Source: an uncultured Faecalibacterium sp. (GTDB lineage: Bacteria > Bacillota > Clostridia > Christensenellales > Aristaeellaceae). Taken from it: 52,885 nucleotides of DNA. The stretch spans positions 1 to 52,885 of the forward strand of contig CAYMOM010000001.1 in NCBI GenBank assembly GCA_964391995.1, read 5' to 3'. Within the stretch, counting starts at the first letter, position 1; every line of letters starts with the position of its first letter. The translations under genes and the position numbers were made by a program. Below are positions 1-52,885 of this stretch, in pieces. Below the pieces are notes generated by a model. It saw only the letters and a program-made list of their open reading frames with translations, searched no databases and was not told the DNA's origin.

Positions 1-1114
1 TCTGCTCGCCAATGAACTTGAAGCCCGTCAGCACATTGCGCAGCTCCACGCCGTAATGCCGGCAGATGGGCACCGCCATTTCCGTGGTAACGATGGTCTT
101 CACCGCCACAGGGGTCAGCTCGCTGGGTTTGCGGTGGCTGCACACATAGTCCAGCAGCAGCACGCCCATGTCGTTGCCGGAAATCAGCTGCACCTGGTCG
201 CCCACCCGGACGCCGGCGCCAATGCGGTCGCAGTCCGGGTCGGTGGCAAAGCAGAAATCCGCCTTCGTATCGATGGTCTTCTGAATCGCCAGCGCCATGG
301 CCTCGCGAATCTCCGGGTTCGGGTACGGGCAGGTGGGGAAATGCCCGTCCGGGTTCTCCTGCTCCGCCACAATGTCCACCCGAATGTTCCCCAGGCGCTT
401 CATCATTTCCCGCACGGGCACGTTGCCGGTGCCGTTCAAGGGCGAATACACCACATGCAGCGGCTCCTTGCAGGGTGCAACCTGCAGCTTGGCAATATCC
501 TGATAATAGCTTTCGATGGTATCGTCCTCAATGTAGCGGATCCTGCCGGCAGCAAGCATGTCGTCGAAGGAAGGCAGCTGAGGCAGCAGGGTTTCCTCGG
601 CGTTGATGAAGGCGTAGATGCGGTCGGCGGCCTCCAGGGTGATCTGGCAGCCGTCATCGCCGTAAACCTTGTAGCCGTTGAACTTGGCGGGATTGTGGCT
701 GGCGGTGATCATCACGCCGGCGGAGCAGTGCAGGTGGCGCACCGCATAGCTGAGCATGGGGGTGGGCATCAGGGTCTTGTAGATATGCACAGTGATGCCC
801 ATGCCGGCCAGGGTGGCAGCAGCCAGGCGGGCGAAATCCTGGCTGTGAATGCGGCTGTCGTAGCTGACGGCGCAGGAGGGCGCATCGTAGCGCTCCAGCA
901 GGTAGCGGCCCAGGCCACGGGTGGCCTTGGATACGGTGTAAAGGTTCATGCGGTTGGTGCCGGCGCCCAGCACACCCCGCAGGCCGCCGGTGCCAAAGGC
1001 CAGCTCCCGGTAAAAGCTGTCGCTGATCTGCTCCTGGCTCATGGCCTGCAGCTGGTCAAGAAGCTCCTTGGGCATGTTGGGGGTGTTCAGCCACGCTTGA
1101 TACTTGGCATTCAT
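1..1114 (-). CDS. Phosphoglucomutase/phosphomannomutase-family (alpha-D-phosphohexomutase) protein, N-terminal ~371 codons; C-terminus lies left of the window
   Basis: Own minus-strand translation from ATG at 1114 (MNAKYQAWLNTPNMPKELLDQLQAMSQEQISDSFYRELAFGTGGLRG...). In-frame phosphoserine loop GVMITASHNPAKFNGYKVY (from 718 downward). SD AAAGGAGGA at 1130..1122. Missing from the ORF track because it is open at the window edge. +56..1132 is its antisense shadow. Confidence 0.85.
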   Translation of the reverse strand, partial: MNAKYQAWLNTPNMPKELLDQLQAMSQEQISDSFYRELAFGTGGLRGVLGAGTNRMNLYTVSKATRGLGRYLLERYDAPSCAVSYDSRIHSQDFARLAAATLAGMGITVHIYKTLMPTPMLSYAVRHLHCSAGVMITASHNPAKFNGYKVYGDDGCQITLEAADRIYAFINAEETLLPQLPSFDDMLAAGRIRYIEDDTIESYYQDIAKLQVAPCKEPLHVVYSPLNGTGNVPVREMMKRLGNIRVDIVAEQENPDGHFPTCPYPNPEIREAMALAIQKTIDTKADFCFATDPDCDRIGAGVRVGDQVQLISGNDMGVLLLDYVCSHRKPSELTPVAVKTIVTTEMAVPICRHYGVELRNVLTGFKFIGEQ

Positions 1115-1128
1115 GGGTATGTCCTCCT

Positions 1129-1614
1129 TTAGTATGATGAAATAGGAAATACGTTCTGCTTGTCCCAGTCAAAGCCGCGGGGTTCCAGGCGGAAGCCGCA
1201 GCGGCAAAGCATTTCGCTCACGTCCTCCAGGAAAAGGAAGATTCTCCGGGCAAGGTGGCCCCTTTGGGTGGCAAAGGGCAGGCAGGCGGCCTCCTCCAGC
1301 TCCTCCACCACATACATGGGGTGCCCGTACAGGCCCAGCATACTGGCCTGGGCGGGCGTATGGCTGCTGCGCAGGTTCTGGGGCATCACATCCCGCCACC
1401 ACTGCACGCTCTCCATCATCCGGTGCAGCTGCTCCCGCACATGGCTGGGCAGGGCAAAGTTCAGCTCCTGCACCACCTGCCGCATGCCGTCAAAAATGCG
1501 AAAGCACAGCACATCGTTCTCGTATATCACCACGCTGAAGCCCCCGTCATTCCCCTGCACCATTGGCCGATGGACATACCAAAACAGCGCCGCGCATTCC
1601 GGCTCCTGAATCAT
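1129..1614 (-). CDS. Hypothetical protein (161 aa), no family recognised
   Basis: ORF-track 1129..1707 (GTG start) trimmed to ATG 1614 (MIQEPECAALFWYVH...), 9 nt after SD AAAGGAG (1630..1624). ATGs at 1623/1620 are alternatives. Its TAA overlaps the SD of the downstream phosphohexomutase gene. Confidence 0.45.
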   Translation of the reverse strand: MIQEPECAALFWYVHRPMVQGNDGGFSVVIYENDVLCFRIFDGMRQVVQELNFALPSHVREQLHRMMESVQWWRDVMPQNLRSSHTPAQASMLGLYGHPMYVVEELEEAACLPFATQRGHLARRIFLFLEDVSEMLCRCGFRLEPRGFDWDKQNVFPISSY

Positions 1615-1632
1615 GTCCATCATCTCCTTTCG

Positions 1633-1820
1633 CCAGCGGGCGCTGCCCTCTGGATGCCGGTCAGGGCGCTGCCCTGACAACCCGGCCGAGGGCGCCGCCC
1701 TCGGCACTCCCGCTTAAGGGATTTCATCCCTTAAGAATCCCTTCTTTGTGTGTGTTTCGTTCGCCGTACCAGCAGGGGTCACGGTGCGCAACAGGCGCAC
1801 CGCGACGTGGGAAAGGGGCG
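1633..1820 (+). repeat. Modular intergenic hairpin repeat, copy 1 (three A modules + B + C)
   Basis: A modules: CCAGCGGGC-GCT-GCCCTCTGG 1633..1653, GTCAGGGC-GCT-GCCCTGAC 1660..1678, CCGAGGGC-GCC-GCCCTCGG 1686..1704. B module: CTTAAGGGAT-TTC-ATCCCTTAAG 1713..1735. C module: GTCACGGTGCGC-aacag-GCGCACCGCGAC 1778..1806. An extra hairpin CCTTCCCC-TCAA-GGGGAAGG sits at 1847..1866. Confidence 0.85.
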
Positions 1821-1900
1821 CTCCACCTCATCCGGCCTTGCGGCCACCTTCCCCTCAAGGGGAAGGCTCGTGCATGCTGTGTTGCGCGCTTCTGCACGGC

Positions 1901-2830
1901 TTACACCGTCAATTCCTCCACACACGCTGCCAGCGCATCGGCTACAGCAGCGATGTTCCCCTCCTCCGCCACGGTGTCAGCCTTGGTGTGCAGGTGAGGC
2001 GTGTAGAATCCTACCAGCTTGTTGCGCTTGCAGGCGCAGATGTTCACCCCGCACTTGAAATTTTTCCAGTCGGAGCCGGCGGTGGTGCCAATGCTGTCGA
2101 AGAAGAACACCTTGTGGGTGGTGGTCTTCTCCATCTGCCGCTGAAGGAAGCCGAACTCCCGGTACTGCCGGGCCAGCTTGCGGCTGATGACCAGCAGGTT
2201 TTCGCCCACACCGATGCAATGCAGGTTTACGGTCAGCCGGGTATAGCCAACCTGCAAATGTTCCTTGGTGTATGCTTTCGACCCGCGCATGCTCTTTTCC
2301 TCGTTATCAAACAGGATAAAGGCCGCCTTTTCCCGGTGCTCCTCCGGCAGCTGATTCATCATGGTCAAAAGCGCCGCCAGGCCGGAGGTGCTGTCGTTCA
2401 CGTTGTTCTTGTTGGGAATGCCGCCATTGGTCATCCACAAAATCATCGCAGCATACACCAAAAGCCACATGATGCGCACAATGCTCGGATCGTGAATCAC
2501 CACACCCAGCGCCAGCATCAGCACGGCGGAAAGCAGCAGCAACAGCACCACCACAGCGGCGCTGTACAGCAGGGAAAGCAACGGATTCCTTGGCAGAAAT
2601 ACATTGGGCAGCAGCATGTTGGCGGCGGTGTCGTAATGGGCGGTGAACAGCATGGGTGCCTTTTCCGGGTTGCCCACAATGATGTTCTCGTGGGAAAGCC
2701 CGTTTTTCTCCACCTTCACGCTGTAACCCATCCGGCGGATCTCCTGCACCGTCCAGTCCCGGAAAGCCTTCTTCTGCTCCGCTGTGCGGCGGATGGGAAA
2801 CTGGCGGGTAATTTCCTCAATATAGTTCAT
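1901..2830 (-). CDS. M28-family zinc peptidase-like protein with hydrophobic insert (paralog 2 of tandem pair)
   Basis: ORF track. M28 ligand motifs occur in canonical order: FTAHYDT, NVNDSTSG, LFDNEEKSMRGS, HLHTKADT. About 70 hydrophobic residues lie between the first two motifs. There is no N-terminal signal peptide. ATGA overlap with the upstream paralog (2827..2830). Confidence 0.7.
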   Translation of the reverse strand: MNYIEEITRQFPIRRTAEQKKAFRDWTVQEIRRMGYSVKVEKNGLSHENIIVGNPEKAPMLFTAHYDTAANMLLPNVFLPRNPLLSLLYSAAVVVLLLLLSAVLMLALGVVIHDPSIVRIMWLLVYAAMILWMTNGGIPNKNNVNDSTSGLAALLTMMNQLPEEHREKAAFILFDNEEKSMRGSKAYTKEHLQVGYTRLTVNLHCIGVGENLLVISRKLARQYREFGFLQRQMEKTTTHKVFFFDSIGTTAGSDWKNFKCGVNICACKRNKLVGFYTPHLHTKADTVAEEGNIAAVADALAACVEELTV

Positions 2831-3741
2831 AAAAGCTCCTTGGTCATGGCAGCCAGACCATCGGCGATGAAGGCGATGTTCCCGGCATCCGCCACGGTGT
2901 CGTGCTTGGTGTGAATCTTACTGCAGTAGTAGCCCACACGCTTGCCCTTTTTGCAGGCGCACACGGCTATGCCGCACTTGAAGTTGCTCTGGTCGGAGGG
3001 ATACACGTGGCCTTCCATGTCAAGCCATTCCACCTGCCGGTCTTTCTGAGCGCTGATGCTCCTTTGCAGCAGGGCGAACTTCTCATGCTGGCGGGCCTTC
3101 TTGGGAGAGAAGAACAGGATGGTTTCACCCACGCCCACGCAGTCCATGTTGACAAGCAGGGTTTCCTTCTGAATCTGCTTGTGCTTGGAGGCAAACCCAT
3201 TGGAGCCCAGCATGCCCTTTTCCTCGTTGTCAAAGAGGATGAAGGCCACCTTGTCTCGCTTGTCCTTGGGCACCCGGGCCATGGTTTCAAGCACGGCAGC
3301 CACACCGGAGGTGTTGTCGTTGGCGTTGCAGGGATTGGCCGGGCCGAAAATCAACAACAGAAGCAGCGCCACCAGGCATAGCTCCCAGGCTACAAAGGCC
3401 GCATCAATGCCGGAGATCAAGCCTGCCACCACGGCGGGAATGGTGCAAATCAGCATCATGCCCAGCACCAGGGCCAGCTGATATAGCATGTAAATGCCCA
3501 CATTGCAGGGTGTGATGAAGTTGGGAATGGGCATGGTGGGCGGCGTGTCGTAGTGGGCGGTGAAGATAACCTGCGCCTTGTCCGCATCGCCGATGACAAT
3601 GTTCTTATTGGTTTTGCCAACGATGCTGGCCTCGTAGCCCAGGTAGCCGGCCTCGCCAACAGCCCATGTGCGGAAGGCCTCCTTCTGCGTGCGGCTTTTG
3701 CGCACGGGGAAGCGCTCCTGCAGGGTTTCCAGGTAAGACAT
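2827..3741 (-). CDS. M28-family zinc peptidase-like protein with hydrophobic insert (paralog 1 of tandem pair)
   Basis: ORF track. Motifs FTAHYDT, NANDNTSG, LFDNEEKGMLGS, IHTKHDT. Hydrophobic insert VGIYMLYQLALVLGMMLICTIPAVVAGLI...FVAWELCLVALLLLLIF. SD AAAGGAGAA 14 nt after the trmO stop. Confidence 0.7.
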   Translation of the reverse strand: MSYLETLQERFPVRKSRTQKEAFRTWAVGEAGYLGYEASIVGKTNKNIVIGDADKAQVIFTAHYDTPPTMPIPNFITPCNVGIYMLYQLALVLGMMLICTIPAVVAGLISGIDAAFVAWELCLVALLLLLIFGPANPCNANDNTSGVAAVLETMARVPKDKRDKVAFILFDNEEKGMLGSNGFASKHKQIQKETLLVNMDCVGVGETILFFSPKKARQHEKFALLQRSISAQKDRQVEWLDMEGHVYPSDQSNFKCGIAVCACKKGKRVGYYCSKIHTKHDTVADAGNIAFIADGLAAMTKELL

Positions 3742-3755
3742 AACATTCTCCTTTG

Positions 3756-4421
3756 TTAATCAATGCTGACAACAGTCAGCACGCCGTCCGCCACACGGAA
3801 GCGAACCTCCGTGCCGGCGTAGGCAAAGCCGTATATGCGCTGCTGCTCCCGCTGGTATCCGGGCCGGGGATCCTGGGCCAGAATGCCTGGCAAGGCTTCC
3901 CGGCTGTCGGGCGGGAGCTTCTGCAAAAGCTCTGGGGGAATCACCACCTGCAAGCCATAGTCCTTCACCTGATGGGCAAACCCGCCGGTGGCCTCCGGAT
4001 GGCAGTCTGCATAGGGCAGGTATGGCTTGATGTCGTAAATGGGCGTGCCGTCCATAAGATCAGCACCCGCCACCACCAGCACCGGGCCGAAGCGGGTATC
4101 CTGCCGCAGTTCCACCAGCTTCACACTGCTCAGCCCAATGGGATTGGGCCGGAAGGGTGACCGGGTGGCGAACACGCCCATCCGTACATTGCCGCCCAGC
4201 CTGGGCGGACGCACCGTGGGCGACCAGCTTTCCCGCTCCGCCTGGTGGAACTGCCATATGAGCCACAGGTGGCTGTATCCCTCAATGCCTCGAAAGGCCT
4301 CGGGCACGCGGTATTCCGGTTCAAACACAATCAGGGAGCGCACCTCATCCACCAAACCGGACTGGCGCGGCAGACCAAACTTGGTGGGAAAATCATTGTG
4401 GATATGCGCAATGACGTGCAT
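3756..4421 (-). CDS. trmO: tRNA (N6-threonylcarbamoyladenosine37-N6)-methyltransferase TrmO (TsaA/YaeB family)
   Basis: ORF track. Family-typical strings GLPRQSG, SHLWLIWQFH, VFATRSPFRPNPIG, GTPIYDIKPYLPY. SD AAAGGAG 8 nt upstream of ATG 4421. Confidence 0.85.
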   Translation of the reverse strand: MHVIAHIHNDFPTKFGLPRQSGLVDEVRSLIVFEPEYRVPEAFRGIEGYSHLWLIWQFHQAERESWSPTVRPPRLGGNVRMGVFATRSPFRPNPIGLSSVKLVELRQDTRFGPVLVVAGADLMDGTPIYDIKPYLPYADCHPEATGGFAHQVKDYGLQVVIPPELLQKLPPDSREALPGILAQDPRPGYQREQQRIYGFAYAGTEVRFRVADGVLTVVSID

Positions 4422-4458
4422 GGCCGGCGCTCCTTTCTGATAAAATGAATACCCTGTT

Positions 4459-4469
4459 ATTCTACCACA
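4459..4469 (-). promoter_or_regulatory. Candidate extended -10 promoter element (TGTGG TAGAAT) for trmO operon
   Basis: Minus strand reads AATATGTGGTAGAATAACAGG about 40 nt upstream of the trmO ATG. The -35 is weak. The same TGTGG-TAnnAT pattern recurs at 7579..7589 (+) and 36365..36375 (-). Confidence 0.35.
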
Positions 4470-4507
4470 TATTGCGTTTTTTCGCTACTGTTACATGCCC
4501 GAACAAT

Positions 4508-4533
4508 GAAAAATCCCCCGCGAAGTGCAGGGG
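4508..4533 (-). terminator. Rho-independent terminator after nifU
   Basis: Minus strand: CCCCTGC-acttc-GCGGGGG followed by ATTTTTC, 13 nt after the nifU stop. Confidence 0.65.
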
Positions 4534-4545
4534 AAAAGGGCGCCA

Positions 4546-4920
4546 TCAGGCTTCCGGGTGCTTCTTCCTGTAGTCCTCAATGGCGGCATGAATGGCCTGC
4601 TCCGCCAGCATGGAGCAGTGCATCTTCACCGGGGGCAGACCGTCCAGGGCCTCGGCAACGGCCTTGTTGGTCAGCTGCAGCGCCTCGTCGATGGTCTTGC
4701 CCTTCACCATTTCCGTAGCCATGGAGCTGGTGGCAATGGCAGCGCCGCAGCCGAAGGTCTTGAACTTCACATCAACAATGATGCCGTTCTCCACCTGGAT
4801 GTCCATTTTCATAATGTCGCCGCACTTGGCGTTGCCCACGGTGCCGGTGCCGCTGGGATTCTCAATTTCGCCCACATTGCGGGGGTTGGAGAAGTGATCC
4901 ATCACTTTTTCGCTGTACAT
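4546..4920 (-). CDS. nifU: Fe-S cluster assembly scaffold NifU/IscU
   Basis: ORF track. MYSEKVMDHFSNPRNVG, GNAKCGD, FKTFGCGAAIASS-like and MHCS motifs carrying the three scaffold cysteines. SD TAAGGAGGA. Confidence 0.9.
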   Translation of the reverse strand: MYSEKVMDHFSNPRNVGEIENPSGTGTVGNAKCGDIMKMDIQVENGIIVDVKFKTFGCGAAIATSSMATEMVKGKTIDEALQLTNKAVAEALDGLPPVKMHCSMLAEQAIHAAIEDYRKKHPEA

Positions 4921-4932
4921 ATGCGTTCCTCC

Positions 4933-6153
4933 TTATTCGTCGTCCTCGGCCCCGTGGTCGTGGTTAAAGGGGCAGGAGCTGTTCAAAGTCTGGTTGTAGA
5001 AGTTCAGGGGGCTCATGTCGCGCAGGGTCTGGACGATGCCGGGCAGCTTGTCCAGCACATAGTCCACATCCGCCTCGGTGGAGTCGGTGCCCAGGGACAG
5101 GCGCAGGGAGCCGTGGGCAATCTCGTGGGGCAGGCCGATAGCCAGCAGCACATGGCTGGGATCCAGGCTGCCGCTGGTGCAGGCAGAGCCGCTGGAGCCT
5201 GCAATGCCCGCCAGGTCAAGGCGCAGGAGCAGCGCTTCGCCCTCAATATACCGGAAGGAGATGTTCACGTTGTTGGGCAGGCGCTCCGTGGGGTGACCAT
5301 TCAGCCGGGTATCCGGAATGGTGGCCAGAATGGTGCTGATCAGCTTGTCCCGCATTTTGCTCATGCGGGCGGCGTTTTCTTCCAGACCGACAACTGCCAG
5401 CTCAATGGCCTTGCCCATGCCCACAATGCCGGCCAGGTTTTCCGTGCCGGCGCGCTGATTACGCTCCTGGGCGCCGCCATGCATGAACTGGTCGATCTTC
5501 ACACCCTTGCGGATGTACAGGGCGCCAATGCCCTTGGGCCCGTGGAACTTGTGCCCGCTCATGGACAGCATGTCCACATTCATGGCGTTCACATCCACAG
5601 GAATGGCGCCAATGGCCTGCACCGCGTCCGTGTGGAACAGGATGCCCTTTTCCTTCGCCAGCCTGCCAATCTCCGCAATGGGCTGAATGGTGCCAATCTC
5701 GTTGTTGGCGGTCATAATGGTGATCAGAATGGTCTTGTCGGTAATGGCCTTCTCCACGTCCGCCACGCTGACCCGGCCAAACTCGTCCACGGGCAGGTAG
5801 GTAACAGTGAAGCCTTGCTTCTCCAGCCACTGGCAGGTGTGCAGCACGGCGTGATGCTCAATGGCGCTGGTGATGATGTGGTTGCCCTTGTTCTTCCTGG
5901 CGAAGGCGGCACCCTTGATGGCCCAGTTGTCGCTTTCGGAGCCGCCGGCGGTGAAGTAAATCTCCTGGGGCAGCGCACCGATGGCAGCGGCAACCTGCCT
6001 GCGGGCGGCGTCCACGGCCCGGCGAGCGTCCCGCCCGGTGGAGTGGATGCTGCTGGCATTGCCGAAGCACTGGGTGAAGTAGGGCAGCATGGCCTCCAGC
6101 ACGGCGGGAGAAACGGCAGTGGTGGCGGCATTGTCAAGATAAACCTTGTTCAT
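4933..6153 (-). CDS. nifS: Cysteine desulfurase NifS/IscS (PLP-dependent)
   Basis: ORF track. [17 protein letters not shown] (PLP lysine) and active-site loop [10 protein letters not shown]. Lies immediately downstream of the Rrf2 regulator. Confidence 0.9.
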
Positions 6154-6156
6154 GGA

Positions 6157-6582
6157 TCATGACTCCTTTGTTGTGCCGAATTGCTCTTGATCGAGCATAT
6201 CCTGAAGGGAAATGGACTGCAACAGGTCGTTGATGCTGTTGGAAAGGTATTCCCACACCCGGCGGGTCTTGCACTGCCCGGCCCGGTGACAGCGGTTTTC
6301 GTCACCCAGGCAATCGGAAATGGAAAGCGGGCCTTCGGTGGCGTCAATGATGTCGCCCACGGTGATGCCGCCAGGCTCCAAGGCCAGCTGATAGCCGCCC
6401 TGTGCACCCCGGACGGTGGTGACCAGCCCGGCCCGGCGCAGGTTGCCCAGCAGCTGCTCCAGGTAATCCTCCGGTACGCCGATCTCCGCAACGCTCTTCA
6501 GCGGCTGAGGGCCGTTCCCGGCATGCTGCGCCAGGTAAAACATGGCATACAGCCCGTATTTCCCCTTGGTGGAGAGCTTCAT
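6157..6582 (-). CDS. iscR: Rrf2-family transcriptional regulator (IscR-like, three-Cys cluster ligand motif)
   Basis: ORF track. N-terminal winged helix MKLSTKGKYGLYAMFYLA. C-x6-C-x5-C motif (DCLGDENRCHRAGQC). First gene of the iscR-nifS-nifU operon. Confidence 0.8.
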   Translation of the reverse strand: MKLSTKGKYGLYAMFYLAQHAGNGPQPLKSVAEIGVPEDYLEQLLGNLRRAGLVTTVRGAQGGYQLALEPGGITVGDIIDATEGPLSISDCLGDENRCHRAGQCKTRRVWEYLSNSINDLLQSISLQDMLDQEQFGTTKES

Positions 6583-6599
6583 CCCGCGCCTCCTTTCTC

Positions 6600-6666
6600 A
6601 ATCCCGACAAAAAGTATCGGAATTACCGAGAGCATTCTAGCATACCCGACTATTTTTGTCAACATT
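6600..6666 (-). promoter_or_regulatory. Candidate Rrf2/IscR operators flanking the iscR promoter
   Basis: ATACCCGACTATTTTTGTCAACATT (6642..6666) resembles the E. coli type-1 IscR site ATASYYGACTRWWWYAGTCRRSTAT and overlaps the -35. The imperfect inverted repeat AATCCCGAC-aaaaagt-ATCGGAATT (6600..6624) covers the predicted +1 region. Confidence 0.4.
6634..6662 (-). promoter_or_regulatory. Sigma-A type promoter of iscR-nifS-nifU
   Basis: Minus strand: TTGACA (6662..6657), 17-nt spacer, TAGAAT (6639..6634), about 50 nt upstream of the iscR ATG. Confidence 0.6.
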
Positions 6667-6682
6667 AAGACGAACTATGCAA

Positions 6683-6723
6683 GAAAAAATCCTTCCGCGC
6701 TTGGCAGAAGGCGCAGAAGGATT
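6683..6723 (-). terminator. Rho-independent terminator after PHP-domain gene
   Basis: Minus strand: AATCCTTC-(20 nt with inner GCGC/GCGC stem)-GAAGGATT followed by TTTTTTC. Confidence 0.6.
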
Positions 6724-6731
6724 CTGAGCTT

Positions 6732-7523
6732 TTATTCATGCAGCCAGTCCCGGCGGGTGGGCACCAGCTGCTCCTTTTCGTCCATCCAGAAGGTTTCCAG
6801 CCGGGGTGCATCCGGTGCAATGTCGAAGCGGCTGTCCGGCACTTCCAGGCCGATGTGCTGGCGGGTGAGGATCATCTGCACCCAATCCTGTATGCAGGTC
6901 AGGCGCCTGTCCAGCCGGACGCCCGTAATCCTTTCCGGATGTTCCAGAGCCACGTCCGCATGGTGGTTGTCCGAGCCGCTGGTCATCACAAGGTCAAACT
7001 CCCTGGCATAGCGCAGGGCGGCGGCATCGTTGTAGGCACGGTTGCCGGCGTTGGAAACTTCAATGCCATCGCAGAACTGCCTGCCCAGGCGAATGGCGGC
7101 GATGTAATCCCTGTCCCGGAAGGGGTGTGCCTGAATCACGCAGCCGCCGGCACGGTGAACCTCCTCCAGCTGCCGGGCACGGGTCCAGTGCTCCATTTCC
7201 GGATGGGCCAGCATAAAGCCTTTGTCCAGGCCGTAGACCAGGTATTCATCGCCGTTGAAGTTCTCCTCCCAGCCGAAGAACACATCCAGCCCGATGCGCT
7301 GACCCTCCTGCCAGGCCTCCTCATACCCGGCGCAGAACTGGTTGATGCGCTGCTCCCAGGGCTGGTGCCGGTTGACTGCCGTGTTGCCGCGGAAAAAGTG
7401 ATCGGTGATGATGATGCCCGTATAACCCAGCTGCTTGTACGCCCGGGCATGCTCGGCCCCGGTGGAAGTGGCGCAGGCGCTGCCCTGGCAGGTGTGCAGG
7501 TGGGTTTCGTATAAAAAGGCCAT
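6732..7523 (-). CDS. PHP-domain metal-dependent phosphoesterase (histidinol-phosphatase-like)
   Basis: ORF-track 6732..8159 trimmed to residue 213 (MAFLYETHLHTCQGSACA...), preceded by SD GGGAGGA with 6-nt spacing. PHP motifs HxH at the N-terminus, ITDH and GSDNHH. The upstream 212 codons look like antisense GH5 sequence. Confidence 0.7.
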   Translation of the reverse strand: MAFLYETHLHTCQGSACATSTGAEHARAYKQLGYTGIIITDHFFRGNTAVNRHQPWEQRINQFCAGYEEAWQEGQRIGLDVFFGWEENFNGDEYLVYGLDKGFMLAHPEMEHWTRARQLEEVHRAGGCVIQAHPFRDRDYIAAIRLGRQFCDGIEVSNAGNRAYNDAAALRYAREFDLVMTSGSDNHHADVALEHPERITGVRLDRRLTCIQDWVQMILTRQHIGLEVPDSRFDIAPDAPRLETFWMDEKEQLVPTRRDWLHE

Positions 7524-7578
7524 GGGGGTTCCTCCCAGTTGATTCATTTCACATTCATTATAGCACATTTCCTGCGAA

Positions 7579-7589
7579 TGTGGTATACT
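7579..7589 (+). promoter_or_regulatory. Candidate extended -10 promoter element (TGTGG TATACT) for GH5 gene
   Basis: GAATGTGGTATACTATAACC lies 31 nt upstream of ATG 7620. The -35 is weak. Confidence 0.35.
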
Positions 7590-7619
7590 ATAACCATCAA
7601 GAGGAAGGAGTGTTTTTTC

Positions 7620-8819
7620 ATGGTCAGAAAGATGCTTGCCGTTTTGCTTCTGCTCTGCCTGCTTCTCCCCTGTGCCCTGGGCGAGGGCCTGTCCGTGCCC
7701 CAGGTCACGGGCGTGTGCCAGCAGCCCATCCCGGACAACGAGGCCATGGCCTTTGTCAAGAACATGAAAATCGGCTGGAACCTGGGCAATACCTTCGATG
7801 CCATCAACGATGGGCGCTTCAGCGATGAAATGTCCATCGAAAGCTACTGGTGCGGCGTGAAAACCACCGAGGATATGATCGACATGGTGCACCAGGCCGG
7901 CTTCAACACCCTGCGCCTGCCCGTCAGCTGGCATAACCACGTGGACGAAAACTTCACCATCAGCGCCCAGTGGCTGAGCCGCGTGCAGCAGGTGGTGGAC
8001 TGGGCCGTGGCCCGGGGCATGTATGTGATTCTCAACATCCACCACGATGTGTATCCCCAGTACATGTACCCCAACAGTGAAAACTATGCCACGGCGGAAA
8101 AGTATGTCACCACCATCTGGCAGCAGCTGGCGGAGCACTTTCAGGCCTACGACCAGCACCTGATTTTCGAAAGCATGAACGAGCCGCGCCTGAAGGACAC
8201 CGCCCAGGAGTGGTGGTTCAACAAGGATGACCCCCTTTGCCGGGACAGCGCCGATTGCATCAACCGGCTGAACCAGGCCTTTGTGGACACCGTCCGCGCC
8301 GCCGGCGGCTGCAATGCCGACCGCTACCTGATGGTGCCCGGCTACTGCGCTTCACCCGAATCCGTGCTGAACGCCCAGTACTTCCACCTGCCTGCGGACA
8401 CGGCTGAGAACAAGCTGATCGTTTCCGTCCACGCCTACAGGCCTTACAGCTTTGCCCTGGACGCAAACGGCACCGATGCCTTCTCCGCCGCCAACACCAG
8501 CCAGTATAACGAGGTGGTTTCCTTCCTTTCCAACCTGTACAAAACCTATGTGGCCAACGGCATTCCGGTGGTGGTGGGTGAATTTGGCGCGGTGGAGAAG
8601 AACGGCAACCTGGCCGACCGGGCCGAGCTGTATGCCTACTACCTGACCGCCGCCAGCGCCAGGAACATCCCCTGCGTGCTGTGGGATAACAACGTCCATT
8701 CCGGCAGCGGTGAACGCTTTGGCCTGCTGGACCGGCAAAACCTGACCTGGCCTGTCGAGCTGCTGGTGCAAACCCTGATGCAGTACGCCGGCTACGATGC
8801 CATTCCCCCAAAAACCTAA
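7620..8819 (+). CDS. Secreted glycoside hydrolase family 5 (endoglucanase/cellulase-like)
   Basis: ORF-track 7539..8819 (TTG) trimmed to ATG 7620 (MVRKMLAVLLLLCLLLPCALGEG...), 9 nt after SD GGAAGGAG. GH5 hallmarks: GWNLGNTFD, FNTLRLPVSW, acid/base FESMNEP, nucleophile VVGEFGA. Confidence 0.85.
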   Translation: MVRKMLAVLLLLCLLLPCALGEGLSVPQVTGVCQQPIPDNEAMAFVKNMKIGWNLGNTFDAINDGRFSDEMSIESYWCGVKTTEDMIDMVHQAGFNTLRLPVSWHNHVDENFTISAQWLSRVQQVVDWAVARGMYVILNIHHDVYPQYMYPNSENYATAEKYVTTIWQQLAEHFQAYDQHLIFESMNEPRLKDTAQEWWFNKDDPLCRDSADCINRLNQAFVDTVRAAGGCNADRYLMVPGYCASPESVLNAQYFHLPADTAENKLIVSVHAYRPYSFALDANGTDAFSAANTSQYNEVVSFLSNLYKTYVANGIPVVVGEFGAVEKNGNLADRAELYAYYLTAASARNIPCVLWDNNVHSGSGERFGLLDRQNLTWPVELLVQTLMQYAGYDAIPPKT

Positions 8820-8824
8820 CAAAC

Positions 8825-8860
8825 AAGGGCAGGCCCACTTGCAGGCCTGCCCTTATTTTC
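8825..8860 (+). terminator. Rho-independent terminator after GH5 gene
   Basis: AAGGGCAGGCC-cacttgca-GGCCTGCCCTT followed by ATTTTCTT. Confidence 0.75.
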
Positions 8861-8871
8861 TTGCCCTCGCA

Positions 8872-9005
8872 CGCCGCTCTTTCCGCGTCGCGGTGCGCCC
8901 TTCGCGCACCGTGACCCCCGCTTTCGCGGCGTACCAATCATACCCAAAGAAGGGATTCTTAAGGGATGAAATCCCTTAAGCGGAGTCCAGAGGCAGCGCC
9001 TCTGG
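8872..9005 (-). repeat. Modular intergenic hairpin repeat, copy 2 (C-B-A on plus strand)
   Basis: C module: GTCGCGGTGCGC-ccttc-GCGCACCGTGAC 8887..8915. B module: CTTAAGGGAT-GAA-ATCCCTTAAG 8958..8980. A module: CCAGAGGC-AGC-GCCTCTGG 8987..9005, 17 nt from the VanW-like stop at 9022. Confidence 0.85.
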
Positions 9006-9021
9006 CAGCGTCCTGCATGCG

Positions 9022-10749
9022 TCAGTCCCGTTCCTTGGTGCCCACGTAGACGATTTTCTGCTTGGCCTCGTAGGTGTCGGTAAACAGGTGGTTGCGCTCC
9101 ACGGCAACGCCGTCCACATATTTCACGGCGTAGCTTTCGATAACGTAGCCGTCCGCAGCCTTCTGCACAGTTTTTTCCTCATTCACATAGGTCACATATT
9201 CCTGCTTTTTGTCCTTCACATACTTGACATCCGTGGGTGCAGGCAGCACCTGGGGGTCATCGGTTTCCAGCCTGTAGGTCACGTTGCCCATATCGGCACC
9301 GTAAATGTTCACCTTGGCAATCCACTGCTTGCGGTTGTCGGGATCCATCTGCACCGAGGCCGCGATGTAGATGGCGGAATCGCTGGTATTCTTGAAGGCC
9401 AGGTCGATCTTTCGGTTCTTGCTCCAGTACACGGTAGCATCATAGCCGTATTCGGCGTAGTTCACCGCAAGGGAGTGCTGGGCCCGCTTGGTAATCTGCA
9501 TGCCGGCAGCCACCGCAGCCTGATACACCGTGCTGCTGGCCTGGCACACGCCGCCGCCGATGCCCATCACCTGCTCGCCATAGGCATACTCCACGGCCTC
9601 ATAGAAGCCATTGGCAGTGGAGCGCTCGCCCACAATGCCGTTGAAGCTGAAGGTTTCGCCCGGCTGGATGATGGTGCCGCTGATCAGCTGAAATGCCCGG
9701 CGGATGTTGTTGGTGCGGTTTTCCGTGCTGCGATAGGAAACGGTGGTGCTGGCGGTGCTCCGCAGGGTCACCAGCTTCTGCAGGTCGGCAACGGTCACCT
9801 GGGGCTGCGTCAGCACAGGTTCGATTTCAATGGTGCCGCTCTCCATGGTGGCGACCATTTGGTATATTTTTTCTTTGATAGGCTCCGTGTCCAGGGTGCG
9901 GCCCACCACCTCCTGCCGGAAGGTGAAGGGATCGGTGGTGCTTTCCGGGTTGAAGGTTTCCAGGTAGGCATCCTGGGGCTCGCGGTAAACCTTGGCCTGC
10001 AGGTCTGCCAGCAGGCTGTCCACCACGGAGGTATCCCCGCTGGGCAGCGCCGAATAGGCCTGATAGGGGGTTTGCGCCAGGGCCTCCATGGCGGCTATCC
10101 GCTGCTGCACGGTGCCGGTGTGGCCCTGGGCCCAGGCCTTGTTCAGGGGCTCGTACACATCCACCGTCATGCCCAGCTGGCTGGCGTTCAGTTCCGTGAC
10201 CAGCTGGCCCTGATAGGTCAGCTGCACCTTCCAGGAATCATTGCGCTGCCGGGCCTGGGCCGTTACGGCATCAATGGCCTGCTGCTGGGTCATGCCGCCC
10301 AGGTGAATGCCATCCACATACACATTTTGGCAAAATACTTGGTCAAAGCCGGCAACGTAGCTGTCCAGCTCCGCGGCCTGATGAGCACTGACAGCGCTGA
10401 TGCAAATCGCCGCCACAGCGGCAGCTGCTGCCAGTGCCAGAAGGATCAGCTTCCAGTTCGGGCCAGGCTTGCGGGCCTTGGGCGGGCGGGACGGGCCTGC
10501 AGGGGGTGTATGCCACTGCTCCTGCCGGGGGTGGTATCCCCTTCCGCCTTCCTGCTGGGGCGGGTATTGCTGATAACCTTGCTGGGGCGGGTAACCCTGA
10601 TAGGCCTGCTGATAACCCTGCTGGGGCGGATAGGGCTGATAGCCTTGCTGCCAGCCCTGGGCGGAAGAGGGCTGCTCCGCCTGGGCGGCATAGCGGCTGC
10701 TGCGGCGGCTGCGGGCCTGGGCAGCAGCATATCCATCATCGGGATACAT
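9022..10749 (-). CDS. VanW-family protein with Q/Y/P-rich N-terminus, one TM segment and C-terminal G5-like region
   Basis: ORF track. VanW core GTIIQPGETFSFNGIVGERSTANGFYEA...GGGVCQASSTVYQAA. N-terminal QQGYQPYPPQQGYQQAYQGYPPQQGYQQYPPQQ, then hydrophobic WKLILLALAAAAAVAAICISAV. Confidence 0.8.
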   Translation of the reverse strand: MYPDDGYAAAQARSRRSSRYAAQAEQPSSAQGWQQGYQPYPPQQGYQQAYQGYPPQQGYQQYPPQQEGGRGYHPRQEQWHTPPAGPSRPPKARKPGPNWKLILLALAAAAAVAAICISAVSAHQAAELDSYVAGFDQVFCQNVYVDGIHLGGMTQQQAIDAVTAQARQRNDSWKVQLTYQGQLVTELNASQLGMTVDVYEPLNKAWAQGHTGTVQQRIAAMEALAQTPYQAYSALPSGDTSVVDSLLADLQAKVYREPQDAYLETFNPESTTDPFTFRQEVVGRTLDTEPIKEKIYQMVATMESGTIEIEPVLTQPQVTVADLQKLVTLRSTASTTVSYRSTENRTNNIRRAFQLISGTIIQPGETFSFNGIVGERSTANGFYEAVEYAYGEQVMGIGGGVCQASSTVYQAAVAAGMQITKRAQHSLAVNYAEYGYDATVYWSKNRKIDLAFKNTSDSAIYIAASVQMDPDNRKQWIAKVNIYGADMGNVTYRLETDDPQVLPAPTDVKYVKDKKQEYVTYVNEEKTVQKAADGYVIESYAVKYVDGVAVERNHLFTDTYEAKQKIVYVGTKERD

Positions 10750-10766
10750 CGTCCTCCTCCTTCCAT

Positions 10767-11622
10767 TTACATAGACGAGTCATCGTCCGTTCTTTTGCAC
10801 ATCTTTTCACATTTTTCAATGGCATCCAGCAGCCGGGCTGCATCGGTTTCCGCCTGGCGCCACGCCGGGCAGATGGAGCCAGGCATGCCATGGCTGTCAC
10901 CATCCCGGTGATAGTCGCTGCCACCGGTTACCAGTAGCCCCATACGCCGGGCCATGCGCTCCAGGTGCGCTGTGCTGCCCATGAGGGACGGGTGGAACAC
11001 CTCCACCCCCATCAGGCCTTGCTTTTGCCAGTGGGCCATCAGCGCGCGCAGGGCGGCTGGCTCCTTTTTCAGCAGCGCCGGATGCGCCAGCACGGGCACA
11101 AAGCCGCTTTCCCGCATCAGCGGCAGCGCTTCCCCCATAGAAAGCCGCTCCCCCGGCACATAGGCAGGCCTGCCCTCAGCCAGATAGCGGTCAAAGGCCT
11201 GCTGCTCGGTGGCGGCATGACCGGCCTGCACCAGGGCGCGGGCAATATGCGCCCGGCCCACAGTGCCGGTGTACCCCCGGGTCATGTCATCCCAGTCCAG
11301 GGGCATGCCCAGGGCAGCCAGGCAGACCAGCATTTGCCGGGCGCGTTGCAGCCGCTTCCGGGCCAGGTCAGCCACCGTCTGGCGAAGGCGGCAGTCCCTC
11401 AGCCTGCCATAGCCCAGCAGGTGCAGGCCCGGCATGTCCCGCAGGCTCAGCTCAACGCCGGCAACCACGGGAATGGGTGCGGACACACCCTGCAGGGCGT
11501 CCACCCCGGCAAAGGTGTCGTGGTCGGTCAAGGCCATCAGGGTCACACCCAGGCCGGCGGCTTTCTCCGCCAGCTGCAGCGGGGACAGCACTCCGTCGCT
11601 GAAGGCGGAGTGCATGTGCAGG

Positions 11623-11636
<14 letters not shown>
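10767..11636 (-). CDS. PHP-domain phosphoesterase (TrpH/YciV-like)
   Basis: ORF-track 10767..11693 trimmed to M20 (MTRPDLHMHSAFSDG...), which overlaps the ftsH stop by 14 nt. The 11693 start is not excluded. Motifs DLHMHS, LTDHDT, GGSDYH. Confidence 0.75.
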
Positions 11637-13581
<1,945 letters not shown>

Positions 13582-13667
13582 ATTCGTGTCCTCCTTGCAT
13601 TACTCCACCAAACCAAAACCATCCATGCGAAACCAGAATGCTTTCCCCAAAGCCTCCATCGCAAAAA

Positions 13668-13752
13668 GGGATTCTTAAGGGATGAAATCCCTTAAGCAGG
13701 ATTCCAAAGGGCAGCGCCCTTTGGCGGGTTTCCGAAGGGCAGCGCCCTTTGG
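13668..13752 (-). repeat. Modular intergenic hairpin repeat, copy 3 (truncated: B + two A modules, no C)
   Basis: B module: CTTAAGGGAT-GAA-ATCCCTTAAG 13674..13696. A modules: CCAAAGGGC-AGC-GCCCTTTGG 13704..13724 and CCGAAGGGC-AGC-GCCCTTTGG 13732..13752. The last base abuts the hpt stop codon (13753..13755). Confidence 0.8.
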
Positions 13753-14313
13753 TCACTCGCCGCCGTAAATGCGGGGATGCAGCACGCCGATATCGGGCAG
13801 GTTGCGGTATTTCTCGTCATAGTCCAGGCCATAGCCGACAACAAACTCATCGGGGATCACAAAGCAGAAATAGTCGGCCTTCAACTCTACGCGGCGGCGG
13901 GCGGGCTTATCCAGCAGGGTAACGATTTTGATGGACGCAGCACCCCTGTCCGCCAGCATTTTCTTCAGGTAGGAAAGGGTCATGCCGGAATCCACAATGT
14001 CCTCCACAATCAGCACATGCTGGCCGGTAATGTCCCTGTCCAGGTCCTTCAAAACCTTCACCACGCCGGTGGATTTGGTGGCGCTGCCATAGCTGGAAAC
14101 CGCCATAAAGTCCGTGCGCAGGGGCAGGTCGATCTCCCGGATCAGGTCGCTGTAAAACACCACGGCGCCCTTCAGAATGCCGATGACCACAGGCTCCTTG
14201 CCCTTGTAATCAGCGGTGATTTCCTGGCCCAGCTTCTTCACCGCGGCCTGAATCTCCTCCCTTGTTACCAGCACCTTTGACAGGTCGCCATACAGGTTTG
14301 CATCCCGTTCCAT
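13753..14313 (-). CDS. hpt: Hypoxanthine phosphoribosyltransferase
   Basis: ORF track. PRPP loop [15 protein letters not shown]-terminal [19 protein letters not shown]. Confidence 0.95.
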
Positions 14314-14324
14314 GTTGTTCCTCC

Positions 14325-15569
14325 TTATTTCTGCAGCCAGGGCATATCACCCGCCCAGGATAGCATCAGGTTATCATTTGCAGGGTTAAAGGGCGGCACG
14401 GCGCCGGCACCCACACCGGCTGCCAGCAGCACCTGGCTGCCCAGGCACACAAGCGGTATCGCGTCCCGGAAGGGGGCATCCACCCGCCTGTTCACAAAAA
14501 AGTCCTGCAGGGATTGCCGCCCGCCTTGACCAAAGGGGCGAATCCAGTCCCCCGGTTGCCGCGTGCGCACGGCGCATTGCTCGTACATTTCTCTGGGCAC
14601 AGCCTGGTTGCGCCGGCCATCCCCCGGTTCCTGCGCTCCCTGGCTGACAGCAAGTTCCACATCGCAGGCGCATCCGCCACCCAGCAGGTGCAGGTGCGTC
14701 CAGCCGCGATAGCCTTGCCAGCCCATGGGCAAATTGCATTTGCTGCCCGCGGGTGCCTGCACCAGGGCCGCCAGCGTCTCGGTTTGCAGGCGGCTCAGGC
14801 AGCGTTCCTCTACAGGAACGGCGCATCGCTGCCACCAGCGGCGCAGCACCCGGTAAAGCAAGCCGTCCGGCAGGCCGTTCAGCAGGCTCAGGGGCAGGTA
14901 TGGTTTTTCCGTCGCCAACGCTTCGGCCTGCTGTTCCAGTGCGGCATCGTCCAGGCGGAGCAGCCCCGCCGCAGCAGCCATCCGCCCCGATGCACCGGGG
15001 GAAAGCTGCTCCATCAGCGGCAGCACCTGGCAGCGCAAGGCGTTGCGCAGGTAGCGGGTGTCCTGGTTGGTTTCATCCTCCCGCCAGGGGATGTTCTCCC
15101 GGGCCAGCAGTTCCCGCAGTTCCTGCCGGGAAGCGCCCAGCAGCGGGCGGATCACCCGCACGCCCAGCACAAGGCTGTCCGGCGCCATGGCGGCAAGGCC
15201 CGTCAGGCCTGCACCCCGCAGCAGGTGAAGCAGCAGGGTTTCCGCCTGGTCGTCCCGGTGGTGGGCCAGGGCAATGGCATCTGCGCCATGCTTTTCCACG
15301 GCCTGGCGGAAGAAGCCGTACCGGGCTTGGCGCGCCCAGTCCTCGCCGGGATGCTCCGGCGGCACAGCCCGGTATACATCCAGCGGCAGGCCCCACTCTG
15401 CACACAGCCGGCGGACAAAGGCCTCATCCTCATCGGATGCTGCACCCCGCAGGCCATGGTTTACATGCACGGCATGCAGCTCCACGTTTTCCTGCATCAG
15501 CAGATAGGCCAGCGCTACCGAGTCCGCGCCCCCGGAAAGGCCCACCAGCATGCGCCGGGGCAGCGCCAT
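14325..15569 (-). CDS. tilS: tRNA(Ile)-lysidine synthase TilS
   Basis: ORF-track 14325..15623 trimmed to M19 ([17 protein letters not shown]...). That ATG lies 1 nt after the upstream TAA (15571..15573). PP-loop SGGADS. Part of the conserved tilS-hpt-ftsH order. Confidence 0.85.
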
Positions 15570-15570
15570 G

Positions 15571-17019
15571 TTAATAAACACGCAGGGGTGCGCCGCAGGT
15601 GGTGCAGGGCGAAAGGTTGGCATAGGGCACCTCGTTGATCTGGGAGAAGGTGAACTGTCCCTTAAAGGGCAGGAATTTTGCCTTGGTCGAGGAGCAGTTC
15701 TGGTCGATATGGTAATAGGTGCCGCCGTCCGGGTTGTAGTACAGCACGGTATTCGGGCTTCCCTCCTCCGGCGCAGGAGGCGGAGTGTTGGTCACGTTGA
15801 TGGAGGAAGCCACGGTGGTTTCCACCACATTGGACTCCAGGGAGGCCGGATCAACATACCAGTTTTCGTTTTCCCTCAGCATAATCACCTGGAAGCTGTA
15901 CCGCTGGGTATCGCGGCCGTTCTGCTTGTCAATTTCCGCTGCCACGGTGACGGTGCGTGCGGTGTCGTTTTCCGTACCGGAGATCTTCTTCACCTCGTAC
16001 TCCACAGGAATGCGGTTCTGCAGGATGGAGAACAGGGCCTTCTTCGGCTCAGAAACGGTGCGCTGCCAGCTAGGGGCGCACAGGGTGAGCATGTTATCCT
16101 GGTTGTTGACCGACCAGAAGTAGAAGAAAGACTTCAGCTGCACCACCGCTTCGCTTTCTGCGATGTTTTCCGGTGAGATGGTGGCGTTGGGTATCTCCGT
16201 TGTCCAGCTGCCCAGAGAGTCACCGCCGGGCTGAGGATTGGTCACGCTGTTTTGCAACTGCTGACTGGTGACCTGCTGCCCCTGGCTGCCGGGGTTGTTG
16301 GTGTCAGCAGTGCTATCTAAAGGGGGCGTACCCGTCAGGGCGCTCACCAGGGCCACAATGGCCAGTGCGCCATACACGCCGGTAAAGGTCAGCCGCACGT
16401 TGCTTTCCACCACAGGCTTCACCCACAGTGCGCCAACGGAAACCGCCGCCAGGGCAACGAATACCCACTTCAGCACCGGCAGGCCGGGAAACACCAGCCC
16501 CAGGATGAACAGCACCGGCAAAAGGCCGCACAGCACCACCATGGCCACGCTTTCGGGCTTGATGGCCGGCGCCTGCCTTTGGGGCGCGGGCTGGGCATAG
16601 CCGTAGCCCTGGGGCTGACCGCCCTGGGGATACTGGTAGCCCTGCACATAGGGGGACTGTCCCTGCTGGCTGATGGGCTGATAGCCCGGGCGCTGCGGCT
16701 GTTGCTGCACATAGCCGGTATTCTGCCGCTGATGGCTCTGGGTGTAGCCCATGGAAGTCTGGGTATTCTGCTGCACCGGGGCATATCGCGGCGGCTGATA
16801 GACCGGCTCATAGGGCGGCTCATAGTTTTGCGGCGGCTGATAGTATTGCGGCGGTTGGTAGCCTTGGGGCGGCTGATAGCCTTGGGGCGGCTGATAGCCC
16901 TGCGGCGGCTGATAGCCCTGCGGCGGCTGATAGCCATTTTGAGGCGGATAGCCCTGGGGCTGCTGGCCCGGCTGCCCCCAGCCTGGGGCATTGGTATAAT
17001 TCGGTCGGCCGTTGTTCAT
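15571..17019 (-). CDS. Hypothetical membrane protein: Q/P/Y tandem-repeat N-terminus, TM segments, extracytoplasmic domain, C-terminal His/Cys3 motif
   Basis: ORF-track 15571..17178 trimmed to M54 (MNNGRPNYTNAPGWGQ...), preceded by AAAGGTGAAGG. Contains (GYQPPQ)n, two or three hydrophobic helices (VAMVVLCGLLPVLFILGLVF...), and ends YYHIDQNCSS...SPCTTCGAPLRVY. Confidence 0.55.
   Translation of the reverse strand: MNNGRPNYTNAPGWGQPGQQPQGYPPQNGYQPPQGYQPPQGYQPPQGYQPPQGYQPPQYYQPPQNYEPPYEPVYQPPRYAPVQQNTQTSMGYTQSHQRQNTGYVQQQPQRPGYQPISQQGQSPYVQGYQYPQGGQPQGYGYAQPAPQRQAPAIKPESVAMVVLCGLLPVLFILGLVFPGLPVLKWVFVALAAVSVGALWVKPVVESNVRLTFTGVYGALAIVALVSALTGTPPLDSTADTNNPGSQGQQVTSQQLQNSVTNPQPGGDSLGSWTTEIPNATISPENIAESEAVVQLKSFFYFWSVNNQDNMLTLCAPSWQRTVSEPKKALFSILQNRIPVEYEVKKISGTENDTARTVTVAAEIDKQNGRDTQRYSFQVIMLRENENWYVDPASLESNVVETTVASSINVTNTPPPAPEEGSPNTVLYYNPDGGTYYHIDQNCSSTKAKFLPFKGQFTFSQINEVPYANLSPCTTCGAPLRVY
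16828..16953 (-). repeat. In-frame 18-bp tandem repeat x7 encoding (G/Y/N)Y(Q/E)PPQ units
   Basis: Plus-strand units of 18 bp: ttgcggcggctgatagta, ttgcggcggttggtagcc, ttggggcggctgatagcc x2 (identical), ctgcggcggctgatagcc x2 (identical), attttgaggcggatagcc. Confidence 0.85.
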
Positions 17020-17237
17020 CCGTATACCTTCACCTTTCTGCCGCAAAGGCTGCGGCATGCTCTTCCCTAGCCGAAAAAAAGCGTACTGAAAAGGCATGGC
17101 GTTTCGCCACACATCCATTAGTATAACACAGTTTCCGCCCTTGTAAACAGTCCTTTCGTAAAATTCTCCACATTTCATCGTCTACAGAGGAGAAAAAAAG
17201 CATAGCCTTTACCACTGCAACAGAAAGGAGCATCGAC

Positions 17238-17837
17238 ATGACAGCAACCACCACCCGACCCCCGCAGGAGAAGGTCTGCGGCTACGAATACACCGTCCGC
17301 CGGGGTGACAGCTTTTACCTGATTGCCCACAGGCTGGGGGTTCCCCTGCGGGATCTGCTGGAGGCCAACCCGGAGGTGAACCCTGCCCGGCTCATGGTAG
17401 GCGATGTGCTGTGCATCCCCATGGAAGAGGACGACGCGCCCCAGGTACCGGCGCCGGAAGCGCCCCCTGCCGATGACAGCCTGGACCAGCCCGCCGTGCC
17501 GGAGCAAACCTGCCAAGGCGGTCAACCCCGCACGGTGAACGCCGGGGAAACCATTTCGGACATACAGCTCAGTGCCGACCTGAACCGCCACACCCTGGAG
17601 GCCGCCAACCCGGAAACCGACCTGGACGCCCTGTCCGCCGGGCAGGTGCTGTGCGTGCCGGCAGAGAATATCCCCTGTGAAGCCGTCACCACCCACACCC
17701 TTACCCAGGATGAAACCCTGGAAAGCGTTTCCCTGCAGTGGAATGTATCCGTGGGCGCGCTGCTGCGGGCCAATCCCTGCCTGGCACCCTCGGACTTCAC
17801 CGCCGGCGTGTGCGTCAACCTGCCCGGTCGGCAATAA
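17238..17837 (+). CDS. LysM-domain protein (three LysM repeats, no signal peptide)
   Basis: ORF track. YTVRRGDSFYLIAHRLGVPLRDLLEANP...GDVLCIP plus two further LysM-like units. SD AAAGGAG 7 nt upstream. The -17175..17834 ORF is its antisense shadow. Confidence 0.8.
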   Translation: MTATTTRPPQEKVCGYEYTVRRGDSFYLIAHRLGVPLRDLLEANPEVNPARLMVGDVLCIPMEEDDAPQVPAPEAPPADDSLDQPAVPEQTCQGGQPRTVNAGETISDIQLSADLNRHTLEAANPETDLDALSAGQVLCVPAENIPCEAVTTHTLTQDETLESVSLQWNVSVGALLRANPCLAPSDFTAGVCVNLPGRQ

Positions 17838-17839
17838 TC

Positions 17840-17873
17840 AAAAAAAGGAAGCGAACATGGCTCGCTTCCTTTA
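17840..17873. terminator. Bidirectional rho-independent terminator between convergent LysM and GGDEF genes
   Basis: AAAAAAA-GGAAGCGA-acatggc-TCGCTTCC-TTTATAAT. Confidence 0.75.
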
Positions 17874-17894
17874 TAATATGCAGCGCAGCAGGTT

Positions 17895-19775
17895 TCAGTC
17901 CCGGCTGTCCCGGCGGCGGCTGCGCTTGTTGCGATACATGGCGCCATCCGCACGGATCAGGAAATCGTCCAGCACCTCATCTGCCCGGGGAACAGCGGCA
18001 AAGGTGCCCACGCTGGCCCCGATATCGCAGATCCACCGCTCCCGGTGGTTGATGTCGTCAATGGCCACATGCACGTTTTCGCCCAGCCGGGCGGCATGCT
18101 CGGCATCCTGCACAAAGCCCACGGCGATGAACTCATCACCGCTGATGTGCACGCAGGTCATGCCATCGTCCTCCAGCACCCGCAGGGCCGTTCCCATGCG
18201 GCGGATGGCTGTATCGCCTGCCATATGCCCGTATTGGTCGTTGATGGTCTTCATGCCGTCCATATCGCAGCTGATAACGGCAAAGTGCCTGCCCTCCTGC
18301 TGGGCCTGGGCGAAAAGGGCCGGCGCCAGCTGGTTGTATCCCCGGCGGTTGTACAGGCCCGTCAGCGGATCGTGGATGGACATATCCTCCAGTGCGGTGG
18401 CGTAGGCCCGCACGGTGCACTTCAGGTTCAGGCTCATCAGTGCGCCGCCCAGCAGGGTCAAAACGGAATACAGCTCAAAGCCCGTGGCATGCCCCAGGTC
18501 GAACACCGCATAGCCGAAATTCTTTTCCAAATAATACAGCGGACTGAACACCAGCGTCATGGGGCGCTGATGCTCGCTGTGCAGGCTGGGCAGCAGATCG
18601 CCCACGCCAAACACCGTCTGGGGTGCCACCTGCCCATTGCTGTAGGAGGAAAGGAGCAGCATGCTTTCCACATCGTTGAATTCCCTGGTGCCTCCATCGG
18701 GGCTGAGGAAATCCGGCGCCACGCAGACGTGCATGTCCTTTACATCCCAGCTGGCGGCAAAATTGGAAATCACCTGCCCTGCTTCCTCCTGGCCGCTGAC
18801 CCCCGCCAGGGAGCTGGAGAAGGCCGAGGCCCGGGCCAGGTTTCTCTCCACATGCCGGTAGGATTCGCTGAAGGTGCGCATGTACTGCTGGGCGGCCTCC
18901 GGGTCGCCCTCGCAGCCGCAGGAGGCGCCAAAGATCACCCTGGTGGGCAGAACCAGCAGGCTGTTTTCCGGCTTGCGCCCGGCCATCCAGTCCGCCAGCA
19001 TGTTCACGCTGACCTTGCCTGCCTCCTGTGCCGGGCGGGAAATGGTGGTCAGCCCGCGGCCAATGGCCTCCCGCAGGGCATCGAAGCCGGTTATCTTCAC
19101 GTCCTCCGGCACGCGGATGCCCGCCTTGCCAAAGGCCTCCATGACACCAAAGGCCATGTCGTCATTGCCGCAGACCACCGCATCGGGCAGGCCACGGGGA
19201 TCCGCCAGCATGGCATTGCCTGCCGCCCTGCCCCCATCCCTGGTCCAGAAGCCCTCATACTCGCCCCGCAGCTCGCACTGCTGTGCCTGCAGCGCACCGC
19301 AGCAAATGCCACGGCGGTCTGCAGCCACCTTGTTGCCCTTGGGGCCTGTCACCAGGGAGAAGCTGCGGCAGCCGTGGCGGTGGATCAGGTGCTCCATCAG
19401 CTGGCGGACGCTGGGCTCATCGTCGAAAGTGACCTCCACACCCTTGTCGCTGCTGCTGTCAATGGTCACCAGCGGCACACCGGTCAGCCTGTCCATCAGG
19501 CGGTTCAGGTGCTCCAGGGCCTTGGCGGACACCATGGTGTAGCTCAGGGCAATCACCCCGTCAAAGCGCTGCAGGTCCGGCAGGTCGAAAATCTCGCTCT
19601 CCATACCGTCGTTGCGGATAATGTTCTCCTCCGCCTGACCCTGGCAGTTGAAAATGCAAATGTCCACATCCCGCAGGGCCGCTGCCTCCGCCATGCCAAA
19701 GGAAAACTCCTGCTGGTACTCCTTGTCCAGGCCCGCCATTAGCACAGCAATACGCTTCTTCATCATCAAGCACAT
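17895..19775 (-). CDS. Diguanylate cyclase (GGDEF domain, SGDEF variant) fused to N-terminal LacI/periplasmic-binding-protein type-I sugar-binding fold
   Basis: ORF track. N-terminal about 300 aa is PBP1-like (IAVLMAGLD..., VVCGNDDMAFGVMEAF, ITGFDA). C-terminal DPLTGLYNRRGY...SCDMDGMKTINDQYGHMAGD...HISGDEFIAV. The start is uncertain (19775/19766/19763) and no strong SD is present. Confidence 0.8.
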   Translation of the reverse strand: MCLMMKKRIAVLMAGLDKEYQQEFSFGMAEAAALRDVDICIFNCQGQAEENIIRNDGMESEIFDLPDLQRFDGVIALSYTMVSAKALEHLNRLMDRLTGVPLVTIDSSSDKGVEVTFDDEPSVRQLMEHLIHRHGCRSFSLVTGPKGNKVAADRRGICCGALQAQQCELRGEYEGFWTRDGGRAAGNAMLADPRGLPDAVVCGNDDMAFGVMEAFGKAGIRVPEDVKITGFDALREAIGRGLTTISRPAQEAGKVSVNMLADWMAGRKPENSLLVLPTRVIFGASCGCEGDPEAAQQYMRTFSESYRHVERNLARASAFSSSLAGVSGQEEAGQVISNFAASWDVKDMHVCVAPDFLSPDGGTREFNDVESMLLLSSYSNGQVAPQTVFGVGDLLPSLHSEHQRPMTLVFSPLYYLEKNFGYAVFDLGHATGFELYSVLTLLGGALMSLNLKCTVRAYATALEDMSIHDPLTGLYNRRGYNQLAPALFAQAQQEGRHFAVISCDMDGMKTINDQYGHMAGDTAIRRMGTALRVLEDDGMTCVHISGDEFIAVGFVQDAEHAARLGENVHVAIDDINHRERWICDIGASVGTFAAVPRADEVLDDFLIRADGAMYRNKRSRRRDSRD

Positions 19776-19968
19776 CCATCTATCTGTCGATCAAGTTTTT
19801 CACGGTTTCACATTGGTTCCATCACAGTATAACACAATGAAACGCTTCATGCAACCTTGTATACACCTCTCCTTTCGCATTTCACGCAAAAAAATTTTCC
19901 ACCGGGAACAATCCCGGCTATTCATCGTCTGATATGGTGTAAGCACAAAACAAGGAGGTACACCCCCA

Positions 19969-20526
19969 ATGACCAAGATGATTGCAATTGTTTCCGCTGT
20001 ACTGCTGGCCGTCCTCGGCCTGACCGCCACCGCCACCGAAACCGGCACCGGCGTAACCGTGGATTTACCCGAAACCACCCTGGCCGCCGAAGACGTGCAG
20101 GAGCTGACCGGCACCGTTGAAGAAATGCCCGGCGAAGGCGAGGAGAAGTACTACATCATCAAGACCTTCGAAGGCCAGCGCTTCCAGGTGAATGTGGATG
20201 CCGCCACCGCCTTTGACGGCAGCACCCCTGCCCTGGGCGATGTGATCCACGTTTTCCACGATGGCAAAATGACCCGTTCCATCCCCGCTCAGGTGTATGC
20301 CCAGCACATTGGCTGCCACTACCACACCGGCGCCATTGTGGAGCTAACCCAGGAAGGCTTCACCCTGGACAGCCAGGAGCAGATCATTGAGGTTCACGCC
20401 CAGCAGGCCCTGCTGGAAGGCCTGGAGAACGGCCAGCAGGTGAAGGTTTACACCAACGGTGTGATGACCATGTCCCTGCCCGCCCAGGTGAACGCTGATC
20501 TCATCGTTCCCATCGCTGCCGAGTAA
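19969..20526 (+). CDS. Hypothetical secreted protein with internal two-fold repeat
   Basis: ORF track. SD AAGGAGG. Signal-like MTKMIAIVSAVLLAVLGLTATA. Repeated units ...VIHVFHDGKMTRSIPAQVYAQHI and ...VKVYTNGVMTMSLPAQVNADLI. Confidence 0.55.
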   Translation: MTKMIAIVSAVLLAVLGLTATATETGTGVTVDLPETTLAAEDVQELTGTVEEMPGEGEEKYYIIKTFEGQRFQVNVDAATAFDGSTPALGDVIHVFHDGKMTRSIPAQVYAQHIGCHYHTGAIVELTQEGFTLDSQEQIIEVHAQQALLEGLENGQQVKVYTNGVMTMSLPAQVNADLIVPIAAE

Positions 20527-20531
20527 CTCAA

Positions 20532-20559
20532 AAGGCTTGCCGAACGCCGGCAAGCCTTC
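20532..20559. terminator. Hairpin AAGGCTTGCCG-aacgc-CGGCAAGCCTT, copy 1 (A-run on its 5' side)
   Basis: Lies 6 nt after the 19969..20526 stop. On the minus strand it is followed by TTTTGAG. It is a 28-bp perfect duplicate of 20746..20773. Confidence 0.6.
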
Positions 20560-20745
20560 AGCCTACCCACAAACCCTATTGAAGATTATGGCCGAGAAAA
20601 GAGCGTCTACAGAAGACTCTCAGAATGATTCTGAGAATAACTTTTGAAGAAACATACCTCCTGTACAGCCATGCGTCGTTCTCATGCCGCCGTACAAACT
20701 GCGTTTTCTTCCATCTTTTCTATTGGGTACTTTGTGGACGGTCTG

Positions 20746-20773
20746 AAGGCTTGCCGAACGCCGGCAAGCCTTC
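20746..20773. terminator. Hairpin AAGGCTTGCCG-aacgc-CGGCAAGCCTT, copy 2 (T-run on its 3' side)
   Basis: Identical 28 bp, followed on the plus strand by CTTTTGCATTT. Lies 46 nt beyond the stop of the convergent methyltransferase gene. Confidence 0.6.
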
Positions 20774-20818
20774 CTTTTGCATTTCAAGCCGCTGCGCAGG
20801 CCCATTAATGCCCGCGCC

Positions 20819-22042
20819 TCATGCCTTCCACCGGAACACGGTTTTCCGGCCGGCGGCATCCACCGTTTGCACAGCCAGGCCGGGCAGGTTTTCCGGCAGG
20901 ATGCACACCAAGGGAAGCTCCGGGTGCTTGTGGCTGCGGTGGAAGTGCTGCAGGGTAACCAGGCTCCCCTGCTCCACATACCCGGCGGACCAGGCTTCCA
21001 GGCTGTCGAAGGCCTGCTCCGTCGGCGGAAAGGCCGGATGCCGGGCAGAGAAATCCGTCAGCAGCAGGGTGCCTGCAGCCGGGTCATAGCTGCCCTCCAG
21101 GGTTGCGCCGCCGGCACAGGGGACATCCACCGTCATATCCTGCAGGCGCAGGCGGCTGCGGGCCATCAGCAGCGCCTCGGGTGCCATGTCCAGCCCGGCA
21201 AAGCGGCAGCCCAGCTGCTGGGCCATAGCCAGGGTGGTTCCGCTGCCGCAGCACAGGTCGCACACCCAGTCCCCCGGCTGAACCACCGGGCGCAGCAGGC
21301 GCTCCAGCAGCTTCAGGGGTTTTTGCGTGGCATAGCCGGTGCGCTCCGGGTCACGCTGCTGCAGGTGGCTGATGTCCGTCCACACATCCCCGGGGTACAC
21401 GGGTGCATCATCGTAATAGCGGTATTCCCTGCCGCCGGAGCGGATGCTGCGGTAGGCCTTGCCGTTTTCGTCCACCTGGCGGCGCATGTGGTTGCGCCGG
21501 GCAGAGGCTCGCTCCAGGGGAACCTGCGTCAGGTCGAAGCGGTATTTCCTGCTGCAGGCGTAAAGGAGGATCACATCATGCTTGCGGCTGAAGTGGCGCT
21601 TGGCCCGTCCGCCGCTTTCGTAGGCCCAGACGATTTCATTGAGGAATCTGTCTTCACCGAAGATTTCATCGCACAAAAGCCGGGCATGGGCGGCGGCGCG
21701 CCAGTCCAGGTGCAGGCAGAACACCCCCGTGGGTGCCAGCAGCCGGTGAGCGTTTTCCACCAGCCCGCGAAGAAAAGCCATATAGGCCGCCCTGTCCGCA
21801 AAGCTGTCGGTATAGGCGGGATACGCCGGTGCAGGGGTACCTGTGCGCCAGCCCTTTGCGCCAAAGCGGCGGCGGCGGGTGAAGCTGTCCCCAGTCATGA
21901 AGGGGGGATCGATATACACGCACTGCACCCGGCCTGCCAGGCGCTCAACCTCCGGCGGCAGCTCCCCTGCCCCGTTGGCACACAAAAGCAGGCTCTCCCC
22001 GCTGCCGATGATTTCTCTGCCAATGCCGATGGGTTCAAACAT
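20819..22042 (-). CDS. Site-specific DNA methyltransferase, beta-class (N6-adenine or N4-cytosine), no partner restriction gene seen
   Basis: ORF-track 20819..22066 trimmed to M9 (MFEPIGIG...), 5 nt after SD GGAGGGAAG and overlapping the upstream stop by 8 nt. Motif IV VYIDPPF precedes motif I DLCCGSGTT. TGYATQKPLKLLERLL is typical of the ParB-less N4/N6 MTase family. Confidence 0.8.
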   Translation of the reverse strand: MFEPIGIGREIIGSGESLLLCANGAGELPPEVERLAGRVQCVYIDPPFMTGDSFTRRRRFGAKGWRTGTPAPAYPAYTDSFADRAAYMAFLRGLVENAHRLLAPTGVFCLHLDWRAAAHARLLCDEIFGEDRFLNEIVWAYESGGRAKRHFSRKHDVILLYACSRKYRFDLTQVPLERASARRNHMRRQVDENGKAYRSIRSGGREYRYYDDAPVYPGDVWTDISHLQQRDPERTGYATQKPLKLLERLLRPVVQPGDWVCDLCCGSGTTLAMAQQLGCRFAGLDMAPEALLMARSRLRLQDMTVDVPCAGGATLEGSYDPAAGTLLLTDFSARHPAFPPTEQAFDSLEAWSAGYVEQGSLVTLQHFHRSHKHPELPLVCILPENLPGLAVQTVDAAGRKTVFRWKA

Positions 22043-22547
22043 GCTTCTTCCCTCCAAATTGGGCACGCAGGGCGCGAAGGTCGTCCTGCTGGGCAGTCAG
22101 TTTCAGCAAAAAGCGGCGCTGCTCCTCGTCTTGGGCAAGCATTTCCCCGCAGGTGCGCACAGCATCCACAAATGCCGGGCACAGGCCGCTTTTCCCCTGG
22201 CGGGCCAGCGGGCATACCGGCTTGGCACGCAGGTCGGTGGCAACCTTCACCCCATCCGGGCGCAGCACAGGCAGCAGGGGAAACAGCCGGCAGCTCAGGG
22301 GTCTGTCCTCCCGGCGACAGTCGCCGGGGCAGGTCAGCAGCATGCCGGCAGGCGTCTGCTGCACACGGTAGCCCGGCAGCTGCGTATAGTAGGCTTCCTC
22401 CCCTGGAAAGAGCAGCATGCCGGTGTTTTCACCCTCCATGGGCTGACAGCAGCGGCCTGCGCACAGCTTTCCGCAGTCCGTTTGAAGGGGTGTCAGGCAG
22501 TCGAAAAGCGCCCGGGCCCGGGCAATGACCTCCGGCAAGCAGCCCAT
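22035..22547 (-). CDS. Cysteine-cluster protein (C-x3-C-x3-CC; YkgJ/UPF0153-like putative Zn/Fe-binding)
   Basis: ORF-track 22035..22871 trimmed to M109 (MGCLPEVIARARALFDCLTPLQTDCGKLCAGRCCQP...). That ATG lies 12 nt after the upstream stop and is preceded by GTGAGGTG. Confidence 0.45.
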   Translation of the reverse strand: MGCLPEVIARARALFDCLTPLQTDCGKLCAGRCCQPMEGENTGMLLFPGEEAYYTQLPGYRVQQTPAGMLLTCPGDCRREDRPLSCRLFPLLPVLRPDGVKVATDLRAKPVCPLARQGKSGLCPAFVDAVRTCGEMLAQDEEQRRFLLKLTAQQDDLRALRAQFGGKKHV

Positions 22548-22558
22548 CGGGAAACACC

Positions 22559-23482
22559 TCACTTTTTCTTGGTGCACAGCTTCATGCAACCCTTCCGGCA
22601 GCGAATGCTGCGGCAGGCGGTGTGCTTCACACCCAGCAGGGCATCCATTTCCGCAGCTACATGGGTGTATCGGCCGTTGGTGTGGTGCACCAGGGCGTAA
22701 TCCACCTGGTTCACCTTGCCTGCAGCCTGCCGACAGAAGGCACGCATCGGGCCGCACAGGCCAAACACCCAGATGGGCGTGCAGATGGTGATGCGCCGGT
22801 AGGCGGAAAGGTCGATATTCACTGGGTGAATGGGCATGGGCCAGCGGTGCATAGCAAAGCGCCCGCACCACCAGAAGCCCAGGGTGCCTGCGGTTGGCTC
22901 CGCAGCCTTGATTTCATACACTTGCGCACCAGAGCGGCTGGCGATTTCATGGGCCACATGGCGCACATAACCCATGCGGGAGAAGTACACCACCAGGTGA
23001 CTGCGGTCATCAGCAGTGCAGGTGTACCCTGGCGATTGGGCCGCAAAGCGCTCCTGGCGGAAAAACACCCAGGCCGCATAGCCGGTCAGTGCCTGAATCA
23101 GCCCGAAAAGGAAATACGCAGTGGACATGAAATTCAGCGGAAAAATGCAAAACTGGATGCAGATCCACAGCATCAGCGTAACGCCCAGTGCACCGCCCAG
23201 CACCACGCCTGCAGGCTTTTTGCCCAGGAGCAGCCCGGCTGCCAGCAGATTGGGCAGGCCGTTGACCGCAAGCAGCGCTATGCCGGGGAAGGTGAAATTC
23301 CGGAACAGTACATCCGCAAAGGGCAGCACCTGGAAGAAAGGCAGCATGGCATCCATGCCCAGGGCATGTCCTGTGGGATCAATCAGCATGCAGGCAGTGC
23401 CAGCAACAGCGCCGATGCCAATGAACAGCGTCCAGAAAAGCAGCGCCCGCCGGGTTGGCAGAAAACGGGATTTCATGGGCAT
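22559..23482 (-). CDS. Membrane protein (about 4 TM) with C-terminal flavodoxin-like domain
   Basis: ORF-track 22559..23659 trimmed to M60 (MPMKSRFLPTRRALLFWTLF...). ATG 23476 is an alternative. The C-terminal half HLVVYFSRMGYVRHVAHEIASRSGAQVYEIK...ITICTPIWVFG resembles Flavodoxin_4-type proteins. Confidence 0.45.
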   Translation of the reverse strand: MPMKSRFLPTRRALLFWTLFIGIGAVAGTACMLIDPTGHALGMDAMLPFFQVLPFADVLFRNFTFPGIALLAVNGLPNLLAAGLLLGKKPAGVVLGGALGVTLMLWICIQFCIFPLNFMSTAYFLFGLIQALTGYAAWVFFRQERFAAQSPGYTCTADDRSHLVVYFSRMGYVRHVAHEIASRSGAQVYEIKAAEPTAGTLGFWWCGRFAMHRWPMPIHPVNIDLSAYRRITICTPIWVFGLCGPMRAFCRQAAGKVNQVDYALVHHTNGRYTHVAAEMDALLGVKHTACRSIRCRKGCMKLCTKKK

Positions 23483-23498
23483 CCCATCCTTTCGTGGC

Positions 23499-24059
23499 TC
23501 AGGTATCGTACACAGCGCGGCTGCCGCCAATATAGGGCAGGCGGCTGTAAGCCATAACCAGGTTGGCATGACCCACATGGTTTTCCTCCATGCGCAGGGG
23601 AACCGCCACCGGGCGGATGTGCATGCCCACCAGGGTATCACCAATGTCGATGCCTGCATCGGCCTGCACGCTCATGGCCAGGGCAGGCTGCTCCAGCAGC
23701 TTCCAGGCCGCAGCAGGCACGCTGCCGCCGGCCTTGGGCTGGGGAATGGCCCGCACCTGCACCAGGCGCTGTTCCTTCAGCACCCGGTGCTCCATCACAA
23801 TGGCCCGGTTCAGGTGCTCACAGCACTGGAACGCCGCCTCCAGCCCATGGGCACGGCAGGCATCCAGCATGGCCCGGGCGATCACCTGTCCCAGCTCCGG
23901 CACACTGCCTTTGCCGATCCGTGCACCCGCCACCTCGCTGGTGGAGCACCCCAGCACAATCACCCCGCCGGGGCCTATCTGCCCGGCCTCCGCCAGGGCC
24001 GCAACCGCCTTCTGCAAGGTGGATTCAATCTCCCATTGCAACCCTTCATCAACCACCAT
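23499..24059 (-). CDS. UPF0340/TIGR01440-family protein (YwlG-like)
   Basis: ORF-track 23499..24131 trimmed to the ATG 6 nt after SD GGAGGA (ATG 24062 is an alternative). Strong family strings VLGCSTSEV, FQCCEHLNRA, GIDIGDTLVGMH, IGGSRAVY. Confidence 0.8.
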   Translation of the reverse strand: MVVDEGLQWEIESTLQKAVAALAEAGQIGPGGVIVLGCSTSEVAGARIGKGSVPELGQVIARAMLDACRAHGLEAAFQCCEHLNRAIVMEHRVLKEQRLVQVRAIPQPKAGGSVPAAAWKLLEQPALAMSVQADAGIDIGDTLVGMHIRPVAVPLRMEENHVGHANLVMAYSRLPYIGGSRAVYDT

Positions 24060-24080
24060 CATCACTCCTCCATCCAAAAG

Positions 24081-24216
24081 CGCCGCTTCCCCGCGTCGCG
24101 GTGCGCCCTCCGCGCGCCGTGACCCCTGCAAAACCTGCGTACAAATCGCACACCCGCCGGGGATTCTTAAGGGCCTCAGGCCCTTAAGCGGGAGTCCAGA
24201 GGGCAGCGCCCTCTGG
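24081..24216 (-). repeat. Modular intergenic hairpin repeat, copy 4 (C-B-A on plus strand)
   Basis: C module: GTCGCGGTGCGC-cctcc-GCGCGCCGTGAC 24095..24123. B module: CTTAAGGGCC-TCA-GGCCCTTAAG 24166..24188. A module: CCAGAGGGC-AGC-GCCCTCTGG 24196..24216, abutting the ftsK stop (24217..24219). Confidence 0.85.
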
Positions 24217-27018
24217 TCATTCCAGCTCGTTGTTTTCCTTCATTCGCTCAAACTCCTCGCGGGAGATGAGGCAGAAGCGCGGTTTGGAACCATCCTTGGG
24301 GGACACAACGCCGCGCTTTTCCATTTCGTCCACCAGGCGGGCGGCGCGGGCGTATCCCAGCTTCAGCCTGCGCTGGAGAAGGCTGGTGGACACCTGCCCG
24401 TCCTGCACAGCCATTTCGATGCACTGCTGCAAAAGGGAGGCATCGCTGTTGGGGTCTTCGGCAGGCTCGCCGCCATCGGTCATGGGGAAGCCGCCGTTTT
24501 CGTGTTCCAGCTGTTCCAGCTGCTCCAGCACATCGGGGTCATAGTCGGCTTCGCTGTTTGCGCGGATGAAATCGGTCACCCGGTTCACCTCGGCATCGGA
24601 CATAAAGCAGCCCTGCAGGCGGATAGGGGTAAACTCCCCTGTGGGCGCATACAGCATATCGCCCCAGCCCAGCAGCTGCTCGGCACCCGGCTTATCCAGG
24701 ATGGTGCGGCTGTCGATAAAGCTGGAAACCTTAAAGGCAATGCGGCTGGGAATGTTGGCCTTGATCAGGCCGGTAATCACATCCACAGACGGGCGCTGGG
24801 TGGCTACCACCAGGTGAATGCCGGCGGCGCGGGCCAGCTGGGCCAGGCGGCAGATGTGATCCTCCACATCCCGCTTGCAGGTCATCATCAGGTCAGCCAG
24901 CTCGTCAATGATGATGACGATCCGGGGCATGTGCTCCTCGCCGTCCTCCAGCTTGGCATTGTAGCCGTCAATGGCGCGGACGCCCTTGGTCTGGAATTTT
25001 TTATAGCGGTCCATCATCTCCGCCACGGCCCAGGCCAGGGCACCGGCTGCCTTGTGGGGATCGGATACCACGGGGATCAGCAGATGGGGAATGCCGTTGT
25101 AGCACTGCAGCTCCACCACCTTGGGATCCACCAGGATCATCCGTACCTCCCGGGGGGAACAGCGGTACAGCAGGGAGTTGATCATGGTGTTGATGCAGAC
25201 CGACTTGCCGGAACCGGTGGCACCGGCAATCAGCAAATGGGGCATGCGGGTCAGGTCGCACACAATGGGTTTGCCGGCAATGTCCTTGCCCAAGGCCACC
25301 GCCAGGGGTGATTTGGCCTCCTGCATGGGCTGGCTTTCCAGCACTTCCCGAAGGGTCACGGTGGCAACCTTCCTGTTGGGGACTTCCACACCCACCAGGG
25401 ATGTACCGGGAATGGGTGCCTCGATCCGGACGGATTTCACCTCCATGTTCATGGCGATGTTCCTGTCCAGGTTGTTGAGCTTGGACACGTTGATGCCCTG
25501 GGCAATTTCCAGCTCAAACCGGGAAATGGCAGGCCCATGGGTCACATGGCGAACCTCGGCAGGAATCTTGAAGGAGCGCAGTGTAGCCTCCAGCCGCCTG
25601 GCGTTTGCGGCATCCTCCTCATCCTGGTTGATGCTGTTCTGATGCTCAGGCTGCTTCAAAAGGCCCACCCCCGGGAACACATAGGGCGGGGGCAGCTCCA
25701 TTTCGGTCTGCTGGGCCTGGGGTGCGTTCTTCCTGGGCGGCAGCTTCAGTTCCGGCTTCCAGGCATCCTGGGGCGGCTCCTGCTGGAGCTTGGGGGCAGC
25801 CACCGCTTCAGCCTGGTCTGGTGCATCCTCCCAGGGCGGCGTGTCCGACCAAGAAGGCTTGGGCTGCTGCTTTTTCCTGACCAGGCGCGGCGCAGGCTCT
25901 TCCTCCTGTTCCGCGGTGCGCCAGGTGGCGGTGCGCTGGGTATCCTCCTGACAGACCTCCGGCTGAACCTGCCGGGCTGGCTGGGGCGTCTCCTGCTGGG
26001 CAGGCTCCGCCGGCTTTGCTTTGCGGCTGCCAAAGATGCCTGTGGTCTGGGGTACCTCCTGCTGCTGGGCAGGCTGCTTGCGGCCGAAAATGCGGGACTT
26101 GCTTTCCTTTTCTTCTGCCGGCACCTGGTAGGAGTATTTCTGATAGGAGTCCATGGCCTGCTGCTCCAGCTGCTCATCCACCGGTACAGGCGTAGCCGTC
26201 TGGACGCGCACAGGCGCGGGCTGCTGCACAGGCACAGTCCTGGTGGCTGGCTGATAGGCCCCCTGGGGCACATAGTCGCCCCAGCCGTCATCCTGGGCCT
26301 GGGCATTGGTGCGCTGGGTGGTCTGCATTTGCTGCCGGCGCTGCCATTGCATGTCCTGCTGGTACTGCTGCTGAGCTTCCCGCTCCCGGGCGATGCGGCG
26401 GATGTCCTGTTTCTCCTGCACCTTGCCGAAGAGTTTGCGCCAGTCCAGATGCAGCATGAGAACAAAGGCCGCCACGCCCAGCACTGCCGCAATGATGCCG
26501 CCGCCAACAGGGCCGGCCAGCTTCCACAGGGGCCAGGCCAGCAGCATGCCAAGAATGCCGCCGCTGGCGTTTTTCTGGGCGCCCACCTCATAGGCCCGGG
26601 CCAGGAAAAGGTCGAAGGCGCCGGGTGCGGAGGAGCGGGACTGGTTGCCCGTATAGAAATAGTCCATCAGGGAGCTGGTGCCAATGCGGGTAAACAGGGT
26701 AACAGCCGCCAGCACCAGAAGGAACACCAGCGCAAACAGCGCATAGGGCCGCACAGGGGCCTTGCGCTGGGTGGAGAGCATCACCAGAACGCCGCCCCAG
26801 ATGGGCAGCACCGGCAGGGCAAAGGCCAGGCCGCCAGCCAGGCCGCTGCACACCTGGCGCAGGCCTGCAAACACGTCTCCCGCCATGTTCAGCACCACAG
26901 CCAGAAAAATCATCACGCCCAGGGCCACCAGCACCAGACCGGTAATGAGGAAAAGTGCCATCCTGTCGGCAGAATACGCCTGTGCCTTCCGTGGTTTGTT
27001 TCTCTTGGTTTGCGCCAT
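24217..27018 (-). CDS. ftsK: DNA translocase FtsK/SpoIIIE
   Basis: ORF track. N-terminal TM helices, a long Q/P-rich linker, Walker A GATGSGKS, and a C-terminal gamma winged helix LLQRRLKLGYARAARLVDEME. Confidence 0.95.
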   Translation of the reverse strand: MAQTKRNKPRKAQAYSADRMALFLITGLVLVALGVMIFLAVVLNMAGDVFAGLRQVCSGLAGGLAFALPVLPIWGGVLVMLSTQRKAPVRPYALFALVFLLVLAAVTLFTRIGTSSLMDYFYTGNQSRSSAPGAFDLFLARAYEVGAQKNASGGILGMLLAWPLWKLAGPVGGGIIAAVLGVAAFVLMLHLDWRKLFGKVQEKQDIRRIAREREAQQQYQQDMQWQRRQQMQTTQRTNAQAQDDGWGDYVPQGAYQPATRTVPVQQPAPVRVQTATPVPVDEQLEQQAMDSYQKYSYQVPAEEKESKSRIFGRKQPAQQQEVPQTTGIFGSRKAKPAEPAQQETPQPARQVQPEVCQEDTQRTATWRTAEQEEEPAPRLVRKKQQPKPSWSDTPPWEDAPDQAEAVAAPKLQQEPPQDAWKPELKLPPRKNAPQAQQTEMELPPPYVFPGVGLLKQPEHQNSINQDEEDAANARRLEATLRSFKIPAEVRHVTHGPAISRFELEIAQGINVSKLNNLDRNIAMNMEVKSVRIEAPIPGTSLVGVEVPNRKVATVTLREVLESQPMQEAKSPLAVALGKDIAGKPIVCDLTRMPHLLIAGATGSGKSVCINTMINSLLYRCSPREVRMILVDPKVVELQCYNGIPHLLIPVVSDPHKAAGALAWAVAEMMDRYKKFQTKGVRAIDGYNAKLEDGEEHMPRIVIIIDELADLMMTCKRDVEDHICRLAQLARAAGIHLVVATQRPSVDVITGLIKANIPSRIAFKVSSFIDSRTILDKPGAEQLLGWGDMLYAPTGEFTPIRLQGCFMSDAEVNRVTDFIRANSEADYDPDVLEQLEQLEHENGGFPMTDGGEPAEDPNSDASLLQQCIEMAVQDGQVSTSLLQRRLKLGYARAARLVDEMEKRGVVSPKDGSKPRFCLISREEFERMKENNELE

Positions 27019-27037
27019 GATGTTCCTCCGCTTATCC

Positions 27038-28180
27038 TTACTTGCTTGTGATAAACAGGCTGCTCAGCGTGCCGTCCTCCGCGGCATGGAGGCGCAGCTG
27101 AACACCATTGAAATTGTAATAGTCGCTGATGCCCGGCGCCAGGCGGCCGGCCTCCGCCCTGTCCGCGTTCAGGGCAACGGAAGCATCCGGCTGGCCCAGC
27201 ACGGCCTGCCAGGCCTCCCGGGCGGTTTCGCCGGTGCACAGGCCATACAGGTTGATGCGATCCACCCTGATGCCCTGCACCACGCTGTTTTCCCAGCTGT
27301 CGGTCAGGCTGTCCGTCAGAAGGTACACATCGCGGAAAGCGCCGTCCTCCAGCTGGATCAGGCGTCCGCCCTCGTACAGGTCGGGGTCGATCAGCAGGCA
27401 ATAGGCGTCCACCGCCGCCTGAATGGAGCCGCCCAGCACTGCAGGGATGCCCGGCAGCGCGCCGCTTTCCGCAGCCGTGCGGATGCTTTGGGCGCTGGTT
27501 TCATCCAGGGTCAGCATGGCCTCTGCACCCATGCGCTGCAGCAGGCTGCCTTCCTCAAGGCGCAGATGCTCCCGCAGCTGGTACCACTGCACATTCACCT
27601 TGCCGGGCTTGTCCGACAGGGTGGAAAGCTGCTCCAGGGGATAGTACAGGGTCAGCCCGGCAGCATCCAGGGTGAACTGCTCCGGCAGTGGGGTCAGCTG
27701 GGCGTTGCGCAGGTGGGCGCTCAGTTCCGGTGCCAGCTCCCACTCCAGGTATTCCTCCAGGGCCAAGCGCGCCGCTTCCCCATCGGCAAACAGCTCATCC
27801 CAGGTGATGATATGCCCGTCCGTCATGTCCACACTGGCGGCAAACCAGGCCCGGGTGGCCCGGTCGCTTTCCACAGGTCCGGCAGCGCTGGTGACAACGC
27901 TCAGCACGTCCCCTGCCCAATTGCAGGCATAGTCCGCCTGCAGGGGTGATGGGCTGTGCATGGTCAGCGCCAGGCGGTTCAACATTTTCTCCGCACCGGA
28001 GGCAGCCAGCAGGGCAGCATTCACCGCCTGCTGCAGGGTTTCATCCTCCAGGCCCTCCACCTGGGGATAGTACACATACCCTTCGCCCAGGGTCAGTCCC
28101 TTGCGCTCCAGGCTTGGTTCTGCCAGGGCGCAGGGGAGGAGCATCGTCAGTATCAGCAACGAAAGCAAAAACTTCTTCAT
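27038..28180 (-). CDS. Hypothetical secreted protein (N-terminal region reminiscent of DUF4163/DUF3298 RsiV-like folds)
   Basis: ORF-track 27038..28330 trimmed to M51 (MKKFLLSLLILTMLLPCALAEP...), after SD GGAGGA. Ends 19 nt upstream of the ftsK start. Confidence 0.55.
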   Translation of the reverse strand: MKKFLLSLLILTMLLPCALAEPSLERKGLTLGEGYVYYPQVEGLEDETLQQAVNAALLAASGAEKMLNRLALTMHSPSPLQADYACNWAGDVLSVVTSAAGPVESDRATRAWFAASVDMTDGHIITWDELFADGEAARLALEEYLEWELAPELSAHLRNAQLTPLPEQFTLDAAGLTLYYPLEQLSTLSDKPGKVNVQWYQLREHLRLEEGSLLQRMGAEAMLTLDETSAQSIRTAAESGALPGIPAVLGGSIQAAVDAYCLLIDPDLYEGGRLIQLEDGAFRDVYLLTDSLTDSWENSVVQGIRVDRINLYGLCTGETAREAWQAVLGQPDASVALNADRAEAGRLAPGISDYYNFNGVQLRLHAAEDGTLSSLFITSK

Positions 28181-28319
28181 GCGGCATCCTCCAGGAAAGT
28201 ATTGTACAACAAATAACGATTCTCTGCAAGTTTTCCATCCCCCGGCGCTGGTTTTCTTGCAATCCCATTGATTTTCTATTATAATGAATGAAAGCGTTAT
28301 TCGCAAGGAGGTTGCCCCT

Positions 28320-29606
28320 ATGTCCGCCATGCACGAACATCACCTGCCCAATGGCATGACCCTGCTGTGCAGCCGTCAGCCTCACCTGCACGCCATGGAA
28401 TTCGGCCTGTATTTCAAGGGCGGAAGCCTGTATGAAAACAAGCAGAACCAGGGCGTGTGCCACCTGCTGGAGCACCTGTGCTTCCGCAGCCTTGGCGGGC
28501 TGGACGCCGAGGGACTGAACAGCCTGATGGCCCGCTTTGGTGCCGAGCTGGACGGTGCCACCTATCCTGAAGGCGTGGTGTTCCGCCTGAAGACCCACAC
28601 CCGCTTTTTCGATGAGGTGCTGGAGCTTTTCCTGCGCTTCTTTGCCGATGTACCCTGGACCCAGCAGCAGATTGATGCCGAAAAGCAGGTGGTTCTCCGC
28701 CAGCTGGAGCAGGAGGACTGCGACTTTGACGAGGAGGTCGCCCGGCGCTACCGCCGCACATCCGCCGGTGGATTCTCCCTGATGGGCACGGCACAGACTG
28801 TGCAGGGCATGAGCGCCGCCACCCTCCGCCGCTGGCAGCGGCTGCTGTTCCAGCCGCAAAACGCCTGCCTGTGCCTGACCGGAAACTTCTCCGATGGCAT
28901 GGAGCGGGCCCTGGTGGAGGCCTTTTCCGAGCTGGAGAACCATTTCGACCAGCCGCCCTTCGCCCAGGCTGTTCCCCTGGACTTTTGCATGCGGGACAGC
29001 CGCAGCGACCTGGTGCTGGACGAGGAAGGCGGCCTGGCCAAGGTGCACCTGGCCTTTGATTTGAACGAGGACCGGGTCTTCCCCCTGACGGGCGAGGTGC
29101 TGAACGCCTTCACCGCGGGAAACGGCGATTCCCTGCTTTTCCAGCAGCTGCGGGAGGAGGAGGCCCTGGTGGCGGAGATTGACTCCACCATGGAGGAAAT
29201 GGGCATGTTCCGCCGGCTGGTGATCCGCTATGATGTGCGCCAGGAGTGCCTGGCGGAAAGCCTGTGCCGGGTGTTTGAGCTTTTGCACCGGCTGTGCCTG
29301 TATGTGCGGCCTGTGCGCCTGACCCAGACCCGTATGCAGTTTACCGATAACCTGATTTTCTACCAGGATGATGCCTCCGGCATGAACGAGCTGCTGGGCT
29401 GGGCCTGGCTGGCGGATGATCTTTCCCGGACGGACCTGGATGCCCAGGCCCAGATGTATGACGACCTGACCTGTGAAGATCTGCTGGATGCCGCCCAGTC
29501 CGTTTTTCGCCCGGAAAACCTGACCATCTCCATCCAGCGTGATCCCGGGCAAACGCCCCGCTCCCTGAAACCCCTGCTGGCCCGGCTCCGCGCCATGCTG
29601 GGGTAA
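28320..29606 (+). CDS. M16-family (pitrilysin/insulinase-like) zinc peptidase
   Basis: ORF-track 28284..29606 trimmed to M13, after SD AAGGAGG with 7-nt spacing. Inverted zinc motif HLLEH (GVCHLLEHLCF). The -28041..29552 ORF is an antisense shadow. Confidence 0.8.
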   Translation: MSAMHEHHLPNGMTLLCSRQPHLHAMEFGLYFKGGSLYENKQNQGVCHLLEHLCFRSLGGLDAEGLNSLMARFGAELDGATYPEGVVFRLKTHTRFFDEVLELFLRFFADVPWTQQQIDAEKQVVLRQLEQEDCDFDEEVARRYRRTSAGGFSLMGTAQTVQGMSAATLRRWQRLLFQPQNACLCLTGNFSDGMERALVEAFSELENHFDQPPFAQAVPLDFCMRDSRSDLVLDEEGGLAKVHLAFDLNEDRVFPLTGEVLNAFTAGNGDSLLFQQLREEEALVAEIDSTMEEMGMFRRLVIRYDVRQECLAESLCRVFELLHRLCLYVRPVRLTQTRMQFTDNLIFYQDDASGMNELLGWAWLADDLSRTDLDAQAQMYDDLTCEDLLDAAQSVFRPENLTISIQRDPGQTPRSLKPLLARLRAMLG

Positions 29607-29654
29607 TGGGACACGGCGCTTTTTCCGTGATGTTGGTTTCAGCGAGGTTCATCC

Positions 29655-30356
29655 ATGCCAGAAAACATTTATGAAATTCTTTCCCTGGGCGCACGGTATT
29701 GGTTCACCTTTCTGGGTGCGCTGATCGTGTGGCGATCCTTCCGCTGGCTGCGGAAGGACCGCAAGGCCAAGCACATCCGCCTGAAAAACCTGCCCGATGC
29801 AGGGATGATTGGCGAAATGGTGGTGCTGCAGGGTTCCGACCAGCTGCCGGAGGGTACGCTGCTGCCCGTGCCCCGGGCCGGGGTGCTGGGGTATGTGCGC
29901 ACCTGCGATGTGGTGGTGCCGGTGGAGGGCGTTTCCCCCAGGCACCTGGATTTTGTGTTCCAGCCGGGCAAGGGGCTGCTGCTTTTCCCTTTCCGCGGTG
30001 CAGCCTGCGTGGCGGATGATGTGGAGCTGACCCACCGCAGCGCCGCCAGGAAATATTCCCTGGTGCACGGCTCCGTTTTGCAGGTGGGCCAGGCCGTATT
30101 GCGCCTGCGCCTGTTTGCCGGCCTGGACACGGAATACCGGGTTGCCCGGCCCTATGAGCCATCCTGCGCGCCCTATGAGCCGGAACAGCCGCCCGGGGAA
30201 TGGGAACAGCCCTGTCCGCCCCAGGAGCCGGCCTTCTGGGATGATCCGCCCCAGGAGCCGGAGCCAACCTTCTGGGATCAGCAGCCTGCCCAGGAGGATT
30301 CCTGGCTGAATCCACCCACTGCCGCAAGAAGGAGGCGCCGCCATGAGGAACCATGA
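29655..30356 (+). CDS. Membrane-anchored FHA-domain protein
   Basis: ORF track. N-terminal TM YWFTFLGALIVW. FHA core GYVRTCDVVVPVEGVSPRHLDF...LVHGSVLQVG. P/E/Q-rich tail. Sits upstream of ftsW-PBP2. Confidence 0.75.
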   Translation: MPENIYEILSLGARYWFTFLGALIVWRSFRWLRKDRKAKHIRLKNLPDAGMIGEMVVLQGSDQLPEGTLLPVPRAGVLGYVRTCDVVVPVEGVSPRHLDFVFQPGKGLLLFPFRGAACVADDVELTHRSAARKYSLVHGSVLQVGQAVLRLRLFAGLDTEYRVARPYEPSCAPYEPEQPPGEWEQPCPPQEPAFWDDPPQEPEPTFWDQQPAQEDSWLNPPTAARRRRRHEEP

Positions 30357-31596
30357 TACGCCCCGGCGCGATCCTGCACGGCTGCTGGCCCGCACGGTGA
30401 TGCTGTTCTTCTTCTGCGCGTTTTTCCTGCTGTTTTTGAAGGATTTCGCCTGGCAGGCCGCCGCGCTGGCCCTGGGCGTTCCGGCGGTGATCTGGCTGGG
30501 CACCAATTTGCTGCCCAGGCTTTTCCCCACGGACAAGCTGCTGCTGAGCCTGACCAATTTCCTCTGCGCCCTGGGCGTGCTGGTGCTGTATGCCACCAAC
30601 CCGGCCTATGCCTATCAGCAGGCGCTGTACTATGGCGTAGGCCTGTTTGCCATGGTATTCTGCATTTACCTTGTGCGCATCATCAGGCACTGGCGGCTGC
30701 CCGTGCTGCTGCTGATGCCCGTCTCCCTGGCGCTGCTGGCGCTGCCCCTGGTGATTGGCAAAGAAACCAACGGTGCAAAAAACTGGTTTTATGTGGGCAG
30801 CCTGTCCGTTCAGCCCAGCGAGATTGTCAAGCTGTCCCTTTTGCTGATCCTCAGCTATTTCATGGGCCGGCGGAAGCTGCTGCCCTGGCTGATTTTCTCA
30901 GTGGGCTGCCTGGGGCTTCTGATGTTGCAGAAGGACCTGGGCACGGCGCTGATGTACTACGGCGTGACCCTGATGCTGTTCTACGCCTCCTCCGGCAACC
31001 TGGCGCTGACAGGCCTTGGCCTGGCTGGCGGCGCAGGCGCTGCGGTGATGGGCTACAAGCTCTTTGCCCATGTGAAACGCCGGGTTGCCATCTGGCAAAA
31101 CCCCTGGAGCGACTATGACAACGCCGGCTACCAGCTGGTGCAAAGCCTGATGGCCATTGCCAGCGGCGGCCTGTTTGGCGTGGGTTTGGGGCTGGGGTAC
31201 CCCCGCACCATTCCCGTTTATCATACGGATTTCATTTTCGCCGTCATCTGCGAGCAGTTCGGCGTGATCTTCGGCCTGTGCGTGCTGCTGGTGTATGTGG
31301 CTATCATCTGGCGCGGCGCCACCACCGCCATGGCGGCCCGCACCAGCTTTCACGGCCTGCTGGCCATGGGCGCCACCCTGCTGCTGGGCTTGCAGACCTT
31401 TGTCATCATTGGCGGGGTAATCAAGCTCATTCCCCTCACCGGCGTCACCATGCCCTTTGTCAGCTATGGCGGCACGTCCCTGGTGTCCAGCATGTGCCTG
31501 ATTGGCCTGGTGCAGGGCGTTGCCAGCCTGAACGAGGACGACCTGGACGAGGACACCCGCCTGGCCATGCTGGGCAGCGAGGAGGCATGCCCATGA
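30343..31596 (+). CDS. SEDS-family peptidoglycan glycosyltransferase FtsW/RodA/SpoVE
   Basis: ORF track. SD AGAAGGAGG. Polytopic membrane protein. Family strings NGAKNWF, QPSEIVKL, DFIFAVICEQFG, PLTGVTMPFVSYGGTS. Confidence 0.9.
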   Translation: MRNHDTPRRDPARLLARTVMLFFFCAFFLLFLKDFAWQAAALALGVPAVIWLGTNLLPRLFPTDKLLLSLTNFLCALGVLVLYATNPAYAYQQALYYGVGLFAMVFCIYLVRIIRHWRLPVLLLMPVSLALLALPLVIGKETNGAKNWFYVGSLSVQPSEIVKLSLLLILSYFMGRRKLLPWLIFSVGCLGLLMLQKDLGTALMYYGVTLMLFYASSGNLALTGLGLAGGAGAAVMGYKLFAHVKRRVAIWQNPWSDYDNAGYQLVQSLMAIASGGLFGVGLGLGYPRTIPVYHTDFIFAVICEQFGVIFGLCVLLVYVAIIWRGATTAMAARTSFHGLLAMGATLLLGLQTFVIIGGVIKLIPLTGVTMPFVSYGGTSLVSSMCLIGLVQGVASLNEDDLDEDTRLAMLGSEEACP

Positions 31597-33017
31597 AGCA
31601 GCAGCGCTACCTGTTCAAAATGCTGGCACTGATCATGTTTGGCCTGTTCCTTCTGCTGGCAGTCTATGGCGCGTACAGCATCTTCACCTATGGCAACAGG
31701 TGGTTTTCCTTCAGCCGGAACCCCCGGGTCCGTGCCCAGAAGCAAACCGTCATCGCCGGCGATATTCTCGACAGGAATGGTGTGGTGCTGGCCACCACAG
31801 TGGACGGGAAGCGAGTCTACCAGGAGGACGAAAGCGCCCGCCGGGCCGTGGTTCACCTGCTGGGGGACAGCCAGGGCCAGGTTTCCAACGGTGTGGAAAC
31901 CTTCCAGACCCGCTACCTGTACGGTTTTGAAACCTCCCTTGGCGAGCGCATTGGCGCACTGCTGGCAGGGGAAACCCGCCGCGGCGATAACGTGACCCTA
32001 ACCATCGACAGCCGGCTGTGCACAGCCATCGCCCAGTCCTTCGAGCAATACCCCAAAACCCAGGGCAAAAAGGGCGCCGCTGTGGTGATGAACTACCAAA
32101 CCGGCGAGCTGATTGCCCAGATCAGCCTGCCCAGCTTTGACCCTATGAACATCACCGCCGCCACCGCTGCCGACCCGGGCCAGCCCTTCTGGAACAGGGC
32201 TACCCAGTCCCTTTACCCGCCGGGCAGCTCCTTCAAAATCATCACCGCCTCCTCCGCCCTGGAGAATATCCCCGGCGTGGAGGAGGACAGCTTCACCTGC
32301 ACCGGCGGCCTGGTGGTGCTGGGCCAGGCCATCCGGGATTACGGCGGCGCCATTCACCAGAGCCTGACCCTGCAGGAGGCCTTCAAAAAAAGCTGCAACA
32401 ATGTGTTTTCCCTCACCGCGCTGAACCTGGGTGACGAAAACCTGCGCCGCACGGCGGAGAGCTTTGGCTTTAACGATAATTTCCTTTTCCGCGACCTGGT
32501 GGTGGAAAACAGTTCCTATCCCACGGACAACCGTTCCCTGTTCGAGTTGGCTACAACGGGCATTGGTCAAAGCGCCCTGGGCGCCACGCCCATGCATATG
32601 TGCATGGTGGCTGCCGCCATTGCCAACGATGGCGTGATGATGGAGCCGCGCCTGCTGATGCAGGTCAGCAGCCCGGCAGGCAGCGTTCGCACCGCCTATC
32701 AGCCCAAGGTTTACCGCACCGCCGTCACACCCCAGGTTGCCGCCACCCTGCAGGCCTACATGGGCGATGTGGTTGTTTCCGGCACGGGCACCAGGGCAGC
32801 AGTAGACGGCCTGACCATCTGCGGCAAAACCGGCTCAGCTGAAAGCAGCCTGTCCGGCAACGCGGTTACCTACGGCTGGTTCGTAGGCTATATTGCCGAT
32901 AGCAGCCTGCCCTATGCCGTCAGCGTCCTGGTGGAATCCATCGAGGATGGCGAAGGCGGCGGCAGCACCGCAGCCCCCATCGCCCACGACATCTTTCAAT
33001 ACCTGAAAAACCAGTAA
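31593..33017 (+). CDS. Penicillin-binding protein 2 (class B transpeptidase)
   Basis: ORF-track 31278..33017 trimmed to M106 (MKQQRYLFKMLALIMFGL...). ATGA overlap with the ftsW stop, 8 nt after GAGGAGG. SxxK = SSFK, SxN = SCN, KTG = GKTGSAE. Confidence 0.9.
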   Translation: MKQQRYLFKMLALIMFGLFLLLAVYGAYSIFTYGNRWFSFSRNPRVRAQKQTVIAGDILDRNGVVLATTVDGKRVYQEDESARRAVVHLLGDSQGQVSNGVETFQTRYLYGFETSLGERIGALLAGETRRGDNVTLTIDSRLCTAIAQSFEQYPKTQGKKGAAVVMNYQTGELIAQISLPSFDPMNITAATAADPGQPFWNRATQSLYPPGSSFKIITASSALENIPGVEEDSFTCTGGLVVLGQAIRDYGGAIHQSLTLQEAFKKSCNNVFSLTALNLGDENLRRTAESFGFNDNFLFRDLVVENSSYPTDNRSLFELATTGIGQSALGATPMHMCMVAAAIANDGVMMEPRLLMQVSSPAGSVRTAYQPKVYRTAVTPQVAATLQAYMGDVVVSGTGTRAAVDGLTICGKTGSAESSLSGNAVTYGWFVGYIADSSLPYAVSVLVESIEDGEGGGSTAAPIAHDIFQYLKNQ

Positions 33018-33022
33018 CGCCG

Positions 33023-33162
33023 TCAGAGGGCGCTGCCCTCTGGACTCCCGCTTAAGGGATTTCATCCCTTAAGAATTCCAGGCTTGTGGATTGGAACTTG
33101 GGCGGTTCCCTTGCAGGGGTCACGGCGCACGGAGGGTGCGCCGCGACGCGGGGCAGCAGCGG
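33023..33162 (+). repeat. Modular intergenic hairpin repeat, copy 5 (A-B-C on plus strand)
   Basis: A module: TCAGAGGGC-GCT-GCCCTCTGG 33023..33043, 5 nt after the PBP2 TAA. B module: CTTAAGGGAT-TTC-ATCCCTTAAG 33051..33073. C module: GTCACGGCGCAC-ggagg-GTGCGCCGCGAC 33118..33146. Confidence 0.85.
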
Positions 33163-33173
33163 TTCGCTTCAAC

Positions 33174-33213
33174 AAAAAAGTCCGCTTTCCGTATGGAGAG
33201 CGGATCATTTTTT
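33174..33213. terminator. Bidirectional rho-independent terminator between PBP2 and metI
   Basis: AAAAAAG-TCCGCTTTCC-gtat-GGAGAGCGGA-tcaTTTTTT (10-bp stem including one G.T). Confidence 0.8.
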
Positions 33214-33248
33214 ATAAAGCTCATGCTGTACCACAGGCGCAGCTCACC

Positions 33249-33371
33249 TGCGTCGCGGCGCCCCTTTGCGCGCCGTGACCCACGCTTGGCTGTAACCCAG
33301 TCGGGCTGTCCCGCCCGGGATTCTTAAGGGTCTTTCGGCCCTTAAGCGGGGTCCAGGGGCAGCGCCCCTGG
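33249..33371 (-). repeat. Modular intergenic hairpin repeat, copy 6 (C-B-A on plus strand)
   Basis: C module: GTCGCGGCGC-ccctttgc-GCGCCGTGAC about 33252..33279. B module: CTTAAGGGTC-TTTC-GGCCCTTAAG 33323..33346. A module: CCAGGGGC-AGC-GCCCCTGG 33353..33371, abutting the metI stop (33372..33374). Confidence 0.85.
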
Positions 33372-34079
33372 CTAGTTTTTCAGGCGCTTGTCACATTTGG
33401 TGGCCAGTTTGGTGCCAATGGACTGGAAGAACTGTACCAGGATCACCAGGACAATCACCGCCAGGTACAGCACGGCGTACTTGTAGCGGTTGTAGCCGAT
33501 CATGATGGCAATCTTGCCCAGGCCGCCGCCGCCGATGGCGCCACTCATGGCGGTATAACCCATGATGGTGGTAATGGCCAGGGTGAAGTTGTTGATCAGG
33601 GACGGCACGCTTTCCGGCAGCATCACATGCAGAAGAATTTGCATGGGTGTGGCGCCCATGGACTGGGCCGTTTCGATAATGTTCGGGTTAATCTCCCGCA
33701 GGCTGCTTTCCACCAGGCGCGCCACAAAGGGAAAGGCTGCCACCACCAGCGGCACAATGGAGGCCACCGTGCCCACCGAGGTGCCCACAAGGGCCCGAGT
33801 CAGCGGAATGACCATGACAATCAGGATCAGAAAAGGAATGGAGCGCAGCAGGTTGATGATCACATTCAGTGTTTTCATCAGCCACTTGGGCAGGGGGCGC
33901 ACGCCCTTCTCCTCACCCGCCACCAGAACCATGCCCAGGGGCAGGCCGATCAGAATGGCGAACAGGGTGGAAATCAGGGTTACATACAGGGTGTCCCACA
34001 GGGCCAGGGGAAAATCGCTGCAGAAAATTTCCCACGCTTCCTGGAGTTTTTCCGGGGTAAAAGCGTTTTGCAGGTTCAT
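33372..34079 (-). CDS. metI: Methionine ABC transporter permease
   Basis: ORF track. Five-TM MetI-type permease. Coupling-helix region ETAQSMGATPMQILLHVMLPES. Confidence 0.9.
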   Translation of the reverse strand: MNLQNAFTPEKLQEAWEIFCSDFPLALWDTLYVTLISTLFAILIGLPLGMVLVAGEEKGVRPLPKWLMKTLNVIINLLRSIPFLILIVMVIPLTRALVGTSVGTVASIVPLVVAAFPFVARLVESSLREINPNIIETAQSMGATPMQILLHVMLPESVPSLINNFTLAITTIMGYTAMSGAIGGGGLGKIAIMIGYNRYKYAVLYLAVIVLVILVQFFQSIGTKLATKCDKRLKN

Positions 34080-35105
34080 TTACTGCACCTCCTTGGCTGC
34101 GTAGTCCACTTCAACAGAAACCGTCACATCCGGGGTTTCGCGGAGGAAGTTCACCGCCCGGGCCAGCTCGTCCGGGCCGCCGGGAATCTCCAGCAGGATG
34201 TACCCATACGCCCTGTCGCCCACGGAGCGGGTGGAAGCGCCCAGAATGCTGGCTGCAACGCCCACCTCCATGGCCATGCGGGCAATCAGCGGCTCCCGGG
34301 CGGCACGGCTGCCGTTGAAAATAATCCGCACACGCTGGCCATGCACATCGCTGATGGCAGCACTGTCCGCCATTTCGGGGTAGACCAGGTTCCGGGTGGC
34401 CTCCGCCTTGGGGTTGGCAAACACCTGGGCCACCTCGCCTTCCTCCACCACGGCGCCGTGCTCCAGGATGGCAACCCGGCTGCAAATCTCCTGCACCACG
34501 CTCATCTGGTGGGTGATGACGATCACGGTAATGCCCAGCTTTTCGTTGATGTCCCGGATTAACTCCAGAATCTGGTGGGTGGTTTTGGGGTCAAGGGCAC
34601 TGGTGGCCTCATCGCACAGCAGCACCTGGGGGTCGGTGGCCAGGGCGCGGGCAATGGCCACACGCTGCTGCTGGCCCCCGGAAAGCTGAGCGGGATAGGC
34701 ATTGGCCTTGTCCGGCAGGCCCACCAGGGCCAGCAGCTCCCTGCCGCGCTTTTCCGCCTCGGCCTTGGGCACGCCGGACAGCTTCAGGGGAAGAATCACA
34801 TTCTTCAGGCAGGTGCGCTGCATCAGCAGGTTGAAGCCCTGGAAGATCATCGTCACCTTGTGGCGCACGTCCCGCAGCTGCTTTTTGTTCAGGCTGCCCA
34901 GGTCCCGGCCATCCAGCAGGATGTTCCCCTCCGTGGGGCGCTCCAGCATGTTGATGCAGCGTACCAGCGTGCTCTTGCCGGCGCCACTCATGCCAATAAT
35001 GCCATAAATGTCCCCGTCATTGATGGTCAGGTTCACGTTTTTCAGCGCGTCCACCGGGCCGTCGGATGTGACAAAGCTCTTGGACAGGTTGCGAATCTCA
35101 ATCAT
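34080..35105 (-). CDS. metN: Methionine ABC transporter ATP-binding protein
   Basis: ORF track. Walker A GMSGAGKST, signature LSGGQQQR, Walker B LLCDEATSALD, C-terminal NIL/ACT-like domain. Confidence 0.95.
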   Translation of the reverse strand: MIEIRNLSKSFVTSDGPVDALKNVNLTINDGDIYGIIGMSGAGKSTLVRCINMLERPTEGNILLDGRDLGSLNKKQLRDVRHKVTMIFQGFNLLMQRTCLKNVILPLKLSGVPKAEAEKRGRELLALVGLPDKANAYPAQLSGGQQQRVAIARALATDPQVLLCDEATSALDPKTTHQILELIRDINEKLGITVIVITHQMSVVQEICSRVAILEHGAVVEEGEVAQVFANPKAEATRNLVYPEMADSAAISDVHGQRVRIIFNGSRAAREPLIARMAMEVGVAASILGASTRSVGDRAYGYILLEIPGGPDELARAVNFLRETPDVTVSVEVDYAAKEVQ

Positions 35106-35129
35106 CGGGTGCTCCTCCGTACACGCAAA

Positions 35130-35167
35130 GGCACACCGGCCTCCCGCAAAGGGACAGCCGGTGTGCC
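35130..35167 (-). other. Strong intra-operon stem-loop between metQ and metN
   Basis: Minus strand: GGCACACCGGC-(16 nt)-GCCGGTGTGCC followed by TTTGCGTGT. Probably sets the binding-protein to permease/ATPase transcript ratio. Confidence 0.55.
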
Positions 35168-35178
35168 CGCATTGGTCA

Positions 35179-36021
35179 TTACTCCACGGTCAGGGCAGTC
35201 AGGTCAGCCTGCTTGCCGCCGTACAGGCCCATGGGCTCCACGTGGATGGGGGCCACCACAACGATGCTGGTGCCGTTTTCCGCGTTGAAGTTCTCCTGAT
35301 AGGGGATATGAGCGAAGTAGTTGGCAAACACTTCGCCACTCTCCACCACCATGTTAGGCTGCACATAATCGGAGAATTCAATCACTTCCAGCTTCACGTC
35401 CTTCTCAGCCAGGATTTCAGCAGCCACGGCCAGAATCTGGGCATGGGGGGTAGGAGAAGCAGCTACGGTAATGGTTTTGCCGGCCAGAGCAGCGTAATCA
35501 ACGGTGGCGTCGAAGCCATCGGTAGGCTCAGCCACAACAGACACGGCAGCACCATTGTAGGTTTCGGCAATGTAGTCGGCAACCTTCTGGCTGTTCAGGG
35601 CGGCAGCCAGGGCCTTGGCCTCGGGGGATTCCTCGTTGCCGGCCTTCACGCACAGCACGTTGGAGTAGGGGGAATCAGCGCTCTCGATTACCAGAGAATC
35701 CTTCACGGGATTCAGGCCAGCGTCCAGAGCGAAGTTGTTGTTGATGATGGCGTAGTCCACGTCTGCCAGCACATTGGGCACCATAGCGGCTTCCACCTCA
35801 TAGAACTGGATGTTCAGGGGATTTTCAACAACATCGGCAGCAGTGGCGGTAACGCCAGCATCGGGGTTCAGCTTCAGGTAGCCATTGGCCTCCAGCAGCA
35901 GCAGGGCGCGGCCCTCGTTGGTGGGGTCGTTGGGCACGGCGATGGTCAGGCCATCGGCCAGGGCGGAAACGCAGGACAGAACCAGCAGGGCAGCCAGGAT
36001 CACGGACAGGAACTTCTTCAT
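35179..36021 (-). CDS. metQ: Methionine-binding lipoprotein MetQ/NlpA family, apparently circularly permuted
   Basis: ORF-track 35179..36072 (TTG) trimmed to ATG 36021 (MKKFLSVILAALLVLSCVSALADG...), after SD GAAGGAGAG. Lipobox LVLSC. VPNDPTNEGRALLLLE...SPYSNVLCVK...YNGAAVSVV comes first and ASPTPHAQIL...EFSDYVQPN...ANYFAHIPYQ...IHVEPMGLYG comes last, the reverse of canonical MetQ. Confidence 0.85.
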   Translation of the reverse strand: MKKFLSVILAALLVLSCVSALADGLTIAVPNDPTNEGRALLLLEANGYLKLNPDAGVTATAADVVENPLNIQFYEVEAAMVPNVLADVDYAIINNNFALDAGLNPVKDSLVIESADSPYSNVLCVKAGNEESPEAKALAAALNSQKVADYIAETYNGAAVSVVAEPTDGFDATVDYAALAGKTITVAASPTPHAQILAVAAEILAEKDVKLEVIEFSDYVQPNMVVESGEVFANYFAHIPYQENFNAENGTSIVVVAPIHVEPMGLYGGKQADLTALTVE

Positions 36022-36034
36022 AGCAATCTCTCCT

Positions 36035-36133
36035 TCATAAATTCGTTGCAGTGGGTGTTGGGCGGCAGGCAATGCATCGCATTCGTCTGCTTTCCCGGTT
36101 GGTTTGAACCAATCGTTTTGCTGCTCCGTTCAT
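36035..36133 (-). CDS. Candidate upstream small ORF 2 (32 codons) ending inside the metQ SD
   Basis: Own translation: SD AAAGGAG, 8 nt, ATG 36133; MNGAAKRLVQTNRESRRMRCIACRPTPTATNL; TGA 36037..36035 lies within TTTATGAAGGAGAG. Below the ORF-track size cutoff. Confidence 0.25.
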   Translation of the reverse strand: MNGAAKRLVQTNRESRRMRCIACRPTPTATNL

Positions 36134-36166
36134 GGGATGAGCTCCTTTCACGCCAGGATTTGGGAT

Positions 36167-36201
36167 AAAAAGAAGGGGAGCCTCCGATGAAGCTCCCCTT
36201 C
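36167..36201 (-). terminator. Intrinsic terminator / candidate attenuator in the metQNI leader
   Basis: Minus strand: GAAGGGGAGC (36201..36192), ttcatcggag, GCTCCCCTTC (36181..36172), TTTTTAT. Starts 32 nt after the stop of the Met-rich ORF. Confidence 0.7.
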
Positions 36202-36233
36202 TCATCCGGATGCAGCCTGCACCGTGGTGCGGC

Positions 36234-36332
36234 TCACCCGTCTATCTGAAAGCCCATCGAAGTTTGGACACGCAAACGCATGCACATGCTGCACATGCGC
36301 ATCATCATGGACATCATAGCGGTCTTCTTCAT
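36234..36332 (-). CDS. Candidate Met/Cys-rich leader peptide (32 codons, 10 Met, 2 Cys)
   Basis: Own translation: SD AAAGGAAAGGGGAAAG; ATG 36332; MKKTAMMSMMMRMCSMCMRLRVQTSMGFQIDG; TGA 36236..36234. Sits between a near-consensus promoter and an intrinsic terminator, upstream of metQNI. Confidence 0.45.
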   Translation of the reverse strand: MKKTAMMSMMMRMCSMCMRLRVQTSMGFQIDG

Positions 36333-36364
36333 GGTGCTTTCCCCTTTCCTTTGGTGATGGGCAC

Positions 36365-36393
36365 ATCATACCACACTCCCGGCGGCATGTCAA
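36365..36393 (-). promoter_or_regulatory. Near-consensus sigma-A promoter of the met leader
   Basis: Minus strand: TTGACA (36393..36388), 17 nt, TATGAT (36370..36365), with an extended TGTGG immediately upstream of the -10. Confidence 0.65.
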
Positions 36394-36473
36394 CTGTTTC
36401 TTGCAAAAACCGATTGTTTTTCTATTGTTCTTCCCAATCGTCCGGGAAACGCCCGGCAGCGGCGGGGTATGCC

Positions 36474-36508
36474 GAAAAAGCAGGCCTGCTGCATTGGCGC
36501 AGCAGGCC
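36474..36508 (-). terminator. Rho-independent terminator after SH3-repeat gene
   Basis: Minus strand: GGCCTGCTGC-gccaat-GCAGCAGGCC followed by TGCTTTTTCGG. Confidence 0.8.
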
Positions 36509-36515
36509 ACAGGGT

Positions 36516-38531
36516 TTATAGATCGGTGGTGGTAGCCACGCTGGTGGAGAGCACCGTGCAAACATTGCTTTCCACCTGGCCGGTATAGCCGCTGCCGGCG
36601 GCAGGAAGGACGATCAGCTTGATTTCCTTGCCCTCCATGTCCTTGGTAACGGTCAGGGTGCTGGCGGTGGAAACCTCCGTGCCGCCCACATACCAGTGGA
36701 AGGTGATGCTGGGGCAATTGACGGAAATGGTGGGTTTCAGCGTCACGCCGGGCAGCAGGGCGGAGAAGTTCAGGCTGACGGTGCCGGTGATGGCTTTCTC
36801 CTCCGCAGCGGCAGCCTTGACGGGTGCCGTCTTGGCGCTGGTCACAACGCCGGTGCAGCCGTTGGCGCCGGTGGCCTCTACCCAAAGGGCAAAGCCCAGA
36901 TCGCCCGTCTGGACGGTATAGGCCTTGGCGGTGCCCACCACAGCGCCATCGCCACGGATCCAGCGATAGGTAGCGGTAGTGCCGCTGGGCTGCAGGTTAG
37001 CCGTCAGGGTCTGGCCCACAGCAGGTGTGGTGCTGTCAATGGTCACACCCGTCAGGGGAGCAATGGTGGAGGCATTCTGCACCACGGCATAGGCGCTGGT
37101 GGCGCTGCCGCTGTAGCCATTGGTTCCGGTGACGCGCACGCGGATGCGCAGGCCCACATCGTCCGCCTTCAGGGTCAGGGTGGAGGTGGTTGCCAGCAGC
37201 AGGCCGTTGTCGGTCATCCATTCATAGGTCACATTGGCGCCAGTGGGCGTCACATTGGCCCACAGGGTATCGCCAGGGGCAGGAACAGCGCTGCTGAGGG
37301 TAACGCCGGTCACGGCCTGGGTGCCGGGCACAACGGTGGTCAGGTACTGGTTCATCATGTAGCCTTCCCGGGTGCCGATGCGAACACGGTCCCAGGTGGC
37401 GTTGTGCTTGAGCACCGTTACCTGGGTGCCCACGCCGTAGAAGCCGATGGCGGAATAGGACTTGCCGGCACCGCTGCGCAGGTACACGCCCTTGCCATTT
37501 TCACTGGTGACATAAGCGGTGTAGTTGTCACCGGCGGTACCGCCGCCGCCGGAAGGCTGCTTGACGGTCAGGAATTTGCTCATCATGTAGCCCTTTACGC
37601 CGTTGATTTCAATCCGGTTCCAGTCGCCCACCTGGCCCAGCACGGTGCAGCTGGTGCCCACGGGATACTGGGCCAGCACCTGGCTGCCCGTGGTGGCCAT
37701 GGCGCGCAGGTTCACACCCTTGCCGTTTGCGCTGGTAACATAGGCGGTATAGGTGACAAAGCCTGTTGTGCCGCTGCCGGAACCGCTGCCGGTGCCGGGG
37801 GCGGTGGTGGTCAGGAAGCAGCTCATCATATAGCCGGTTTTGCCGGAAACACGGATGCGGCTCCAGTTGTCGGAAACGCTCATAACGCTGACCTGGGTGC
37901 CCACAGGATAGGAGGCAATGGTGGCATACCCGGTGCCGGCACCGCTGCGCATGCGCACGCTCTTGCCGTTTTCACTGGTGACATAGGCGGTGTAGTCCGT
38001 ATCGCCGGTGCCCGGAGTGATGGGCGTGGAAGGCGTGGCGGGCGCGGTGGTGGTGAGGAACTCCGCCATCATGTAGCCCTTTTGCCCGTTGACGCTGATG
38101 TAGTGCCAATAGGTGCCGGCGGTGATGATGGTAACCTTGGTGCCCACGGCAAACTGGGCAGCAACGCCATACCCGGTACCGGGGCCGGTGCGCATGCGCA
38201 CACCCTTGCCATTCTTGCTGGTGACATAGGCTGTAACATCAGCCGTGCTGCCGGAGCCTTCTGAGCTGGCAGTCAGGTAGGTGCCGTACATGTAGCCCAC
38301 CTTGTTGTCCGGTGTGCGGACGTAATACCAGGCACCCTTGGTGCTCAGCACGGTGACGGTGGTGCCGGTATAGTAGCTGGAAATGGTGTCGCCGCTGAAG
38401 GAAGCCTCGTCCCTCAGGCGCAGCCAGCCGCCCTTGACCTTCATGGTCAGGGTAGCGGCCTGGGCCTGCTGTGCGGGCAGGGTGCCCACCAGCAGAAGCA
38501 GTGCCAAACAGAGTGCCGCAATACGTTTCAT
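36516..38531 (-). CDS. Secreted protein with six bacterial SH3 (SH3_3-like) repeats and three C-terminal Ig-like repeats
   Basis: ORF-track 36516..38549 trimmed to M7 (MKRIAALCLALLLLVGTLPAQQAQA...), after SD GGAGGA. Six units of the form YVTS.NGKGV.LR.G.G.......Y.VGT.V.V......W..I...G..GYMM..FLTT, followed by three roughly 85-aa repeats. Confidence 0.75.
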   Translation of the reverse strand: MKRIAALCLALLLLVGTLPAQQAQAATLTMKVKGGWLRLRDEASFSGDTISSYYTGTTVTVLSTKGAWYYVRTPDNKVGYMYGTYLTASSEGSGSTADVTAYVTSKNGKGVRMRTGPGTGYGVAAQFAVGTKVTIITAGTYWHYISVNGQKGYMMAEFLTTTAPATPSTPITPGTGDTDYTAYVTSENGKSVRMRSGAGTGYATIASYPVGTQVSVMSVSDNWSRIRVSGKTGYMMSCFLTTTAPGTGSGSGSGTTGFVTYTAYVTSANGKGVNLRAMATTGSQVLAQYPVGTSCTVLGQVGDWNRIEINGVKGYMMSKFLTVKQPSGGGGTAGDNYTAYVTSENGKGVYLRSGAGKSYSAIGFYGVGTQVTVLKHNATWDRVRIGTREGYMMNQYLTTVVPGTQAVTGVTLSSAVPAPGDTLWANVTPTGANVTYEWMTDNGLLLATTSTLTLKADDVGLRIRVRVTGTNGYSGSATSAYAVVQNASTIAPLTGVTIDSTTPAVGQTLTANLQPSGTTATYRWIRGDGAVVGTAKAYTVQTGDLGFALWVEATGANGCTGVVTSAKTAPVKAAAAEEKAITGTVSLNFSALLPGVTLKPTISVNCPSITFHWYVGGTEVSTASTLTVTKDMEGKEIKLIVLPAAGSGYTGQVESNVCTVLSTSVATTTDL

Positions 38532-38554
38532 GGTTCCATCCTCCATCAAAAGGT

Positions 38555-39346
38555 TTAGCCGTTGCCCGCCTCGCTTACGGAGAAGGAGTTGAGCATATAG
38601 TCACCATAGAGCATAAAGTCCTTGATTAAGTTCTCGTCATAGCGCAGTTCGGCCTGGTAGATGCTTTCCTCCGTGGCCAGCACCATGTACACCAGGCATT
38701 GGCCATCGGCAGCGGCCTTCAGCTGGCCTGCACCGATATATTCATCAATATTCGTTTCCGCGCCGGATGTTTCCTGCTTTTTGGCGGCAAGAATTTCTTC
38801 GGTGGAAAGTCCCCGGGGGTTTTCCAGCTGCTCCGCCAGGAAGGAAGCGCCCTCAATCTTGCCGGAAATGCCGCCTTCCGTGAAGGTGATGCTCTCCTCC
38901 CCAAAGACTGCGGGATACTGAATGGAGAAGCCCGCCGCGGCGTATTCCGTCATGGTAGCGGTAAAGTAGTCCTGGGCGGCCTGTTCCATCTCCCACTCCG
39001 CATCCAGGGCGAAGGATGTTACCTGCCAGCCTTCCTGGGCCTTGCGCAGCTCCACCACGGCCCGCTGGTCAAGCCACTGCACCTGGGCGTATTGCTCCGG
39101 GGTCAGCTTTTCCAGCTGATCCTCCGCCAGGTACACATCCCCCAGCAGGCGCAGGGCATCGCCGTCCTCATTCCAGTCCACCGCCATGGTACGAACGCCA
39201 CAGTAGCGGGTGTCGCCGTCCTTGCGCAGGGCCTGGGCCGCTGCGGCATCCACCAGGGGAAGAAGGGTCTCCACCGGGGTTTCCTCCGCCAGGGCGGCGG
39301 ACACCATCAGGGCCAGTGTCAGCAAAAGTGCCAGCCATTTTTTCAT
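38555..39346 (-). CDS. Hypothetical secreted protein
   Basis: ORF track. Signal peptide MKKWLALLLTLALMVSAALAEE. SD AAAGGGGGA. No family recognised. Confidence 0.55.
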   Translation of the reverse strand: MKKWLALLLTLALMVSAALAEETPVETLLPLVDAAAAQALRKDGDTRYCGVRTMAVDWNEDGDALRLLGDVYLAEDQLEKLTPEQYAQVQWLDQRAVVELRKAQEGWQVTSFALDAEWEMEQAAQDYFTATMTEYAAAGFSIQYPAVFGEESITFTEGGISGKIEGASFLAEQLENPRGLSTEEILAAKKQETSGAETNIDEYIGAGQLKAAADGQCLVYMVLATEESIYQAELRYDENLIKDFMLYGDYMLNSFSVSEAGNG

Positions 39347-39444
39347 GGGTCATCCCCCTTTGTCATTGGTTTCTGAACATACAACGAAGAATGAGCGAAT
39401 ATTCTTCCAGCCCCATTGCTTTTTTGTAAATATCGGGCGGCACT

Positions 39445-39645
39445 TTACGGATTTTCGTCAAACAGGGTGCACCCCATCTGCCTGAAGTGGCGGATGCGCT
39501 CCTCAATGTCCTCCGGCTGCACCTCAAAGCGGCGGGCCAGGCAGTCCACACAGAAGAATGCGGTTGCGCCCCGGTTAACCAGTTTCTTGGTCACAGCCAC
39601 CTCATCGCGGCTCAGCGGCCTGCCGCAGGCGGCGCAGTGCTCCAT
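39445..39645 (-). CDS. Small CxxC...CxxC zinc-ribbon-like protein (66 aa)
   Basis: ORF track. MEHCAACGRPL...FFCVDCLARRF. Its ATG overlaps the alpha-galactosidase TAA by 1 nt (TAATG). Confidence 0.5.
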   Translation of the reverse strand: MEHCAACGRPLSRDEVAVTKKLVNRGATAFFCVDCLARRFEVQPEDIEERIRHFRQMGCTLFDENP

Positions 39646-40820
39646 TACAGGTTCACCAGCCTGGCCAGCAGAATGCGGCAGCCGTGGGCGGGCACCACCA
39701 GGTTGTAATAGTCCCGCACCTGGCCCAGTTCCTGGCCGGTGATGGCGTCAGTCAGGGCCAGCGCCACCCGGGAGCCATAGGGCAGGCCCGCATCGGCAAA
39801 GGTGAAGGGCACCTCGCCGGGCTTGGGTGCAAAGTTGAAGTAGCCAATGGCAAATTCATGGTCGCTCAGGTGCTTGAACATGGTCAGGCCGGTATCCGGG
39901 TATTCCTCCCAGCCGCCGGGCACATCGGGCCCGTTGTAGATCACCCGTCCCCTGTAGGCAATGTAGGGCGGGCGGCATTCGCTGTCCTGGTTGATGCGCA
40001 GCAGGTTTCTGTTCAGCACCAGGGCATGGCAGAAATCGTTCATGCTGCGCACATCGCCGCCCAGCATCAGGGGTGCGCCCAGCATGCACCACAGGGCAAA
40101 CTGGGTCTGATACTCCTCATCGGTGCAGGCCTGGCCCAGGGCCACATTGCCTTTGCCGTACATGCCCACGGTGAGCATATCAATATCGTTGTAGCAATCG
40201 TGACCGGACATGCAGAAATTTTCCACCTGGGAGCGGGCAATCTCGGAGAAGGACTTGAAGTTATCCTGAATGTCGCCAGTGGAGCGGTACATATGGGCGC
40301 CCAGGGATTTCATCCACGTCCAGGGTTTGTCGCTGCCCCAGTTGCAGGCGGCAAAGAGAATATCCCGCCCGGAGGCCTTCAGCGCCATGGACATGGTGGC
40401 ATAGCGGTTCATGCCGTCAGCGCTGGCGGGAAAGTTGCAAAAGTCGTACTTCAGGTAGTCCACACCCCACTGGGCAAAGGTTTTCGCGTCCACAAATTCA
40501 TGGTCGAAGGAGGAGGGATACCCGGCGCAGGTGCGCACGCCGGCACAGGAGTACATGCCAAACTTGAACCCCAGGGAGTGGACGTAATCCGCCAAGGCCT
40601 TCATGCCGTGGGGGAACTTCTCCGGGTCGGGCACCAGACGCCCGTTCTCGTCCCGCTCCTTCAGGCACCAGCAGTCGTCAATCACAATGTAATCATACCC
40701 GGCTTCCAGGTAGCCCTTTTCCTTCATGGTGCGGGCGGTGGAGCGAATCAGCTCGTCGGAAATATTGCTGCCAAAGGTATTCCAGCTATTCCACCCCATG
40801 GGCGGCGTTAAAAGTTTCAT
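39645..40820 (-). CDS. Alpha-galactosidase, glycoside hydrolase family 27
   Basis: ORF track. PPMGWNSWN, IVIDDCW (nucleophile Asp region), YLKYDFCN, C-terminal beta-sandwich. SD AAGGAGG with 8-nt spacing. No signal peptide. Confidence 0.9.
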   Translation of the reverse strand: MKLLTPPMGWNSWNTFGSNISDELIRSTARTMKEKGYLEAGYDYIVIDDCWCLKERDENGRLVPDPEKFPHGMKALADYVHSLGFKFGMYSCAGVRTCAGYPSSFDHEFVDAKTFAQWGVDYLKYDFCNFPASADGMNRYATMSMALKASGRDILFAACNWGSDKPWTWMKSLGAHMYRSTGDIQDNFKSFSEIARSQVENFCMSGHDCYNDIDMLTVGMYGKGNVALGQACTDEEYQTQFALWCMLGAPLMLGGDVRSMNDFCHALVLNRNLLRINQDSECRPPYIAYRGRVIYNGPDVPGGWEEYPDTGLTMFKHLSDHEFAIGYFNFAPKPGEVPFTFADAGLPYGSRVALALTDAITGQELGQVRDYYNLVVPAHGCRILLARLVNL

Positions 40821-40882
40821 CTATGGAACCTCCTTGCTGATGTTGCCTTCATTGTAACACAAACCAGGAAAGAATACCAGAC

Positions 40883-40914
40883 AAAAAACCTGCACGCCAC
40901 AGGAACGTGCAGGC
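40883..40914 (-). terminator. Rho-independent terminator after L,D-transpeptidase gene
   Basis: Minus strand: CCTGCACG-ttcctgtgg-CGTGCAGG followed by TTTTTTG. Confidence 0.8.
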
Positions 40915-40919
40915 GGATG

Positions 40920-42635
40920 TTAAGTTTCCGGCGTGGGGATGGGCACTTCAGTGGGTTCAGGGGTGGGTGTAGCCAGCTCCTGGGCGTAGAGCAGCTCCAG
41001 GGTCTTCACACTGGCAACCCCATCGGCAGAAAGGCCGTTATCCTTCTGGAAGGCCTTCACGGCGTTGACGGTGCCAGCCAGGTAGGTGCCGGAGCACTTG
41101 CCGCTGTAGTAGCCCAGGGCCGTCAGCTTTTTCTGCATCCAGTAAACGGCCTCGGAGGAATCGCCCTTCTTCAGCTTGGTCAGGGGCTGGGGCGGCTGTG
41201 CGCCGGGGACATAGATAGGCTCTGCCGTGGGCTGGGGCGTTTCCTTGGGCAGCATGTTCTTGTAGTTCAGCTCGGGCACAGCCAGTGAGGCCACCAGCTC
41301 CGGGTCAGCCGGCAGATCCTCGGTAATGGTCACCACGGTGCCCTGGCCGCAATTGTTGAAAATCCACTTGGCATCGGCCACCGTCAGGCGGATGCAGCCA
41401 TGGGAGGCACGCTTGCCCAGGTTTTTGTAGCTCTTCACAGACAAGTCCATGGTGTCCACCGTGTTGTAGATCACGGAGTGGAAGGCGATGGAAGCGTTGA
41501 TCTTCGTCCAGTACTGGGCATAGCTGCCCCAGGTGGGGAAGTAGCACCACCGGGCCGTGCGGCCGGAAAGCACCCAATCGCCCACATCGCTGGGGTTTTT
41601 CTTGGTGCCGGTGGAGCACAGCATCTGCCGGATAACCACGGTGTAATCGCCGTTTTCATCCCTGCCGTACACGGTGGTAACCTGGTTGGTCACATCCACA
41701 GTGATGGCAAAGGGTACAGGGGTGGGCGTGGGGGTAGGTCTGGGTGTATCCTCCGGGCCGATGATGTCAGCCGTATTGAAAAGCATGTTCCAGGTTTCCT
41801 GGCCCACAATGCTGTCTGCCTTCAGGCCGTTCTGGGTCTGGAAGGCCTTCACGGCATTGGCGGTGTGGCCCAGGAAATTGCCGCTGATAGGTCCGGTGTA
41901 GTAGCCCAGCTCCGTCAGGCGCTCCTGCAGCTGCTTCACCAGGGTGCCGGTGGAGTTCCGGGCCAGCTGCTTTTTGTAGGGCACCTCAGGCGCAGGGGTG
42001 GGCGTCAGCAGGCTTTCGTCCTCCACCACCTGAAAGGACAGGCTGTCCAGGTCGGGCACATCCGGCTCCGGGGTGGTTTCCACCACCGCATGGGCAGAAA
42101 GGGCGCCGCCGCCATACAAAAGGGCCTGGGTGTCCACATCCGCTTCGCCGGTGGCAGTTTCGCCCATTTTCTGCTGAAACTCCTTCACGGCGTTCCGGGT
42201 GCTGTCCAGGTAGTTGCCAGTGATTTTGCCGGTGTAGTAGCCCAGCTCCGTCAGGCGGGTCTGCAGGCGCTTCACATCCTCGCCGGAGGCACCGTAGGCC
42301 AGGGGGCGATACAGGGCAGCAAACAGCTCCGCCTGGGTTTTCGCATCGGCAATGCCGTTGCTTTCCAGGCCGAAATCCACCTGGAAGGCCTTGATGGCAG
42401 CCTGGGTGCTTTCACCATAGGTGCCGGAAATGCTGCCCTCGTAATAGTTCAGGTCAGCCAGGCGCTGCTGTAGCTCGCTGACATCGGCGCCCTCGTCCCC
42501 CAAGGCCAGCAGCCGGCTTTCGGTGCTTTCCAGCAGCACATGGCCCTCGTCATCCATGGGCACCATGTCCCCTTCGCCCAGGGCCAGGCAGGGCAGCAGC
42601 AGGCAAACCAGCGCAAGAAAAAGAAAGTGTTTCAT
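40920..42635 (-). CDS. L,D-transpeptidase (YkuD domain) with multiple PG_binding_1 repeats
   Basis: ORF-track 40920..42665 trimmed to M11 (MKHFLFLALVCLLLPCLALGEG...). Five units of the form LQ.RL..LGYY.G...G.....T..AVK.FQ. Catalytic SHGCIRL. Confidence 0.85.
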   Translation of the reverse strand: MKHFLFLALVCLLLPCLALGEGDMVPMDDEGHVLLESTESRLLALGDEGADVSELQQRLADLNYYEGSISGTYGESTQAAIKAFQVDFGLESNGIADAKTQAELFAALYRPLAYGASGEDVKRLQTRLTELGYYTGKITGNYLDSTRNAVKEFQQKMGETATGEADVDTQALLYGGGALSAHAVVETTPEPDVPDLDSLSFQVVEDESLLTPTPAPEVPYKKQLARNSTGTLVKQLQERLTELGYYTGPISGNFLGHTANAVKAFQTQNGLKADSIVGQETWNMLFNTADIIGPEDTPRPTPTPTPVPFAITVDVTNQVTTVYGRDENGDYTVVIRQMLCSTGTKKNPSDVGDWVLSGRTARWCYFPTWGSYAQYWTKINASIAFHSVIYNTVDTMDLSVKSYKNLGKRASHGCIRLTVADAKWIFNNCGQGTVVTITEDLPADPELVASLAVPELNYKNMLPKETPQPTAEPIYVPGAQPPQPLTKLKKGDSSEAVYWMQKKLTALGYYSGKCSGTYLAGTVNAVKAFQKDNGLSADGVASVKTLELLYAQELATPTPEPTEVPIPTPET

Positions 42636-42668
42636 ATCGTCACCCCGGTTGGAAAATCGCATCAACTT

Positions 42669-42697
42669 ATTATAGTAGCACCGTTCAAATATTGCAA
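42669..42697 (-). promoter_or_regulatory. Sigma-A type promoter of the L,D-transpeptidase gene
   Basis: Minus strand: TTGCAA (42697..42692), 17 nt, TATAAT (42674..42669), about 34 nt upstream of ATG 42635. Confidence 0.55.
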
Positions 42698-42781
42698 GAG
42701 TTTTGCAGAACTTTTACAGAAAAAGCAGTATTTCCAGCATCCCAGCCCGCAGCAGACGGGTGCTCCCCTGCCCTTTTGCGT

Positions 42782-42831
42782 AAAAAAGGCGCCCCGCTTG
42801 CAGGCATACCGGCTGCTGCAAACGGGGCGCC
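42782..42831 (-). terminator. Rho-independent terminator ending the Opp-like operon
   Basis: Minus strand: GGCGCCCCG-(26 nt with inner TTGCAG/CTGCAA stem)-CGGGGCGCC followed by TTTTTTA. Confidence 0.7.
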
Positions 42832-42857
42832 GTATTTTGCTGTTCAGCGCGAACGCT

Positions 42858-43274
42858 TTACATGCTGAAACCGCTGTAATAGGCCGTGCTCCAGTAACAG
42901 GACAGGGCGATTCCGATGGCAAGGAAGGCCAGCCCGGGCAACAGCACATAGCGCACGCCGCCCTTTTTGGCCTTAGCCATCTTGCGCGCCCGGTAATCAG
43001 CATAGACTTCATGCTTTGCCCGGCCCATGGGGATCAGGGAAAGGACAGCATTTCGGATGACAAACCCAATACCGATCAGCCCACCCTCGCCGCTGATAAA
43101 CATCATGCCCGCAAAGAGCGTCATCAGCACACCCGGAACAAAGAAGGCATCGGCCAGAATCTGCACGTTGACCGATGGGCTTTCGCTGAAAAACCCCTTG
43201 GACATAACCACCAGGAAGGCCATCAGCAACTCAACGCCAATGCTGACCGCGTATTTTTTCCATGATGCTTTCAT
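42858..43274 (-). CDS. Small membrane protein (DUF3899-like)
   Basis: ORF track. Three or four hydrophobic helices. Follows the oppF-like gene by 31 nt with no intervening terminator. Confidence 0.55.
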   Translation of the reverse strand: MKASWKKYAVSIGVELLMAFLVVMSKGFFSESPSVNVQILADAFFVPGVLMTLFAGMMFISGEGGLIGIGFVIRNAVLSLIPMGRAKHEVYADYRARKMAKAKKGGVRYVLLPGLAFLAIGIALSCYWSTAYYSGFSM

Positions 43275-43305
43275 CGTCTGTTCACTGCTCCTGTCCGCTG
43301 CCCAG

Positions 43306-44562
43306 TTACTTCAGCTGCTGCCGGTATTTCGCCTCTTCCGCATCATTGCAGTTCACGAAATGGCCGGGAGCAATCTCCCGGAAGGAGGGCTTATCCACGG
43401 AATAATCATGCTCCGCAATGGGGTTATAGATGATTCTCGTGCGCTTCTTCTCATACACCGGATCGGGCAGCGGGATGGCGGAAAGAAGGGATTTGGTATA
43501 GGGATGCAGCGGATTTCTGAAAAGCTCGTCCGAATCCGCCAGCTCCACCATCTTGCCAAAGTACATCACGCCGATCCGGTCGGAGAAATACTTGACCACC
43601 GAAAGATCGTGGGCAATGAAAAGGATGGTCAGGCCCAGGCGCTCTCTCAGGTCGTTGAGCAGGTTGATTACCTGCGCCTGAATGGACACGTCCAGCGCGG
43701 AAACAGGCTCATCGGCAATGATCATTTCGGGCTGCATGATCACCGCCCGGGCAATGCCGATGCGCTGGCGCTGACCGCCGGAGAACTCGTGGGGATAGCG
43801 ATCCGCATGCTCGCGCACCAGGCCTGCCATCTCCAGAATCTCATAGACCTTTTCGTTGATGTAGTCCTTATCGGTAATGCCCTTGATGACCAGGCCTTCG
43901 GCAATAATGTCGCGGACGGTCATGCGGGGATCCAGCGAGGCGATGGGATCCTGGAAGATCATCTGGATCTGTGTAATCAGCTTGGTGTTCTTGGCCACGC
44001 GGCAGCGATTCTGATATTCGCTCTTCAGCTGCTTCAGCTTTTCAGGATCATTGGCAGCGGCCTTCAGCTTGGGGGTATATTCATCCTCCAGTTCCTTGAG
44101 CAGGGTGGCCACGTGCCGCTTGTCCACATCCTTATTGCTGGCCTTGGCCTCCCGGATCAGGGCGCGGTTTTCGGCAATGATCCTGTCCCGCTCCTCCTGA
44201 ATCTTTTTAATTTCAGCCTGCACCTGGGGCTTTTTGGCGGCATCCGCCTTTGCTTCGCTCTGAAGCTCCTTGATCCTGGCGGAGGCATCGGCCCGGGCGG
44301 TGGCGATGGCATCCTGATAGGAGCGGATGCCGGCGCTGATGCGCTCGCCCTTAAAGTAAACATTGCCGGAGGTAATGTCATACAGCTTGATGATGGAGCG
44401 TCCGGTCGTGGTCTTGCCGCAGCCGGATTCACCCACCAGGCCGAAGGATTCACCCTTCCTGATCTCAAAGCTCACATCATCCACGGCCTTCAGATCCTTG
44501 CGGCCCAGACGAAAATACTGGCAAAGGTGATCCACCTTCAGAAGTACTTCACGATTCTCCAT
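43306..44562 (-). CDS. Oligopeptide-type ABC transporter ATP-binding protein (OppF-like) with about 110-aa coiled-coil-like insertion
   Basis: ORF track. Walker [11 protein letters not shown]-loop QMIFQDP, signature FSGGQRQR, Walker [12 protein letters not shown]. The K/E/A-rich insert ([25 protein letters not shown]...[12 protein letters not shown]) lies between Walker A and the Q-loop. Confidence 0.85.
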
Positions 44563-46783
44563 TTTCGGCCCACCTCTCTTTCATCCGCCGGATACGCTCG
44601 GTAATGATCTTGGGCACCTCCACCTTGGGCGCATCGGGATGGAGCAGCCAGGTGGCAGCATAATGCGTTGGAGAAACCTCATACATGGGCGGCTGCACCT
44701 CAAAATCGATTTCCAGGGCGTACTTGTTCCTTTCGGCAAAGGCATCACCCACAGGGGGATAGATCATGTTGGGCGGCGTGCCGGGGATGGCGTCCAGCTT
44801 CTCATTGGTATCCAGGTCGGGCATGGAGGACAGCAGCGCCCAGGTGTAGGGGTGCTGCGGGTTGTAGAAAACCTCTTCCGCCGTGCCATACTCCACAATC
44901 TTGCCGGCATACATCACGGCAATTCGATCCGCCATGTTGGCAACAACGCCCAGGTCATGGGTGATGAAAATGATGGAAAGATTGCGCTCCTTCTTCAGCC
45001 GGTTGATCAGCTCCAGAATCTGCGCCTGGATGGTCACGTCAAGGGCGGTGGTAGGCTCATCGCAGATGAGAATATCAGGGTTGGCAGAAAGCGCGATGGC
45101 GATCACGATGCGCTGGCGCATGCCGCCGGAGAATTCGAAGGGATACTGGCGGTAGCGCATTCTGGCCTCGGGAATGCCAACCTCCTCCATGAGCTTGATG
45201 GCCTTTTCCTTGGCGATGCGCTTGGTCAGCGTATAAACCACCTGGGAAGCCTTTTCCTTCAGGAAATCGATGATCTCCGTGCAGCGCTTGTCCGCATCAA
45301 AGTCACCAGCGGCAGCAATATCGGCCTCAAAGCGGTTCAGTACCCGGTTGAGGATGGAATCGATTGCGGCAATCTGCACCTCAGGCTCGATAACGGATTT
45401 GGGAACGATCTTCCAATCCACCTTCTTGCCCTTGGCCAGCAGTGCCTCGCGCTGCTTGGTCTGCCGGGCAAAGCGGGCCTCCTCCTTGGGGTTGTTCTTC
45501 AGATAGAAGAAGTATTTCTCCACTTCCCTTTCCAGCGCGCTGCCAAAGGTATACGCCACGCTGTCCTTAACGATGGCCAGAGGATCGATGGCGGCAGAAA
45601 CGCTGGCATTGACCTGCTTGCAGTGCTTTTCAGCATCCTGGGCGGTGAAGTTGCCGGCCTTGAAGAAGCTGCTGGCACGCTTGATTTCCTCCACGGCGGT
45701 CTTCTTGTTCTGAATCGTCTTGTCAAAGGAATACTGGATTGCCTTGCGCACCAGCACCATGAAGGAATCCATAAAGTCCTCGTCAAGGAACTTCACAGCC
45801 ATTTCATTGGCTTCGTCGGCAGGCATCTGGCTCAGGTCGCTGTTGGGGTGCTTCAGCACATAGTAACCAATGCGGAAGAAGTTATACAGGGGCAATTCCA
45901 GCATTTCCCGGGCGGTTTTTTCCAGCTCCTGGAGCTTTTCAGCCGTTTCGGGGGATGCCTCGTTCTTGGATGCGCCATTGCCCGCCAGCTTCCTGAAAAC
46001 TTCCAGGGTGGACACCTTGGCCCGCTCGGCTTTCAGGACGGTATCAATAGCCGCCAGGTGCTCCTTCAGCCGCGCGGCATAGCTGGAAATGAAGTAATGA
46101 TCCTTGATTTCCCGAAGCCTGCTCTTAATCAGGTTCAGGGAAGACACCACATCCACCTTCTGCCGGTTCTCGGTCATGAAGAGCAGATCCTCGATGGCGG
46201 AGATCATTTCCTCCGCGGCGGTGCGGGAATCATTATAGCTGTTTTCCAACTTGATGGCCTGGATGTTGAAGCTGTCGAAGGTCTTGATGAAATGATCCAC
46301 CTCGGCATCGGTGATGCTGTTCTTGGGATCCTCATGCAGGGCCTTTTTGATGGTTTCGGAAAGGATGGTCAGGGTCTTGTTGAAGGTCACGCGGCCTTCC
46401 TTGCGGTTGGCCTTGTTCTTCAGGAGCATGGCCTCGGTAATCTGCTTGCCGATGCGCATGATGGGGTTCAGGGAGGAAAGAGGATCCTGGAAGATCATGG
46501 CGATCTTGTCGCCGCGCAGCTTGTGCATTTCCTCCTCGGGGATGCGGGTCAGGTCCTGGCCGTCGTAGAGGATTTCGCCGCCCTCATAGATGGAGTTGCC
46601 GGCAGAAATGCCCATGATGGCCTTGGAAGTTACGGACTTGCCGGAGCCGGACTCGCCCACGATAGCCAGTGTTTCGCCCTTGTAGAGGTCGAAGGAGATG
46701 TCACGCACAGCCTGCACCTTGCCGGCATCTGTGCGGAAGGAGATTTTCAGATCATTGACGGACAGTTTAATCTCTTTATTCAT
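44549..46783 (-). CDS. Oligopeptide-type ABC transporter ATP-binding protein (OppD-like) with about 400-aa insertion
   Basis: ORF track, 744 aa. Walker A GESGSGKS (about residue 45), Q-loop AMIFQDP (about 97), signature FSGGMRQR only at about residue 545, Walker B LICDEPTTALD, C-terminal oligopeptide-ATPase extension. Confidence 0.85.
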   Translation of the reverse strand: MNKEIKLSVNDLKISFRTDAGKVQAVRDISFDLYKGETLAIVGESGSGKSVTSKAIMGISAGNSIYEGGEILYDGQDLTRIPEEEMHKLRGDKIAMIFQDPLSSLNPIMRIGKQITEAMLLKNKANRKEGRVTFNKTLTILSETIKKALHEDPKNSITDAEVDHFIKTFDSFNIQAIKLENSYNDSRTAAEEMISAIEDLLFMTENRQKVDVVSSLNLIKSRLREIKDHYFISSYAARLKEHLAAIDTVLKAERAKVSTLEVFRKLAGNGASKNEASPETAEKLQELEKTAREMLELPLYNFFRIGYYVLKHPNSDLSQMPADEANEMAVKFLDEDFMDSFMVLVRKAIQYSFDKTIQNKKTAVEEIKRASSFFKAGNFTAQDAEKHCKQVNASVSAAIDPLAIVKDSVAYTFGSALEREVEKYFFYLKNNPKEEARFARQTKQREALLAKGKKVDWKIVPKSVIEPEVQIAAIDSILNRVLNRFEADIAAAGDFDADKRCTEIIDFLKEKASQVVYTLTKRIAKEKAIKLMEEVGIPEARMRYRQYPFEFSGGMRQRIVIAIALSANPDILICDEPTTALDVTIQAQILELINRLKKERNLSIIFITHDLGVVANMADRIAVMYAGKIVEYGTAEEVFYNPQHPYTWALLSSMPDLDTNEKLDAIPGTPPNMIYPPVGDAFAERNKYALEIDFEVQPPMYEVSPTHYAATWLLHPDAPKVEVPKIITERIRRMKERWAENGES

Positions 46784-46785
46784 GC

Positions 46786-48372
46786 TTAATCCTCCGTTCC
46801 TCTCAGAGAAGGATTGAACGCATCGCGCAATCCGTTGCCGAACAGGTTAAAGCTCAGCATCAGCAGGATCAGGAACAGGCAGGGGAAGAGAGCCACATAG
46901 GCTGCATCGGCGGTGATGGATTGCTGGCCTGCCGCAATCAGCGTGCCCACAGAGGTGGTATTGCCTGCCTCCAGATTGATGATGCCCAGATAGGTAAGGC
47001 TGGTTTCGGAGTAAATCATGCCGGGGATCACCAGCGCGGCGCTGGTCACGATGGTGCCAAGGCCGTTGGGGAAAATGTGCTTGAACATGATGCGGGAATC
47101 CCGGGCGCCCAGCGTTCTTGCCGCCAGAACGTATTCCTGGTTCTTGAAGCGGTAGAACTGCATGCGTGTGGTGCCTGCCATGCCAATCCAGCCTGTGACA
47201 AAGAAGGCTATAAACAGCACCAGCGCCTGGCTGGAAGCGCCCATATGATACTTGAGCAGGGTGATGACGATCATGGTGGGCACGGAACCCAGAATATCTG
47301 CGATGCGCTCCATATACAGGTCAACCCTGCCGCCGCTGTAGCCGGAAATGGAGCCCCAGATTACGCCCACAATGAAATTGACAACTGCAACAACCGTGGC
47401 AAACACGAAAGAGAAGCGTGCGCCATAGGCCAGGCAGGCGAAGATATCCTTGCCGGTCTGGGTGGTACCGAAGATGAACGTAGGCTCCGTAATGCCGTCC
47501 TTGAGCACCTCGGTATGCTGATAGATATAGTATTCGTAATACTCGGCACGAACCTCAATACCGCCGTCCACCTTGCGGCCGTAGGCGTAGTAGTAGGTCT
47601 TGCCCTTATCCTGGATGCCGTTTTCGCCCTCAATGCGCAGGGAATTGTACTCCGGGATGGAGGTGCTGGCCTTGCCATCTTCGTACCGCCAATAGTTGTT
47701 GACGATGTTCCCTTCCTTGTCCAGCTTGGGCCGGACAACGGAGGCCTTGGCGTTTTCCAGCTTATAGTAGATATTGGCATCGTACTTGTTCTTTTCCAGG
47801 CTCGGCCTGTCCGAAACCTTGACGATGGGATAGAGCACCTGCCGGCCCGTTCTCAGCTGATATTCCTGGATGGAATTGAATTCCTCGGTGGAGATGGTCT
47901 TATACTTGCCAAAGCCCACGCCATAATAGGTATCATAGCGATAGGTGTATTCCTTGCCATCCTCGCTGATGGTGTATTCGCCGTTCTTGATGACCTCTCT
48001 GCCCGTTTCAACGGCAATAGCCAGATCCTTCAGGTAGCCCACATAGCTGGTGGTCTTGCTCTTGCAGCCATCCCAGAAATTGATGTCGCTTTCGGCAAAG
48101 CAGTTCAGCTTGGGATAGGCATAGGCATAGACCATATCATAATAGGCAGGCTTAAAGGGGGTGAAGTAGGGTGCGATAAGCGCGAAAAGCACCAGCACGG
48201 CAATCACCGTGCCGCCGACCACGGCGCCCTTATTCCTGCTGAAGCGCTGGAAGGCACCCTGGAAATAGCTTACGGGCTTGGTTTCGAATTTGTTGTCGTG
48301 CAACAAATCATTTCTGGTAGCAAATCGAAGCTTTGAAACATCAATGTCCACGGGAATATTCTTCTTGTCCAT
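46786..48372 (-). CDS. Oligopeptide-type ABC permease (OppC-like) with about 230-aa extracytoplasmic insertion after TM1
   Basis: ORF track, 528 aa. The C-terminal 230 aa is a canonical BPD-type permease core (ARTLGARDSRIMFKHIFPN). Confidence 0.85.
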   Translation of the reverse strand: MDKKNIPVDIDVSKLRFATRNDLLHDNKFETKPVSYFQGAFQRFSRNKGAVVGGTVIAVLVLFALIAPYFTPFKPAYYDMVYAYAYPKLNCFAESDINFWDGCKSKTTSYVGYLKDLAIAVETGREVIKNGEYTISEDGKEYTYRYDTYYGVGFGKYKTISTEEFNSIQEYQLRTGRQVLYPIVKVSDRPSLEKNKYDANIYYKLENAKASVVRPKLDKEGNIVNNYWRYEDGKASTSIPEYNSLRIEGENGIQDKGKTYYYAYGRKVDGGIEVRAEYYEYYIYQHTEVLKDGITEPTFIFGTTQTGKDIFACLAYGARFSFVFATVVAVVNFIVGVIWGSISGYSGGRVDLYMERIADILGSVPTMIVITLLKYHMGASSQALVLFIAFFVTGWIGMAGTTRMQFYRFKNQEYVLAARTLGARDSRIMFKHIFPNGLGTIVTSAALVIPGMIYSETSLTYLGIINLEAGNTTSVGTLIAAGQQSITADAAYVALFPCLFLILLMLSFNLFGNGLRDAFNPSLRGTED

Positions 48373-48374
48373 CT

Positions 48375-49382
48375 TTATTTCGCTCCCATTCTAATTCTCG
48401 GGTCAATGAAGCCGTAGCTGATATCGATTACGATACTGGCAGTCAGGCTGACCAAAGTGTAGAAGCCGGACAGCAGCATGAAGAAGTCATAGTCCTGGAA
48501 GGTAATGGAGTTCAGATACAGGCCGCCCACGCCGTTGATGCCGAACATTTTTTCAATGATCAGCGAGCCGGAAAGCACAGAAACGAACTCGCTCAGAATG
48601 GAGGGGAAAATGACCACCATGGAATTGCGCATGGCATGGCGGTAGATGGCCTGCCGCTTGGTGAGTCCCTTGGTTCTGGCCAGCAGCATAAATTCGCCGG
48701 TAAGCACCTCGGAAAGCTCGGCGCGGGTATAGCGGGCATATCCGGCAATGGAGCCCAGGCACAGCGCAAACACCGCGGGCAGCATGGAGCGGAACACAGG
48801 CCAGGAGAAATAATCGTTGCTGGTGGACATGGTTAACGGGAACCAGTTGAGCTTAAAGCAGAACACATACTGGATGATCAGCGCCAGTACGATGGAAGGT
48901 ACGGAAATCAGAAGAATAATGACAACGTTAATCAGCTGATCCTGCCATTTATTCTTTTTCAGCGCTGCGATGATGCCCAGCGCCAGGCCGATCGGCACAC
49001 CGATCAGGGTGGAATAGATGTTAATCAGAATCGTGGGTGGCAGATGCTTGACAAAGACCTGCCAGATATCCATGTTCAGATATTCGCCATAGGTGGTGGC
49101 GATGCCGAAATCGCCCTTGGTAATGATGCGGGAAAGATAGTTGCCAAACTGGAGGAAGATGGGCACCCGGTCGTAATTATAGACGCCGTTGGCACCCTTC
49201 CGGATGTTGGTAATCCAGCCGCGGCCCTCCAGGGTTTTCATGACAACCTCGGGATCCTGGCCGGGCAGTGCGGTGGTGGGGATGGGCAGGAGTTTGATCA
49301 GGACGAAGCTCATCGTGAAGATGATGCTGAATGTAAGCAGCATCAAGCCCAAGCGCTTCGACACATATTTAAACATATACAT
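48375..49382 (-). CDS. Oligopeptide-type ABC permease (OppB-like)
   Basis: ORF-track 48375..49505 trimmed to M42 (MYMFKYVSKRLGLMLLTF...), 8 nt after SD GAGGAG. Contains LARTKGLTKRQAIYRHAMRNS. Confidence 0.85.
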   Translation of the reverse strand: MYMFKYVSKRLGLMLLTFSIIFTMSFVLIKLLPIPTTALPGQDPEVVMKTLEGRGWITNIRKGANGVYNYDRVPIFLQFGNYLSRIITKGDFGIATTYGEYLNMDIWQVFVKHLPPTILINIYSTLIGVPIGLALGIIAALKKNKWQDQLINVVIILLISVPSIVLALIIQYVFCFKLNWFPLTMSTSNDYFSWPVFRSMLPAVFALCLGSIAGYARYTRAELSEVLTGEFMLLARTKGLTKRQAIYRHAMRNSMVVIFPSILSEFVSVLSGSLIIEKMFGINGVGGLYLNSITFQDYDFFMLLSGFYTLVSLTASIVIDISYGFIDPRIRMGAK

Positions 49383-49443
49383 AGGTTTTTCTCCTCTGTT
49401 TTGTTGTTTTCCGTTTTTAGTGTCTGAGCCACATAGCAGCTGA

Positions 49444-49479
49444 CAAAAAGGCGCTGCGTGAAGAATGCTTCTGTGCGCC
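49444..49479 (-). terminator. Terminator-like hairpin in the binding-protein/permease spacer
   Basis: Minus strand: GGCGC-aca-GAAG-catt-CTTC-acgca-GCGCC followed by TTTTTG, about 60 nt upstream of the oppB-like ATG. Confidence 0.4.
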
Positions 49480-49702
49480 GCCGTCAGCCTGATGCTCAAT
49501 AACATTCAGTCCGTCCGATGCCGGTTGGCATTCCTTCGGCCCGATGCTCACAAACATCGAAATAGCTGCTGCTGCAGCCATTTTCTTGATCGGCCGCCTG
49601 GCTTTTTATCCGCGCGGCCATGGGATTTGCTGGTTGCTTCAGGGGGAGATACCTGTTTGCTGCGGTTGGGGGCGCCTGATGAATCTTTTTTTGACACATA
49701 TG

Positions 49703-49766
49703 CCGCAAACAAGCGGTGAGCGCAGAGGCCCACCGCCGTTTGCGGTCATTTCATCCGAGGGATGAA
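49703..49766 (-). other. Two stem-loops immediately downstream of the binding-protein gene
   Basis: TTCATCC-ctc-GGATGAA (49766..49750), and the composite CCGCAAAC-G-GCGGTG-(12 nt)-CACCGC-TT-GTTTGCGG (49745..49703). Neither is followed by a U-tract on the minus strand. Confidence 0.5.
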
Positions 49767-49778
49767 GAAGCCTTCAAA

Positions 49779-52307
49779 TTACTCGGACTTACGGTACTCG
49801 GCAGACAGGTCGTTGTTGTTGGCAGCAACGAACTCGGTCCACTCGGCATCGGTGTAGTTGACTTCCATGTAGCGGATGCCACCGAAGCCCATGAACACGT
49901 TATCCTCGTTGGAGATGTAGGACAGCTTCGCGCCCAGGAAGGATCCGCCGCCGTCAGCGATCAGCATAACGGAACGGGACTCCTTGATGGTCAGCTCTTC
50001 CAGAGCGGAGAGGATCATCAGCCGGGTCTCAACGGGAGCCTTGCCGGAACCCCAGTCATAGGTATTGATTTGGTTATTCTCAGCAGCAACGCCGTTGAGG
50101 CAATAGTACCAGTTCGCCACGTTCATGGTGATGGTTTCGCCAGCGCCTTCGTAATCGCCGGCGGGCAGGGTCAGGGTCATGTCGATGGCGGTGGTATCCC
50201 AGTACTGGTGATAGTTCAGGGAATCCTCGGGATTAACGAAAGCACCCACGATGTCATAGGGGTTGAAGGCGTTGCCGGAGAAGCCGTAGCCGAAGCCGAT
50301 CTGGGTAGAACCGCTGCGGAAGGCTTCCGCCCACTGGGCGCCGGCGGAGGCGTCAAACACCACGTCGATCTTGTCTTCCAGCTCGGTGCCGGCAGTCAGG
50401 TCGTCCAGCACATCCTGCAGATAGCCGGCGCGGAAGCGCTGCTTGTCATTGTCAACAGAGGAGCCGTACACCAGGGTGATGTTCTTGGTGGCATCGTAGC
50501 CGTACTTCTCGGGATCAGCATTCAGGATAGCGATGGCTTCCTTAATCTTTTCCTTAGCCACGGTGGGGTTGTAGCCGGTCAGGGTCTCATAGGCTTCATC
50601 GGTATCCATGCCGGACATGTCGCCGGTAGCCCACAGGCCGTCCTCGCCCTGGGTGTAGCCATAGGCGCGCAGAACGCCTTCCTTGGCGATGGTGGCGTTG
50701 CGGTACTGGCCGCCGTCATCCAGGTCAGAGGAGTTCTCGATATCATAGTAGTAGCCGCTGTTCAGCAGGCCGAAGCAGGGAATAGCCGTGCCGGGCCAGA
50801 TCTTTTCCACGATGTCGCTGCGGTTCAGGGACAGGTTGAAGGCATGACGGAACTCCTGGATGGCCAGGATGCCGTTGTTCCGGCCGCTGTTCTTCAGAAC
50901 GGACAGGTCGGAGAACAGCTGCATGCCGAAGGTGCCGGTGGAGGTAGAGGTGAAGTAGAGGTACTTGGAATCCAGGTACTCGCCGACGTTCTCGGTCTGC
51001 AGCTCGCCGTCGTCATAGCTGCCGTTCAGGAAGCCCATCCAGCGGGTGGCAAACTCTTCCACCTTGCGGCAGTTGATGGCGGTGATGTTGTACTGGTTCT
51101 TGTACTCTTCCATGTTCCAGCCGAACCAGTTCTCGTTCTTTTCCAGACGATAGTGGGAACCGGCCTCGAACTCAACCAGCTTGTAGGGGCCCCAGCTGGC
51201 AGTGGTTTCCAGAGAGGAGTTGTAGTTGGAGGTCCACAGGGTCGCGCCGGCAGCGGGAGCGATCTTGGAAGCCTCGTACTTTTCCTTGTGAACCAGGGGC
51301 AGGCTGGACAGGTAGTAGGGCGCCCAAACGGACAGGGAGCCATCTTCCTTCAGGAAATCGAAGGAAACGCCCAGGCAGATGACGATGGCATTCTCTTCAG
51401 GAATGGCATAAACGCCAACACGGTCCCAAGCAACATCGCGGTCGGTGTTCTCGGAGTAGATGGTAGCGTCATAGCCGTAGCCAGCGCCGGGCTCCATGTA
51501 GGCGGCATAGCCCGCATACAGATCAGCACCGGAGAAGGCATCGGTCTTTTCGGCATTGTCGTAGATGGTGGTGTCGGTCACAGACACATACTCGGGGCAC
51601 TCGTTGCCATCGGCATCGGTGTAGCCCTGAGCGCCCCACAGATTCCACACGTTGGCATACACGGTCTCGCCGGCTTCCAGCGCTTCCTGGATGGAGGCAT
51701 AGCCCTTGGAGCCCAGGGTGTCATAGGTGCCTTCTTCGTTCTGGAAGAAATAGCTCTTGGCGCCCTTGATTTTCAGGGTATCGTAGTAGGTGTTGGCGCG
51801 GAAGTTCATGAAGGCAGGATCCAGCAGCTGCTGCATGGAGTACTCGAAATCCGCAGCAGTGATGGCGGTGCCGTCATCCCACTTCAGGTCATCGCGCAGG
51901 GTGATCTTCCAGGCATAGCCGCCCTTGGCCTTTTCCTCTTCGGTGTAGCCCCACTTGGCGTCAACAGTGGCGGTCACATCCTCCAGCTTGGTGGCGGCGG
52001 TGTAATTGGTGGTGTAAGCGCCGGGAACGATGCCATCCTTGTTGATGGTGCCGTCCTCGTTGTACTTCTTATCGTCCTCGAACTTGTAATCGTAGGAGTA
52101 GAAGGAGGAGGCGATGTAGTCCATGATCTGGGTGTCATTGTTGTCGGCGTAGGTGAATTCATTCCAGTTGCTGGGCATGGTCTGCGTGGTGGTATTGTAC
52201 TCTGCCTGCTTGTAAGCAGTCTGTTCGGCAGACGCAGTCGCAAGCATGCTCATGCCGAGCATCAGGCACAAAACAACCGAGACAACAGACTTCAGGGTTT
52301 TGTTCAT
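49779..52307 (-). CDS. Oversized extracellular solute-binding protein, family 5 (OppA-like), about 840 aa
   Basis: ORF-track 49779..52361 (TTG) trimmed to M19 (MNKTLKSVVSVVLCLMLGMSMLATASAEQ...), 7 nt after SD GGAGGG. ATGs at 52346/52340 are alternatives. Confidence 0.85.
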   Translation of the reverse strand: MNKTLKSVVSVVLCLMLGMSMLATASAEQTAYKQAEYNTTTQTMPSNWNEFTYADNNDTQIMDYIASSFYSYDYKFEDDKKYNEDGTINKDGIVPGAYTTNYTAATKLEDVTATVDAKWGYTEEEKAKGGYAWKITLRDDLKWDDGTAITAADFEYSMQQLLDPAFMNFRANTYYDTLKIKGAKSYFFQNEEGTYDTLGSKGYASIQEALEAGETVYANVWNLWGAQGYTDADGNECPEYVSVTDTTIYDNAEKTDAFSGADLYAGYAAYMEPGAGYGYDATIYSENTDRDVAWDRVGVYAIPEENAIVICLGVSFDFLKEDGSLSVWAPYYLSSLPLVHKEKYEASKIAPAAGATLWTSNYNSSLETTASWGPYKLVEFEAGSHYRLEKNENWFGWNMEEYKNQYNITAINCRKVEEFATRWMGFLNGSYDDGELQTENVGEYLDSKYLYFTSTSTGTFGMQLFSDLSVLKNSGRNNGILAIQEFRHAFNLSLNRSDIVEKIWPGTAIPCFGLLNSGYYYDIENSSDLDDGGQYRNATIAKEGVLRAYGYTQGEDGLWATGDMSGMDTDEAYETLTGYNPTVAKEKIKEAIAILNADPEKYGYDATKNITLVYGSSVDNDKQRFRAGYLQDVLDDLTAGTELEDKIDVVFDASAGAQWAEAFRSGSTQIGFGYGFSGNAFNPYDIVGAFVNPEDSLNYHQYWDTTAIDMTLTLPAGDYEGAGETITMNVANWYYCLNGVAAENNQINTYDWGSGKAPVETRLMILSALEELTIKESRSVMLIADGGGSFLGAKLSYISNEDNVFMGFGGIRYMEVNYTDAEWTEFVAANNNDLSAEYRKSE

Positions 52308-52423
52308 GATGTTTCCCTCCACTTTTATTTTTTTCTTCATCTTCATCCGTGCCTTCTGCAAATCCGCTTACCGGAACCCTCATCGGCATGCAGAAAAGCC
52401 GCATGAATATAAAGATATTAAAT

Positions 52424-52452
52424 ATTATACCGTGTTCTTCACTTTGTGTCAA
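52424..52452 (-). promoter_or_regulatory. Consensus sigma-A promoter of the Opp-like operon
   Basis: Minus strand: TTGACA (52452..52447), 17 nt, TATAAT (52429..52424). Predicted 5' UTR of about 110 nt. Confidence 0.65.
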
Positions 52453-52508
52453 CCATTTTGGACAAAAAAGGCCCAGAAAACCACACAAAAGCGCATGTTT
52501 GCTGTTTT

Positions 52509-52539
52509 CCATCGCCATGCATATCATGCACGGCGATGG
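52509..52539. promoter_or_regulatory. 31-bp near-perfect palindrome upstream of the Opp-like promoter
   Basis: CCATCGCC-ATGCAtatcaTGCAc-GGCGATGG. Lies 57 bp upstream of the -35 and 72 bp beyond the transposase stop. Could be an operator or an IS-end structure. Confidence 0.35.
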
Positions 52540-52610
52540 GTGTCGAAAAAATGGCAAAGCCACTTTTTCGAGGATTTGCGCTCCGTTACTGCCTGGCCTG
52601 CAAGCAGGCC

Positions 52611-52885
52611 TCAGCCCGCCCACAAAGCCCTGATTCCCACCAGAATCAGGGGTTTGTGCGCGCAAGGAGAAGCCAGAAACCGAAACGCAAATAAAAAAGA
52701 AGCCTTGATCAGGCGTTTGATGTTTTGGACAGCGGCGGTCAGGAAGCACTGTTCGCGCATGTTCTGAAGGCCGAGCATGCGCGCAAAGCGGAGGCCATGA
52801 TTGACCTTCGCTTCGGCAAAAGAGCGCTCGACCGTTTCTTTTCGCCAGGCATACAGCCGCCTTCCGTTAGGCGATTTGGTAAATG
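52611..52885 (-). mobile_element. 3' end of an IS1182/IS5-type DDE transposase gene (last 90 codons; rest lies right of the window)
   Basis: Own minus-strand translation: ...FTKSPNGRRLYAWRKETVERSFAEAKVNHGLRFARMLGLQNMREQCFLTAAVQNIKRLIKASFLF...LWAG, stop TGA 52613..52611. The ERxFxxxKxxxGxRxxRxxGLxxVxxxxxLxAxxxNxxRL pattern is the typical C-terminus of this transposase superfamily. Confidence 0.6.

Follow-up and report, generated by a model that had tools for sequence, protein, structure and literature searches.

The 52.9-kb stretch of DNA analyzed here, which we call the window, contains six copies of a GC-rich hairpin repeat (Table 1), all of them at the places given by the first-pass annotation; chance expects none. 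Each copy is made up of hairpin modules that we designate A, B and C, and the A modules form one end of the element. Copy 1 is reversed relative to both of its flanking genes, which lie on the minus strand, and its A end is 3 nt from the SD of the gene at 1129-1623(-). Copy 2 has the stop codon of a VanW-like gene (9022) on one side and a bidirectional terminator on the other. Copy 3, which lies upstream of ftsH, begins immediately past the stop codon of hpt (13753-13755), and copy 4 takes up the whole of the spacer that separates the ftsK stop (24217) from the SD and start of a DUF436 gene (24077). The convergent copies 5 and 6 start, respectively, 5 nt past the stop of a PBP transpeptidase gene (33017) and immediately past the stop codon of an ABC permease gene (33372).

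Table 1. Repeat copies and adjoining features in the window.
Feature	Position	Strand	Components and remarks
Copy 1	1633-1824	+	A units 1633-1653, 1660-1678, 1686-1704; B 1713-1735, then AATCCC
Copy 1, distal part	C stem 1778-1806; tail to ~1824	+	
Half copy of a different palindromic family, 'D'	1822-1868	+	CCACCTCATCCGGCCTT.CGGCCACCTTCCCCTCAAGGGGAAGG; joined to copy 1 tail
Bidirectional intrinsic terminator, canonical	8821-8858	.	Distal to copy 2; outside repeat
Copy 2	8869-9005	-	A 8987-9005; B 8958-8980; C stem 8887-8915
Copy 3	13665-13752	-	A units 13732-13752, 13704-13724; B 13674-13696; no C
Copy 4	24077-24216	-	A 24196-24216; B 24166-24188; C stem 24095-24123, then tail
Copy 5	33023-33165	+	A 33023-33043; B 33051-33073; C stem 33119-33147
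Intrinsic terminator hairpin	33180-33205	.	Between convergent copies 5 and 6; outside repeat
Copy 6	33234-33371	-	A 33353-33371; B 33323-33346 (8-nt centre, one T.G); C stem ~33249-33276

The repeat unit is a hairpin with a stem of 8-10 bp and a loop of 3-4 nt, followed by the motif A-N-Y-C-C-C, so that the flank reads GGGRNT on the opposite strand. A and B are units of one kind and are homologous. Between one and five A units and a single B unit are arranged head to tail and, in the clade to which the window belongs, are followed by a spacer of 40-60 nt and a 12-bp C hairpin. This last hairpin has an invariant foot, GGGGTCACGG...CCGCGACGCGGGG, which includes an A.C mismatch, and a freely variable apex. 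A conserved GGGG..ACG precedes both the first hairpin and stem C, and the elements extend ~15 nt past the C stem in a tail of the form GCGGGGnAAGCnGC.

The B pattern CTTAAGGG-N7-CCCTTAAG occurs five times in the window, compared with 0.00 expected from shuffles, and the B module of copy 6, which has an 8-nt centre, is detected by a covariance model of A+B (R1). Four window sites match the C pattern (0 expected by chance); a fifth C, in copy 6, carries a 1-nt deletion and is detected at 33234-33292 by a covariance model of C (R2). Hairpins of the A type, NNNNNGGC-GCN-GCCNNNNN with at most one mismatch, number nine in the window and all lie within the six copies, three of them in copy 1, two in copy 3 and one in each of copies 2, 4, 5 and 6. 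The three ordered modules that the first-pass annotation attributed to all copies are thus present in five, copy 3 being without C. The same qualification attaches to the mismatch at position 4 of stem C (A.C on one strand, G.T on the other), described as common to every copy: it is found in all five window copies that have C, and among copies found elsewhere the position-4 A.C is kept in 46/48 and in a further 5/5, 51 of 53 in all. The stem variants previously listed are all correct. Those of B are compensatory as listed, except that the B stem of copy 6 is not fully so, having a T.G on the plus strand that is C.A on the other. The remaining irregularities are a second C.A in the C stem of copy 4 and a C.T mismatch in the first A of copy 1.

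Covariance-model searches of related genomes, which had been proposed as a follow-up, extend the family well beyond the window. R1 detects 112 A+B copies (E<=1e-6) in 653 kb and a further 97 copies in 522 kb of other Clostridia, and R2 detects 49 C copies; in total the models locate more than 200 additional copies in related MAGs. The density in the window is about one copy per 9 kb, and unbiased orthologous loci from the four closest relatives give the same figure; in metagenomes holding the strain the k-mers of the element are 15-20 times deeper than those of its flanks. Taken together, these values make the hundreds of copies per genome that had been predicted plausible. The A+B dyad is widespread, occurring in several Clostridia families, and C is found only in the window's own clade. 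The three-module architecture is therefore lineage-specific, and the conserved core is a dyad of two homologous units. Rfam gave no match at the gathering score for the whole window and only chance-level matches in E-value mode for copies 5 and 6, and no counterpart was found in plasmids, phages or published papers. The repeats are a large, undescribed GC-rich hairpin DNA family of uncultured gut and rumen Clostridia.

The stems of this family are maintained by paired change. Those of A and B are 98.3 % paired, with double changes in 17 of 19 pairs, a level of pairing reached in none of 500 shuffles; their covariation score is 0.388, compared with no more than 0.04 in slid controls. In the C stem 6 of the 12 pairs covary. 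One-sided changes in the A and B stems are few and swaps of CG<->GC and AU<->UA are common. Even the B loop is found inverted between orthologous copies, reading TTC in the window and GAA in L065. The earlier description of a genuine dispersed intergenic family with massive stem-preserving covariation is borne out. The mismatches in A and B are, however, strand-symmetric (19 G.T vs 19 A.C), and G.U pairs amount to ~1 % on either strand. Because of this symmetry, the rarity of G.U intermediates and an orientation that is unbiased with respect to transcription (see below), the pairing looks like that of a DNA palindrome rather than of a strand-specific RNA. Selection on secondary structure, as first proposed, is accordingly not indicated in the sense of an RNA structure.

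Divergent spacers make up 15 % of all spacers, yet none of 73 copies lies in one. In 70 of the 73 it is the A end, not the opposite end, that is closer to a gene (p ~1e-17), and the same polarity is seen in 49 of 59 copies of an independent set, giving 119 of 132 over the two sets regardless of the direction of transcription. In these cases the A end adjoins a stop codon, an SD site or a -35 box, so that the element reaches up to the first base under constraint in the neighboring gene unit, and the junctions share no motif. The median distance from the A end to a stop codon is 2-3.5 nt, and 42 of the 62 stop-side copies lie within 10 nt of the stop. In co-directional spacers the orientation relative to transcription is random (28:22 and 19:16; pooled 47:38). 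These stop-distance and orientation counts had both been suggested in the first-pass annotation. The flanking genes are unrelated, syntenic housekeeping genes. Sixteen convergent pairs of copies and no divergent pairs are present, single copies being more numerous than pairs. The arms of the convergent pairs flank native terminators and each arm tracks its own gene end, so that the pairs look like two independent copies.

Comparison of orthologous sites reveals turnover. The window, L065 and L067 carry an element in the hpt-ftsH spacer; L066, L072 and more than 60 other orthologous loci have none there. At the 3' end of the VanW-like gene the repeat is present only in the window and L065; in four relatives the stop codon is followed after 2-7 nt by an intrinsic terminator. 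An operon spacer that is 16 nt long and empty in L054 contains an element in L003. At the 3' end of the PBP gene the repeat is found, among 76 loci, only in the closest relatives. In these six genomes the orthologue is followed by an element whose A-end units differ, and in three of the six the A-end units encode the last codons and stop of the gene. An A-end unit can thus supply the end of the neighboring coding sequence, as in L259, L260 and L262, where a unit contains the final 4-8 codons of the PBP gene along with its stop. Different lineages have replaced these codons and the stop with different units. The number of A units also differs between orthologous copies (3 vs 1, 2 vs 1). The L001 orthologue of copy 1 has a single A unit, and its C stem carries two compensatory apical changes. 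Recombination between tandem copies distinguishes L039 from L064, the flanks of which are 99.7 % identical. No target-site duplication of 3-5 nt rises above the permutation null at any offset. All of the presence/absence differences are between genomes that are at least 10 % diverged, and no recent strain-level insertion was seen among the genomes compared.

The explanation that we favor, and to which we give about an even chance, is that the repeats are a REP/BIME-like family of mobile palindromic DNA and a new member of that class. They would be short non-coding GC-rich palindromes that spread in the chromosome and are tolerated only in promoter-free intergenic DNA. Copying or movement would depend on a trans-acting enzyme recognizing the hairpins in single-stranded DNA, for which an HUH/Y1 enzyme (RAYT- or IS200-like) is the likeliest candidate, with the mismatched, invariant C foot and the conserved A-N-Y-C-C-C flanks as putative recognition sites. 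The perfection of the stems would have two causes: only intact hairpins propagate, and the palindromes correct themselves, by template switching within a strand or by conversion from another copy. The A end would be the active end, at which units are gained and lost together with deletion of adjacent DNA; such turnover could ratchet the element up to a stop codon, SD or -35 box and, in some cases, into dispensable last codons. By analogy with E. coli REPs, a hairpin transcribed as part of a 3' UTR and 0-15 nt from a stop would be expected to affect mRNA decay and translation termination. A Pfam search detected no RAYT, IS200 or other transposase in the window, and the genes between inverted copies are housekeeping genes, with no transposase among them. 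The search for a RAYT/IS200-like gene that the first-pass annotation had recommended was carried out as an HUH + Y..NP motif scan and found none within ~1.9 Mb of fragments rather than whole genomes.

We consider it unlikely that the array end actively seeks out, or extends towards, the edge of the neighboring gene unit and in doing so remodels gene ends. If true, this would imply a one-ended, selection-limited mechanism, either unit addition with adjacent deletion or overwriting, and, throughout gut and rumen Clostridia, a continual remodeling of gene 3' ends, 5' leaders and C-terminal tails.

Conservation of the A+B dyad across several Clostridia families could equally mean a host function. 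The repeats would then be a domesticated DNA or mRNA signal at gene boundaries, held in position by selection and not by movement, an alternative that we judge to have a rather low probability. In one form of this idea hairpins 0-15 nt past a stop or before an SD would tune termination, ribosome rescue, the stability of mRNA 3' ends or translational coupling; in another, a conserved protein would be bound through CTTAAGGG...CCCTTAAG and A-N-Y-C-C-C. The extreme proximity of the A end to stop codons and the confinement of copies to transcribed spacers both fit such a role, as do the conservation of the linear motifs of A+B across many Clostridia lineages, the persistence of orthologous copies across genomes with ~80 % protein identity, and the precedent of E. 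coli REPs lying <16 nt from stops (PMC12306157); an element is also joined to its gene in one metatranscriptome contig, which is weak evidence. However, the neighboring genes are unrelated housekeeping genes, the same orthologous gene occurs with or without the element with nothing else visibly changed, and the two orientations are equally frequent in operon spacers. Moreover, the A end may meet a stop, an SD or a -35 box, a variety that is difficult to attribute to a single function. A strand-specific structured cis-regulatory or small RNA, in which the three-hairpin motif is under selection for RNA folding, is improbable. Such an RNA would account for the strong covariation in all three stems and for a predicted fold that is more stable than shuffles (z = -3.0 when folded as RNA). 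It would also fit the mismatches of stem C other than position 4, which on the forward strand are 9 A.C vs 1 G.T and so would be G.U on the reverse strand. These features have to be set against the lack of an Rfam match, the random orientation to transcription and the rare, strand-equal G.U pairs of A and B. In addition, the stems are near-perfect palindromes whose double changes are of the transversion type, the number of units ranges from 1 to 5, module C is dispensable, and covariation in the possible closing helix CCCGC/GCGGG is not significant (p = 0.12).

The small size, high copy number and intergenic location of the repeats would also suit a classical MITE, derived by internal deletion from a DDE-transposase IS and moved by cut-and-paste via terminal inverted repeats, and the 16 head-to-head pairs could be read as long terminal inverted repeats. 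This origin is nevertheless very improbable: a single element has no terminal inverted repeat common to its two ends, the target-site duplication is absent, the halves of the pairs are unrelated beyond family level, single copies outnumber pairs, and it is housekeeping genes rather than transposases that lie between inverted copies. There remains a function as Rho-independent terminators or attenuators, suggested by GC-rich hairpins close downstream of genes and by the B hairpin at 13696-13674, which is followed by AATCCC and then a T run and was flagged by a terminator scan. We regard this as exceedingly improbable, in line with the first-pass judgment that the modules are not simple intrinsic terminators. 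A, B and C have no directly following T tract, copies 2, 5 and 6 have canonical terminators on the far side of the element, element-free relatives have their own terminator right after the stop, and copy 4 sits within an operon spacer immediately before the SD.

For the preferred reading as mobile palindromic DNA, the comparison with REP/BIME elements drawn by the first-pass annotation is the best available, in that the repeats are extragenic, lie near stop codons, have no target-site duplication and occupy sites that differ in presence or absence. Like the REPs and BIMEs of Enterobacteria and Pseudomonas, they are short, GC-rich imperfect palindromes, plausibly in hundreds of copies, forming mosaics with other repeat types, and they combine a short conserved linear motif beside a variable stem with a conserved mismatch in one stem. 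They resemble them, too, in being confined to spacers that are transcribed, where most lie 3' of a gene and many are no more than 15 nt from a stop (PMC12306157); according to that source, citing Liang et al. 2015, E. coli REPs cluster 1-20 nt past stops and affect translation only if <16 nt from the stop. Unlike the units of BIMEs, which alternate in orientation, those described here run head to tail. REPs have a 5' GTAG motif; here there is no GTAG and the analogous, not identical, A-N-Y-C-C-C lies 3' of the hairpin. The REP/BIME system includes a single-copy RAYT (TnpA-REP) gene flanked by the repeats, and none was identified here in the ~1.9 Mb of fragments. To our knowledge, REPs have not been described as having arrays polarized towards the neighboring gene unit or as encroaching on last codons.

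REPINs are reportedly REP doublets that form hairpins, a description associated with Bertels and Rainey, and inverted pairs with short spacers are likewise frequent here (16 convergent, none divergent). The arms of our pairs differ in flanking native terminators and in each following its own gene end, and they are no more alike than random copies of the family (identity 0.67 vs 0.71; permutation p = 0.89), so we reject the doublet as the replicating unit. The attC sites of integrons are similar in being imperfect palindromes, 60-140 nt long, whose start coincides with or falls within the preceding gene's stop codon, with conserved structure, variable sequence and conserved unpaired bases that define the strand. 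An integron origin does not fit: the flanks are syntenic housekeeping genes rather than cassettes, copies occur on both strands and in convergent pairs, R''/R' core sites (GTTRRRY) are lacking, the window contains no integrase, and the elements come and go without the gene. Mycobacterial MIRUs are tandem units of 40-100 nt in operon spacers whose ends overlap stop and start signals; they follow the direction of transcription and contain small ORFs. The present units share the tandem arrangement in operon spacers and the overlap with signals of the flanking genes, but are perfect hairpins in either orientation. The BOX elements of Streptococcus pneumoniae, which have the structure boxA-boxB(n)-boxC, are likewise modular intergenic repeats of a Gram-positive genome with variable tandem number and strong predicted structure. 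They have no sequence similarity to the repeats described here, in which the variable module is terminal where that of BOX is internal, and A and C are not mutually complementary.

All the modules and stem variants listed in the first-pass annotation are present in the six stretches on direct reading, and the three-module layout holds in five of them, copy 3 being without module C. We define the forward reading as A(n)-B-spacer-C-tail, and the strands of the copies (table) follow from it. The same family is recovered as direct and inverted repeats by a repeat search of the window. The B pattern occurs five times and the C pattern at four sites, compared with none in dinucleotide-preserving shuffles, and all nine A-type hairpins found by a regular-expression scan lie within the six copies. 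The host stretch has a G+C content of 60 %, and its genes are of ordinary chromosomal types (phosphoglucomutase, two M28 peptidases, TrmO, NifU/NifS/Rrf2, a GH5 cellulase, a VanW-like protein, FtsH, Hpt, TilS, FtsK, RodA/PBP, and Met-like and Opp-like ABC transporters); none of the window genes was identified as a transposase, integrase or reverse transcriptase. The nearest public genome is the metagenome-assembled genome (MAG) CAYLIC01 ('uncultured Faecalibacterium sp.', ~84-89 % DNA identity to the window), followed by the ruminant-gut Clostridia MAGs JAGBEX, JAGBBA, JAFTPN and JAFVVG, with more distant relatives carrying the names Aristaeellaceae, Christensenellales and Candidatus Limiplasma.

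Coordinates of the repeat copies and of further features of the window
Feature	Position	Strand	Remark
Copy 1	1633-1824	+	
Half D unit	1822-1868		only D/E/F part in the window
Copy 2	8869-9005	-	
Copy 3	13665-13752	-	
Copy 4	24077-24216	-	
Copy 5	33023-33165	+	
Copy 6	33234-33371	-	
In-frame tandem repeats, 18-nt and 39-nt (GGCGGCTGATAGCC...)	16795-16974 and 10568-10645		encode low-complexity Pro/Gln/Tyr-type protein repeats; hosts are the gene at 15571-17019 and the 5' part of the VanW-like gene
Host gene of tandem repeats	15571-17019	-	no Pfam match
Inverted terminator-like hairpin copies (AAGGCTTGCCGAACGCCGGCAAGCCTT)	20532-20573 and 20731-20772		~160 nt between them; beside the 20511/20512 breakpoint
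N6/N4 DNA methylase gene	20819-22066		
ORFs after the methylase gene	22035-22439 and 22559-23482		no Pfam match

When many copies are aligned, A and B prove to be one kind of unit, consisting of a stem NNNNRGGG(N), a loop of 3-4 nt and then A-N-Y-C-C-C, with the post-hairpin sequence being ACTCCCG for A and AATCCC for B. Some A stems are B-like (CTTAAGGGC) and some B stems A-like (CCAAAGGG). The number of A units per copy ranges from 1 to 5, and in 41 of 183 copies the first hairpin is preceded by a G-rich leader with ACG at its end. The foot of the C stem is invariant and its apex free to vary; the stem is followed by the tail GCGGGGnAAGCnGC. A helix closing the element by pairing of CCCGC in the A-B linker with GCGGG in the C tail was rejected, since these segments are complementary on average but their covariation is not significant. 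In JAFTPN and JAGBEX the tail is followed by further palindromic families, forming mosaics: D (CCACCTCATCCGGCCTT.CGGCCACCTTCCCCTCAAGGGGAAGG and its mate), E (GCCTCCCTC..GAGGGAGG..GCCGCTTGCGGC) and F (CACCTGTAGGGGCGATCTGTGATCGCCC). Tandem runs of AATTCCG also lie 3' of the C tail in some genomes, and together with D, E and F they make up BIME-like mosaics at the sampled loci L022, L028, L060, L021, L009, L042 and L055.

Covariance models were built for the A+B part (R1) and for C (R2). A search with one exact 30-mer covering B and its flank retrieves 64 stretches from ~25 MAGs; across the window and these loci R1 identifies 103 full copies at >=36 bits and R2 49 C modules, and with four relatives added the R1 count is 112 copies at E<=1e-6. 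For unbiased samples we used loci orthologous to ftsH (80 loci, 1.42 Mb), which gave 13 R1 and 5 R2 matches, nearly all from the four closest relatives, and 76 loci around the PBP gene, which gave 6 and 2, likewise restricted to the closest relatives. The density given in the first-pass annotation, about one copy per 9 kb, is borne out by a value of one per 8.8 kb for the window, with similar values in the closest relatives. A looser pattern, CTTAAGGG-N7-8-CCCTTAAGAATCCC, is present in at least 117 stretches, and the carriers among the matches listed are Oscillospiraceae, Ruminococcus and other Clostridia MAGs, together with a few matches in Desulfobaculum, Desulfocurvus, Synergistaceae and one alphaproteobacterial MAG. 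Among these listed matches R1 recognizes 97 A+B dyads and R2 five C modules, every one of the latter in the window's clade. With A+B dyads common and C restricted in this way, the A+B dyad is the conserved core of the family and C an addition in one lineage. In metagenomes holding the strain, k-mers of the element are 15-20x deeper than its flanks, and Logan contigs end at every copy. At locus L163 (5100-6200, Desulfobaculum sp. SPO524) a 270-nt unit stands three times in tandem directly 3' of a stop codon; each unit has a B-like hairpin, CTTAAGGGCCGCGGGCCCTTAAG, followed by AATCCC, implying that the B motif is shared with an unrelated element of another phylum.

The first-pass annotation took stem-preserving covariation to indicate selection on secondary structure. 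The covariation itself is strongly borne out. In A+B, 98.3 % of 1925 cells are paired, two-sided changes occur in 17 of 19 pairs, and the covariation score is 0.388 compared with 0.122 for shuffles (0 of 500 reach the observed value) and <=0.04 for slid controls; in the C stem, 88.8 % of cells are paired and 6 of 12 pairs covary. The A.C mismatch at position 4 of stem C, described as present in every copy, is kept in 46 of 48. The pattern is, however, not typical of RNA: one-sided (G.U) states make up ~1 % in A+B, CG<->GC and AU<->UA swaps are common, and G.T and A.C mismatches in A and B number 19 each. The suggestion from the six window copies that all transition mismatches are G.T on the reverse strand thus disappears for A and B at ~100 copies, and a strand skew is left weakly in C alone (9:1 outside position 4). 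Orthologous copies have diverged and yet remain paired, as in the C apex (GCGC/GCGC in the window, GCAT/ATGC in L001) and in the A stems of copy 5 and L258. The B loop is inverted between orthologous copies (TTC at window 13674-13696, GAA at L065 ~9885-9910), a pattern characteristic of a palindrome flip or template switch. From the pairing pattern we infer upkeep of a DNA palindrome rather than stepwise RNA compensation; this upkeep would be likely to arise from templated correction, from conversion by other copies, and from propagation limited to intact hairpins. The predicted folds are stable (RNA -75.5 kcal/mol, z = -3.0; DNA z = -5.3), which only restates the palindromic nature of the elements. 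No RNA run was found to contain the window, and rumen metatranscriptome contigs on locus L209 are too sparse to be informative.

Comparison of orthologous sites reveals filled and empty states. In the window, L065 and L067 the hpt-ftsH spacer contains an element directly 3' of the hpt stop; in L066, L072 and >60 others it has no element and consists of the stop, ~13 nt and a TTGCAA...TATAAT promoter. At the 3' end of the VanW gene the stop is followed in four relatives by 2-7 nt and an intrinsic terminator; in the window a decayed remainder of this terminator precedes the element, and a further terminator lies beyond the element. An operon spacer of 16 nt in L054 is occupied by a whole reversed element in L003, and the PBP gene has an element in all six closest relatives and none in more distant ones. 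In L003 (3223-3518) and L054 a small cysteine-rich ORF (MAEIKGKCGTDCNKCSFREKFNCGGC...) is flanked by two inverted elements with their C ends turned towards it. No target-site duplication of 3-5 nt was found at any of the offsets tested, and the TGA that flanks the tandem copies of L039 at either side, considered as a duplication, did not generalise. A strain-level search for empty sites returned one 1.3-kb Logan contig, Logan contigs being broken at repeats. Where L039 (860-1450) has two different tandem elements, L064 (5640-6020) has one chimeric element within flanks that are 99.7 % identical, a difference that shows recent recombination between neighbouring copies. In the CAYLIC01 relative (L065), window 30215-33079 is joined in inverted order to window 20511, and window 20512-30214 is absent from the locus. 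The window junctions 20511/20512 and 33079/33080 place one synteny breakpoint at the B/spacer junction of copy 5, and a rearrangement at or near this copy is possible. The missing segment includes window 20819-23482, which may be a restriction-modification island.

The elements are polar towards genes, as called with our own codon-usage model. Copies lie 3' of a stop codon in the direction of the gene in 62 of 85 cases, with a median gap of 3.5 nt (<=10 nt in 42 of the 62), and in the other 23 the A end, the end bearing the A hairpins, abuts the start side of an opposite-strand gene. Of 73 copies, 70 have the A end as the one closer to a gene (p ~1e-17). Divergent spacers, which make up 15 % of spacers, contain none of the 73, and within co-directional spacers each orientation is as frequent as the other (28 vs 22). 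An independent set from other Clostridia behaves similarly, with the A end nearer the gene in 49 of 59 copies, one of 59 divergent, an orientation ratio of 19:16 and the same split between stop and start sides (59:22). At start-side copies the A end either stands 1-13 nt from the Shine-Dalgarno (SD) site or abuts the -35 box of the promoter. Adjacent copies form 16 convergent pairs with their A ends outward, also between co-directional genes, and no divergent pairs. The C-termini of the PBP after the conserved ...YL vary by lineage (YLKNQ, YLKQQQ, YLQGLR, YLRALP and YLKGAPSP, each ending at the stop), and in three PBP lineages the last codons and the stop are inside an A- or B-type unit. Together with the gene-abutting A ends, this variation indicates that the A end reaches the first selection-protected base and that units turn over there. 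No shared junction motif was found at the A end, and stop-codon identity at the junctions has a weak bias (p = 0.03). This one-ended polarity towards gene units is the one truly unexplained feature of the family.

Several other readings of the family can be set against these data. That the elements are not simple intrinsic terminators, as the first-pass annotation held, is confirmed by a scan of the window, which places canonical terminators distal to the elements at copies 2, 5 and 6. Derivation of A from captured terminator stems is likewise ruled out, since A units share a common apex (GGGC-GCT-GCCC) and are found at SD and -35 junctions as well, and since in copy 2 the remnant of an old terminator precedes A. 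Organisation as a REPIN or long-TIR element would fit the invariably convergent pairs, yet was rejected because the arms of a pair are no more alike than random copies. The lack of inverted ends and of target-site duplications rules out a MITE, and the window gene content and the occurrence of copies in both orientations rule out an integron array. The motifs GGGGTC... and ...CGTTAAG, which we took to resemble Tn3-family inverted repeats, do not establish such kinship, which was dropped because no 38-bp unit fits. Searches of plasmids, phages and viral contigs gave no match.

Metagenomes from gut and rumen are dominated by uncultured Clostridia, in which dispersed palindromic repeats, well studied in Proteobacteria, have hardly been examined, and the movement of REP-like elements is still poorly understood. 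The present family matches no Rfam family, and in the searched literature no paper contains the motifs or treats such repeats in Christensenellales. It breaks short-read assemblies and marks breaks in synteny; it modifies 3' UTRs and, occasionally, the C-terminal codons of essential genes. Since terminators, sRNAs or CRISPR-like repeats can be wrongly called at its hairpins, a covariance model would improve MAG annotation, and would also provide a strain-typing marker. Should the one-ended polarity be a product of how the elements spread, it would offer a new handle on REP-like movement.

The closest known kind is the REP/BIME class, and by this analogy we file the family as REP-like. The earlier comparison with REP/BIME palindromes stands to this extent, but membership among RAYT-linked REPs is unproven: no RAYT gene was found in the window, between inverted copies or by a motif scan of ~1.9 Mb of fragments, the flanking motif differs from that of RAYT-linked REPs, and the doublet is not the unit. 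In Clostridia, RAYT and related HUH enzymes have been reported for one subclass (PMC6006769), making a partner enzyme of this kind plausible for the family. According to the account of Liang et al. 2015 in PMC12306157, E. coli REPs crowd 1-20 nt from stop codons and affect translation only if they are <16 nt away; the E. coli elements and the present family are thus alike in crowding close to stop codons.

Follow-up and report, generated by a model that had tools for sequence, protein, structure and literature searches.

How does a clostridial methionine importer operon sense its substrate if neither of the regulatory RNAs expected in front of it is present? In Firmicutes, genes for methionine import and biosynthesis are normally preceded by an S-box (SAM-I) riboswitch or a Met T-box. 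The question is raised by an operon in a stretch of 52,885 nt (52.9 kb; the whole stretch analysed is referred to as the window), whose components were assigned by Pfam and NCBIfam matches:

33372..36036, minus strand: regulated operon metQNI
36036..36028, minus strand: SD of metQ, GAAGGAGAG
36021..35179, minus strand: metQ (Pfam NlpA; best NCBIfam match MetQ/NlpA)
35105..34080, minus strand: metN (Pfam ABC_tran and NIL; best NCBIfam match MetN)
34079..33372, minus strand: metI (Pfam BPD_transp_1; best NCBIfam match MetI)

A search of the entire window against Rfam 15 at gathering score returned no match, including SAM riboswitches and T-boxes, which agrees with the original prediction that the leader contains neither. 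A more permissive search of positions 35900..36700 in E-value mode (up to 10) also yielded no SAM family, T-box or leader family; the sub-threshold matches in this region were terminator-like sRNA and miRNA families at a hairpin and a few weak ones elsewhere. The same is true for 40 related loci, where Rfam 15 detected no SAM riboswitch or T-box at gathering score.

Instead, the 5' leader of metQNI consists, in minus-strand order, of a near-consensus promoter, an SD, a short open reading frame (ORF1), a hairpin followed by U5, a second short open reading frame (ORF2), and the structural genes. The promoter, SD, ORF1, hairpin with U5, and ORF2 are all located on the minus strand where the original prediction had placed them. 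The first part of the leader comprises the following elements:

36365..36393, minus strand: sigma-70-type promoter (TTGACA at 36393..36388, a 17-nt spacer, and TGn-TATGAT at 36370..36365)
36352..36341, minus strand: SD of ORF1, AAAGGAAAGGGG
36234..36332, minus strand: ORF1, encoding the leader peptide MKKTAMMSMMMRMCSMCMRLRVQTSMGFQIDG (32 codons, 10 Met, 2 Cys)
36206..36240, minus strand: hairpin P, a stem-loop nested between region 2 (see below) and the terminator (-22.0 kcal/mol)
36167..36203, minus strand: intrinsic terminator (regions 3 and 4; hairpin GAGAAGGGGAGCUUCAUCGGAGGCUCCCCUUCU at 36203..36171 and U5 at 36171..36167)

In a consensus scan, the promoter scores 11 of 12 consensus positions plus the TGn extension and is the only site at that score within positions 33000..39500. 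An A-rich tract lies upstream of it. The same scan identified no promoter at threshold between the terminator and metQ, so that the possibility of a separate promoter upstream of metQ, raised in the original prediction, finds no support there. All 10 ATG triplets of ORF1 are in frame, and 8 of its Met codons fall within codons 6-18 (36317..36279). A density of at least 5 Met per 13 residues is reached by ORF1 alone among all six frames of the 52.9-kb window, where the runner-up has 4; there are no further Met-run leaders elsewhere in it. The terminator stem, originally described as a 10-bp hairpin, is actually 14 bp long, G+C-rich, and closed by a 4-nt loop (-26.1 kcal/mol). Hairpin P begins 1 nt before the GGG that forms the last sense codon of ORF1, crosses the stop codon, and is present in all folds of the window leader.

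This arrangement suggests that the leader is a ribosome-mediated transcription attenuator that senses how much charged elongator tRNA-Met is available, an interpretation to which we assign a probability of roughly 0.78. As detailed below, a conserved layout, a terminator, and a covarying antiterminator all support the original prediction in this respect.

Of 80 related metQ loci, at least 50 share this layout, with a promoter, an SD, a Met-run ORF, and a terminator ahead of a Met-importer operon. The loci represent species-level genomes that are nearly all metagenome-assembled. The carriers comprise Aristaeellaceae and Christensenellales-like MAGs, Oscillospiraceae, Gemmiger/Subdoligranulum, and Anaerovoracaceae. 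All gene contexts that were checked encode a methionine ABC transporter; in operons of the order metN-metI-metQ, the leader precedes metN and is thus again at the operon's 5' end. Of 50 related leaders, 49 have a TTGACA-(15-19 nt)-TAnnnT promoter at a distance of 56-111 nt ahead of the leader ATG. A hairpin with U-tract follows 11-62 nt past the leader stop in the window and in all of the first 37 related leaders, and the pairs of the terminator stem covary (GC/AU/GU). Among the leaders found later, L058 and L073 have a Met ORF without a U-tract terminator, and the terminator of L062 is located further downstream.

What is conserved in the leader peptide is the Met run. Relatives keep 5-8 Met codons within 13 in frame while the neighbouring codons drift, as expected in the original prediction, which had proposed to look for a conserved Met-rich ORF and terminator in orthologous leaders. 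Outside the run, the mean column identity of the peptide alignment is only 29%, and the amino acids are not conserved over the full length. Profile searches recovered 23 members of this peptide family that had been called as genes in public data. A metagenome scan with the ATG pattern ATGATGNNNATGNNNATGNNNATGNNNNNNATGNNNATG for occurrences in other contexts returned only (ATG)n microsatellites and poly-Met sequences, mostly eukaryote-like, and these matches (L081-L200) were treated as junk.

The folding properties of the leader might also be explained by an RNA-only switch, such as a riboswitch not described so far or a site bound by a protein or a tRNA, with the AUG-rich ORF as a mere by-product of, e.g., GCAUGC palindromes. 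The whole window leader is indeed much more stable than shuffled sequence (z = -5.2), and RNAalifold indicates that the Met run itself can fold into a conserved hairpin (columns 72-94 of alignment A2). However, the ATG triplets of the 50 leaders are in frame in 391 cases and out of frame in only 26, and in every leader the Met-run frame is opened by an SD-preceded ATG. In addition, the alignment gaps in the coding part are multiples of three, and the residues between the Met codons vary freely from clade to clade. Apart from hairpins and the terminator, RNAalifold yielded no conserved structure that resembles a ligand pocket, and Rfam provided no match. An RNA-only switch therefore has no more than a very remote chance of being correct.

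The amino acid composition of the 50 leaders (25% Met, 9.3% Cys) raises the question of whether a ribosome-dependent attenuator might respond to a signal other than tRNA-Met, such as the supply of cysteine, oxidised methionine, general stress on translation, or a drug that targets the ribosome. Cysteine codons are interleaved with Met codons in two clades, and Firmicutes are known to possess drug-sensing leader peptides ahead of ABC transporters (PMC4191407). However, enrichment in Met is universal among the clades, whereas that in Cys is not: leaders of the Anaerovoracaceae type and L046/L047 contain only 0-1 Cys. Moreover, the Met run is the sole conserved peptide motif, and the downstream genes encode components of a methionine importer rather than drug exporters, which renders a different signal improbable. 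If methionine is the signal, the interleaved Cys codons may add a sensitivity to cysteine or may merely supply GCAUGC-type pairing in the Met run.

An attenuator requires an alternative to the terminator fold, and the original prediction had found no convincing antiterminator. Such a structure is formed by the 3' part of ORF1:

36262..36248, minus strand: region 2, 5' strand of the antiterminator, CUUCGAUGGGCUUUC (nt 71-85 of ORF1)
36344..36327, minus strand: region 1, putative anti-antiterminator, consisting of the SD and start codon of ORF1, GGGGAAAGCACCAUGAAG

Region 2 pairs with region 3, i.e., the 5' arm and loop of the terminator (36196..36182), and encloses hairpin P; in most relatives, the antiterminator encloses an equivalent hairpin. 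In alignment A2, 95% of the cells of the region 2:3 pairing are paired, and compensatory changes occur in four pairs, a level that is not attained in any of 500 shuffles; slid controls give only 42-65%. The duplexes between cognate ORF tails and terminator arms of 21 representative leaders are 3.8 kcal/mol better than expected, compared with +0.19 for non-cognate combinations, and the cognate mean was attained in none of 20,000 permutations. When the Met run is masked, nearly all of 30 leaders have the antiterminator as the minimum-free-energy fold of the nascent RNA; for the window leader, its energy is -36.1 kcal/mol (z = -4.6). The two antiterminator candidates of the original prediction (36209..36201 with 36192..36184, and 36242..36231) were rejected; in all folds, they represent the 3' and 5' strands of hairpin P.

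The position of region 2 also fits an attenuator. In the window, 18 nt separate it from the last Met codon of the run and 10 nt from the stop; the median gaps in the family are 17 nt and 2 nt, respectively, which match the requirement of a ribosome footprint of approximately 30 nt. The Gemmiger clade deviates from this spacing: 1-7 nt separate its last Met codon from region 2, and about 30 nt lie between region 2 and the stop. The nucleotide block of region 2 is conserved and yet translated in all three frames among the relatives (10, 8, and 3 sequences), indicating that the constraint on this block is not on the peptide. Covariation, cognate pairing, geometry, and frame-independence thus all speak for this antiterminator. 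The sequence elements, their conservation, the alternative pairing with its covariation, and the spacing are computational observations.

The same evidence bears on the possibility that ORF1 is an independent gene for a small protein, e.g., a Met/Cys-rich metal-binding or redox peptide, and that metQNI is expressed by read-through or from an unrecognised promoter. MxM and MxxM motifs are akin to the Met motifs that bind Cu(I), and those of ORF1 share this resemblance; an independent gene would also be consistent with the strong promoter, the strong terminator (-26 kcal/mol), and the 23 peptides called by gene callers. However, none of the latter has a name or a Pfam domain, and the C-terminal half of the peptide, whose nucleotides are read in three frames, is not conserved as a protein. 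Neither the covarying complementarity of the 3' nucleotides of ORF1 to the terminator arm nor the invariable location of the leader ORF at the 5' end of a Met importer operon, regardless of gene order, would be expected of an independent gene. The consensus scan also shows no promoter-like site from the terminator to metQ, and this explanation is quite improbable.

In the proposed attenuator, transcription would start from the promoter at 36393..36365, and a ribosome would translate ORF1. With plentiful Met-tRNA, the ribosome would pass the eight AUG codons (codons 6-18) and reach the UGA, where it would cover region 2 (36262..36248) and melt hairpin P. With region 2 covered, regions 3 and 4 would form the terminator (36203..36167), and RNA polymerase would halt before metQ. 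With scarce Met-tRNA, ribosomes would stall in the AUG run with a footprint that ends short of region 2, which could then pair with 36196..36182 around hairpin P. This antiterminator would exclude the terminator, and metQNI would be transcribed. In a leader free of ribosomes, region 1 could pair with region 2, resulting in termination by default. That ribosomes stall at AUG codons, that the choice of fold is kinetic, and that the leader responds to methionine are inferences from the sequence comparison.

The choice between the folds must be kinetic, as in the trp leader, because the terminator fold of the window (-49.8 kcal/mol) is favoured over the antiterminator fold (-39.3 kcal/mol) at equilibrium. 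Folding of individual sequences would not be sufficient by itself to establish the antiterminator: z-scores of the duplex against shuffled sequences are weak in the clade of the window (-0.5 to -1.4), and high values are confined to Gemmiger (-3.5 to -4.4). When all leaders were folded with a masked ribosome at either the Met codons or the stop, the number of terminator-arm bases that pair upstream did not separate the two states, because a G-rich arm that is left free finds some partner in both of them.

The role of region 1 is more tentative. In the minimum-free-energy fold of the window leader without a ribosome, it pairs with region 2 (duplex of -15.3 kcal/mol). The pairing extends over 14 of 14 bp in the window and five close relatives (6 of 20 clade sequences), is weaker in the rest, and shows little covariation; RNAalifold retains its GAAAGC:GCUUUC portion. 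In silico, a ribosome located late in the run of the window (codons 11-18) allows region 1 to re-pair with region 2, which is blocked only by a ribosome at codons 6-7 or by a queued second ribosome. As a counterpoint, limitation of methionine would also lower the initiation of the leader ORF, which would push the system toward its default OFF state.

Between the terminator and metQ, the leader contains a second conserved element:

36035..36151, minus strand: ORF2 module (SD GUGAAAGGAG at 36151..36142; ORF at 36133..36035; CGA-AUG at 36085..36080)

ORF2 of the window has 32 codons and is preceded by an SD, as originally described; its UGA (36037..36035) adjoins the SD of metQ (36036..36028), and its last two bases are common to both. 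In 35 related leaders, an ORF with an SD ahead of it carries an invariant CGA-AUG at or close to its end, and the codons upstream of CGA-AUG vary synonymously. The ORF2 of relatives is usually about 14-25 codons long and ends with CGA-AUG-UGA; in the window, CGA takes the place of this UGA (CGA-AUG-CGA), so that the frame continues to 32 codons. The three frames are stop-free in 33/33, 17/33, and 28/33 sequences, respectively, a test that is uninformative in this G+C-rich DNA. RNAalifold detected no conserved RNA pairing from ORF2 to metQ (-1.8 kcal/mol).

The conserved end of ORF2 allows for the possibility, albeit an unlikely one, that it constitutes a second and mechanistically different checkpoint for methionine, i.e., a single-codon sensor beside the codon-run sensor of ORF1 in a two-tier leader. 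CGA, which is decoded by inosine wobble, might sensitise the decoding of the single AUG when positioned in the P site, and a ribosome short of Met-tRNA might pause at that AUG. A ribosome parked there could protect the transcript downstream of the terminator. The precedents are tnaC, which is subject to Rho-dependent attenuation, and ermC, whose mRNA is stabilised by a stalled ribosome: the C-rich, unstructured spacer would be masked from Rho, as in tnaC, or decay in the 5'-to-3' direction would be blocked, as in ermC. Like these systems (TnaC is treated in PMC8429421), ORF2 is a short, conserved upstream ORF whose decisive step would take place in its final codons, and the RNA beyond it is C-rich and unstructured and lacks an intrinsic terminator. 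Unlike these systems, with which it shares no sequence similarity, it would need to sense low methionine rather than a free amino acid or a drug.

The proposed mechanism of ORF1 closely resembles that of the classical attenuators of Escherichia coli and Salmonella (trpL, hisL, leuL, thrL, pheL, and ilvL). The shared features are a promoter, an SD-led short ORF with a run of cognate codons, antiterminator and terminator hairpins that exclude each other, and a stop codon sited such that the terminating ribosome covers region 2. The classical leaders also have a 1:2 pairing that gives termination by default, for which the pairing of region 1 with region 2 is a candidate counterpart in the metQNI leader. 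By contrast, the regulatory codon of the metQNI leader (AUG) doubles as an initiation codon, region 1 consists of the SD and start codon of the leader itself, and an extra hairpin is nested inside the antiterminator. The leader also controls genes of an importer instead of a biosynthetic pathway and occurs in clostridial hosts; it shows no sequence similarity to the classical leaders and no match to an Rfam leader family.

Attenuation by Met-codon leaders is not conceptually new. The original prediction, which knew of no described Met-codon leader, goes too far on this point: such leaders have been predicted in Campylobacter jejuni and Streptomyces lividans. In C. jejuni, MetL is predicted ahead of metBA (PMC3847290), with a translation start observed (PMC11955535), and CJsORF19 (MMYQMR) is located ahead of the MetQ-like Cj0772c (PMC11955535); in S. 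lividans, metL is predicted ahead of metNIQ (PMC8079986). Like the clostridial leaders, they are short ORFs enriched in Met codons before methionine genes, two of them before Met importers, and attenuation has been proposed; the S. lividans tail (...CMCRRMCAF-stop) even resembles clostridial tails such as ...MCMCRMSMLRCAFK-stop. However, they contain only three Met codons each, belong to other phyla, and are single-genome or narrow predictions without an antiterminator analysis, and metL of S. lividans is leaderless and lacks a typical terminator. The clostridial leaders, by contrast, have 5-8 Met codons in 13, occur in more than 50 species-level genomes, and possess a covarying antiterminator. 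No published description of this family was found in the literature, and it appears to give the first Met leader for which a covarying antiterminator has been defined.

Other systems share individual aspects with the metQNI leader. The polycysteine sORF attenuators of mycobacteria (bioRxiv 10.1101/834739) also use a codon run for a sulfur amino acid, whose supply controls the downstream operon, but they are leaderless, consist of Cys codons, and occur in Actinobacteria, whereas clostridial ORF1 is SD-led, contains Met codons and some Cys codons, and is coupled to an intrinsic terminator. Leader ORFs with amino acid codons and a terminator also take the place of a T-box in other Gram-positive bacteria, as documented for hisS paralogues in bacilli, which have a His leader (PMC2965389), and for ilv-leu in Staphylococcus aureus, which has a Leu-rich attenuator peptide (PMC5794164), but these concern other amino acids and operon types and have no sequence relation. 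The drug-inducible attenuators of the ermC/bmrB type differ in that the metQNI leader has no conserved arrest peptide and is followed by MetQ, MetN, and MetI.

T-boxes and riboswitches are the usual solution in Clostridia (PMC2965389), and a met T-box is documented for S. aureus (PMC3771891). The metQNI leader has the same position, biological job, and terminator/antiterminator output as an S-box or Met T-box and, like the latter, would report the charging of tRNA-Met rather than SAM. The difference lies in the proposed sensor, which is a translating ribosome instead of an aptamer or a tRNA-binding leader.

The leaders are absent from RNA family libraries, and annotation either misses the peptides or labels them as hypothetical proteins. 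The carriers include the cultivable genera Gemmiger and Subdoligranulum. Methionine is special for control by a leader peptide, because translation of the leader ORF itself begins with this amino acid, and a natural Met leader makes the interplay of initiator and elongator tRNA-Met testable. The conserved ORF2 with its CGA-AUG end may hint at a further mechanism. While the methionine importers of Firmicutes are a textbook case of control by SAM riboswitches or T-boxes, many Clostridia of gut and rumen would use the translating ribosome instead.

The leader of the metQNI operon is, with a probability of about 0.78, an attenuator of the leader-peptide type that senses Met-tRNA. Its elements include a Met-codon-rich leader ORF (ORF1) and a second small ORF (ORF2) between the terminator and metQ.

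Elements of the leader in their order on the minus strand within 36393..36021 (SD, Shine-Dalgarno sequence)
36393..36365, minus: promoter, TTGACA-17-TGn-TATGAT, 11 of 12 positions matched
36352..36341, minus: SD of ORF1, AAAGGAAAGGGG
36332..36234, minus: ORF1, 32 codons, MKKTAMMSMMMRMCSMCMRLRVQTSMGFQIDG
36240..36206, minus: hairpin P, 35 nt, across the ORF1 stop codon, -22.0 kcal/mol
36203..36167, minus: terminator, a 14-bp G+C-rich hairpin followed by U5, -26.1 kcal/mol
36151..36142, minus: SD of ORF2
36133..36035, minus: ORF2, second small ORF
36036..36028, minus: SD of metQ, whose start codon is at 36021

The best family matches of the downstream genes are MetQ/NlpA, MetN (NIL domain included), and MetI. 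None of the ten ATG triplets in ORF1 is out of frame, and a density of 8 Met per 13 residues occurs only once in the six frames of the 52.9-kb window (runner-up, 4). The leader RNA (341 nt) folds much better than shuffled sequence (z = -5.2). No family of Rfam 15 matched the window at gathering score; in E-value mode, the leader yielded only sub-threshold matches, to terminator-like sRNAs and miRNAs where the hairpin lies, besides some weak ones at other positions. The combination of Met-rich ORF and terminator noticed in the original prediction is thus present and not due to chance. The upstream gene, whose 677-aa product has five SH3_3 repeats, is closed by a separate terminator (11-bp hairpin and U-tract; 36483..36508, minus), so that the promoter of the met leader begins a fresh transcription unit. 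Most leaders have an A-rich tract directly upstream of the -35 hexamer (e.g., caaaaagtgTTGACA; window 36394..36431, minus, and its equivalents in the related loci L001-L020), and the window's clade conserves a motif, GAAAAACAAT(C/A)GG, some 17 nt before the hexamer, which is duplicated in the window as ACAAT-N6-ACAAT; the sequence here resembles a UP element or else is a site for a transcription factor.

A scan of the MetQ protein against one genome per species yielded 80 loci (39-88% identity), which belong to Clostridial MAGs and a small number of isolates, comprising Aristaeellaceae/Christensenellales-like bins, Oscillospiraceae, Gemmiger/Subdoligranulum, Anaerovoracaceae, and others. Upstream of the operon, at least 50 of these loci have a short ORF (18-40 codons) that is preceded by an SD and contains 5-8 Met per 13 residues (e.g., MMPMEMRMCCMCM, MMMGMDMSMAMRMH, and GMMMCMCSLLRQP). 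In loci ordered metN-metI-metQ, this ORF precedes metN instead of metQ, which indicates that the element tracks the 5' end of the operon. Of the ATG triplets in 50 leaders, 391 are in frame and 26 out of frame; Met and Cys account for 25% and 9.3% of the residues, and a promoter (TTGACA-(15-19 nt)-TAnnnT) is located 56-111 nt upstream of the leader ATG in all but one. A hairpin with a U-tract follows 11-62 nt past the leader stop in the window and in every one of the first 37 related leaders; among those found later, it lies further downstream in L062 and is absent from L058 and L073. In the latter two (L058:849-1000, L073:700-850), the Met-run ORF upstream of metN runs into a stem-loop, and control in this clade may operate at the level of translation or via Rho. 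A profile of the leader peptides retrieved only 23 database proteins (30-58 aa), all unnamed and domain-free; the three contexts looked up were all metQNI or metNI(Q).

Several loci have further peculiarities. On a Gemmiger-like contig (L201:3232-3654, L202:3232-3654), the Met leader has a divergent gene for an Rrf2-family regulator (Pfam PF02082) about 350 nt upstream; because Rrf2 proteins include repressors of cysteine metabolism, a second control layer may exist there. A strong match (112 bits) to the TwoAYGGAY RNA family (RF01731) lies just downstream of the metQ homolog in a Lachnospiraceae MAG (L066:3543-3710). Contig CAVGBO010000030.1 (L019) is labelled Phocaeicola dorei, probably because the public entry was wrongly binned or labelled; its metQ and leader are of the Clostridial type, and its leader peptide is identical to those of L011, L012, and L042.

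The original prediction had found no convincing antiterminator, but comparison of relatives reveals one (36262..36248 with 36196..36182). In the window's clade (alignment A2, 20 sequences), a block in the 3' part of ORF1 (region 2, CUUCGAUGGGCUUUC, 36262..36248) is complementary to GGAGCUUCAUCGGAG (region 3, 36196..36182), which runs from the distal part of the terminator's 5' arm across the loop into the start of the 3' arm. In A2, 95% of the cells are paired, and both partners have changed in 4 of the 14 pairs (C-G to U-A, G-C to U-A, A-U to G-C, and G-U to C-G). For four of five covariation measures, the observed values were reached by none of 500 shuffles, a control that is somewhat favourable because the structure came from the same sequences; sliding the partner by 1-3 columns reduced pairing to 42-65%. 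An alignment-free test, in which the best duplex was computed for each ORF tail with each terminator arm of 21 representative leaders from all clades, showed that cognate pairs exceed the stability predicted by row and column means by 3.8 kcal/mol (non-cognate pairs: mean +0.19, sd 2.4); none of 20,000 permutations reached the observed cognate mean. Quite different sequences form the same pairing in other clades; in Gemmiger, UUGCUUCGGCAGCCUGUG pairs with GCGGGGUGCCGAAGCGA (-26 to -29 kcal/mol). When folding was restricted to the RNA that starts 12 nt past the last Met codon and ends with the terminator loop, representing the stalled state, region 2 paired with region 3 around an intermediate hairpin in nearly all of 30 leaders (window: -36.1 kcal/mol, z = -4.6). 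Whereas the Met run is in frame in every relative, the region 2 block is read in frame 0 in 10 (...LRWAFR*), frame 1 in 8 (...SMGFQING*), and frame 2 in 3 (...FDGLSA*), so that the constraint on it acts on the RNA. Covariation, the cognate test, the varied sequences, the stalled fold, and frame independence all support a role of this pairing as antiterminator.

Codon content and operon suggest that the leader would respond to methionine. In 48 leaders, a median of 17 nt separates the last Met codon of the run from region 2 (window, 18 nt), and a median of 2 nt separates region 2 from the stop codon (window, 10 nt). Because the footprint of a ribosome extends roughly 12-15 nt to each side of its P site, one stalled in the Met run would just clear region 2 and leave it free, whereas one at the ORF1 stop would cover region 2 and melt hairpin P, the same logic as in the classical trp and his attenuators. 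The SD and start of ORF1 (region 1, 36344..36327) can also pair with region 2 (-15.3 kcal/mol), and do so in the minimum-free-energy fold of the window leader without a ribosome. It is plausible that this pairing provides a default OFF state, although only 6 of the 20 sequences in the clade form a perfect helix and it shows little covariation. The terminator structure (-49.8 kcal/mol) is favoured over the antiterminator (-39.3 kcal/mol) at equilibrium, so the choice between them must be kinetic. With a single ribosome placed in silico at codons 11-18 of the window leader, region 2 is recaptured by region 1; in the model, this is avoided only if the ribosome sits at codons 6-7 or a second one is queued. 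In the Gemmiger clade, region 2 directly follows the Met run, about 30 nt before the stop, so the details of the mechanism must differ there.

ORF2 is an SD-preceded ORF of about 14-25 codons between terminator and metQ in 35 related leaders. Its invariant feature is a terminal CGA-AUG, directly followed by UGA in 27 of the 35 (e.g., ...CNRESRRM* and MERGPVYKQPGVRM*); these leaders contain about 37 copies of the octamer CGAATG(T/C)G, versus about 10 in the remaining ~0.5 Mb (both strands). The upstream codons vary synonymously (CGG/AGG/CGC/CGA, GAA/GAG, GGT/GGC, GTA/GTG), which suggests that ORF2 is translated. RNAalifold detected no conserved pairing between the end of ORF2 and metQ; the spacer is richer in C (27.5%) than in G (18.9%), an excess seen in 30 of 35 leaders. 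The termination of ORF2 at the metQ SD, as originally described, holds for the window, where CGA replaces the UGA of its relatives (CGA-AUG-CGA) and the ORF continues to a UGA at that SD, but relatives usually stop after CGA-AUG. ORF2 is present in the window (36035..36151, minus) and in L001, L004-L020, L023, L027, L031, L032, L034, and L049-L075; its absence from several clades (L002/L003, L026, L033, and the Anaerovoracaceae type) marks it as an add-on to the core attenuator. The leader of L027 (L027:2780-2970) is a hybrid, with a single Met-rich ORF, MKAQFLGKPNQLMRMRMMQPNGRCIMQFCHARM, that ends in CGA-AUG-UGA and is followed by a hairpin and U-tract terminator, suggesting that ORF1-type and ORF2-type elements may be related.

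Antiterminator covariation, the cognate test, geometry, and conservation support the attenuator initially proposed, and the element appears to have every computationally testable defining feature of this class. SAM riboswitches and T-boxes had no Rfam match in the window or in 40 related loci, and the element has the defining features neither of a drug-sensing leader nor of a conserved small protein. Several literature searches returned no Met leader peptides (one gave only papers on the S. aureus met T-box) before precedents were found. In C. jejuni, MetL (20 aa, 3 Met), which precedes metBA, was predicted from dRNA-seq (PMC3847290), and its translation start was observed by Ribo-seq (PMC11955535); CJsORF19 (MMYQMR) precedes the MetQ-like Cj0772c (PMC11955535). 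In S. lividans, metL (MSTTSDRTPATEATTTPGARCMCRRMCAF) precedes metNIQ and is described as leaderless and lacking a typical terminator (PMC8079986). These reports contain no mechanistic test or antiterminator analysis (PMC3847290, PMC11955535, PMC8079986). The tail of S. lividans metL (...ARCMCRRMCAF*; PMC8079986) resembles tails of the type ...MCMCRMSMLRCAFK* (L015, L016, L018), which could reflect convergence or common descent across phyla. The closest experimentally studied analog for a sulfur amino acid are the polycysteine ORFs of mycobacteria (bioRxiv 10.1101/834739); leader peptides in Firmicutes have been noted as unusual (PMC2965389).

The concept of a Met-codon leader was therefore anticipated by the predictions in C. 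jejuni and S. lividans, and the evidence for the present case comes from sequence analysis; no description of the Clostridial family, its breadth, the defined switch, or the second ORF was found in the literature searched. The family would represent a known type of attenuator that carries an extra ORF2 module, and its Met leader is a clear-cut example, widely conserved and accessible to experiment, that is overlooked by annotation pipelines.
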